Position numbers and translations under genes: made by a program
Shown here: piece by piece, positions 1-18,354 of the stretch
Numbering within the stretch: position 1 is the stretch's first letter
Layout of the letters: each line of letters starts with the position of its first letter
The notes under the pieces: generated by a model
The model's database searches: none
Told to the model about the DNA's origin: nothing
What the model saw: only the letters and a program-made list of their open reading frames with translations
From: Deferribacteraceae bacterium
GTDB lineage: Bacteria > Chrysiogenota > Deferribacteres > Deferribacterales > JAISNW01
Length of the DNA stretch: 18,354 nucleotides
Reading direction: 5' to 3'
Assembly (NCBI GenBank): GCA_031278965.1
Contig: JAITJJ010000017.1
Location: forward strand, 1-18,354

Positions 1-30
1 TATACATAATGACTTAAAAATGGAATTAAT
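1..30. repeat. Terminal repeat copy A. The reverse complement of nt 1-30 matches 18196-18227 (30 nt compared, 1 mismatch). The repeat runs off the left edge of the window.
   Basis: Direct reverse-complement comparison done by hand. Revcomp(1..31) = gattaattccatttttaagtcattatgtata, versus 18195..18227 = aattaattccatttttaagtcattatgcatata. Similarity ends sharply at nt 31 (interior side). Confidence 0.8.
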
Positions 31-31
31 C

Positions 32-557
32 GTAATTTGCCCGAAACACCCGACCTCTTTAACTTCGAAAGTCCCAAAATTATCAGCTCCAACTTATCTA
101 TAAATATACTCCCGCTCGCTCTGTTTTTCAATAGATAATGGTTAATACATTATTCTTCTTCCTTCAATAAAATAAAATCGGTTATCACTATCAAAATAAC
201 CTTCTTCAAAAACTTGTAAGAGCTCCCCTTCTCCAACTGTAATATGAGAGGCCTTATCAGATACAGTAAAAAACGTTCTCTTATCCCTTCCTGCGGAAAT
301 AACTGTATCTCCACATCGGCTTCTATACCCGATTTCATTATTGCCCTAATATCCATAACTTCCAACTTCAGTTCAGGAAATACCGGCAGAAGGTGAGTAT
401 CAGGAAATTCTATCTTTTCATATTCCTCGCTTGGAAGGTCGGTTACCGCTTGTAAAAAATCTCTGATAAGCTCCGGTCTTTTAGGGTCTGCCATTAAAGA
501 CTTGAAAACAATATCAAGTTTGGAAGATAAGAGCGGTTTCTCTCTATTCTCTGGCAT
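32..557 (-). pseudogene. Rpn-family recombination-promoting nuclease / PD-(D/E)XK 'putative transposase' (YhgA-like), disrupted. A 135-aa N-terminal ORF (150..557) ends at an in-frame TAA at 147-149. The same frame then stays open to the repeat boundary and window edge.
   Basis: N-terminus ...DIVFKSLMADPKRPELIRDFLQ... and the DVEIQ...ERFLLYL...LEKGSSYKFLKKVILIVITDFIL block match the conserved YhgA/Rpn (TIGR01784-like) core. Length is 135 aa versus ~300 aa typical. Reading past the TAA in the same frame gives another ~48 open codons (CINHYLLKNRASGSIFIDKLELIILGLSKLKR...). Confidence 0.55.
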
Positions 558-697
558 AATATACCGCCCATTAAAATATTCGATACCTTAAAGCAGCTTG
601 TATCTATTATCTTTCAAACTTAAATGCAAGATAAAATAGAAAATTTCTTCAATAAAACTAATAATTACGATTAACTCAATGTTACCAATAACATATG

Positions 698-717
698 ATA
701 CTTAATTAATTAAGTAT
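698..717. repeat. Perfect 20-bp palindrome ATACTTAATTAATTAAGTAT in the AT-rich non-coding spacer.
   Basis: Read directly. ATACTTAATT is the exact reverse complement of AATTAAGTAT. No ORF longer than 16 codons on either strand across 558..899. Confidence 0.6.
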
Positions 718-899
718 TAGTATATGTTTAGAGAAAACGTTCATTAAATAATGATCAGAAAAATCGTTAAAAGCACCCAACCCATAAAAACCCGAAATTA
801 ACTTTATTTACCATACTAATTAACCTTTTTTGTTGCAAGCATTTTTTTCAAAATGTTCCTAAAAAGCTGTCTATAAAAAAGGAAGTTTAAAGCGACACC

Positions 900-1364
900 T
901 TAAAAGAGCAGAAACCCGCTCTGAACAGGGCAATACAAAAGTTTTAATATTCGAAAAAAGAATACGGCATATTGAAAGATCCGGCGCACCATCTCTATGT
1001 GTGCGTTAAAATATGACGCTTTTCTCCCTGCGGAAAGCTCTATTATGGTCTGTTCTATTAAGGACGACTTGATTTTATCCAAATACATATCCTCAAAAAC
1101 CTTGCGGAAACGCTTAATCAGGTATAAATAGCTTTTAGCTGAGGTATTCAGCATATAGTGGGGGAGAAAATACTTATCCAAGTAGGTGGGGAAAGAGAGA
1201 TGTAACTGTTTTTGGACGCTCATCTCATACTTATACATGGCGTCCAGTTCTCGGGCTTCAGCGAGGTTTTTGGACGCAAAGGCAAGTTTAAATTTCCCGT
1301 CTACTTTGTGTTGGATGTAGTAGGATTTCTCCTTACCCTTATAACCGCACTTGCACTTTTCGGA
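900..1364 (-). pseudogene. Tyrosine recombinase / phage-type integrase fragment. It carries only the N-terminal arm-binding and SAM-like core-binding regions, with no catalytic domain and no start codon for the arm-binding part.
   Basis: The ORF 900..1238 (YLDKIKSSLIEQTIIELSAGRKASYFNAHIEMVRRIFQYA) fits the integrase core-binding (SAM-like) domain. The same frame is open upstream to a TAA at 1365-1367 and reads SEKCKCGYKGKEKSYYIQHKVDGKFKLAFASKNLAEARELDA, which fits the AP2-like arm-binding motif (GK.KSYY....DGK.K...F.SK.EAE) but has no Met. Downstream (558..899) is AT-rich and ORF-free, so the ~180-aa catalytic domain is absent. Confidence 0.5.
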
Positions 1365-1474
1365 TTATATCTCTCCAAAATGCCATACCATAACTTTCCG
1401 CCTGAAAGGGTTCCGGCGGTTCTAGCGCCCAATCCCCGATATTCGGAAGCGTTTAGTTTGTGTCATATAGTCCT

Positions 1475-2542
1475 TTATTCTATCTCTTTTACCCATCCGA
1501 ATTTATCTTCAATTATCCCGAGCTGAATTCCGGTTAGGGTATCATAGAATTTCTTTGTGAGTTCTCCCATCCCCCCGTCTCCCGGTATGATCTCCCTACC
1601 CCCCCAGACGAGTTTCCCCACGGGGCTTACAACGCAAGCGGTGCCGCTGCCGAAGGCTTCCTCAAGGGATCCCTTTTTATAGGCATCATATAATTCATCA
1701 ATGCTGATAGGTCGTTCAGCTACCTTTACTCCCATATCTTTTGCCAGAGTTATGATAGAATCTCTTGTGATCCCCGATAGGATAGTTCCCCCCAAGGACG
1801 GGGTAATAAGTTCTCCGGCTATCTTAAAGAATATGTTCATGCTGCCGACTTCTTCAATATATCTGTTTTCCCGCCCGTCAAGCCAGAGAACCTGACTGAA
1901 GCCGTTCTCATGTGCCAACTCGCTTGCTTTTAGGCTTATGGCATAATTAGCACCGGTTTTATGATTCCCGGTTCCTCCTCTGACGGAGCGCGCATATTCT
2001 GTTTCAATATATATATCCACTGGGGCGAGCCCTTTTGCGTAATAAGCGCCAACCGGAGAGAGGATAATATAGAGATAGTAGTCCTCCGCGGAGGCTATCC
2101 CCACATAGGGATCAATCCCGATATAGGCGGGGCGGATATAGAGGGATGTGCCGGGCGCTTTCGGTATCCACTCCTTCTCTATCTTTATAAGCTCATATAG
2201 GGAATTTAAAAGAAAATCCGCATCAAACGCCCGCATACTCATACGTTCTGCGGAAAGAGTCATTCGTTTCACATTGTCCCATGGGCGGAAGAGAAGAAAA
2301 CGACCGTCAGGAGAACGGTAAGCCTTTAACCCTTCAAATACCTCCTGTGCATAGTGGAGAACAAGGGCGGCAGGGGAGAGAACAAGATCCCCGTAGGGTT
2401 CTATCGCCGCATAAAACCAACCTTTTTCCCTGCTGCGTTTCATAAGCAGCATGTGGTCGGTAAATATTCGCCCAAAGCCTAGGTTGCTTTCATCAATCGG
2501 CTTCTCTTTCAATTTTTCCCGTTTTATAAACTCTAGCTTCAT
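1475..2542 (-). CDS. ilvE: Branched-chain amino acid aminotransferase (PLP fold type IV).
   Basis: 355 aa. N-terminal FGRIFTDHM motif, the EGLKAYR, YIRP and GTGNHKTGANY blocks, and an overall length typical of class-II BCATs. Confidence 0.9.
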   Translation of the reverse strand: MKLEFIKREKLKEKPIDESNLGFGRIFTDHMLLMKRSREKGWFYAAIEPYGDLVLSPAALVLHYAQEVFEGLKAYRSPDGRFLLFRPWDNVKRMTLSAERMSMRAFDADFLLNSLYELIKIEKEWIPKAPGTSLYIRPAYIGIDPYVGIASAEDYYLYIILSPVGAYYAKGLAPVDIYIETEYARSVRGGTGNHKTGANYAISLKASELAHENGFSQVLWLDGRENRYIEEVGSMNIFFKIAGELITPSLGGTILSGITRDSIITLAKDMGVKVAERPISIDELYDAYKKGSLEEAFGSGTACVVSPVGKLVWGGREIIPGDGGMGELTKKFYDTLTGIQLGIIEDKFGWVKEIE

Positions 2543-2584
2543 ATTGCAACAACTCTTCGTATTAGTTTTTGTCTCTATTTAAAT

Positions 2585-2613
2585 TTTATAACCCTTTGTG
2601 TTTAAATAATCAA
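2585..2613 (-). promoter_or_regulatory. Putative sigma70-type promoter for ilvE. On the minus strand it reads TTGATT - 17 nt - TATAAA.
   Basis: Read by eye in the 100-bp AT-rich gap between the larE-like stop (2642) and the ilvE start (2542). The -10 lies ~45 nt upstream of the ATG. Confidence 0.3.
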
Positions 2614-2641
2614 CTTCAACTTTACGGAGACGGATAGTTAA

Positions 2642-3472
2642 TTATCTAAAGTTTTCATTCATGCTGCCCATGCGGTAGCCTTGCAAATCCAGGGATACAT
2701 AGGTAAAGCCGAGGGCTTTAAATTTGGAAACCACTTTATCTCTGACGGCGCTCTCTGTTAAAACGGCAAAACCGTTTTCATCGGTCTCTATACGCGCCGT
2801 GTCCCTATGGCAGCGCACCCTCACTTGACGCACCCCTAAATCAAATATATATTGCTCCGCCGCCTCCACTTTGGAGAGCGCCTCCGTTGTGATTCTCTCC
2901 CCGTAGGGGAAACGGGACGCGAGGCAGGCAAAAGCGGGTTTATCCCAAGTGGAGAGGTTAAGTTGGCGGGAGAGCCGGCGGATTTCACCTTTTGTGAGCC
3001 CCGCCGCCTTCAGCGGACTAAGTATTCCGTCTTCCTTAACCGCTTCAAGACCCGGTCTATAGTCCAAGATATCGTCCGCATTGGAGCCTTCGGCGATATC
3101 TGTTATGCAGAGTTCCTCCGCCGCACTCCTAACCTTTGCAAAGAGGGCTTTTTTGCAAAGATAGCACCTGTTGTGCGGGTTATCGGCAAAGTTTCCTTCA
3201 TGCAACTCTTCTGTGCGGATGAGTATATGCTCCACCCCTTGTTCCCTGCAAAAAGATTGCGCCGCCTCAACTTCCCGCTCCGGAAAGAGAAGCGAGCGGG
3301 CTGTAATTGCCACTACCCTTCCGCCAATGGCACCCTTTGCGATTTTAAGGAGGAAGGCGGAATCTGTTCCGCCGGAAAATGCCACTGCCAGAGTTGGGAG
3401 GGTTTTTAAGAAGTCCGTCAGCGTTTTAAGTTTATCTGCCTCACCCGGCGCACTTATAATTACCCGCCGCAT
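2642..3472 (-). CDS. LarE-family PP-loop ATP pyrophosphatase (TIGR00268-type sulfur transferase). It carries a CxxC + Cys triad, suggesting a [4Fe-4S]-dependent, non-sacrificial type.
   Basis: 276 aa. PP-loop AFSGGTDS near the N-terminus. The DYRPGL, SRFPYG, VRVRCHRDTARIE and LGFTYVSLDLQGYRMGSMN blocks align along the full length with the Lactobacillus plantarum LarE sequence as I recall it. Cys103-x-x-Cys106 (CYLCK) plus Cys183 (FACLASRFPYG). Its start overlaps the ThiS stop by 13 nt. Confidence 0.85.
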   Translation of the reverse strand: MRRVIISAPGEADKLKTLTDFLKTLPTLAVAFSGGTDSAFLLKIAKGAIGGRVVAITARSLLFPEREVEAAQSFCREQGVEHILIRTEELHEGNFADNPHNRCYLCKKALFAKVRSAAEELCITDIAEGSNADDILDYRPGLEAVKEDGILSPLKAAGLTKGEIRRLSRQLNLSTWDKPAFACLASRFPYGERITTEALSKVEAAEQYIFDLGVRQVRVRCHRDTARIETDENGFAVLTESAVRDKVVSKFKALGFTYVSLDLQGYRMGSMNENFR

Positions 3473-3657
3473 ACGAAATTTACTATTTCCACAGTATCAG
3501 AGTCTTTTATATAAACCGTTCCAAAAGAATCTTTAGGCAGTATCTCCCCGTTCAGTTCCACCGCAACCGTATCTCTATTGATATTTCTCTCTTCCAAAAA
3601 TACCGCGACAGTTAAAGGTTCGCTTATATGAAAGTATTCTCCGTTAATCTGCGCCAT
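3460..3657 (-). CDS. thiS: ThiS/MoaD-family sulfur carrier protein, 65 aa, C-terminal Gly-Gly.
   Basis: Ubiquitin-like small protein ending ...VEIVNFVCGG. Pattern G.TV..LLE.........VAVELNGEI.P......T.I.D.D.VEIV.FV.GG matches ThiS. The symbol denotes the family only; the biological role here is uncertain. Confidence 0.75.
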   Translation of the reverse strand: MAQINGEYFHISEPLTVAVFLEERNINRDTVAVELNGEILPKDSFGTVYIKDSDTVEIVNFVCGG

Positions 3658-3660
3658 AAT

Positions 3661-4815
3661 TCACCTTAAGGCCTGTTCAAGATCGCTTAAAAGATCATCA
3701 GATGCTTCAAGACCCACGGAAAGGCGGAGAAATCTGTCATTTATCCCCAGTTTTTCAAGGAGTTCTTCCCCCATATCCGCATGGGTTTGGAGTTTTGGAA
3801 AGGTGATAAGCGATTCCGTTCCTCCCAGGCTTTCCGCAAAACTAAATACCTTTACCTTTTCAAGAACTTTAGGAAGAGCTTCCGCTCTTTTAAGCTCAAA
3901 GGAAACAATTGCCCCCGCTGACTTGGATTGGGCGGCAAGGAGAGAATAACCCGGAGCGTCTTTTAAACCGGGGTAATACACCTTAGCCACCGCAGTATGC
4001 CCTGTCAGATATTCCGCTATCTTCCGAGAGTTTTCCGTCTGACGCTCCATCCGCACCGAGAGACTTTTCAGGCTTCTTAGGAGCAACCAGGATTCAAACG
4101 GATTTAGAACCGCCCCCGCCGCATTCTGGATATATTTTAATTTTTCGGCTACCACCGCATCCTTGGCCGCCGCAAAACCTGCCAGAAGATCGTTATGCCC
4201 GCCCAAATATTTTGTGGCGCTGTAGACGGATATGTCCGCCCCCAATTCTATCGGGCAGAGATTGACGGAGGTAAGAAAAGTGTTGTCTATTATAAGTTTG
4301 GCGCTATTTTTATGGGCAAGCGCTGATAGATAGGGGATATCGCATACTTTTAAGAGTGGGTTGGTAGGAATCTCCGCGAAGATCGCCGAAAAAGGTTTTG
4401 CACCCTTTTCCTCCATAACTTTTTTGTCGGAAGTGTCCGCATAATCCGTCTCAATATGGGGGAAAAAGTTTTCCAATAAACGGAAAGTGCCGCCATAAAG
4501 ATCCTCCGATATAATAAGCCTCTCTCTTTTTGCTAAAGATTTATTGTCAGGGGGTTGAAAGAGTGCACGGAAAACCGCATCAAGCGCCGCCAAACCGCTG
4601 GAAAAAGCGTATGCTCCTGATGCCTGTTCCAGTTTTGCAAACAACTCCTCCAGAACAAAGCGAGTGGGGTTTGAAGTTCTTGTATAGTCATAGCCGGTGC
4701 TTTTGCCCAGAGCCGGATGTTTATATACCGCACTCTGATATAACGGCATACTAACCGCGCCAGTTCTGTAATCCCAACCGGAACCCGCCTGTGCCAATAG
4801 GGTTTCTGTGTCCAT
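3661..4815 (-). CDS. Cys/Met-metabolism PLP-dependent enzyme (cystathionine gamma-synthase / beta-lyase / O-acylhomoserine sulfhydrylase family).
   Basis: 384 aa. The blocks YTRTSNPTR, SGLAA, DNTF and the PLP-lysine motif SATKYLGGHNDLLAG align end to end with the E. coli MetB sequence as I recall it. It stops 3 nt before the ThiS start. Confidence 0.9.
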   Translation of the reverse strand: MDTETLLAQAGSGWDYRTGAVSMPLYQSAVYKHPALGKSTGYDYTRTSNPTRFVLEELFAKLEQASGAYAFSSGLAALDAVFRALFQPPDNKSLAKRERLIISEDLYGGTFRLLENFFPHIETDYADTSDKKVMEEKGAKPFSAIFAEIPTNPLLKVCDIPYLSALAHKNSAKLIIDNTFLTSVNLCPIELGADISVYSATKYLGGHNDLLAGFAAAKDAVVAEKLKYIQNAAGAVLNPFESWLLLRSLKSLSVRMERQTENSRKIAEYLTGHTAVAKVYYPGLKDAPGYSLLAAQSKSAGAIVSFELKRAEALPKVLEKVKVFSFAESLGGTESLITFPKLQTHADMGEELLEKLGINDRFLRLSVGLEASDDLLSDLEQALR

Positions 4816-4853
4816 AATCCCGCCGAAAGTATAAAGTATATATAGTCACTAGG

Positions 4854-4882
4854 ATATTATTTGAAATAGGAGAAAAAAGCAA
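4854..4882 (-). promoter_or_regulatory. Putative sigma70-type promoter for the PLP-enzyme/thiS/larE-like operon. On the minus strand it reads TTGCTT - 17 nt - TAATAT.
   Basis: Read by eye in the 95-bp gap upstream of the ATG at 4815. It leaves a leader of ~30-35 nt, too short for a SAM riboswitch or T-box. Confidence 0.35.
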
Positions 4883-4910
4883 TATGCTAATGGGGATACT
4901 GGGGATAAAA

Positions 4911-5623
4911 TTAAGGTTTTCTCACCCATAGGATTCTTTCAAACCCATAGAAGCTCCAAGTATAGGAGTGCACCCGTTTTAACAGCACTGAATACGGCTC
5001 AAACAGCAACCCTATCAACCAAGCTATGGGCGGTTTATAAAATTTTGATTCAAAAATAAGATCACATCCTTCATCACGAATTATTTTTTTAAGTTTCTCA
5101 AGATCTGGAGGGGTTCCGGTATCTGTTTTGTCGTCATAATAATTCAGAGTTCCACGTCGGCTTGGGAAATGGATACTTTTTTCAGACGGACATGAAAAAT
5201 AGAGCAAACCGCTTTTTTAAGCGCTTTAAGTATATTTATGAATGTTTTTCCCCTTTCAAAGCAGTGCTCCAAGTTATGGGCGGATATGACCACGTCAAAG
5301 CGATCTGCCATCTCCCCTATCTTATCGGCAAAAGCTGAAGGTGTAACGATTATAAATTCATCCAATATCAAACTACTCATATTGTAAATTCCCACGTCAA
5401 GCCTTGTATAATGGAAACTGGGTATGGCTCTTTTAACAGTTAATATCGCATCGTTACCACACCCTACATCCAAAATGGAAGGTTTCTGGAAAAGCTCTGA
5501 TACATGGTAGAGAAAAGACGCCCTCCCATGGGGTTTCACAATTTTTGCAAGTATTTTGCGCACTGCACGGGCTCCTTTTAACCGGAACATAGGATTTCTA
5601 TCTCCACTCCCCGTAGAAATCAA
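4911..5623 (-). pseudogene. Class I SAM-dependent methyltransferase split into two overlapping ORFs (5144..5623 and 4911..5207) by a frameshift in a homopolymer run.
   Basis: LDVGCGND (SAM motif I) and DVVISAHNLEH in the 5' ORF. The 3' ORF continues the fold (LYFSCPSEKS). Adding one A to the coding-strand A6 run (plus-strand T6 at 5213-5218) restores ...ILKALKKSGLLYFSCP... Confidence 0.6.
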
Positions 5624-6215
5624 GTTTAATCTCTTGTTTGCCCCAATTCATGGCAGCGGATTTGGGGCGACTTTTTTCCCAAACATACTTGGTAATCGTT
5701 CTAGGGCGGATAATGGTGGCAATATTCATAGAATTATCGGTGATTAGAGTTAGATCACCTTTCTGAAATACGGAGAGCCCCCCCAAAGTGCTGTAACCGT
5801 AAGTCGGATCCGGCAGCGGCGGCGGAAATGTCAGGGCGGAGTTCATAAGCCGCACCTCCCTCGCCCCTATAATCTGAGCAAGGTCGGATGTGATATCCTC
5901 TTCCCCCTTTATCGCCCTATACTTACCATTTTTTAGGGTGACTTCCGCTACAACCGCCCCGAAGAGCCCCAACACTTTAAGCTCAAGATCACCTCTGCAA
6001 TTCTTTTTCAATAAGCCGCTGAAACGCTGTTCATCGCCTTCAGCGGTATAGGAGATACGAACCTTGCCGCTATATTCGCATAAGGAAAGAGATTTTTCGC
6101 GAACCGCTCTCAGCGCCTCATCTTTGCTGACAGGCACCCTGTAAATTCCTGCACTGCGCCCCGCGCACCCAGCAAGAAACAAGAACACTAAAAAAAATAA
6201 GAGGAGTCTATGCAC
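5598..6215 (-). CDS. Lipoprotein, possibly a LolB/LolA-like beta-barrel fold.
   Basis: Signal peptide with lipobox (LFLAGC), 205 aa. Its start overlaps the TPR gene stop by 1 nt, and its 3' end overlaps the methyltransferase start by 26 nt. The fold guess comes only from the alternating hydrophobic beta pattern. Confidence 0.55.
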   Translation of the reverse strand: MHRLLLFFLVFLFLAGCAGRSAGIYRVPVSKDEALRAVREKSLSLCEYSGKVRISYTAEGDEQRFSGLLKKNCRGDLELKVLGLFGAVVAEVTLKNGKYRAIKGEEDITSDLAQIIGAREVRLMNSALTFPPPLPDPTYGYSTLGGLSVFQKGDLTLITDNSMNIATIIRPRTITKYVWEKSRPKSAAMNWGKQEIKLDFYGEWR

Positions 6216-7798
6216 TATTTTTTGGCGGCTTCAATCGCCTTAATATGTTCTGTAATCTCAGGGTCCCCTGGGTGGAGGGTATCCGCCCGGCGTATGTAAA
6301 CTTCAGCTTCCTTTAACTTCCCTCTTCTGAAGAGCAGCCACCCCTTGCTGTCCAGATAGGCGTAGTTTTCAGGCTCCTGTGCTAAGGCTTTATCAATAAG
6401 GATCTCCGCCTCATCTAAATTTATATTCATATCCGCATAAAGATACCCCAAAAAATTTTGGAGAGACGCGGAGCCCGGCTCAATCTTAAGAGCATCTTTT
6501 AAAACCTCAATGCACTCTTCATTCCTTTCAGCGTTGGCTAAATTAAAGGCGAGGGTTTGCATAAGCTCCACATTTTCAGGATAATCCTGCAACCCTTTTT
6601 TTAAAATCTCCACACCTTCATCATATTTTTTCGTTTCTATGTAAGCTGTGCCCATCAAGAAATAAAATTGAACATCCCGTTCTATGGGGTCAATCTTTTC
6701 AAGAACCGCAATAACTTTAGGATACTCTTCGGCTATAATAAGATTTATGGCGCTGCGGAGGCGGAGGATAGTATAATCCGGGAATAGTTGCAATCCTTCG
6801 TCAAATATCGCTTGAGCGGCGGCAGTATTATTATCTATGGCGGCGGCAGAAATCCCTGCCATGTAAAATAGTTGCGGGTCGGTCTTATTGTCTGCAAGGG
6901 CTATCCCGTAAGCGGTTTGAGCCGTTTCATAATCCGTCTTTTGAAATGCCATAGCCCCCACATATTTAAGAACCGCCTGCTTTGCTCTCCCTTTCATATT
7001 GGAGGCGGCTTGCATATAGTGGCGGACTGTGCGTTCATAATCTTGTTTGGAGCTGTAAATATCCCCCAGGAAGAGATCCGGCAGGGCATAATCCGGGTGC
7101 TTTTCCGCAATTATAAGGAGGTATTTTGTAGCGTTATCCGTATCGTTGTCTTTTATATAGAGGTCTGCCAGATGAACCAGAGCAGAGGTATCATCCCAGC
7201 GCTCATAGGCTTTTTTAAAATCGTCTGCCGCTTCTTTCTTTTTATTTGTATATGCGTAGAGAACGCCCCTTGAGCGGATAAATTCATATCTGTCAAACTC
7301 ATCAATAAGGATCGTATAGCCCTCTATCGCCTTTTCATACTCTTTTAAGCGTTCTGAAATCATGGCAACAGCCAGGATATTCGTTTCGGAGCGTTCTATT
7401 TTAAGAGCGGAATCAAAGTGACCAGCGGCCAGCTTATACCAGCGGGTTTCCTCTTCAATATTACTGGAGTTCGCCTCTCCAATCGCCGTACAAAACGCCC
7501 CAATCTGGAAGGCAAGCTCTTCATTCTCCGGGAAATGTTTTATGGCTGAGCTTAAAGTTTCATAAGCGGCTTTCATATCCCCCAAAGCGTACTCAATATT
7601 TGCCACCCGCAGATAGATTGTTGCGGACTTTTCCTTTTTCAATAATTTATTATACGCTTCAAGAGCCTCTTTATAAAGCCCTTCCTTTTCATATTGGGAG
7701 GCTTGAAGATAGAGGGCAACATCCGTATGTTCGCTTGCCGGTGTGACTATGTTTATTAATAAAAACGCCAGACAAAAGAAAATTGATAACTTTTTCAT
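6215..7798 (-). CDS. Secreted tetratricopeptide-repeat (TPR) protein.
   Basis: 527 aa with an N-terminal signal peptide (MKKLSIFFCLAFLLINIVTPAS). Many 34-aa TPR-like repeats with the A..Y/F...L...P pattern. Confidence 0.8.
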   Translation of the reverse strand: MKKLSIFFCLAFLLINIVTPASEHTDVALYLQASQYEKEGLYKEALEAYNKLLKKEKSATIYLRVANIEYALGDMKAAYETLSSAIKHFPENEELAFQIGAFCTAIGEANSSNIEEETRWYKLAAGHFDSALKIERSETNILAVAMISERLKEYEKAIEGYTILIDEFDRYEFIRSRGVLYAYTNKKKEAADDFKKAYERWDDTSALVHLADLYIKDNDTDNATKYLLIIAEKHPDYALPDLFLGDIYSSKQDYERTVRHYMQAASNMKGRAKQAVLKYVGAMAFQKTDYETAQTAYGIALADNKTDPQLFYMAGISAAAIDNNTAAAQAIFDEGLQLFPDYTILRLRSAINLIIAEEYPKVIAVLEKIDPIERDVQFYFLMGTAYIETKKYDEGVEILKKGLQDYPENVELMQTLAFNLANAERNEECIEVLKDALKIEPGSASLQNFLGYLYADMNINLDEAEILIDKALAQEPENYAYLDSKGWLLFRRGKLKEAEVYIRRADTLHPGDPEITEHIKAIEAAKK

Positions 7799-7847
7799 AA
7801 AAAATACCTATATAATCAGCGCTCAGATCGCCTTTAACAAAGGCAAA
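7788..7847. repeat. Direct repeat copy A. It is a degenerate duplicate of the last ~20 codons of accC (4-bp deletion, 2 substitutions) fused to the TPR gene start codon.
   Basis: Hand alignment. 7788-7847 (aactttttcataaaaaatacctatataatcagcgctcagatcgcctttaacaaaggcaaa) versus 8028-8091 (aactttttcataaaaaatacctatCTATataatcGgTgctcagatcgcctttaacaaaggcaaa). Confidence 0.8.
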
Positions 7848-8027
7848 TACTGCCCGAAAAAGTGCAATAACAAATGGTGAGCGAAAGCGGATTTACTCCG
7901 CTGCAACGAACCTGAATCGCTAGCTGAGCGTGAGCGAAGCGAATTATGCGACGAAGCGAGCAGCGAACGAGATTGCCATATCGGGGGATAGGTAGAAAGG
8001 TAACCTGTCCCCTTTCTGAACACTATT
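7848..8027. other. ~180-bp unique insert between the direct repeats. It is rich in GAGCGA(A)GCG motifs and has no credible ORF.
   Basis: The only ORF (7823..8038, 71 aa) is low-complexity S/R/L-rich and begins inside the duplicated repeat. The sequence holds several short hairpins. Confidence 0.5.
7984..8017 (+). terminator. Intrinsic-terminator-like hairpin on the plus strand: GGGGA-t-AGGT-agaaaggta-ACCT-g-TCCCC followed by TTTCT.
   Basis: Read by eye. A 9-bp interrupted GC-rich stem with a T-rich tail. No co-directional plus-strand gene is upstream, so the function is unclear. Confidence 0.25.
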
Positions 8028-8091
8028 AACTTTTTCATAAAAAATACCTATCTATATAATCGGTGCTCAGATCGCCTTTAACAAAGGCAAA
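8028..8091. repeat. Direct repeat copy B, the authentic accC 3' end.
   Basis: Encodes the accC C-terminus ...[18 protein letters not shown]. Confidence 0.8.
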
Positions 8092-9372
8092 ATGCTCCAA
8101 TATCTGCTTATGCAGAGGGATTGAAGTTTCTATCCCGTGCACTATAAATTCATCCAGAGAGCGTTTCATGCGGGCAATCGCCTCGTTTCGGTCTTCCCCG
8201 ATAACAATCAGCTTTGCTATCATGGAATCGTAATACGGCAAAACAGTATACCCTGTATATAGATTGGAATCAACCCTAACCCCATACCCTCCGGGGGAAT
8301 AGTATTCCGACACATTTCCTGGAGACGGTCGGAAAGAAACGGGATTTTCCGCATTTATACGGCACTCTATGGCATGCCCCAACAGTTTAATATCGTTTTG
8401 CACAATTTTCAGTTTCTCTCCGTCCGCGGTGCGTATCTGGAGCTTAATGAGATCCACCCCGGTGATCATCTCGGTTACGGCGTGCTCTACCTGTATGCGG
8501 GTGTTCATCTCCATAAAATAAAAGTTGCCGTGCTTATCTACCAAATATTCCAGCGTTCCCGCATTGCGATAACCCAGAGTTTTAACTGCATTTACGGAGA
8601 TTTCTCCCATCTTTTTGCGCAATTCCCCGCTTACACCGATGCTTGGGGCTTCCTCAAGGAGTTTCTGATGCCTCCGCTGAATGGAACACTCCCTTTCAAA
8701 AAAGTGAACCGCATTCCCGTAATGATCTCCAAATACCTGAACTTCTATATGCCTGGGGTTTTCTATAAATTTTTCAATATAAACCTCGTCATTGCCAAAT
8801 GCCTGCCCCGCCTCCCCTTTTGCAAGGTCAAAGTTATTGCGGAAAGAGATTTCATTATTGGCAACTCTCATTCCCTTCCCGCCTCCGCCAGCGCTTGCCT
8901 TAATTATGACTGGAAAACCGATGGAAGCGGCAAAATCCAGAGCCTCGTCAAGGGTTTTTACAACCCCGTCGCTTCCGGGCACCACAGGCATGCCAAGCGA
9001 GCGCATGGTCTCTTTTGCTGCAGACTTGTTGCCCATGATCTCAATATGCTCCGAAGACGGTCCCACAAAAGCAAATCCGCACTCCTCGCAGACTTTGGCA
9101 AACCCAGAATTCTCTGACAGAAAGCCGTAGCCTGGATGTATTGCGTCCGCTTGGGCTATTTCGGCGGCGGCAATAATATTTTTTATATTGCGGTAGCTTT
9201 TTGATGAATCCGCAGGACCGATGCAGACCGCCTCGTCTGCAAAAGCAACATGCAGGGATTCCTTGTCCACATCCGAATATACTGCAATACTGCGAATCCC
9301 CAGCTCTCGGCAAGCCCTTATTATTCTAAGGGCGATCTCGCCGCGATTTGCTATAAGGATTTTTTTGAACAT
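8035..9372 (-). CDS. accC: Acetyl-CoA carboxylase, biotin carboxylase subunit.
   Basis: 445 aa. [22 protein letters not shown]-terminus, ATP-grasp glycine-rich loop, and [10 protein letters not shown]. It sits directly downstream of accB with a TAATG overlap. Confidence 0.95.
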
Positions 9373-9812
9373 TATATGGCTTCCACCACAAAGATTGGCT
9401 GGCCGTATTCCACCGGATCCCCGTTTGCCACTAAAATATCAACTATGCGGCAACGGTAATCCGCCTCAATGGTATTCATTATCTTCATTGCCTCAATTAT
9501 GCAGAGGGTCTGCCCCTTTTCGGCTATATCTCCGGCTTTGACAAAAGGAGCTGCCCCTTGGGACGGCGCGGCGTAATATGTTCCTATCATCGGGGATTCA
9601 ATATAATTTCCTTCTTTCACGCTCCGCTCAACGGCTTTTTCTTCAACAACCGCTTCCTCTTTGGAGTGTGCAGGAACGGGCGTATAGTGTTCTTGGGAAA
9701 ATTTTGCGGCTTTGGACAGATATATGCGTTCCTCACCGCTTTCAACTTCAATCTCTGTTAAACCGGATCGGTCAAAGAAACGGATCAACTCTTTAACATC
9801 TTTTAGTTCCAA
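9372..9812 (-). CDS. accB: Acetyl-CoA carboxylase biotin carboxyl carrier protein.
   Basis: 146 aa with the C-terminal biotinyl domain and EAMKIMN biotinylation motif. Confidence 0.9.
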
Positions 9813-9827
9813 TTTAGTCTCCTAACT

Positions 9828-10403
9828 TTAATCAGCGCGTTTTATGCGCTCTATATACACCCCTTCCCTGGTATCAACCTTAATTATATCACCTATGTTG
9901 ATAAAGAGAGGAACGCTTACAATTCCGCCGGCGGATAGCTTTGCGGGTTTGGTGGCGCCTGTTACGGTGTCGCCTTTTAAGCCAGGGTCCGTTTCCACCA
10001 CCGGAAGTTCCACAAAGTTCGGGAGGGTGATCCCTATGGGAGCTTTATTAAATATCTGAACCGTAACTATGGTATTTTCCGCCATAAAGTCTTTGGCATC
10101 CCCCGCCACATCAACCGGAATGTCAAACTGCTCAAAGGAGACGCTGTCCATAAAATAGCAGTTATCCGCATCTCTGTAAAGATACTGCATCTGTTTTTGT
10201 TCAAAATCGGGCTGTTTAATCTTTTCGTCTGAAATATAGGTGCGCTCTATCACCCGCCCGGAGATCAGATTTTTTACCTTTGTGCGGACATTCGCTCCGC
10301 CGCGCCCCACCTTTATATGCAGATACTCCACAACGCTGTAAGGTTCGCCGTCTATTTCAATTTTGATTCCTTTCTTAAACTGGTTTGGGGTTATCACTGC
10401 CAT
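9828..10403 (-). CDS. efp: Translation elongation factor P. Arg sits at the tip of the beta3-beta4 loop (KVGRGGA).
   Basis: 191 aa. KOW-like domain I, central FMD..FEQ, C-terminal GDT..G..KPA and VP.FI..GD.I.VDTR motifs. Confidence 0.9.
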   Translation of the reverse strand: MAVITPNQFKKGIKIEIDGEPYSVVEYLHIKVGRGGANVRTKVKNLISGRVIERTYISDEKIKQPDFEQKQMQYLYRDADNCYFMDSVSFEQFDIPVDVAGDAKDFMAENTIVTVQIFNKAPIGITLPNFVELPVVETDPGLKGDTVTGATKPAKLSAGGIVSVPLFINIGDIIKVDTREGVYIERIKRAD

Positions 10404-10415
10404 AAACTCTCCTTC

Positions 10416-11465
10416 TTAGCTATTAAAAGAATATATATAATCATCAAGTCTGCTTAAATCCTCATATCCGTTTTCGATGACGCGGACAGTGTCTTCCAGG
10501 CGCACCCCAAACTCTTTTGGGAGATATATCCCCGGCTCAATAGTAAAGATCATATTTTGGACGATTATCTCTTCGCTTCCCGGTCGGATTGTTGGGGCCT
10601 CATGAACATCAACCCCCACTCCGTGCCCCGTGCCGTGCGAAAAATACTCTCCATATCCAAACTTTTCTATTACTCCTCTTGCCGCGGCATCAATGTCGCG
10701 GGCAACAACCCCCGGTTTTACCTTCTCTTTGGCGGCGTTTAATGCTTCCAGAACTATCTTTGCAACTTCGCCTGTCTTGGCGTTTCCCCCGTTATACAGG
10801 AAGCGGGTATAGTCACTTGTGTATAGTTTTTTTGTGCCAAAATCAACAATAATAGCATCGTCTATTGAAATAATCTTTTTGGTCGGTTCTCCGTGCGGAA
10901 GCGCCCCGCGGACTCCCGAAGCGGTTATGGTGGGAAAAGACAGGGATACCCCCAGTTTCTTCATATTATATTCAAGCGCCGCCGCCCAAGACGTTTCACT
11001 CTCTCCGCTTTTAAAACTCTCTAATGATGCCGTAAATGCTTTTGCAGCAATGGCGTATTGCTCCTTTACCGCAGCTGTCTCTTCAGCGCTCTTAACCGCC
11101 CTTAAAGTGGAAAGCGTTCCGTCTTCCAACGCAATTTCTGCACCATGAGCTGATAAAATCAGATAGTTTGAATAGACGCACCCCCTCTGTATTGTTATCT
11201 TTTTTCGTTTTTTTGCTAATTCGGTTAGATATTCGCTGTAACTTCTGGCTATTTCAATCTCCCATTCAGAGCCTAACAGTTCTTCGGCATAAAGCCTATA
11301 CCGGCTGTCGGTAATAAAGATTGGTTTTACCCCATCTAAAACGATATAAGCCGCGGAGCCGGTAAAACCGGTAAGCCAGCCTATATCAGAGAGAGATGTA
11401 ATAATATATCTCCCGTAATCTCTATCCGAAAGGGCGTTTAAAAGACGGTTAAGGTTATTCATCAA
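10416..11465 (-). CDS. M24-family Xaa-Pro aminopeptidase/dipeptidase (PepP/PepQ-like).
   Basis: 349 aa. The pita-bread metal-binding blocks HGTGHGVGVDVHE and the TIEPGIY...G.R.ED motif. Confidence 0.85.
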   Translation of the reverse strand: MMNNLNRLLNALSDRDYGRYIITSLSDIGWLTGFTGSAAYIVLDGVKPIFITDSRYRLYAEELLGSEWEIEIARSYSEYLTELAKKRKKITIQRGCVYSNYLILSAHGAEIALEDGTLSTLRAVKSAEETAAVKEQYAIAAKAFTASLESFKSGESETSWAAALEYNMKKLGVSLSFPTITASGVRGALPHGEPTKKIISIDDAIIVDFGTKKLYTSDYTRFLYNGGNAKTGEVAKIVLEALNAAKEKVKPGVVARDIDAAARGVIEKFGYGEYFSHGTGHGVGVDVHEAPTIRPGSEEIIVQNMIFTIEPGIYLPKEFGVRLEDTVRVIENGYEDLSRLDDYIYSFNS

Positions 11466-13125
11466 GATTATCTTTCTTTTGTATTGCAGTATCTATCTTT
11501 TCAGAATCATCGGCAAATACTTCTTCAATATCCACCCCGCCCTCTTTTAAGACAGCCTCCAAAAGGTTGCTTGGAATGAACGGGGCGGTGCTGTCTGGAG
11601 CTTGATCTGTTTTTTCTGCGATCCCTTCGGAGGATATGACAGTTTCGGCGGCTTCATCTTCCTCGCCGAAAGCGGCAAGGGCTTTAGGCAGAGCGTCAAG
11701 CGCCTTCACATCTTCCGGTATCGGCTCATTTATGGCAGAGAGAGCGGAGAGGGGAACCGTCTCTCCCTCCTCATCTTCATCCTGAATAGCGTTTAGGGCA
11801 GATGCAAGGTTTTCAAGAGCGTCGCCCTCGTCTGTTTCTTCATCCTCCGGTGGTTTTACGGCTATTTCATCTTCCGGAACATCTTCCGCACTTTCCGTCT
11901 GCCCCCCCCCTTCGTCAACTTCAGTTGGGTCTGTGGGAGGGAGGGGGATTTCAGGGAGCTTTTCCGGCGGGATATATTCCAATATTGCAGGTTTTTCTTC
12001 TCTTTTTGCGGCGGTTTCCGATTCGCTCTCTGCAGATTCTGTAAAAGCGGCGCTTTCTGACGGTTCCGTTATAACATCGGCGTTTACGGATTCCGCCGTC
12101 AAATCCAAATCCAAATCAGCGTAACTTTCCGCCGCCCTTGCAATGGCGGCGATCCCGCTGTCGGCATCGCTCTCTAAATCTTGTCTGTCTAGAGAGAGGT
12201 TTAATGCGTCTTGGAGAGAGAGGGGTTCTTCGCCTTCTTCAGAATCCGCCGCCTCTGCTGGAATTGCTGCAGGATCGGCGCTCTCCAATTCTATTTCCTC
12301 CGTTGCGGAGAGCATATCCGAATAGTCAATCGCTTCCGGGGGGAGAGCCTCTTCTTCGGGTTCGGGGGTTATGTTGGCATCCGCCAACGCCTTTAATATA
12401 TCCTCATTGCTCATATCGGGGGCTTTATCTATTGCGTCATCCCCCGACGGATAATCCACCTTCGCGACTCCCGCCACCGCTTGCTCTGCGGCTTGTTTTG
12501 CCAGAGTAGCGCTATGATCGCTTATCAAGTGATCAAGCGTCTTGCCTTGCTGTTTATAATTATTTATCTCGCGGGAGAGTTCATTTAAAGCTGTTTCAGC
12601 ATTCGTAAGAAGCGTTGGGATTCCAAATTGGGGATCGTCCGCGTCATAGTCAAAGATATCATCGGCTTCTTCTGCAACTGCAACGCTCTTATCCATAAAG
12701 TTGGCAAGCCCGCCTATATCATCCAGCCACGTAATAAGCTCCGTGTCTTCCGGGGCTTTCATATAGGCGGCGCGAAGATATTTTATGGCGTTGTCATTAT
12801 CGGCTTCACTCTTAAAGATCACCCCCAATAACTTAAAAGCCTTGTAGTTATCTTCATCTGAAAGCACCGCATCAAATAATATCTCCCGCGCCTCGTCTTT
12901 GCGCCCTACATGCATATACGCCTCTGCCAGAAGCACTTGCAGATGGGTGCAGAACTGACTGCGTTTAAGCCCTTCCTCCGCAATGGTTATGGCATCGGTA
13001 TATTCGCCGAGTTTGATATTAAGATATGCTATGGGAACCGAATAATCATTTTCCGGCTTCTCATCCGCTTCCGAATGGAAGAAGTCAAGGTCGGCAAGAT
13101 AGGCAGCCTTTACCTTTTCTTCCAC
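11455..13125 (-). CDS. Highly acidic 556-aa protein. It has an N-terminal TPR-like helical region followed by ~350 aa of low-complexity D/E/A/S-rich sequence.
   Basis: The ORF fills the metG-to-aminopeptidase interval exactly: 4-nt gap to metG, 11-nt overlap with the next gene. The N-terminal 150 aa are TPR-like (LAEAYMHVGRKDEA..., YKAFKLLGVIF...). I recognise no family. Confidence 0.6.
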   Translation of the reverse strand: MEEKVKAAYLADLDFFHSEADEKPENDYSVPIAYLNIKLGEYTDAITIAEEGLKRSQFCTHLQVLLAEAYMHVGRKDEAREILFDAVLSDEDNYKAFKLLGVIFKSEADNDNAIKYLRAAYMKAPEDTELITWLDDIGGLANFMDKSVAVAEEADDIFDYDADDPQFGIPTLLTNAETALNELSREINNYKQQGKTLDHLISDHSATLAKQAAEQAVAGVAKVDYPSGDDAIDKAPDMSNEDILKALADANITPEPEEEALPPEAIDYSDMLSATEEIELESADPAAIPAEAADSEEGEEPLSLQDALNLSLDRQDLESDADSGIAAIARAAESYADLDLDLTAESVNADVITEPSESAAFTESAESESETAAKREEKPAILEYIPPEKLPEIPLPPTDPTEVDEGGGQTESAEDVPEDEIAVKPPEDEETDEGDALENLASALNAIQDEDEEGETVPLSALSAINEPIPEDVKALDALPKALAAFGEEDEAAETVISSEGIAEKTDQAPDSTAPFIPSNLLEAVLKEGGVDIEEVFADDSEKIDTAIQKKDNLDE

Positions 13126-13129
13126 AGCT

Positions 13130-15043
13130 CTATTTTATCGGTGTTCCGGCGGCAACGGTGTCCGGCAGGAAGAGCAGGGAGTGTTTTTCGCCGTCAGAGG
13201 CGGCAAGCACCATCCCGTGTGAGAGCACTCCCATAAGTTTGGCAGGTTTAAGGTTAGAAACAAAGACAACGGTTTTCCCGACAAGCTCCGCCGGGGCAAA
13301 GCTTTTGGCGATCCCCGCCATAACGGTTCTCACTCCAGTTCCATCGTTTATGGAGAGTTTTAGAAGTTTTTCTGAGTTTTCCGCCTTTTCAGCCGCCTCA
13401 ATCTTTCCCGCGATAAGGCGCACTTTTGAAAAATCCTCAATCCCTATCAGAGATTCGGGGGCTACCGCTTTGGGTGCGGTTTTTTGGGGATCGCTCTTTA
13501 TGCTTGCCATAACCTCCGCCGGATCAAGGCGCGGAAAGAGGGGGGCGATATCCCCAAGCGCTCCCGGCTTCAAGGTTTTAACCGCCAACAGATCTTCCGC
13601 CGAAGAGAAGCGGGCTATATGGGGAACGCCTAACTCTCCGCAGAGTTTGAGGGCGGTTTCCGGCATAAAAGGGGTGATAAGGCGGGAGAGGATGCCAATG
13701 GCGTCACATGCTGTATAGAGCACCGTGTCAAGGCGTTCAGGAGAATTTTTTGCCAAATCCCAAGGTTTTTCGGTATCTATATATTTATTCAGAGCGCCCA
13801 CTATCCCCCAAGCGGAAGCAAGGGCTTTATTGAAGGCGGTTTCATCCATAAAAGAAATATATTCTTTTCCCAGACGTTCAACCTCACTATAGAGTGCGTT
13901 CTCCCGCCCCGTCAATGGGTTTGGAGCAGGAATCACCCCGTTTTTATAGCGGTTCACCATTCCCAGAGTGCGGTTCACAAGGTTTCCCAGATCATTTGCC
14001 AGATCGCCGTTTATCCTGTGGATCAAGGCCTTATATGAAAAATCTCCGTCAAGACCGAAAGTAACCTCCCTCAGCATAAAATATCGCACCTGATCATTTC
14101 CGAATTTGTCGGTTAGGTAAAACGGATCTATGGCGTTTCCAAGAGATTTGGACATCTTCTGTCCCTCCACTGTCCACCAGCCGTGTGCAAATATCTGCTT
14201 GGGGAGGGAGAGATCAAGCGCCATAAGGAGGGTGGGCCAGTAGACCGAGTGAAAGCGGAGAATATCTTTGCCCACCATATGTGTGCAATTCTCCCAAAAC
14301 TTCTGAAAGAGCGGAGAGTTTTCAGTATAGCCTAAAGCGGAGAGGTAATTTATAAGAGCGTCAACCCATACGTACACCACATGTTTGGGATCTCCCTTTA
14401 CGGGTATCCCCCAGCTGAAAGTGACGCGGCTGACGGAGAGATCCTTTAACCCCTCTTTAATAAAAGCTGTTATCTCATTCTTGCGCGATTCCGGTCTTAT
14501 AAAGTTTGGATTGTCTTCTATATGTTTTAAGAGGCGGTCTTGATATTTGGACATCTTAAAAAAATAGGTTGCCTCTTTCATACGAACGGTGGGTCTTCCG
14601 CAATCGGGGCAGAGATTGCCTTCGCTAAGCTGGGTTTCTGTCCAAAACGCTTCGCAAGGAGTGCAGTACCATCCTTCGTAATCCCCCGGATATATATCGC
14701 CTTTCTCTCTAAGAAGCTCAAAGGCAGCCTGCACCGTTTCTATATGGCGTTTTTCGGTGGTGCGGATAAAATCATCGTTAGAAATGCCGAGCTTTTCCCA
14801 TAGGGCAATGTAACGGGTAACCACCTGATCTGCAAGCTCTTGCGGAGTGAGATTTTTTGCGGCAGCGGCTTGGGCTATCTTCTGACCGTGTTCGTCTGTT
14901 CCTGTCAGAAAAAAGGTGTCAATCCCCCGCAAACGTTTGTAACGCGCAATCGTGTCCACGGCGAGGGTTGTATAAAGATGGCCTATATGAGGCACATCGT
15001 TTACATAATATATGGGCGTAGTAATATAAAATGTTTCAGACAT
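13130..15043 (-). CDS. metG: Methionyl-tRNA synthetase with a C-terminal EMAP/Trbp111-like tRNA-binding domain.
   Basis: 637 aa. HIGH motif (PHIGHLYT), KMSKS (KMSKSLGN), Zn-knuckle cysteines (CTPC...CPDC), and a C-terminal OB-fold. A GGAGA RBS lies 7 nt upstream. Confidence 0.95.
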   Translation of the reverse strand: MSETFYITTPIYYVNDVPHIGHLYTTLAVDTIARYKRLRGIDTFFLTGTDEHGQKIAQAAAAKNLTPQELADQVVTRYIALWEKLGISNDDFIRTTEKRHIETVQAAFELLREKGDIYPGDYEGWYCTPCEAFWTETQLSEGNLCPDCGRPTVRMKEATYFFKMSKYQDRLLKHIEDNPNFIRPESRKNEITAFIKEGLKDLSVSRVTFSWGIPVKGDPKHVVYVWVDALINYLSALGYTENSPLFQKFWENCTHMVGKDILRFHSVYWPTLLMALDLSLPKQIFAHGWWTVEGQKMSKSLGNAIDPFYLTDKFGNDQVRYFMLREVTFGLDGDFSYKALIHRINGDLANDLGNLVNRTLGMVNRYKNGVIPAPNPLTGRENALYSEVERLGKEYISFMDETAFNKALASAWGIVGALNKYIDTEKPWDLAKNSPERLDTVLYTACDAIGILSRLITPFMPETALKLCGELGVPHIARFSSAEDLLAVKTLKPGALGDIAPLFPRLDPAEVMASIKSDPQKTAPKAVAPESLIGIEDFSKVRLIAGKIEAAEKAENSEKLLKLSINDGTGVRTVMAGIAKSFAPAELVGKTVVFVSNLKPAKLMGVLSHGMVLAASDGEKHSLLFLPDTVAAGTPIK

Positions 15044-15052
15044 TTTATTCTC

Positions 15053-15763
15053 CTATATCATCTTCTCTTCATCGCTACCTGATACCACCAGTTCTGAAAT
15101 CCCTGTTTCCTGTATAATTTCATCCGGCAGTTTGCACCCTTTCTCAAAGAGGAGGCAGCACATAAGTCTTCCGCACACCCCCAATATTTTGGTGGGATTT
15201 GAGCTCTGCCCTTTTGTGGCTTTTACAGATATATTTTCAAACTTACGCAAAAAACAGGAACAACAGAGCTCCCGTCCGCACACCCCAAAACCGCCCAAAA
15301 TCTTTGTGGCATCCCGCACCCCCACCTGTCTCATCTCTATACGGGTTCTGTATATCTTTGCCAAATCTTTCACCAGCTGCCGAAAGTCCACACGGGTATC
15401 GGAGGTGTAATAAAAGGTCAGCTTGCTCCGATCAAGGGTGTATTCGGCAAGCAGTAGCTTCATCTGGAGCTCATTCTGCTCCGCAAGCTCTGCGCAGAGT
15501 TTTACGGCAGCCGTTTCATCAGCGAGATTAGCCTGTCTCGCGGCTAAGTCTTCCCTGTTCGCCTTGCGGAGCACCTTTTTCAGCTGAAAGTTAGCATCAA
15601 TTTTAACCTCCCGCGTGGGATATATAACACAGGCTATATCCTCTCCCTTTTCCGCCTCCACCACAACTTTATCCCCCGCCTTCTCACCAAAGCCGGGGGA
15701 GAGATAATCATATATTTTACTGGCGCGCTTAAACCTAACGCCTGCCGCCATAACCGTTTTCAA
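15053..15763 (-). CDS. ricT: PSP1 C-terminal domain protein (RicT/YaaT family).
   Basis: 236 aa. N-terminal VRFKRASKIYDY, and the paired cysteine blocks GGFGVCGRELCCSCFL / KILGVCGRLMCCL characteristic of PSP1/RicT. The start may instead be the second Met at 15751. Confidence 0.85.
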   Translation of the reverse strand: MKTVMAAGVRFKRASKIYDYLSPGFGEKAGDKVVVEAEKGEDIACVIYPTREVKIDANFQLKKVLRKANREDLAARQANLADETAAVKLCAELAEQNELQMKLLLAEYTLDRSKLTFYYTSDTRVDFRQLVKDLAKIYRTRIEMRQVGVRDATKILGGFGVCGRELCCSCFLRKFENISVKATKGQSSNPTKILGVCGRLMCCLLFEKGCKLPDEIIQETGISELVVSGSDEEKMI

Positions 15764-16139
15764 AACACACCCCGTCAGTTAAACTGTGCAATTATATCTT
15801 AAATATCAGAGATAAACAAGGCGGAATTTGGAAAGGGAAAGGAGGGGGGTATATATGACGGTTGATTTAATCCTGCCGGGTATTTGTGCAAGGCGGACAG
15901 ATTAATTAATATAATTAAGCCTCTGTATGTTTTTAAGGATTATGTTTTTATAGACATACAGTTAATCAGATTAAGTATTTATCTCGCTGATGATTATGAA
16001 TAAATTATGATTTTATTTCAAAATACATGTCTTTCAAAATCAAACATAGCAAACCCTCTCCCGCTAATTTTCCACGGATTATATAAACTTGGGAAAAATG
16101 TCATATCCCTGTAAAATTTTATTTATTTAGCTTTATAAA

Positions 16140-16168
16140 TTGACTTTCACATAAGAATTAAATAAAAT
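16140..16168 (+). promoter_or_regulatory. Putative sigma70 promoter for the flotillin gene: TTGACT - 17 nt - TAAAAT.
   Basis: Read by eye, ~50 nt upstream of the AAGGTGG RBS and the ATG at 16218. Confidence 0.4.
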
Positions 16169-16217
16169 TTAGTTCAGACTTTCAGAGAGTTTAATTTAGT
16201 ATTTTAAGGTGGGATAT

Positions 16218-17672
16218 ATGCCGGGTTACGCAATATTGCCTGTTATCCTTGTAGTTGTTGTTTTTATAACATTTTTAATGCTTTTAAGCAGATATAAGGT
16301 AATCCCCTCCGACAAGATCATCGTTGTATTCGGGCTTGTGGGACGGGGGAGATCATCTGTTTGTCAGCATGGTGGGGCTCGTTTCATCCTCCCCCTTGTT
16401 CAGAGCCATCAATTCCTTGACCTCACCCCCATGACTATAGAGATAAACCTTGAAAACGCCCTTTCAAAGCAGAATATCAGAGTAAGCGTTCCTTCACGGT
16501 TTACAATCGGTATCTCCACCGATCCCCACATCATGCAAGCCGCCGCCGAGCGCCTTTTAAGCATGGGACAGATGGACAGGGAAGAAAACGCCCGCGACAT
16601 CATATTCGGGCAGTTGCGTGCAACTATCGCCACTATGAATATTGAGGAGATCAACTCCGACCGCGAGGCATTTGAAGAAAAGATACAGGAAAATGTTGAA
16701 GTTGAGCTCAGAAAGATCGGGTTGCGCCTTATAAATGTAAATATAACCGACATATCAGACGAGAGCGGTTATATAGATGCATTGGGGCAAAAGGCAGCCA
16801 GCGAAGCTATTAACCGCGCAAAAGTTGAGGTGGCGGAGCAGAATCGGGAAGGGGCAATTGGAGAGGCCGAAGCAAAACGCGAGGAGCGTATCCGGGTTGC
16901 CAAAGCCAACGCCAACGCCATTGAAGGCGAAAACCTTGCGAAAGTCAGCATTGCCCAATCTGATGCGGCACGGGAAGAAGCCGTGGCTGAATCCGCCAGG
17001 AAGATAAAAGCCGCCCAACTTGTTCAAGATGCAAAGGCGCTTGAAGAGGGATATGAGAGTGAGAGGAAAGCGGAATTAACCCGGAAGGCAAAGGAAGAGG
17101 CCTCCATGCAGGCAAATGTTATAGTGCCCGCGGAGATAGCGAAACAACAGGCTCTTATTAATGCGGACGCTGAAGCCGCACGGGTAAAAATCCTTGCACA
17201 GGGCGAGGCGACACGCATAAAGATTATGGCAGAGGGAGAAGCCGAAAAGATTAAAACCCTTGCCGATGCGGAATCGATACGTCTTGCAAAACAGGGCGAA
17301 GGGCACGGGAAAGAGATTGAGCTTGAAATGGTGGGGAGAGCCGAAGGAAATAAGATGCTCCTTTTAAAGCAAGCCGAAGGGTTAAAGAGCGTTATCGCAA
17401 GCACAGGCGGAGATCCTAACAGTGCCGCGATGCTTATGATAGTGGATAAACTCCCGACTCTGGTTGCCACTCAGGTGGAAGCTGTAAAAAACCTAAAGAT
17501 TGATAAGATCACCGTTTGGGACAGCGGGCGGGATGCTAGCGGACGTTCCTCCACCTCAAATTTTCTTTCAAGTTTGGTAACAAGCCTTCCTCCCCTGCAA
17601 GACCTGTTAAAAACCGCGGGGATAAATCTCCCTGATGTTCTTGAAGAGGGAAAGAGAGCCCCTAAAAAGTAA
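16218..17672 (+). CDS. Flotillin-like SPFH/band-7 membrane protein (FloT/YuaG type).
   Basis: N-terminal TM helix, the SPFH domain, then a long Ala/Glu-rich coiled-coil with EA repeats, ~484 aa. I prefer the ATG at 16218, which sits 5 nt after the AAGGTGG RBS. The ORF track started at a GTG at 16209. Confidence 0.85.
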   Translation: MPGYAILPVILVVVVFITFLMLLSRYKVIPSDKIIVVFGLVGRGRSSVCQHGGARFILPLVQSHQFLDLTPMTIEINLENALSKQNIRVSVPSRFTIGISTDPHIMQAAAERLLSMGQMDREENARDIIFGQLRATIATMNIEEINSDREAFEEKIQENVEVELRKIGLRLINVNITDISDESGYIDALGQKAASEAINRAKVEVAEQNREGAIGEAEAKREERIRVAKANANAIEGENLAKVSIAQSDAAREEAVAESARKIKAAQLVQDAKALEEGYESERKAELTRKAKEEASMQANVIVPAEIAKQQALINADAEAARVKILAQGEATRIKIMAEGEAEKIKTLADAESIRLAKQGEGHGKEIELEMVGRAEGNKMLLLKQAEGLKSVIASTGGDPNSAAMLMIVDKLPTLVATQVEAVKNLKIDKITVWDSGRDASGRSSTSNFLSSLVTSLPPLQDLLKTAGINLPDVLEEGKRAPKK

Positions 17673-17798
17673 GATTAACTGTAAAAGGTGACAATCTTGG
17701 CAAAGGCTTGGGGATATGGCAAACTCAAGCCTTGCAGATGTTGCTTCGCTCAAAAATTCCCCGTGTCCGCCGTGTCGGAAAGATAAATTGAGTTGTTT

Positions 17799-18228
17799 AT
17801 GGAACATGTTTTCTCTAAGGAATTTGAACTGCGTTACTTTGAAATGAACAAATATGGGATGGCTTCGCCGACAACCATTTTGACATTATTGAGAAGAGAC
17901 CGCGGCGGAGCATTGCCTCGCTATCGGGCACAGCCTCTACTCCCTTGAAAAACAGAATATCGGCTGGGTTTTAATTTCGGGCACAATAAATATGAATAGG
18001 CATCCGGGATATAAAGAGAGAGTAAAAATACAGACATGGCTTTCAAAATACACTTTGCTAAAGGGCTATAGGGAAAATATAATTCTTGATGAAGCCGGAA
18101 GTGTCATAGGTAAAGCAAAGGGGATATGGGCGTTTTATGATATTCAAAACAGAAAGCCCGCGCCTATATTTGAGGATATAAAAGCAAAATGGGGAATTAA
18201 TTCCATTTTTAAGTCATTATGCATATAA
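17799..18228 (+). pseudogene. Acyl-ACP thioesterase (FatA/B-type hotdog) remnant. It has a +1 frameshift near 17891-17895 and is truncated after about half the usual length, where the terminal repeat begins (~18196).
   Basis: Frame 1 reads MEHVFSKEFELRYFEMNKYGMASPTTILTLL. After one extra base in 'ttgAgaagag', frame 2 continues EETAAEHCLAIGHSLYSLEKQNIGWVLISGTINMNRHPGYKERVKIQTWLS...GIWAFYDIQNRKPAPIFEDI. This matches the first hotdog domain of acyl-ACP thioesterases; the second domain is absent. Confidence 0.65.
18196..18227. repeat. Terminal repeat copy B, inverted relative to 1-30. The element continues to the right, off the window.
   Basis: See copy A. Just downstream is a strong RBS (ACAGGAGGGG) and an ATG at 18260 that opens only a 19-codon ORF before a stop. 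Confidence 0.8.
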
Positions 18229-18354
18229 TATTTCCAAAGAACGACAGGAGGGGATATTATGGCTCGAAAAGCGAGCGGGCTGCCTGTATTGGGAATAGCT
18301 TTATGGCAAAAGCGATAACCGCAAATGAATTGAGGATTTGCCAAGCGGTGGTTT

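Follow-up and report, generated by a model that had tools for sequence, protein, structure and literature searches.

Terminal inverted repeats of an IS630-family insertion sequence at both ends of an 18-kb contig from a termite-gut Deferribacteraceae bacterium

Introduction

When a stretch of chromosomal DNA is bracketed by inverted copies of one sequence, two questions arise: what the repeat is, and whether the segment between its arms can invert. The window considered here, meaning the whole stretch of DNA that was analysed, is the entire 18,354-bp contig of a metagenome-assembled genome (MAG) of a termite-gut Deferribacteraceae bacterium, and both its edges are contig ends. Its MetRS, EF-P and flotillin are exact matches to MDR2400185.1, MDR2400182.1 and MDR2400187.1, respectively (NCBI; "MAG: Deferribacteraceae bacterium"), and the segment between the arms holds the essential single-copy genes metG, efp, accB and accC. 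L003 and L004, two Logan contigs, are contained entirely in the window and stop short of the repeat. Looking up the exact proteins of end-proximal ORFs yielded no extension off the contig.

Results and discussion

The repeat and its limits

A repeat search of the window aligns nt 1-30 with nt 18196-18225 as inverted arms of 30 nt, 29 of which are identical (97% complementary). The first-pass annotation had described the same repeat with a right arm reaching 18227; the repeat is real, but this arm ends at 18225. An exact 26-mer, CATAATGACTTAAAAATGGAATTAAT, occurs solely at 5-30 on the plus strand and at 18196-18221 on the minus strand. None of 200 dinucleotide-preserving shuffles reproduced two matches, even with three mismatches permitted, in agreement with the earlier statement that the repeat is not random. 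The sole mismatch between the arms is at nt 4 (A), compared with 18222 (G on the compared strand). Similarity halts abruptly on the interior sides, at nt 31 and 18195, as had been claimed, while the left arm is cut off by the end of the sequence after 30 nt. Beyond the right arm, the remaining 129 nt are not repeated elsewhere in the window. Exact scans with the 26-mer returned 0 matches in GTDB genome contigs and 0 in JGI metagenome contigs; scans of viral contigs likewise gave 0 matches, and a blastn comparison of the right end with plasmids gave none.

The repeat can be assigned to an insertion sequence (IS) of the IS630 family, within the IS630/Tc1/mariner superfamily, as its terminal inverted repeat (TIR). 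[quoted passage not shown] The earlier suggestion of an insertion-element terminus is thus supported. The interior boundaries had been taken as the ends of the element as well, but the real ends lie 5 nt further out, at nt 25 and nt 18201, and the shared ATTAA is target-site sequence. Between the left and right copies, 24 of the 25 positions of the TIR core are identical.

The right copy

The visible part of the element amounts to 25 nt at the left contig end and 154 nt at the right, and neither stretch shows a DDE catalytic domain, a second end or a target-site duplication (TSD). The right copy begins with its left TIR (IRL) at 18201-18229 on the plus strand (TTCCATTTTTAAGTCATTATGCATATAAT), directly preceded by the presumed target trinucleotide TAA (18198-18200). 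Positions 18200-18229 are identical to the left end of a Paraburkholderia IS at 23 of 30 positions, a value matched by only 1 in 1,000,000 composition-preserving shuffles. The stretch 18247-18354 on the plus strand contains a strong Shine-Dalgarno sequence, GGAGGGG (18247-18253), and the start of OrfA (ATG at 18259), the ORF running off the contig. The start codon is situated 58 nt from the end of the element, which is typical of the family (61 and 59 nt in relatives). OrfA is interrupted by a frameshifting 7-nt deletion between 18298 and 18299, where it reads MARKASGLPVLGIA.. and then ..MAKAITANELRICQAVV.

Much of what can be said about this ORF depends on L005, a contig of 58% GC from another termite-gut metagenome (a JGI sample). 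Positions 18247-18354 of the window match positions 406-292 of L005 with 87% nucleotide identity (E 1e-36), and the ORF of L005, MARKASGLTVLEIAKNFMAKAVTANELRICQAVVFPIEYGMTTKQTASRIG.., is uninterrupted and free of the 7-nt deletion. It carries an HTH_23 domain (residues 24-64, E 2.6e-4), found at the same position in the OrfA of Caballeronia, and it is similar to OrfA proteins annotated as IS630 (E 6e-11 to 6.6e-15; in tblastn, 48-51% identity over 65 aa, from residue 1). The tblastn matches are elements of Caballeronia, Paraburkholderia and Polaromonas annotated "IS630 family transposase". The window's own 32 codons are too few to match IS630 OrfA significantly by themselves (tblastn E 1.2), so that the homology of its HTH region to family members is bridged by L005. 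The L005 element is the closest relative, yet just a relic of about 230 nt that lacks a TIR.

A 45-aa translation across the right end had no words in common with any database protein. A 23-mer around the OrfA start found no match in the metagenome collection, which evidently does not hold the JGI sample of L005, and a tblastn search of the window with the OrfB of a relative was negative, the window stopping 96 nt past the OrfA start codon. A minus-strand ORF in the same stretch (P0121-like) was rejected as a real gene, since it is the plus frame that has the HTH_23 domain and the homology to IS630 OrfA. The substitutions between the window and L005 also count against it: 5 of 8 are synonymous in the plus frame and 1-2 in the minus frame.

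A hairpin is predicted at 18224-18261 on the plus strand in both the MFE and centroid folds, with 18224-18235 pairing to 18250-18261. The AUG and some of the Shine-Dalgarno site fall within it, and it might at most hint at an occlusion of translation, the whole region having a z-score of -0.47, which gives no statistical support. Its ATAATAT arm is present in L005 too. Promoter and terminator scans were uninformative.

The left copy and the two decayed genes

At the left contig end the TIR core occupies nt 1-25 and reads TTCCATTTTTAAGTCATTATGTATA on the minus strand; it may be either the IRL or the IRR of an element that extends leftwards off the contig. It is homologous to the TIRs of the Paraburkholderia and Caballeronia elements of the IS630 family. 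The presumed target trinucleotide follows at 26-28, as TTA (TAA when read towards the IS), and nt 29-30 (AT) likewise match the right flank. Both visible junctions therefore carry TAA, each copy having one junction on the contig. The flanks of the two copies agree in all five nucleotides next to the IS core (ATTAA), an identity that calls for a target preference or else for a coincidence with a probability of a few percent.

On the interior side of each junction stands the N-terminal part of a decayed gene. The left one (31-557, minus strand) is a pseudogene of the PDDEXK_2 family (Rpn-like; Pfam PF12784), in which some 176 N-terminal codons are kept, with an in-frame stop at 150-152, while the C-terminal portion, about 60 profile positions, is gone at the IS junction. 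The match to PF12784 has an E-value of 1.5e-19 for the ORF at 150-557 and of 2.7e-28 with the stop read through; in the latter alignment, residues 13-177 correspond to profile positions 2-167 of 229 and end at the junction. A scan of genomes with the PDDEXK_2 protein gave no match. The idea that the repeat might be sequence from within another PDDEXK_2 gene was discarded: the Pfam alignment ends exactly at the junction, and the frames of the right end are devoid of a PDDEXK_2 signal.

The right one (17799-18197, plus strand) is an acyl-ACP thioesterase pseudogene (Pfam PF01643) that consists of the N-terminal hot-dog domain only. A 1-nt frameshift lies near 17892, and the gene is cut short at the IS junction. 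After repair of the frameshift, residues 3-129 align to profile positions 2-129 of 131 (2.1e-20), and the homology stops 3 codons short of 18196, with nothing matching a second thioesterase domain after the N-terminal one. The sequence of this pseudogene recurs without gaps in the independent contig L004. For both genes, therefore, the Pfam alignments bear out the truncations proposed at the repeat junctions; these were presumably caused by insertion of the element and not by later rearrangement. The region is low in GC and, besides the PDDEXK_2 pseudogene, contains an integrase-like N-terminal relic (900-1238) that is degenerate (Pfam E 0.23).

Two copies or one?

Taken together, the arms are very probably the outermost 25 bp or so, plus 5 bp of similar target, of the TIRs of two copies or remnants of one and the same IS630-family element. 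The element occurs more than once in the genome, judging by two junctions with different flanks on one contig and by contig ends that both lie within it. It would be a DDE transposon about 1.1 kb long that moves by cut-and-paste, has TIRs of about 29 bp and inserts at T(A/T)A, and its transposase would be made from an HTH-containing OrfA and a DDE_3-containing OrfB. In the uncultured termite-gut Deferribacteraceae genome, one copy would lie in or beside the remains of the acyl-ACP thioesterase gene and the other beside those of the PDDEXK_2 (Rpn-like) gene. Both genes end at the junctions with their C-terminal halves gone, each bears one further lesion, and the right copy is itself defective through the 7-nt deletion in OrfA. 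Full copies presumably lie beyond the contig ends. The contig appears to start and end within the element because repeated sequence stopped the short-read metagenome assembler.

With just 25 nt of the element visible on the left, the left arm could instead be less than a full IS and derive from the same element as a solo TIR, as the remnant of a truncated copy or as a short, non-autonomous MITE-like sequence. MITEs derived from IS630/Tc1/mariner elements are common, the right copy and that of L005 are both degenerate, and the low-GC neighbourhood is rich in decayed genes. A contig end is, however, expected at a repeat longer than the assembler's k-mer, whereas assembly would normally continue across a short remnant that is unique, and we consider such a remnant distinctly unlikely.

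The first 30 nt might also be an assembly artefact, that is, a chimeric or fold-back copy of the right junction and not a second locus. The metagenome contig ends with this arm, and a copied right junction would directly explain why identity extends 5 nt past the IS core (ATTAA). Yet the copies differ by one base (nt 4 versus 18222), and the start point of a chimera, out of 18 kb, would have had to fall by chance no more than 5 nt from the true IS end. The shared TAA flank is the target type of the family, AT-rich palindromic target preferences being usual in the IS630/Tc1/mariner superfamily, and contigs that end in an IS are a normal outcome. An artefact is thus very improbable.

Still less credible is a reading that makes do with a single IS copy, the contig being a circular permutation in which nt 1-25 are the IRR and 18201 onwards the IRL, or with a site-specific invertible segment. 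The two TIRs of one element, IRL and IRR, necessarily form inverted repeats, and there is an integrase-like fragment in the window. But the flanks are the N-terminal halves of two unrelated genes and not both halves of a single one; the trinucleotide that precedes the IRL is TAA and the one that follows the putative IRR is TTA on the same strand, which is no direct duplication; and the segment carries essential chromosomal genes. No invertase domain was detected among the ORFs of the window. A site-specific invertible segment was set aside, the arms being homologous to transposon TIRs and the only recombinase-like sequence being the degenerate integrase fragment. Neither Rfam searches (gathering and E-value thresholds), run on L005 as well as on the whole window and its right end, nor a search of the window for tRNAs found anything, which led us to drop a structured RNA and a tRNA-linked integration site as explanations. 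A composite transposon is unlikely, because its cargo would consist of essential single-copy genes and its right copy is defective.

Orientation of the copies

The first-pass annotation went further and regarded the arms as the same terminus of two copies in opposite orientation, which would make the 18.2-kb segment a substrate for inversion. Neither point is established. IRL and IRR are near-identical in this family, with 0-3 differences between LE and RE in the first 25 nt of relatives; the first difference between them in L006 is at position 23, and the mismatch in the window is at position 22. The outer end of a left copy in direct orientation gives the same inverted 25-30-mer, so that the arms do not discriminate between the orientations, and any statement on how the copies lie relative to each other has to be conditional. 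The inversion hinges on this orientation; recombination between direct copies would delete the segment instead.

That both arms are the IRL of two full, opposite copies, and that the 18.2-kb housekeeping segment inverts or has inverted by homologous recombination, is a possibility to which we give somewhat less than an even chance. Besides the uninformative 25 nt of TIR, it has against it that IS630-type elements transpose by cut-and-paste, so that transposition itself makes no inverted duplicates. It is favoured by a difference at only 1 of the 25 core positions of the arms, by the N-terminal half of a different gene at each junction, by relatives in which a flotillin of about 94% identity nevertheless has completely different gene neighbours, and by the abnormal GC skew of a published relative, seen as a possible massive rearrangement (PMC12887300).

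Comparison with known elements

The reference elements are found in Burkholderiaceae: a 1132-bp element with two copies in Paraburkholderia sp. PGU19 (NZ_AP023181.1 and NZ_AP023182.1), and that of Caballeronia sp. SBC1/SBC2, which encodes WP_165105756.1 (a winged-HTH OrfA) and WP_241202502.1 ("IS630 family transposase"). The two Paraburkholderia copies share exactly 1132 bp, which defines the ends, the TIRs of about 29 bp and 3-bp TAA/TTA direct repeats. The ORFs of these relatives carry HTH_23, HTH_33 and DDE_3 (the last at 8.7e-23). The element of the window resembles these two-ORF elements in an OrfA homologous from residue 1 (48-51%, through L005) with the common motif M-x-R-x-x-[ST]-G...L-E-x-A...T-x-[ND]-E-L-R...A-V, in its TIR (23/30), in the distance of the ATG from the end (58 versus 59-61 nt) and in the T(A/T)A at the junction. 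In contrast to them, it resides in another phylum and in a host of much lower GC, and the window copy has the frameshifting deletion. With only about 50% amino acid identity it is a different IS and not an isoform. It is an ordinary, new IS of a known family.

IS630 of Shigella sonnei, the prototype of the superfamily, belongs to the same family according to the annotation of the relatives and their DDE_3/HTH architecture. Its TIRs are likewise short, and TA is part of its target site (PMC11544213, PMC5481204). However, IS630 has a single transposase ORF and duplicates TA, whereas the relatives considered here have two ORFs and flanks that fit a 3-bp T(A/T)A duplication, and the IS630 TIR as quoted in PMC11544213 (CTAAATAGCTGCGC...) differs in sequence from the TIR described here. 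The IS-flanked segments reported as substrates of large rearrangements (PMC11708052, mBio 2024) are comparable in that they likewise comprise a unique segment with copies of one IS on both sides, junctions with no verifiable TSD, and close relatives that are not syntenic. They differ in that rearrangement is not demonstrated for the segment of the window, which is known from its inner junctions only.

Implications

The IS ends account for where the contig of this MAG stops. Where the inverted repeat at contig ends is a transposon TIR, it should not be taken to indicate an invertible segment. Automated annotation may call the two pseudogenes and the defective IS copy short hypothetical proteins. 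The TIR and the N-terminus of OrfA also provide a searchable mobile element with which to probe whether IS proliferation in insect-gut Deferribacterota lies behind the rearrangements proposed in the literature. A decidedly speculative and, in our view, rather unlikely reading is that termite-gut, Termitispirillaceae-like Deferribacterota contain many copies of the element, whose expansion and horizontal exchange could drive the gene decay of this contig, the complete absence of synteny among close relatives and the abnormal GC skew of Termitispirillum cryptocerci. The exchange would be among gut bacteria; a relic of 87% identity is present in the 58%-GC contig of another termite-gut metagenome. 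If such a many-copy expansion were true, the blocks that recombine would include the 18-kb segment.

Gene content and assembly of the contig

The window is an entire contig of a metagenome-assembled genome (MAG), and therefore both of its edges are contig ends. Its genes form an ordinary chromosomal set, with a class IV aminotransferase, a Cys/Met PLP enzyme, TPR proteins, accC, accB, efp, an M24 peptidase, metG, PSP1 and flotillin; the sequences of MetRS, EF-P and flotillin are exactly those of NCBI MDR2400185.1, MDR2400182.1 and MDR2400187.1 ('MAG: Deferribacteraceae bacterium'; locus-tag prefix LBD73), each recorded on a single contig of 18,354 bp. Two Logan contigs of SRR14710901 match the window, one over 12303-15253 at 100% and the other (L004) over 15227-18149 with one mismatch and no gaps. 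The interior, including a frameshift in a thioesterase gene, is thus not specific to one assembler. The sole difference between the MAG contig and L004 lies at 17348 (A versus G), and L004 stops at 18149, 47 nt short of the IS junction; both are a hint of strain-level polymorphism in the sample. Region 7778-8091 contains a duplicated stretch made up of the final ~15 codons of accC, a short spacer and the start of the next gene (ATGAAAAAGTTA...), in two copies 240-244 bp apart that share 43-70 nt at 86-93% identity. A 71-codon ORF between the copies (7823-8038, minus strand) has no Pfam match. The arrangement resembles the outcome of a small insertion, or else of a partial tandem duplication, in the interval from accC to the TPR gene.

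The inverted repeat and its assignment to the IS630 family

The window starts with TATACATAATGACTTAAAAATGGAATTAAT, and TATATGCATAATGACTTAAAAATGGAATTAAT is the reverse complement of 18196-18225. These two arms (1-30 and 18196-18225; 30 nt, 97% complementary) constitute the top inverted repeat of the window, both by length and by quality. The first-pass annotation had described them as inverted copies of one repeat; the arms are real and the description is accurate, except that the right arm ends at 18225 instead of 18227. The 26-mer common to the arms has exact matches in the window at the two arm sites only, and two matches to it were found in 0 of 200 dinucleotide-preserving shuffles, with three mismatches tolerated. 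The right-hand 159 nt recur nowhere else in the window, either whole or as a fragment.

To the right of the repeat, a strong Shine-Dalgarno sequence, GGAGGGG (18247-18253), precedes an ATG at 18259. The ORF starting here is closed by a stop after 19 codons; another frame (MAKAITANELRICQAVV) exits the contig. With the six reading frames of 18196-18354 joined as one query, one protein was recovered, P0121, from a contig (L005) of JGI termite-gut metagenome 3300042590 with a GC content of 58%. On the strand opposite to P0121, L005 contains a segment that shares 87% identity with window 18247-18354 (E 1e-36), and a weaker similarity reaches back to 18225. L005 has seven more nucleotides between window positions 18298 and 18299, and its ORF is then unbroken (MARKASGLTVLEIAKNFMAKAVTANELRICQAVVFPIEYGMTTKQTASRIG...). 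The substitutions between both sequences, counted manually on the alignment, are mostly synonymous in this frame (OrfA) and non-synonymous in that of P0121. Part of P0121 itself, which the database lists as a 'hypothetical protein', comes from antisense read-through of the L005 element relic.

The OrfA-frame ORF of L005 matches Pfam HTH_23 at residues 24-64 (E 2.6e-4), a match that falls short of the curated cut-off. In a tblastn search of plasmid records, its peptide aligns from residue 1 onward with the first ORF of two-ORF elements of Caballeronia sp. SBC1 and SBC2, Paraburkholderia sp. PGU19 and Polaromonas, with 48-51% identity over 65 aa (E 6e-11 to 3e-10). In these elements, the other ORF carries the annotation 'IS630 family transposase'. 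The ORFs of the Caballeronia element match HTH_23 (residues 24-64, as in the L005 ORF), HTH_33 and DDE_3, and five aligned OrfA N-termini have twelve invariant positions. The earlier suggestion that the repeat belongs to an insertion element is therefore borne out by homology to IS630-family OrfA and terminal inverted repeats (TIRs). The family itself is well known, and this partly decayed element is a new member of it.

Element ends and target site

Two Paraburkholderia copies at different loci have exactly 1132 bp in common. The core of the Paraburkholderia and Caballeronia elements starts with TTCCATTTCTAATTCAATAGTG... and is bounded by TIRs of ~29 bp. Without gaps, window 18200-18229 (ATTCCATTTTTAAGTCATTATGCATATAAT) is identical to the Paraburkholderia left end at 23 of 30 positions, a level reached, at the same register, by one of 1,000,000 composition-preserving shuffles. 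The OrfA ATG lies 58 nt from the core start in the window; the corresponding distances for the relatives are 61 and 59 nt.

Read towards the element, TAA and then AT precede the core in both arms, which places the actual ends of the IS at nt 25 and nt 18201. TAA (18198-18200; TTA at nt 26-28) is the presumed target trinucleotide; the extra AT common to both flanks reflects either a target preference or a modest coincidence. The canonical target duplication of the IS630 family is a 2-bp TA. Three Burkholderiaceae relatives (L008 1736-2867, L009 1736-2867 and L006 2438-3570) have 3-bp direct repeats at the core edges, TAA once and TTA twice; taken with the fixed element sequence, a 3-bp duplication of T(A/T)A fits these better than the canonical one. 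At the right junction only, thioesterase flank and IS end form a perfect 12-nt palindrome (GGAATTAATTCC, 18193-18204) within AAAATGG...CCATTTT. It is probably fortuitous, but could favour template switching in amplification-based sequencing.

Truncated genes at the junctions

At the left junction, ORF 150-557 (minus strand) codes for the N-terminal portion of a protein of the PDDEXK_2 (Rpn-like) type. When the in-frame stop at 150-152 is read through, the Pfam score rises from 71 to 99.7 bits, and the match (residues 13-177, profile 2-167 of 229) ends at most one codon from nt 31. At the right junction, an ORF starting at 17799 encodes the N-terminal domain of an acyl-ACP thioesterase with a 1-nt frameshift near 17892. 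After repair of the frameshift, the match covers profile positions 2-129 of 131 and finishes three codons ahead of 18196; no second thioesterase domain was matched downstream of it. In both genes homology is lost at the repeat, in line with the truncations noticed from the sequence alone, and each carries an extra inactivating lesion. The junctions account for the truncation of the two genes. The possibility that the repeat is part of a second PDDEXK_2 paralogue is ruled out, since the frames of the repeat and of the right-hand extension contain no PDDEXK_2 signal. A low-GC stretch (33-36%; 558-1474) adjoins the left IS end. Here, ORF 900-1238 (minus strand) resembles the arm-binding/SAM-like N-terminus of a phage-type integrase (Pfam Phage_int_SAM_3, at only E 0.23) and lacks a catalytic domain. 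This fragment and the PDDEXK_2 pseudogene suggest a decayed mobile-element island.

Orientation of the two copies

The arms cannot both come from one IS copy on a circular molecule: each flank holds the N-terminal half of a different gene, the two genes being unrelated, and TAA before the left TIR (IRL) and TTA after the putative right TIR (IRR) form no direct duplication. It is also unlikely that one arm is a chimeric contig end, as the arms differ by one base, the breakpoint must land 5 nt or less from a true IS end, and the flank is of the target type of the family. The contig probably stops inside the element on both sides because repeats longer than the assembler k-mer are untraversable, the usual cause of MAG contigs ending in IS elements.

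Within a single IS, IRL and IRR are mutual inverted repeats; in the relatives they show 0-3 differences in the first 25 positions, the Caballeronia copy first differing at position 23, and the single mismatch between the arms falls on position 22 among the 25 IS positions that are visible. Therefore, two assignments of the left arm are equally compatible with the sequence: IRL of a copy in inverted orientation, the original model, which would allow inversion of the segment, or IRR of a copy in direct orientation. If the copies are direct, recombination between them would remove metG, efp and accBC, a loss that is presumably lethal. Each truncation may go back to a simple insertion or may be the scar of a rearrangement, the outer junctions lying off the contig.

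Proposed mechanism

By homology, the element would belong to the cut-and-paste DDE transposons in the IS630/Tc1/mariner superfamily, with a transposase (OrfA with HTH, OrfB with DDE_3) that would bind the TIRs, excise the element and insert it at T(A/T)A, steps that are established for the family. The right copy is unable to make OrfA because of the 7-nt deletion, and is therefore at best non-autonomous. A predicted hairpin (18224-18235/18250-18261) might occlude the Shine-Dalgarno sequence and AUG in read-through transcripts, as is known for several IS elements. The folding of this region is not statistically distinguishable from that of shuffled sequences (z = -0.47), and little weight is given to such a hairpin in the right copy.

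Possible spread and rearrangement in termite-gut bacteria

The L005 relic (within L005 1-480, Ga0466690_191157) measures ~230 nt; the 5' leader and residues 1-65 of OrfA are all that it has kept. It sits between an agmatinase-like (Arginase-family) gene and the 3' end of another gene, directly 3' of the arginase/agmatinase stop codon in a polyamine operon of the 58%-GC organism. An 87% nucleotide identity in a genome of 58% GC points to horizontal spread within the termite-gut community.

The top matches of the flotillin are proteins of Deferribacteraceae MAGs from termite-gut metagenomes (93-95% aa). In two contigs (L001 and L002) compared with window 15764-18195, flotillin is conserved (~94% protein, 80-83% nucleotide identity) and the neighbours on each side are entirely different: DHquinase/RecR-YbaB-DnaX in one, L28/OMP/NlpC in the other and PSP1/thioesterase in the window. 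Gene order in this clade appears to be heavily scrambled. The complete genome of Termitispirillum cryptocerci (AP043677) has a very low GC-skew index, and massive rearrangements have been suggested for it (2026 insect-gut Deferribacterota paper, PMC12887300). An IS family common to these bacteria would be a plausible agent of rearrangement, and genome scrambling in this symbiont lineage may conceivably be IS-driven.

Follow-up and report, generated by a model that had tools for sequence, protein, structure and literature searches.

A larE gene overlapping thiS downstream of a trans-sulfuration enzyme gene in a Deferribacteraceae bacterium: a candidate local sulfur supply for LarE

[quoted passage not shown] Elsewhere in sulfur metabolism, protein-thiocarboxylate-dependent sulfhydrylases are established in Wolinella (HcyS/MetY) and in M. 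tuberculosis (CysO/CysM). In the T. maritima LarE, LarE(Tm), cysteines C92, C95 and C172 ligate the cluster, and the third of these is described as shifted by one residue relative to Cys176 of the L. plantarum enzyme (PMC9283937). Sulfur was delivered to Fe-S LarE in vitro by E. coli IscS with cysteine but not by Na2S, the cysteine desulfurase genes of T. maritima are reported to lie distant from larE, and TtuA/TtuB has been named in the LarE literature as a mechanistic precedent (PMC9283937). Homologues of LarA are found in 80-100% of Deferribacterota species, and the homologue from D. desulfuricans has already been characterised (PMC11770544); an NPN-making LarE is therefore expected in the lineage examined here. 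Our literature search found no description of a LarE system with ThiS or with a cystathionine-type enzyme.

The window that we analysed is one complete 18.3-kb MAG contig from a Deferribacteraceae bacterium. Three genes are packed together on its minus strand, encoding a Cys/Met-metabolism PLP enzyme of 384 residues (3661-4815), a ThiS sulfur-carrier protein of 65 residues (3460-3657) and a [4Fe-4S]-type LarE of 276 residues (2642-3472). The 3-nt gap between the PLP gene and thiS and the 13-nt overlap between thiS and larE, both given in the initial annotation, were exact when the ORFs and junctions were checked. The PLP gene ends in AAGGTGA, a Shine-Dalgarno sequence for thiS embedded in the 3' end of its neighbor, and the thiS ATG follows three bases on. 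The larE ATG, at 3472, lies inside the final 13 nt of thiS. The short gap with its internal Shine-Dalgarno sequence and the overlap argue for co-translation of the three genes, and suggest that stoichiometric co-expression has been selected.

An AT-rich intergenic region of 95 nt (4816-4910, minus strand) upstream of the PLP gene presumably contains the operon promoter. Upstream of the operon, no riboswitch or other leader element reached the Rfam gathering threshold, and a promoter and terminator scan returned matches at the chance level seen with shuffled sequence. Downstream on the same strand, the gene for the branched-chain amino-acid aminotransferase IlvE (1475-2542; NF009897, 441.7 bits, cutoff 307) starts 99 nt after larE. 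The scan, whose matches overall are at chance level, gave no convincing terminator in this interval; ilvE is possibly co-transcribed with the trio, and its membership of the unit is uncertain. A second, independent assembly (L001, from Logan SRR14710901) has the PLP enzyme, ThiS, LarE and IlvE in the same order, which rules out a mis-assembly. A horizontal-island origin of the trio was also considered and rejected, as its GC content is no different from that of the remaining contig.

The full-length LarE homologue proposed from the initial annotation was well supported. The protein scored 319.7 bits against TIGR00268 (equivalog cutoff 150) across profile positions 2-259 of 259, its PDB matches were LarE (5udq and 6b2o, E 1e-45) and a homologue from M. 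maripaludis (8cnz), and the motifs SGGTDS, DYRPGL and SRFPYG were all found. Its PP-loop runs from S33 to S38 (S33-G-G-T-D-S38). In our LarE alignment, A1, the SGGxDS motif is invariant outside the x position, which is T36 in the window LarE and valine in at least 90% of the sequences. The three cysteines of the CxxC-C motif, C103, C106 and C183, match the cluster-ligating cysteines of 8cnz one for one in the alignment, and C183 falls one residue off L. plantarum Cys176, just as in LarE(Tm). Residues S186, R218 and R220 align to L. plantarum Ser180, Arg212 and Arg214, which bind the phosphate of P2CMN, and are invariant in A1. Judged by these residues, the window protein is a genuine iron-sulfur-type LarE. 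Similar to the [4Fe-4S] enzymes of T. maritima and M. maripaludis, it scores above the family cutoff and carries SGGxDS, the tri-Cys motif and the Ser/Arg/Arg set. It differs from them in its genetic setting, as the translational coupling of larE here is to thiS and the gene of a trans-sulfuration PLP enzyme and not to larB/larC.

The carrier was likewise as first described, a 65-residue ThiS with a C-terminal GG. It ends in VCGG, passes the TIGR01683 cutoff (67.5 bits, cutoff 37.45) and matches PF02597 with 43 bits, and its PDB matches are the thiamine ThiS structures 2k5p and 1tyg. Since it scores as the thiamine-type equivalog, the protein may simply be the thiamine carrier. Its length, its GG end and its structural matches are those of the ThiS from ThiFSGH thiamine-thiazole systems; however, the window thiS has no thiF, thiG, thiH or thiO nearby. 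A word-based search for ThiS relatives returned a single one. The closest relative, P0122 (68% identity), is also an orphan, located beside the gene for HU.

The PLP enzyme matched PF01053 over its full length (407 bits, profile positions 1-380 of 381), and the PLP-lysine motif SATKYLGGHND could be read directly in its sequence, in agreement with the MetB/MetC/MetZ-type assignment made at the outset. All 43 of the NCBIfam models that it matched scored below their own cutoffs, the best being PRK07671 (398.8 bits, cutoff 594). No equivalog was reached, and the profiles therefore do not fix whether the reaction is that of a CGL, CGS, CBL or MetY. The top PDB match was 7d7o, a bifunctional CGL/homocysteine desulfhydrase (334 bits), and the score against the MetY model TIGR01326 was 248 bits relative to a cutoff of 495. 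On these matches the protein appears to be a trans-sulfuration family member, nearest to the MccB-type cystathionine gamma-lyase/homocysteine desulfhydrases and the MetI-type cystathionine gamma-synthases. The best NCBIfam and PDB matches are those expected for MccB (YrhB) of the ubiG-mccBA and mccAB operons, and relatives of the window enzyme commonly adjoin a PALP (mccA-like) gene. This was their commonest neighbor (31 of 80 relatives), as is usual for ordinary reverse trans-sulfuration. Directly upstream of the window PLP gene is a SAM-methyltransferase-like gene, an order that we take to resemble ubiG-mccBA. The window differs from those operons in lacking mccA and in its upstream methyltransferase gene, which appears frameshifted; its PLP enzyme also stays under the equivalog cutoff.

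The initial annotation had further proposed that the trio forms a self-contained module that operates without an E1 enzyme. Profile searches of the window ORFs gave no ThiF/MoeB (PF00899), JAMM, ThiG/H or LarA/B/C, the same outcome as originally noted. As the window is one MAG contig, the absence of a gene there says nothing about the genome, and the E1-free description holds for these 18 kb only. The proposed triad was also not conserved, an outcome that the initial annotation had itself named as refuting its proposal. The closest LarE relatives (71-72% identity) are encoded after atpBE, after rlmE or beside tatA, the nearest PLP-enzyme relatives (74-83% identity) are all solitary, and neither LarE nor ThiS was a neighbor of any of the 80 PLP-enzyme relatives. 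Since the nearest relatives of all three genes (68-83% identity, including the ThiS relative) are solitary and in unrelated contexts, the triad is lineage-specific.

We surveyed the neighborhoods of 81 LarE loci, which had larB/larC nearby in 39 cases and not in 42. Sulfur-mobilising genes, a set that includes Cys/Met PLP enzymes, ThiF-family E1s, IscS-MnmA, rhodanese and Rrf2, were present within 8 kb at 21 of the 42 loci without larB/larC compared with 0 of the 39 loci with them (Fisher p = 4e-8). The top Pfam families within two genes of LarE at the non-larBC loci were Cys_Met_Meta_PP (8) and ThiF (7), followed by Aminotran_5 (5, which may include secondary Cys/Met PLP matches), Rrf2, MnmA, NIL, HTS, PALP and Rhodanese. 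A Cys/Met PLP gene is directly adjacent to larE in seven loci. At L019, L038, L039 and L040, the gene right after larE encodes an MccB-like PLP enzyme, and at L019 a SAM riboswitch (91 bits) is located directly upstream of the larE-PLP pair. MetY directly precedes larE at L021 and L028, with larE embedded in metY-larE-cysK-metA at L021. Genomes with larE in a sulfur context include those of Petroclostridium sp. X23 (NZ_CP124862), Ruminiclostridium papyrosolvens C7, Tepidibacter mesophilus and Alkalithermobacter paradoxus. The recurrence of larE beside Cys/Met PLP enzymes, E1s and sulfur-relay genes provides comparative support for the shared sulfur-flow logic first suggested for the trio. Long LarE homologues were also inspected as Rosetta-stone fusions, and none was a fusion to ThiS or an E1; P0004 is an internal duplication, P0033 has a spurious N-terminal extension, and P0097 retains the remnant of a Cys/Met PLP gene at its C-terminus.

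ThiS was encoded near LarE in two of the 81 loci, the window and L018. At L018, the genes for a TcdA-like protein and a MoeB-type E1 stand in a row between larE and thiS, and the locus combines the E1 and ThiS with MetY. The one comparable ThiS and LarE cluster thus carries an E1, contrary to the E1-free module, which overall is not supported. MoeB-type E1s are found beside larE at L014, L018 and L028, which implies that the E1 is not replaced. Because the window LarE retains the canonical PP-loop, CxxC-C and P2CMN-binding residues, the proposal that it adenylates and sulfurates the ThiS C-terminus as an E1 substitute is unlikely. These residues (PP-loop, CxxC-C, Ser186 and Arg218/220) are invariant in A1 in LarEs from both larBC and sulfur contexts. 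A distinct LarE subfamily for the sulfur contexts was rejected, as the neighbor-joining tree contains no separate clade, and in a per-column test no alignment column separated the larBC-context from the sulfur-context LarEs.

We tentatively favor the interpretation that the trio forms an operon of ordinary sulfur genes, translationally coupled and confined to one lineage, in which a bona fide LarE is encoded beside its sulfur suppliers. The operon is probably a local way to feed LarE sulfur, not a new carrier-activating system. The PLP gene and thiS most likely precede larE because both supply sulfur to LarE. In such a scheme, cysteine, homocysteine or cystathionine would be the source from which the MccB-like enzyme frees sulfide or persulfide. 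An E1 of the ThiF/MoeB type, encoded at another place in the genome, would adenylate ThiS, whose C-terminal thiocarboxylate may then deliver sulfur to the open iron site of LarE, similar to the role of TtuB for TtuA. We infer both the direction of the sulfur flow and a direct contact between ThiS and LarE. Two of the readings offered initially remain plausible, namely recharging of the LarE-like enzyme by a putative ThiS-COSH, and a putative PLP C-S lyase that mobilises cysteine sulfur for ThiS and LarE.

At the level of the genes, the locus resembles the Thermus thermophilus TtuA/TtuB system in that the gene for a three-Cys [4Fe-4S] PP-loop ATPase adjoins that for a GG-ending ubiquitin-fold carrier. 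The systems differ in that the LarE substrate is a pyridinium dicarboxylate mononucleotide and not tRNA, that the carrier-enzyme pairing of the window is not conserved (2/81 LarE loci), and that the window encodes no TtuC-like E1. The lack of conservation of the triad, with its rare ThiS-LarE proximity, the mccA-like neighbors of the PLP-enzyme relatives, the thiamine-type score of ThiS and the lack of an E1, larB or larC within the 18-kb contig also count against the sulfur-supply interpretation.

It is possible, with somewhat less confidence, that the three genes are co-transcribed without biochemical coupling. The operon would then consist of an ordinary Met/Cys PLP enzyme, a thiamine ThiS and an NPN LarE joined by rearrangement in a family whose gene order is very fluid, with at most a shared sulfur-responsive regulation. 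This is consistent with the solitary near relatives and differing contexts of each gene, the ThiS score above the thiamine equivalog cutoff, the mccA-like gene as the commonest neighbor of PLP-enzyme relatives, the scarcity of ThiS-LarE pairs and the housekeeping ilvE gene that directly follows larE. However, uncoupled co-transcription does not readily account for the sulfur-relay genes beside larE, which are enriched far above chance in independent lineages and in different orders, for the seven loci with a directly adjacent Cys/Met PLP gene, or for the start/stop overlap and embedded Shine-Dalgarno sequence with the selected co-expression that they suggest.

We consider it improbable that the LarEs of sulfur operons serve sulfur assimilation independently of NPN, either making ThiS thiocarboxylate or activating sulfide for homocysteine/cysteine synthesis. 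The mutual exclusion of larBC and sulfur contexts would fit such a role, as would the metY-larE-cysK-metA cluster, the larE-PLP pair behind a SAM riboswitch and the window without an E1. Yet the sulfur-context LarEs have neither a sequence signature nor a clade of their own, the P2CMN phosphate-binding residues are kept, bona fide MoeB-type E1s adjoin larE at three loci, and LarA homologues are near-universal in Deferribacterota (PMC11770544). In those genomes, larB/larC may also sit elsewhere.

Least probable is that ThiS-COSH donates sulfide to the adjacent PLP enzyme with LarE as a bystander, for which the 3-nt spacing of a PLP C-S enzyme gene and a GG-terminated carrier gene, the established HcyS/HcyF/HcyD/MetY (Wolinella) and CysO/CysM (Mycobacterium) systems with the same adjacency, and the co-occurrence of E1, ThiS and MetY at L018 offer some precedent, but the window enzyme is of the MccB/CGS subfamily and not MetY or CysM, neither an E1 nor a JAMM protease is encoded in the window, none of the 80 PLP-enzyme relatives has a ThiS neighbor, and the carrier resembles the short ThiS of thiamine synthesis and not the MoaD/CysO type.

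A broader reading, which we consider unlikely but worth stating, is that Fe-S LarEs in Met/Cys and sulfur-relay operons constitute an unrecognised sulfur-trafficking route. In one version, carrier thiocarboxylates or the persulfide of a PLP lyase would physiologically recharge the [4Fe-4S] cluster of LarE; in a more radical version, NPN-independent LarEs would activate either sulfide or ThiS for the synthesis of sulfur amino acids. If either is true, no other genomic feature would point as directly to a partnership of ThiS and LarE as the thiS-larE overlap. The case also shows the risk of inferring an "E1-less" module when only a short MAG contig is at hand. The translational coupling of thiS to larE nominates concrete, testable candidates for the in vivo sulfur donor of the widespread Fe-S LarE. 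So does the placement of half of the larBC-unlinked larE genes close to genes of sulfur relay or Met/Cys metabolism, in one case downstream of a SAM riboswitch.

The three genes lie on the minus strand in the order PLP enzyme (3661-4815, 384 aa, PF01053), ThiS (3460-3657, 65 aa, TIGR01683) and LarE (2642-3472, 276 aa, TIGR00268), the window being an entire contig (18,354 bp) from a MAG annotated as 'Deferribacteraceae bacterium'. Reading of the ORFs and junctions confirmed the 3-nt gap and 13-nt overlap described in the initial annotation, and profile searches upheld the three protein identities. The PLP gene ends in ...GCC TTA AGG TGA with the thiS ATG three bases on, and the closing AAGGTGA forms the Shine-Dalgarno sequence for thiS. 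The thiS gene ends in GTA TGC GGC GGG TAA (VCGG*), and the larE ATG falls within it. This overlap is probably real, since the N-termini of aligned LarE relatives are similar in length to that of the window protein and the sequence ahead of the conserved region offers no other canonical start. The order PLP, ThiS, LarE, IlvE was also present on L001, a short, independently assembled Logan contig. The trio does not differ in GC content from the remainder of the contig and thus shows no mark of a foreign island.

The other genes of the window, which are housekeeping or unannotated, encode IlvE, a split methyltransferase, TPR proteins, AccB/AccC, EF-P, an Xaa-Pro peptidase, MetG, PSP1 and a Band-7 protein. 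As previously stated, and with the 18,354-bp window as the scope, profile searches of these remaining genes detected no E1 (ThiF/MoeB-type adenylyltransferase), JAMM protease, ThiG/H or LarA/B/C; the missing E1 of the module is an artefact produced by the short contig. Immediately upstream of the PLP gene lies a class-I SAM methyltransferase-like gene (4911-5623, minus strand) that is split into two overlapping ORFs, one (5144-5623, minus) with a weak Methyltransf_23 match under the Pfam cutoff and the other (4911-5207, minus) with no match; a frameshift or pseudogene, or an assembly error, is probable. We take the succession of methyltransferase and MccB-like gene to resemble the clostridial ubiG-mccBA operon. 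Positions 1-1400 are low in GC (0.33-0.36 versus about 0.46 elsewhere) and include a truncated PD-(D/E)XK (PDDEXK_2) transposase-like ORF (150-557, minus), possibly a mobile-element remnant at the contig end. Three further minus-strand ORFs, 7823-8038 (71 aa), 5598-6215 (205 aa) and 900-1238 (112 aa), gave no Pfam or NCBIfam match; the start of the 71-aa ORF overlaps the accC stop by 4 nt.

LarE scored 319.7 bits on TIGR00268 (cutoff 150). Upon alignment to solved structures, its NRC103YLC106KK segment matched the CxxC of the M. maripaludis homologue 8cnz, and C183 in FACLASRFPYG matched the third cysteine. By contrast, L. plantarum LarE has no cysteine at the two CxxC positions, and its sacrificial Cys176 lies one residue upstream of C183. 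[4Fe-4S]-dependent LarE is marked by CxxC-C with a one-residue shift, as in T. maritima C92/C95/C172 (Chatterjee et al., PMC9283937), which is exactly the arrangement of C103/C106/C183. The phosphate of the LarE substrate P2CMN is bound by Ser180, Arg212 and Arg214 (PMC9283937), corresponding to S186, R218 and R220 in the window protein. An alignment mixing LarEs encoded near larB/larC with those encoded near sulfur-metabolism genes showed no variation at these residues, at the cysteines or in the PP-loop outside its variable x position. Judged by sequence, the window protein is of the catalytic iron-sulfur type, not the sacrificial Lactobacillus type, and it is canonical in every feature open to testing. 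LarA homologues are present in 80-100% of Deferribacterota species; one, from Deferribacter desulfuricans, has been characterised (PMC11770544). On the simplest reading, this protein is the organism's LarE for nickel-pincer nucleotide (NPN) biosynthesis.

The PLP enzyme, a member of the trans-sulfuration family, scored 407 bits on PF01053 with the whole model covered. Its best matches were MccB-type bifunctional cystathionine gamma-lyase/homocysteine desulfhydrase (PRK07671; PDB 7d7o) and MetI-type enzymes; it fell below every equivalog cutoff in the profile search, so these matches do not fix its reaction. ThiS scored 67.5 bits on TIGR01683 (cutoff 37.45) and is of the short thiamine type.

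We then considered 80 LarE loci from species-representative genomes (47-56% identity), in which genes were called and clustered and recurrent clusters annotated. LarB (AIRC) and/or LarC (Ni_insertion), often with NikR or HypA, lay within 8 kb in 39 of 81 loci. Sulfur-metabolism genes lay within 8 kb at 21 of the 42 loci without larBC versus none of the 39 with it (Fisher p = 4e-8); the two contexts do not overlap in the 81 loci. A Pfam scan of the 148 genes within two genes of LarE at non-larBC loci recovered Cys_Met_Meta_PP (8 genes), ThiF and ABC_tran (7 each), Aminotran_5 (5, which may include secondary matches from Cys/Met PLP enzymes), Rrf2 (4), MnmA and NIL (3 each), and HTS, PALP and Rhodanese (2 each). 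IscS-like genes appeared in only two LarE loci in a targeted search, and true ThiS near LarE in only the window and L018 among the 81.

Several loci illustrate this linkage. An MccB-like PLP gene follows larE with gaps of 0-29 nt in L019, L038, L039 and L040; L038 and L040 carry a SorC regulator, rhodanese, nitroreductase, larE, the PLP gene and ligT. Other arrangements are rrf2 then metY-larE-cysK-metA (L021), metY-larE-moeB-like-hydE (L028), cysK-iscS-mnmA-larE (L056) and metA, cysE, larE, tcdA-like, moeB-like, thiS, nifX-like, rrf2, metY (L018). In L019 the larE-PLP pair comes right after a SAM riboswitch (RF00162, 91 bits). The LarE homologue P0097 (L003 10001-10948) ends in a tail of ~40 aa matching the C-termini of Cys/Met PLP enzymes (…IRLSIGTEHIDDIIYDLNQALEV). 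The tail looks like a relic left when a downstream PLP gene was deleted and joined in frame to larE, marking a larE-PLP operon that has decayed. Riboswitch and relic point the same way as the linkage of larE to sulfur genes.

Other neighbours were also observed. In L014 (7980-10922) and L028 (1404-4371), the genes after larE encode a MoeB/UbaA-type E1 and then a HydE-type radical-SAM maturase (TIGR03956, 516 bits); both clusters adjoin metY, and a SAM riboswitch precedes the metY of L014. Nitrogenase-like genes (Oxidored_nitro, Nitro_FeMo-Co, radical SAM) occur in the sulfur-amino-acid neighbourhoods of larE in L019 (12079-14893, with a SAM riboswitch ahead of them) and L003 (5500-8750). In the related Bacillota loci L007, L009, L010, L011 and L013, larE comes after a DNA topoisomerase gene, near an Rrf2-family regulator (directly adjacent and divergent in L009, L011 and L013) and a MetN-type methionine ABC transporter ATPase (ABC+NIL).

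Published biochemistry left open the in vivo sulfur donor of iron-sulfur LarE; in vitro, IscS with cysteine works and sulfide does not, and TtuA/TtuB was cited as a precedent (PMC9283937). Given how larE recurs beside sulfur-mobilising genes, the best explanation, which we hold tentatively and at a little short of an even chance, is that the window is one variant of LarE placed beside its sulfur supply, an MccB-like C-S lyase and possibly a ThiS shuttle. The lyase would provide sulfide or persulfide, and ThiS might act as a TtuB-like shuttle charged by an E1 encoded elsewhere, roles that correspond to two of the three readings offered in the initial annotation; the specific step from ThiS to LarE is itself unlikely, if credible. 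The earlier suggestion that LarE replaces the E1 is unlikely, given its canonical features and the MoeB-type E1s beside larE in L014, L018 and L028.

The main rival, a serious possibility though on balance doubtful, is that the trio is no more than co-transcribed, in a lineage whose gene order is very fluid, and that ThiS works in thiamine synthesis. The initial annotation had made its module depend on conservation of the triad in related genomes, and the triad was not conserved, since tblastn of every window protein against all of the relatives' loci recovered only the single expected gene in each. The LarE relatives P0003 (71% identity), P0002 (72%) and P0004 (about 51-60%, local tblastn) follow atpB-atpE, follow an rlmE-like methyltransferase and adjoin tatA, respectively. 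The only ThiS relative found, P0122 (68%), is an orphan gene adjoining HU in another Deferribacteraceae MAG, and four PLP relatives from the same metagenome series (74-83%) are solitary. Of the 80 metagenomic relatives closest to the PLP enzyme, none had LarE or ThiS nearby and 31 had a PALP neighbour. In the Deferribacteraceae-like loci L002, L085 and L167, solitary larE, thiS and PLP genes lie near shared landmarks in differing combinations (atpB-atpE then larE; atpB-atpE, HU, then PLP; thiS then HU), which suggests one chromosomal region repeatedly rearranged locally. P0004 (L004 2455-3570) is a 371-aa homologue with an internal tandem duplication of ~95 residues (GFTKAEIRQLS…ARIEV, present twice), either an assembly artefact or a real duplication.

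A more radical and improbable alternative is that LarEs in sulfur contexts serve sulfur assimilation independently of NPN. Such a role is suggested by the strict separation of sulfur contexts from larBC contexts and by the embedding of larE in metY/cysK/metA operons, but the sequences give no support: sulfur-context LarEs form no clade of their own and carry no diagnostic residues. Least likely, and very improbable, is that ThiS serves the PLP enzyme in the manner of HcyS/CysO.

A literature search found no paper on a linkage of LarE with ThiS or with trans-sulfuration, and LarE appears in a 2026 survey among the sulfur-using genes near Thi4, ThiS and ThiF. The trio is not a categorically new system and is best filed as an iron-sulfur PP-loop sulfur insertase accompanied by candidates for dedicated donors. 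It is valuable as a lead toward the physiological sulfur donor of [4Fe-4S] LarE.

Follow-up and report, generated by a model that had tools for sequence, protein, structure and literature searches.

The 18,354-nucleotide contig of a Deferribacteraceae bacterium analysed here (the window) encodes a homologue of LarE, which inserts the sulfur of the nickel-pincer cofactor; judging from its sequence, the protein is very probably a typical non-sacrificial, [4Fe–4S]-dependent sulfur transferase. Its gene is the last of a tightly packed three-gene unit, in which a PLP-dependent enzyme of the cysteine/methionine family is followed by the sulfur carrier ThiS and by LarE (Table 1). The Fe–S assignment, in which cluster binding is predicted, is safe but ordinary because the cysteine triad behind it is present in all 161 collected homologues and the CxxC–C motif has been reported in 'most LarE homologs' (PMC9283937). 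The triad is thus not distinctive, and the gene unit is the only unusual feature of this LarE. The unit hints at, rather than proves, the origin of the sulfur used by the enzyme, and we hold the proposal that it couples an Fe–S LarE to sulfur mobilization through the PLP enzyme and ThiS, by putative sulfur-transfer steps, to be evenly poised between right and wrong.

Table 1. Coordinates of the genes, motifs and junction discussed in the text (window numbering).
Feature	Position	Strand	Description
larE	2642..3472	(-)	276-aa protein by translation
PP-loop S33-G-G-T-D-S38	3359..3376	(-)	ATP binding and adenylation motif
Cys103-Tyr-Leu-Cys106	3155..3166	(-)	two of three predicted [4Fe–4S] ligands; local sequence NRCYLCKK
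Codons of Cys103; Cys106	3166-3164; 3157-3155	(-)	
Cys183	2924..2926	(-)	third predicted cluster ligand; local sequence FACLASRFPYG
S186-R-F-P-Y-G191	2900..2917	(-)	S186 equivalent to L. plantarum Ser180, a substrate-phosphate ligand
R218-V-R220	2813..2821	(-)	equivalents of L. plantarum Arg212 and Arg214, substrate-phosphate ligands
thiS	3460..3657	(-)	65-aa sulfur carrier; Cys-Gly-Gly end, Gly-Gly codons 3463-3468; stop inside larE
thiS/larE overlap	3460..3472	(-)	13 nt; end of thiS over the larE ATG (gtATGcggcgggTAA), read from the sequence
PLP-dependent trans-sulfuration-family enzyme (Cys_Met_Meta_PP)	3661..4815	(-)	384 aa; Pfam PF01053, 5.3e-122
PLP lysine Lys202	4210-4212	(-)	SATKY motif
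ilvE	1475..2542	(-)	branched-chain amino-acid aminotransferase; 99 nt downstream of larE; NF009897 441.7 bits (cut-off 307)

The window protein belongs to the LarE family by its family score, PP-loop, phosphate-ligand equivalents and fold. It matches positions 2–259 of the 259-position NCBIfam LarE model TIGR00268 with 319.7 bits (cut-off 150). HMMER aligns its residues 12–274 with residues 5–266 of Lactiplantibacillus plantarum LarE (LpLarE, PDB 5udq; E 4.6e-45; 37.5% identity), in agreement with the end-to-end homology claimed in the first-pass annotation, and the PDB match to the LarE-[4Fe–4S] of M. maripaludis (mmLarE, 8cnz) has an E value of 1.2e-25 at 27–29% identity. The AF2 model of the protein (pLDDT 92.6) yields Foldseek TM scores of 0.77–0.84 to LpLarE (5ud*/6b2* entries) and of 0.79–0.83 to 8cnz. 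In an alignment made with MAFFT from 161 homologues and the L. plantarum and M. maripaludis proteins, for which column counts are given out of 164 sequences, the SGGxDS columns of the PP-loop, a motif whose role in LarE has been described (PMC9283937), are kept in 162–164 sequences. The counterparts of LpLarE Ser180, Arg212 and Arg214, which are ligands of the substrate phosphate (PMC9283937), are likewise retained: the Ser186 column is Ser in 159 sequences and Thr in the other 5, the neighboring Arg187 is invariant, and Arg occupies the Arg218 and Arg220 columns in 164/164.

Six cysteines occur in the window LarE, at positions 75, 103, 106, 122, 183 and 221. Residues 75, 122 and 221 are not conserved among the 164 aligned sequences; the columns of Cys103, Cys106 and Cys183 hold Cys in 163 of them, with LpLarE as the sole exception, and this conservation is not due to chance. 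The three residues align position for position with mmLarE, Cys103 and Cys106 pairing with the cysteines of C-Y-N-C and Cys183 with that of T-C-M-A-T-R in the HMMER alignment to 8cnz. Opposite LpLarE they face Trp97, Ala100 and Ser177, and the sacrificial Cys176 of that enzyme corresponds to Ala182, Cys183 lying one residue further on. The same one-residue shift has been published for Thermotoga maritima LarE, in which mutagenesis identified C92, C95 and C172 as cluster-binding, and turnover of CxxC–C LarE requires IscS and cysteine (PMC9283937). The identity of the predicted ligands is based on the alignment, the title of PDB entry 8cnz and the mutagenesis published for T. maritima LarE: the CxxC pair and the distal cysteine occupy the positions of T. 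maritima C92, C95 and C172, and there is no cysteine at the position of LpLarE Cys176. The first-pass annotation had proposed an Fe–S, non-sacrificial LarE from this triad and had suggested checking it against both LarE types. Translation confirms the cysteines and their codons, and alignment with sacrificial and Fe–S LarEs places them at the cluster-ligand positions; its description of the triad-bearing enzymes as a subgroup needs revision, since they are the majority type.

The NCBI product name, 'ATP-dependent sacrificial sulfur transferase LarE', would instead make the window protein a sacrificial enzyme of the L. plantarum type, and is itself the argument for that reading. With Ala182 where LpLarE has Cys176, and with a complete CxxC–C triad, the alignment effectively refutes it and leaves it next to no probability; the name is a misnomer for this protein and for most proteins so labelled. 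LpLarE does share its PP-loop and phosphate-binding residues with the window enzyme but is a single-turnover protein, unlike the Fe–S type. The likeness to T. maritima LarE is closer, comprising the SGGxDS PP-loop, the Ser/Arg phosphate ligands, the CxxC–C triad with its shifted third cysteine, and a non-sacrificial mode, here predicted, that needs an external sulfur donor (PMC9283937). The T. maritima enzyme differs in carrying a fourth cysteine beside the third ligand, where the window LarE has Ala182, as do 162/164 homologues, and mmLarE differs in reading TRIL-S in place of SRFPYG. A further difference is genomic: T. maritima larE has no cysteine desulfurase gene anywhere near it, and the window larE is packed into the PLP-enzyme/thiS unit.

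The PLP-enzyme gene ends 3 nt before thiS, and the 13-nt overlap between thiS and larE suggests co-transcription and translational coupling of the two genes. The downstream ilvE may share a transcript with larE and has no obvious place in the system; the interval between the two yielded no terminator-like site. A scan for consensus promoters and terminators around the operon performed no better than on shuffled sequence, and neither a riboswitch nor a leader was found in the window. The carrier is identified as ThiS by a family score above the cut-off (TIGR01683, 67.5 bits versus 37.45; Pfam ThiS, 5.6e-11), by PDB matches to the ThiS entries 2k5p and 1tyg and by the Gly-Gly of its C-terminal NFVCGG, an ending shared by a homologue of 68% identity. 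The window contains no ThiF/MoeB-type E1 able to activate ThiS, which bears on how dedicated the system is and not on the identity of the carrier, and no JAMM protease gene.

The PLP enzyme passes none of the NCBIfam equivalog cut-offs. Its best score is to the cystathionine gamma-lyase/homocysteine desulfhydrase model of the MccB type (NF005810; 398.8 bits, cut-off 594), followed by gamma-synthase and beta-lyase models at 359–391 bits, again below their cut-offs, and the MetY-type model TIGR01326 gives 248 bits against a cut-off of 495.1. Its PDB matches (7d7o, 334 bits; 8sf4, 310; 4l0o, 305; 8jui, 301) place it about as near to gamma-lyase as to gamma-synthase and beta-lyase structures, and the closest solved relative, 7d7o, is a bifunctional cystathionine gamma-lyase/homocysteine desulfhydrase.

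The PLP–thiS–larE order is absent from the closest relatives of each gene, and we rejected the idea of a dedicated conserved operon on this ground. LarE relatives at 71–72% identity adjoin rlmE or atpBE, the ThiS relative at 68% identity is an orphan beside an HU gene, and PLP-enzyme relatives at 77–78% identity stand alone. A search of 160 LarE loci, by phmmer from two ThiS queries and by screening short ORFs for a GG end, placed ThiS within 5 kb of larE in one of the ~160 other loci, L015, which combines genes for MetA, CysE, LarE, two E1-family proteins, ThiS and MetY. Cys/Met PLP genes recur more widely: 10 of the 100 well-flanked loci, from about five lineages, have one on the same strand as larE and no more than 150 nt away, L025 adds one more, and four of the five orthologue-level matches (357–370 bits) in genome loci abut larE. 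Several other loci have a MetY-type enzyme next to larE, flanked by MetA and CysK. Other operon-like neighbors of larE encode ThiF-family proteins (6), class-V aminotransferases/cysteine desulfurases (5) and MnmA (3), and an E1 gene sits beside larE in L015, L011 and L025. A SAM riboswitch with a terminator precedes larE and a PLP gene in L016; with a home-made SAM-riboswitch model, whose sensitivity is limited by its basis of only 5 sequences, no further S-box was found upstream of larE in any locus. The larE of the L018 group lies among MetY, CysK and MetA genes near an Rrf2 regulator gene.

These comparisons bear out part of the first-pass proposal of a dedicated partnership of ThiS and a C–S lyase with LarE in one operon. 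The tight spacing in the window, the Cys/Met PLP genes abutting larE in about six other lineages and the recurrence of MoeB/ThiF-type E1 and cysteine desulfurase genes near larE all speak for a link with sulfur metabolism. 'Dedicated' does not hold up, given the scarcity of ThiS near larE, the different surroundings of the nearest relatives of all three genes and the lack of an E1 in the window, and a C–S lyase supplying sulfur was an assumption, as the PLP enzyme passes no subtype cut-off.

Sulfur neighborhoods do not appear to define a distinct kind of LarE. Of the 161 loci with a homologue, 68 have larB and 61 have larC no further than 4 kb from larE; sulfur-metabolism neighbors occur in 17 of the 100 well-flanked loci, and 0 of these 17 have larB or larC within 4 kb (Fisher 4e-7, phylogeny ignored). 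The LarEs from sulfur contexts are polyphyletic and interleaved in the tree with those from larB/larC contexts, and the only residue difference between the two sets is a weak Tyr/Phe preference at position 208. Since no separate clade and no discriminating residue apart from this one emerged, we rejected the sulfur context as evidence for neofunctionalization and consider the sulfur-context proteins likely to be the same enzyme in a different neighborhood.

The reading that we favor is that LarE is fed by its operon. Cys103, Cys106 and Cys183 would hold three irons of a [4Fe–4S] cluster, the fourth of which would bear a non-core sulfide that attacks the acyl-adenylate, and two rounds of sulfur transfer would make the nickel-pincer cofactor's dithiocarboxylate precursor. 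As this chemistry would use up no cysteine of the protein, LarE would have to be re-loaded with sulfur at every turnover, and the three-gene unit may couple larE to sulfur mobilization. [quoted passage not shown] We put forward the PLP enzyme as sulfur supplier tentatively, as a proposal falling a little short of an even bet, and think it unlikely, though worth entertaining, that ThiS is the direct donor. The absence of larA, larB and larC from the 18-kb contig counts against this reading, and the nickel-pincer pathway is putative in this organism.

A parallel to such a delivery is the synthesis of 2-thiouridine, in which TtuA, a PP-loop [4Fe–4S] enzyme, receives sulfur from the ThiS-like thiocarboxylate donor TtuB, which delivers it to the open iron site of TtuA, and TtuC serves as E1. 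The window likewise places the gene of a three-Cys PP-loop ATP pyrophosphatase, predicted to bind a [4Fe–4S] cluster, beside that of a ubiquitin-fold Gly-Gly carrier, and a parallel between LarE and TtuA has been drawn before (PMC9283937). The systems differ in substrate, a tRNA versus a nucleotide cofactor precursor, and in that the window lacks a TtuC equivalent; a conserved enzyme–carrier pairing of the TtuA/TtuB kind was not found, ThiS occurring near larE in a single other locus. Chemical precedent for a ThiS thiocarboxylate (ThiS-COSH) feeding a LarE-type reaction comes from the thioquinolobactin/PDTC pathways (QbsE/QbsC/QbsL), in which a ThiS-like protein thiocarboxylate supplies the sulfur that turns an adenylated, small-molecule aromatic carboxylate into a thiocarboxylate. 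The adenylating enzyme there belongs to another family, and the pathway also has an E1-rhodanese and a JAMM protease, with no counterpart of either seen in the window. Amino-acid synthesis from protein thiocarboxylates, as by HcyS/HcyF/MetY in Wolinella, with HcyD as JAMM protease, or by CysO/MoeZ/CysM in Mycobacterium, resembles the window in setting a ThiS-like carrier beside a PLP enzyme of sulfur amino-acid metabolism. The window PLP enzyme belongs to neither the MetY nor the CysM type, and LarE is present instead of an E1 such as HcyF and a JAMM protease such as HcyD.

The packing of larE could alternatively reflect co-location without any hand-off of sulfur, larE having landed in, or being co-regulated with, a sulfur-metabolism transcription unit. 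The PLP enzyme would then serve methionine/cysteine interconversion and ThiS the ThiG-dependent synthesis of thiazole, and free sulfide or a housekeeping cysteine desulfurase would replenish the LarE cluster. This account agrees with the lack of the gene arrangement around the closest relatives of each of the three genes, with the score of ThiS as a thiamin-type equivalog, with the riboswitch in L016, which follows the logic of a regulon, and with the finding that IscS and cysteine are enough for T. maritima LarE in vitro (PMC9283937). The L018-group larE, too, sits among biosynthetic, sulfide-consuming genes, and the MetY-type neighbors that accompany MetA and CysK elsewhere consume rather than produce sulfide, which argues against a supply of sulfur by such operons. 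Co-location accounts less well for the overlap and the short gap, which indicate one co-translated unit, and for a PLP–larE adjacency that arose in several lineages with differing gene orders; by our own rough estimate, based on a few such genes in each genome, chance would produce this adjacency at ~0.3% per gene. We regard co-location as a serious contender that is on balance doubtful.

Two other explanations give LarE a different task. The trio could form a protein-thiocarboxylate route to homocysteine or methionine, the PLP enzyme consuming ThiS-COSH made by LarE in place of an E1 and a sulfurtransferase. ThiS indeed adjoins a Cys/Met PLP enzyme in a window devoid of E1, L015 brings the corresponding genes together, the L016 pair is switched on when SAM is low, and LarE adenylates a carboxylate before forming a thiocarboxylate (PMC9283937). 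Yet the PLP enzyme falls far below the MetY-type cut-off, no JAMM protease accompanies it, LarE is not replacing the E1 in L015, L011 and L025 because an E1 sits beside larE there, the phosphate-binding positions of LarE vary little, with invariant Arg and all but invariant Ser/Thr, and sulfur-context and larB/larC-context LarEs are not told apart by any residue; we find this route very improbable. Alternatively, the protein could be a LarE paralogue whose thiolation substrate is not P2CMN and which works outside the nickel-pincer cofactor pathway, as the contig without lar genes and the exclusion of larB and larC from the sulfur-neighbor loci might indicate. That exclusion is partly positional, because a gene in a lar operon has lar neighbors, and the equivalog-level TIGR00268 score, the conserved substrate-phosphate ligands and the interleaving of polyphyletic sulfur-context LarEs with lar-operon LarEs, free of differences of the kind expected for specificity, make such a paralogue very unlikely.

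Beyond the favored operon-fed LarE, we mention as quite improbable a more far-reaching proposal, namely that Fe–S PP-loop enzymes of the LarE family have a part in sulfur assimilation where their genes lie in cysteine/methionine operons; the window, the larE–PLP operon of L016 under its SAM riboswitch, the L018 group (MetY–LarE–CysK–MetA) and L015 (MetA–CysE–LarE–E1–ThiS–MetY) may be examples. In one version, LarE would convert ThiS-COOH to ThiS-COSH with no E1 involved, and a trans-sulfuration PLP enzyme would use the product to make homocysteine; in a milder one, ThiS-COSH would be what feeds the LarE cluster physiologically, in the TtuB/TtuA manner.

The cysteine triad alone adds nothing new, as it marks the majority LarE type, characterized in 2022–2024. 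The sulfur source demonstrated so far for an Fe–S LarE is E. coli IscS with cysteine, in vitro (PMC9283937), and our literature search found no reports linking LarE with ThiS or with Cys/Met PLP enzymes and none on COG1606. Against this background, the coupling of larE to thiS, with a trans-sulfuration gene upstream, names candidate donors for Fe–S LarE and is a modest, testable lead, and the recurrent siting of larE by Cys/Met PLP enzymes, MoeB-like E1s and cysteine desulfurases likewise names candidate donors for the family.

The larE ORF of the window encodes a protein that scores 319.7 bits against the NCBIfam LarE model (cut-off 150) and aligns over residues 12–274 with residues 5–266 of L. 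plantarum LarE (LpLarE; 5udq, E 4.6e-45, 37.5% identity). It also matches M. maripaludis LarE (8cnz, E 1.2e-25), named 'mmLarE-[4Fe-4S]' in the Foldseek listing. An AlphaFold2 model computed with 62 homologues as input (pLDDT 92.6) gave TM scores of 0.77–0.84 to LpLarE chains and 0.79–0.83 to 8cnz chains. The PP-loop is S33GGTDS38, and the LpLarE phosphate ligands Ser180, Arg212 and Arg214 correspond to S186, R218 and R220. Judged by sequence and predicted fold, the window protein agrees in every respect with LarE and with its [4Fe-4S] type.

The protein contains six cysteines (75, 103, 106, 122, 183 and 221), three of which the first-pass annotation had placed at cluster-ligand positions. HMMER alignment pairs C103 and C106 with both cysteines of the 8cnz C-Y-N-C motif and C183, within FACLASRFPYG, with the cysteine of T-C-M-A-T-R. 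The codons lie at 3166-3164 (C103), 3157-3155 (C106) and 2926-2924 (C183), the first two exactly where they had been annotated. In LpLarE the counterparts are Trp97, Ala100 and Ser177, and Ala182 of the window protein occupies the slot of the sacrificial Cys176. The same pattern has been published for T. maritima LarE, in which the CXXC-C motif comprises C92, C95 and C172, each probed by mutagenesis, the third being offset by one residue from Cys176 of LpLarE (PMC9283937). There, the motif holds a [4Fe-4S] cluster on which activity depends, the cysteinyl sulfur is not lost, and IscS and cysteine are required for turnover (PMC9283937); M. maripaludis LarE is likewise handled as a [4Fe-4S] enzyme (PMC8961635). 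Since the triad pairs with that of 8cnz and follows the T. maritima pattern, and since the PP-loop and phosphate ligands are present, the assignment of the window LarE to the [4Fe-4S] type stands, and a cluster is predicted.

The triad does not, however, mark a subgroup, as had been proposed. We collected LarE loci from representative genomes (80), metagenomes (80) and close relatives (3), and aligned 161 LarE ORFs with the L. plantarum and M. maripaludis proteins using MAFFT. The triad columns hold cysteine in 163 of 164 aligned sequences, LpLarE being the sole exception, whereas C75, C122 and C221 are not conserved. This agrees with the 2022 statement that the triad occurs in 'most LarE homologs' (PMC9283937) and indicates that the window motif is the norm among LarE sequences and not special. 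The NCBI product name, 'ATP-dependent sacrificial sulfur transferase LarE', is a misnomer here. The same name is carried, via TIGR00268, by other CxxC-C LarE entries (P0001, P0015, P0016 and others), and 'sacrificial' fits only the rare L. plantarum type.

In characterized homologues, the PP-loop adenylates a carboxylate of P2CMN and a cluster sulfide attacks the acyl-adenylate, two rounds giving P2TMN (PMC9283937). By analogy, we infer that the PP-loop of the window LarE would adenylate P2CMN, that the acyl-adenylate would be attacked by the non-core sulfide bound to the fourth iron of the cluster held by C103, C106 and C183, and that two rounds would yield P2TMN.

Features of the window larE neighbourhood and of sulfur-context comparison loci
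Locus	Feature	Position	Strand	Remarks
Window	Cys_Met_Meta_PP PLP enzyme	3661-4815	-	384 aa
Window	ThiS	3460-3657	-	65 aa, C-terminus Cys-Gly-Gly
Window	LarE	2642-3472	-	276 aa, TIGR00268
Window	ilvE	99 nt beyond larE	-	last in series
L016	promoter-like site	9754-9783		upstream of larE
L016	SAM riboswitch	9808-9913		Rfam 91.4 bits
L016	terminator hairpin	9936-9960		ahead of larE
L016	nitrogenase-like genes	15337-16893
L169	nitrogenase-like genes	1500-4750
L015	nitrogenase-like genes	4890-5234

In the window, larE follows a PLP-enzyme gene and thiS and precedes ilvE; 3 nt separate the PLP gene from thiS, whose stop lies 13 nt inside larE. The window, an 18,354-bp contig from a Deferribacteraceae MAG, contains neither larA, larB or larC nor ThiF/MoeB, thiG or thiH; its remaining genes encode a split methyltransferase, TPR proteins, accB/accC, efp, an M24 peptidase, metG, PSP1 and an SPFH protein. 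An Rfam search of the window found nothing, and promoter and terminator scans were uninformative. The PLP lysine is Lys202, in SATKY. Naming this enzyme a 'C-S lyase' is plausible only, because it reaches no NCBIfam subtype cut-off (CGL/homocysteine desulfhydrase, its top score, 398.8 bits against 594; MetY type, 248 against 495.1) and because its closest solved structure, the bifunctional CGL/homocysteine desulfhydrase 7d7o (334 bits), is closely followed by gamma-synthases and beta-lyases (301–310 bits).

The region just upstream of the PLP gene (4911-5623, minus strand) seems to hold a single methyltransferase gene broken up by a frameshift or assembly error: its two ORFs, 5144-5623 (159 aa, weak SAM-methyltransferase matches) and 4911-5207 (98 aa), overlap and are read in different frames. 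Close to the contig end, a 135-aa minus-strand ORF (150-557) matching only positions 2–122 of 229 of PF12784 (PD-(D/E)XK transposase family) is a truncated mobile-element remnant. Three further minus-strand ORFs (5598-6215, 7823-8038 and 900-1238) have no Pfam or NCBIfam match; one, of 205 aa, has a lipoprotein-like N-terminus (…FLAGCAG…).

The PLP–thiS–larE partnership is absent from the nearest relatives of all three genes (L162–L167). The closest larE genes follow an rlmE-like gene (L162, 72% identity) or atpB-atpE (L163, 71%) or stand alone (L164); the only retrievable ThiS relative (L165, 68% identity) shares the NFVCGG end and is encoded by an orphan gene adjoining an HU gene, and the PLP orthologues (L166 and L167, 77–78%) stand alone. 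On these related MAG contigs, atpB-atpE lies directly upstream of larE (L163:919-2870) and of the PLP gene (L166:4238-7149), and an HU gene adjoins the PLP gene (L166) and thiS (L165:8001-8607). The three genes may have originated in one rearranging chromosomal region and been joined later in the window's genome.

At larger evolutionary distance, by contrast, larE is repeatedly linked with sulfur metabolism. PLP genes at orthologue level (357–370 bits, ~384 aa) lie 7–29 nt from larE at L016, L035, L036, L037 and L111, and MetY-type genes lie 1–88 nt away at L018, L025, L089, L103, L116 and L117. Pfam families among 139 operon-like larE neighbours at 78 genome loci include LarB/AIRC (21), LarC (20), Cys_Met_Meta_PP (7), ThiF (6), Aminotran_5 (5) and MnmA (3). 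Among ~160 more distant loci, L015 alone has a ThiS gene no more than 5 kb from larE, in the order MetA-CysE-LarE-TcdA-like-MoeB-like E1-ThiS-NifX-like-Rrf2-MetY. In two Clostridia (L011:9980-12922 and L025:1404-4371), the gene directly after larE encodes a MoeB/ThiF-like E1 and the next one the [FeFe]-hydrogenase maturase HydE (TIGR03956, 516–526 bits), with MetY close by and no ThiS-like ORF near the larE-E1-HydE genes.

In the Peptostreptococcaceae MAG locus L016, a complete S-box leader, made up of the promoter-like site, SAM riboswitch and terminator hairpin listed above, directly precedes larE, the orthologue of the window PLP enzyme and an HD-domain gene (9754-12594), larE being the first gene after the leader; SAM control over a nickel-pincer cofactor gene was unexpected. 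A second SAM riboswitch (14079-14183) lies on the same strand ~1.1 kb upstream of nitrogenase-like genes. Such genes (Oxidored_nitro, Nitro_FeMo-Co/NifX-like) occur near larE in three sulfur-context loci and may be linked to sulfur salvage. At L169:6001-6948, a 315-aa LarE homologue (P0097) has a precomputed Cys_Met_Meta_PP match at its end, which points to a remnant, fused or truncated, of a neighbouring PLP gene.

For 100 loci, the sequence extends at least 1.5 kb to either side of larE; of these, 53 carry larB or larC no farther than 4 kb away, 17 (~10 lineages) have sulfur-metabolism neighbours, none has both and 30 have neither (Fisher 4e-7 for exclusion, uncorrected for phylogeny); this exclusion is partly positional. 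Across L002–L161, the first class combines larB/larC with NikR, HypA, CbiMQ and Mrp, and the second comprises Cys/Met PLP enzymes, CysK-like proteins, MetA, Rrf2, MnmA, cysteine desulfurase and MoeB-like E1. Sulfur-context LarEs are dispersed among lar-operon LarEs in a neighbour-joining tree, both retain the PP-loop and phosphate-binding residues, and position 208 (Tyr/Phe) is the only column that a scan finds to separate them, and it does so weakly. The simplest reading of these sequences is that sulfur-context LarE is the same enzyme, its gene sometimes lying beside sulfur-mobilising or sulfur-regulated genes and not larB/larC.

The first-pass annotation had proposed a dedicated ThiS/lyase relay for the window LarE. 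ThiS-like sulfur donors are used in thioquinolobactin synthesis. From gene context only, the PLP enzyme would free sulfide from cysteine or homocysteine to re-load the cluster, and ThiS might ferry PLP-derived sulfur as a thiocarboxylate, by analogy with these donors and with TtuA/TtuB, the latter parallel being drawn in PMC9283937. The tight packing of the three genes and the recurrence of sulfur genes near larE favour this relay, but the arrangement is not kept in relatives, ThiS is rare near larE, the window has no E1, the PLP enzyme reaches no subtype cut-off, and at several other loci the PLP enzyme encoded beside larE is of the MetY type, which consumes sulfide. We consider the relay plausible but weakly supported. 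Its main rival is plain co-regulation in a sulfur or methionine regulon, which the L016 SAM riboswitch and nearby Rrf2 regulator genes fit well; there is little support for LarE itself making ThiS-COSH for a PLP-dependent homocysteine route.

Our literature search turned up no publication that connects LarE with ThiS or Cys/Met PLP enzymes, and for this reason we regard the larE neighbourhood pattern, while not a discovery in itself, as a modest, testable lead on the in vivo sulfur donor.

Follow-up and report, generated by a model that had tools for sequence, protein, structure and literature searches.

A duplicated stop/start junction with a 179-nt insert between accC and a TPR-repeat gene of a Deferribacteraceae bacterium looks like a harmless mutational scar

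Introduction

In the Deferribacteraceae bacterium studied here, 236 nt (positions 7799-8034) separate accC from a downstream gene for a TPR-repeat protein. How did this spacer arise, and does it have a role in the expression of either gene? An initial annotation of the locus described a structured insert of ~180 bp flanked by direct repeats of ~60 bp, which would have converted an ancestral ATGA stop/start overlap into a spacer. It offered two origins, a small non-autonomous element inserted with a long target duplication or a duplication that captured foreign DNA, and two possible functions, a plus-strand small RNA or an attenuator between accBC and the downstream genes. We analyzed the junction computationally. 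The window is the whole 18,354-nt MAG contig, which encodes the proteins MDR2400179.1 and MDR2400180.1, and all positions refer to it.

Results

Layout of the junction. The features of the locus are listed in Table 1. Both NCBI and JGI annotate the accC product as the acetyl-CoA carboxylase biotin carboxylase subunit. The last 57 nt of accC lie inside copy B of the repeat, including the TGA stop (8035-8037), which overlaps a duplicated ATG (8036-8038). The real start of the TPR gene is the ATG at 7796-7798, and it aligned with the starts of the orthologues. Copy B holds the functional accC 3' end and stop, followed by a duplicate of the TPR gene's initial 12 nt (ATGAAAAAGTTA, 8038 to 8027). 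Copy A holds a dead accC 3' end (7799-7847) and, at 7787-7798, the initial 12 nt of the TPR gene with the true ATG; the TPR gene now has its 5' leader and ribosome-binding region in the dead accC part. Sequence reading, repeat finding and pairwise alignment bore out the insert between two direct repeats, and the accC stop and the TPR start were confirmed to lie in the same repeated sequence on either side of the 236-bp spacer.

Table 1. Features of the accC-TPR junction, in window coordinates
Feature	Position	Strand	Description
TPR-repeat protein gene	6215-7798	-	527 aa, intact; Pfam TPR families
Direct repeat copy A	7787-7847	-	61 nt
71-codon ORF (ORF71)	7823-8038	-	Starts at the duplicated ATG, spans the whole insert, stops at TGA 7823-7825
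Unique insert	7848-8026		179 nt, between copies A and B, noncoding orphan
Small 6-bp hairpin	7886-7902		AGCGGA-UUUAC-UCCGCU; GCGGAUUUACUCCGC
(A)GCGA motif cluster	7927-7971	+	UCGC(U) on the sense RNA
GC-rich hairpin	7983-8013	+	11 bp, 9-nt loop, short tail UUUCU / UUCUG
Direct repeat copy B	8027-8091	-	65 nt; ancestral sequence and length
accC (biotin carboxylase)	8035-9372	-	445 aa, intact; Pfam Biotin_carb_N, CPSase_L_D2, Biotin_carb_C

Relatives carry an empty site. We compared the junction with those of seven related Deferribacteraceae contigs (L060-L066), whose accC genes are 72 to 81% identical to that of the window at the nucleotide level. The accC product is 445 aa long in the window and in all relatives, and the TPR orthologues (526 to 547 aa) lie directly downstream of accC. 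In all seven contigs the two genes overlap by exactly 4 nt (ATGA), without a spacer, and the sites are thus empty. These data support the ancestral overlap proposed initially. The same spacer conserved across relatives had been named as evidence against that proposal; instead, the insert is absent from every one of the seven. The 90% cluster of accC contains only three contigs, all from other species and all with empty sites. The nearest relative of the TPR gene in the genome collection (L001, 79% identity) ends before the junction. Without the insert, the junction would read ...GGTATTTTTTATGAAAAAGTTATCAATT....

Copy A is the derived copy. Pairwise alignment of copies A and B revealed two transitions and one 4-nt indel, and the longest exact match between them is only ~27 nt. 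On the minus strand, the substitutions appear as ...GCACCGAT... in copy B versus ...GCGCTGAT... in copy A; the indel is ATAGATAG in copy B versus ATAG in copy A, a slippage deletion of ATAG in the latter. Copy B has the bases of the relatives at all three positions and keeps accC at its full length; copy A has the derived state each time. The description of copy A as a degraded copy with a 4-bp deletion and two substitutions was therefore correct. Repeat finding reported the pair as the sole long direct repeat in the 18.3-kb window. A chance origin is excluded because all other direct repeats in the window measure 20 to 28 nt at 71 to 86% identity. Moreover, the copies have window-specific bases in common, for example, GATCTG where relatives have GAAATA, GAAGTC and others, and the junction was therefore duplicated in situ. 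Possible microhomology at the joints (TTTGCC, GTTA, and 10/16 matches beyond copy A) was only marginal.

The insert has no detectable copy or source in the searched sequences. The GC content of the insert is unremarkable (49.7% versus 45.5% for the window), and foreign composition was rejected as a sign of its origin. Using blastn-short, Smith-Waterman alignment against shuffles and nhmmer, we found neither an origin nor a copy of the insert in the window or in 108 fetched loci; the best scores were within the range of the shuffles, and a local origin from the 18-kb contig was rejected on this basis. The search for copies in the organism's own genome covered this contig alone. The comparison with genome and relatives suggested in the initial annotation thus yielded empty sites in the relatives but no second copy in the contig or the fetched loci. 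Viral and metagenome contigs were scanned with exact words of 18 to 23 nt, which diverged copies would escape: five words had no match in viral contigs, and a 20-mer had none in metagenome contigs. An 18-mer matched metagenome contigs 42 times, about the chance number estimated beforehand, and none of these matches extends beyond 21 nt. Three of the contigs (L076, L080, and L094) have a 21-nt hairpin in common with the insert and are otherwise unrelated to it. Searches of plasmid and phage collections (blastn, distant mode) also returned no match.

The ends of the insert do not form terminal inverted repeats. Comparison of the first 45 nt with the reverse complement of the last 45 gave a best local score of 13, which was equalled by 12.5% of 2,000 shuffles, and repeat finding also reports no such pair. 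A MITE was rejected for this lack of terminal inverted repeats. Tandem Repeats Finder detected no tandem repeats in the insert. The contig itself carries a 30-nt inverted repeat at its two ends, to which the insert is not similar. A truncated PDDEXK_2 "transposase" fragment and a frameshifted and truncated thioesterase gene are also present on the contig.

An open reading frame crosses the insert. Codon log-odds were negative in all six frames of the insert. ORF71 begins in an overlap with the accC stop and ends 24 nt before the real TPR ATG, and the 20 nt upstream of its start are identical to those upstream of the real TPR start. Its frame stays open in 9% of shuffles, and its codon score is -0.30, versus +0.25 ± 0.12 for real genes. 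ORF71 had no Pfam match, and its exact sequence is absent from a collection of 15 billion proteins. Neither NCBI nor JGI calls it as a gene; in the NCBI record, the flanking genes have consecutive accessions. A coding fragment or small protein in the insert was rejected, given the negative log-odds in every frame and the lack of a Pfam match. ORF71 is probably an accidental "relay" ORF and not a gene.

Structure and signals in the RNA. Folding of the insert was compared with that of shuffles, and the initial description as structured holds modestly (z of -2.34 on the plus strand and -1.44 on the minus strand). Both hairpins described initially exist. The GC-rich one is more stable on the plus strand (-18.6 versus -13.5 kcal/mol), but its reported T-tail amounts to no more than UUUCU, and the hairpin (9-nt loop, tail UUUCU) was not among the calls of the terminator scan. 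On the minus strand it is followed by CGAUAU, with no U-tract. It is at best a weak terminator-like site. For the smaller hairpin, both strands give roughly -9 to -10 kcal/mol, with a z of about -2. As for the richness in GAGCGA motifs, we confirmed a GCGA cluster that is the densest in the window: five GCGA occur in 60 nt (around 7930-7990), against a background of 50 in 18,354 nt. Because the cluster reads UCGC(U) in the sense RNA, the sense transcript is C-rich and G-poor at 7927-7971; over 7920-7999 its C/G ratio is 2.07, with 15 YC dinucleotides, a local maximum.

The covariance search proposed in the initial annotation gave no family. Rfam 15 had no match in the whole window at gathering thresholds, and at an E value of ≤10 over 7700-8150 the best candidate had an E value of 1.2, far below its gathering score. 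No promoter-like site was predicted on the plus strand upstream of the GC-rich hairpin, from 7400 to 7980. Likewise, no promoter-like or terminator-like site was predicted on the sense strand inside 7799-8034.

Discussion

The results suggest that the accC-TPR junction carries a genuine structural mutation specific to this lineage, as opposed to a dedicated genetic element, a reading that we consider moderately probable. It looks like a harmless mutational scar rather than a new genetic element. "Duplication that captured foreign DNA" is still the most fitting description of it, with "captured" taken as descriptive and not as a demonstrated origin. According to our model, an ancestor of this MAG had an ATGA overlap between accC and the TPR gene. 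A single DNA-level event, as we infer, would have brought 179 nt of unrelated noncoding DNA into the junction and duplicated ~61 to 65 nt of it. Insertion at widely staggered breaks, followed by fill-in, could have had this outcome; alternatively, a template switch during replication or repair could have left a short tandem duplication whose joint contains filler. The duplication of 61 to 65 nt far exceeds the usual length of target-site duplications, and nothing points to a particular enzyme. Both genes would have survived because the overlap lies within the duplicated stretch: copy B would supply the native C terminus and stop of accC, while copy A would supply the native 49-nt leader of the TPR gene, an AGGU Shine-Dalgarno-like motif and the start. 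The accC part of copy A would then have lost its coding role and subsequently gained the two transitions and the ATAG deletion.

Template switching and break repair can create, in a single event and with no element-encoded enzyme, a short tandem duplication with filler or a templated insertion at the joint. The junction resembles such duplications in that the duplicated segment directly flanks nonlocal DNA and occurs in one lineage only. It differs from a templated insertion in that the 18-kb contig yielded no template for the filler and the possible microhomology at the joints is marginal.

The likeliest present role of the 236 nt is that of a passive spacer within an efp-accB-accC-TPR transcript, whose genes are presumed to be cotranscribed. 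We base this reading on the result that neither a promoter nor an intrinsic terminator is predicted on the sense strand of the spacer. Ribosomes finishing accC may restart at the duplicated ATG, translate ORF71 and stop shortly before the TPR start. Such relay translation would keep polarity low and may be the reason that the insertion was tolerated. A purely passive reading explains neither the plus-strand folding (z of -2.3) nor the GCGA cluster, unique in the window. On a bolder proposal, a non-autonomous element of an undescribed type, or an undescribed insertion process, that makes ~60-nt target duplications and can enter overlaps without killing genes would have landed here once, and selection would have kept ORF71 as a relay for translational coupling between the TPR gene and accC; we consider this highly improbable.

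Mobile DNA could leave a similar footprint. A small non-autonomous transposable element with an unusually long target-site duplication would account for the clean insertion, the flanking direct duplication and the intact empty site in relatives, and the inverted repeat at the contig ends and the PDDEXK_2 fragment are other signs of mobile DNA on this contig. There is bacterial precedent for long and variable duplications, since insertions of IS1549 and IS1634 are flanked by direct repeats of 8 to 514 bp, reported without a mechanistic model (PMC2266710). The junction shares with them a direct target duplication of tens of bp (61 and 65 nt here). However, IS1549 and IS1634 are elements of 1.5 to 2 kb with a DDE transposase, terminal inverted repeats and many copies, whereas the insert is 179 nt long, lacks a coding ORF, a transposase and inverted ends, and occurs in a single copy among the window, the 108 loci, the viral and metagenome contigs and the plasmid and phage collections. 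It is also unlike the contig-end repeat. MITEs and REP/BIME sequences are likewise short, hairpin-containing, noncoding inserts between genes of one operon, but they occur in many copies, bear either terminal inverted repeats or a palindromic consensus, and duplicate 0 to 10 bp; in the sequences searched, the insert showed none of these traits. The non-autonomous element of the initial annotation is therefore unlikely. A comparably improbable explanation is that the repeats are attL and attR of a tyrosine-recombinase integrative element targeting the accC 3' end, of which an internal deletion left 179 nt, in the manner of a CIME. The 3' ends of conserved genes are frequent targets of integrative elements, which bring along a replacement end and have identity segments tens of bp long; their attL/attR sites, and those of CIMEs, are imperfect repeats at the 3' terminus of a housekeeping gene, which the replacement copy keeps intact. 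The junction fits this pattern, with imperfect repeats of tens of bp exactly at the 3' end of a conserved gene, a reconstituted accC of 445 aa and both genes preserved, and the repeated (A)GCGA motifs could be arm-type sites of a recombinase. Against this origin, no integrase, cargo or ORF with coding signal lies between the repeats, whose interior is only 179 nt; none of the seven relatives has an element or island at the site; no viral contig or phage matched; and two events would be required, integration and then a deletion sparing both att copies.

The remaining explanations concern what the insert does and whether it exists in the organism. As a functional RNA, it would encode a plus-strand antisense small RNA ending at the GC-rich hairpin, or act as a sense attenuator, reducing the expression of the TPR gene compared with accBC, for instance by Rho-dependent termination via the UCGC tract. 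The greater stability of the hairpin on the plus strand, the plus-strand folding and the C-rich, YC-rich sense RNA point in this direction. However, the small RNA finds no Rfam family even at the relaxed threshold, no plus-strand promoter-like site upstream and only a weak, uncalled terminator. The attenuator lacks an intrinsic terminator on the sense strand, where no U-tract follows the hairpin, and is left with the C-rich, G-poor stretch, which ORF71, if translated, would shield from Rho. With no homologues there is no covariation support, and the relatives manage without the insert. Both functions suggested initially are therefore very unlikely. We regard it as most unlikely that the junction is an assembly or amplification chimera. 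Such an artifact is conceivable in a window that is an entire MAG contig, for which an independent assembly with the insert was not found and in which the damaged thioesterase gene is another irregularity. On the other hand, the copies are not concatenated allelic variants, as the copy A version would frameshift accC, and all differences in copy A are derived, which fits drift after duplication. Their longest exact match is unlikely to confuse an assembler, as ~27 nt is shorter than the words that assemblers commonly use, and the 179 nt of novel sequence need real reads.

As a probable mutational scar, the junction has little further consequence, and nothing points to a novel family of elements, an RNA gene or a regulatory device. 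It would gain in value only through the discovery of further copies flanked by comparably long duplications, or through proof that the ORF71 relay maintains coupling. Copy A shows the effect of relaxed selection on a copy that lost its coding role. The locus is a clean natural example of a 4-nt stop/start overlap that was pulled apart with damage to neither gene: duplication of the overlapped junction gives accC and the TPR gene one copy each.

Duplication of the accC/TPR junction

The initial annotation described direct repeats of about 60 bp around an insert of about 180 bp, opening a 236-bp spacer between accC and the TPR gene. Inspection of the sequence, a repeat finder and pairwise alignment reproduced this arrangement nearly to the base. 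The string ...GGTATTTTTTATGAAAAAGTTA... is present on the minus strand in both repeats; its TGA at 8035-8037 is the accC stop in copy B, and its ATG at 7796-7798 is the TPR start in copy A. Aligned to each other, the copies show two substitutions and one 4-nt indel. The spacer measures 236 nt, and the net gain at the junction is 240 nt, made up of 179 nt of new sequence and the 61-nt duplicate. The remaining direct repeats in the window are at most 28 nt long (71 to 86% identity), and none comes near this pair. Beyond the clean repeat, pairwise alignment introduces a 2-nt gap and then pairs the flanks of copy A (7848-7869, TACTGCCCGAAAAAGTGC) and copy B (8092-8113, ATGCTCCAATATCTGC) with about 10 identities in 16 positions. 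Microhomology at the joint or chance could account for this, or the duplication may once have reached further and decayed more strongly there.

Features of the accC/TPR region and related sequences (window coordinates unless a contig is named)
Feature	Position	Strand	Remarks
M24 peptidase	10416-11465	-	Pfam/ORF annotation
efp	9828-10403	-	Pfam/ORF annotation
accB	9372-9812	-	Pfam/ORF annotation
accC	8035-9372	-	Pfam/ORF annotation; 445 aa
Direct repeat copy B, 65 nt	8027-8091		Holds accC stop; repeat finder and pairwise alignment
Unrelated DNA between repeats (insert), 179 nt	7848-8026
Hairpin	7983-8013		-18.6 kcal/mol on + (z -2.9), -13.5 on -; fold prediction
Hairpin	7886-7902		Fold prediction
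Direct repeat copy A, 61 nt	7787-7847		Holds TPR start; repeat finder and pairwise alignment
TPR protein gene, 527 aa	6215-7798	-	Pfam/ORF annotation
205-aa protein gene	5598-6215	-	No Pfam match
Metagenome sequence on L076	626-643 and 3389-3406
Metagenome sequence on L080	1292-1309
Metagenome sequence on L094	1506-1523

Through a TPR protein search and the 90% cluster of accC, we reached seven related Deferribacteraceae contigs (L060 to L066). All seven share an overlap of exactly 4 nt between accC and the TPR gene, which confirmed the proposed ancestral overlap of the accC TGA with the TPR ATG. The aligned junctions read ...AGGTATTTTTTATGAAAAAG... or near variants without the spacer, as an empty site should. 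accC of the window shares 72 to 81% nucleotide identity with these contigs (about 45 to 54% at third positions). Judged by their sequences, they are not close relatives of the window genome, so the insertion can be dated only to somewhere on the branch leading to it. Within the genome collection, the TPR protein has its nearest relative at 79% identity, on a contig that ends before the junction.

Bases common to both copies but found in no relative, such as GGCGATCTGAGC (GGTGAAATAAGC, GGCGAAGTCGGC and others in the relatives), indicate that the junction was duplicated within this lineage and was not brought in from a distant accC. Where the copies disagree, which is at three positions, copy B has the sequence of the relatives (GCACCGAT and GATAGG), and it preserves the accC length of 445 aa that is universal among them. 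The changes in copy A are A>G, C>T and the loss of one ATAGATAG tandem unit, and its description as a degraded accC 3' end therefore held. Change in this copy alone, whose accC-derived part no longer codes, is predicted by relaxed selection after duplication in situ. A concatenation of two strain alleles was argued against, as a copy A allele would frameshift accC. Copy B carries a promoter-like site antisense to accC (8032-8060, plus strand; TTTTCA-17 nt-TATAAT, 10 of 12 matches); its counterpart in copy A (7792-7816, plus strand) is lost, the 4-nt deletion having cut its spacer to 13 nt.

Gene order from the M24 peptidase through efp, accB, accC and TPR to a 203- to 223-aa gene without a Pfam match is conserved between the window and the relatives. 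Downstream (window 1-5600 compared with L060, L062, L063 and L065), the content differs in nearly every relative; variants include tautomerase with HtrA, ispE-prs-pth, and FlaG with amidohydrolases. On this comparison of gene content, the region immediately 3' of the 205-aa gene is a rearrangement hotspot.

Content of the insert

The insert had been called structured. Two clean hairpins are indeed present, but the overall fold is only modestly better than that of shuffles (z = -2.34 on plus, -1.44 on minus); for the complete spacer, to which copy A adds a hairpin of its own, the values are -3.35 and -2.90, respectively. The reported richness in GAGCGA motifs was borne out by an (A)GCGA cluster at 7927-7971, the densest in the window, which renders the sense RNA C-rich and G-poor (C/G 2.07). 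A proposed plus-strand small RNA is unsupported: Rfam gave no match for the insert, which is thus not a known RNA, a scan found no plus-strand promoter-like site upstream of the 7983-8013 hairpin, and the terminator scan did not call this hairpin. Neither promoter nor terminator was found on the sense strand within the spacer, and lack of such a terminator leaves an attenuator between accBC and the downstream genes without support.

The insert is non-coding: in each of the six frames its codon log-odds are negative, between -0.22 and -0.57, compared to +0.25 ± 0.12 for in-frame chunks of window genes. With a GC content of 49.7% versus 45.5%, it is not compositionally foreign. Templating from the contig was rejected (best local alignments 27, versus 25.2 ± 2.4 for shuffles). 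Terminal inverted repeats were looked for and none were found, which speaks against a MITE. No second copy exists in the window, which covers one entire contig (18,354 nt) of a MAG from an uncultured member of the Deferribacteraceae and is the only part of the source genome searched, or in 108 comparison loci, and blastn against plasmids and phages gave no match. In scans that detect exact words only, five words had no match in viral contigs, a 20-mer had none in metagenome contigs, and an 18-mer had 42 in the latter, about the chance expectation estimated beforehand, with none reaching past 21 nt. Three unrelated metagenome contigs, MWWE01001074.1 (L076), MWWB01006901.1 (L080) and MWVZ01003127.1 (L094), carry a mutually near-identical sequence over 280 nt aligned; L076 has two occurrences, separated by 2763 nt. 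All that this sequence has in common with the insert is the 21-nt hairpin AAAGCGGATTTACTCCGCTGC, and it may represent a separate repeat element within those samples.

Elsewhere on the contig, a 30-nt inverted repeat (97% complementary) lies at its start and near its end (1-30 and 18196-18225; TATACATAATGACTTAAAAATGGAATTAAT / ATTAATTCCATTTTTAAGTCATTATGCATA). It was not found in any comparison locus and is unrelated to the insert; probably it marks the terminus of a multi-copy element with terminal inverted repeats, at which the assembly broke on either side. An acyl-ACP thioesterase fragment (17800-18228, plus strand; PF01643 positions 65-129 of 131) has its N-terminal part in a different frame, implying a frameshift near 17870-17880, and its frame stops at the beginning of the repeat arm; the repeat element likely cut the gene, leaving a pseudogene. 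A truncated 135-aa ORF (150-557, minus strand) matches PDDEXK_2, the PD-(D/E)XK nuclease family transposase of Rpn/YhgA-like type (profile positions 2-122 of 229, E 1.5e-19), and adds to the signs that DNA on this contig is mobile or decaying.

Origin and consequences

The suggestion of a small mobile element found no support, the insert being single-copy in our searches and without terminal inverted repeats. Since it is single-copy and lacks any element hallmarks, we favor a single enzyme-independent or repair-type event behind both insertion and duplication. Captured DNA could have been enclosed by fill-in of staggered breaks; alternatively, a template switch could have supplied filler to a short tandem duplication. 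Insertion by an IS1549/IS1634-type element is possible, as this is the one bacterial group reported with similarly long duplications (8 to 514 bp; PMC2266710); here, however, there is no transposase, inverted end or second copy. The repeats could also be attL and attR left behind by an integrative element with its target at the 3' end of accC, which their length and position fit; however, a recombinase is lacking, and no element of this kind is present in any of the seven relatives. A chimera from assembly or amplification is improbable. We conclude that the insert and its repeats are the scar of an insertion plus duplication specific to this lineage.

The native accC end is retained, as are 49 nt of native sequence in front of the TPR gene, with an AGGU motif 7 nt upstream of the ATG. 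Since the duplicated ATG (8036-8038) overlaps the accC stop and shares its 20-nt context with the real TPR start, initiation there should proceed as at the ancestral TPR start. Its 71-codon frame (7823-8038) crosses the entire insert, leaving 24 nt between its end and the true TPR ATG. Shuffled sequences keep this frame open in 9% of cases; it shows no coding signature or Pfam match and is absent from the called genes. We read it as an accident, which may nevertheless carry ribosomes over the spacer and limit polarity. The scar is probably neutral and of low general interest, save as a tidy illustration of separating overlapping genes.
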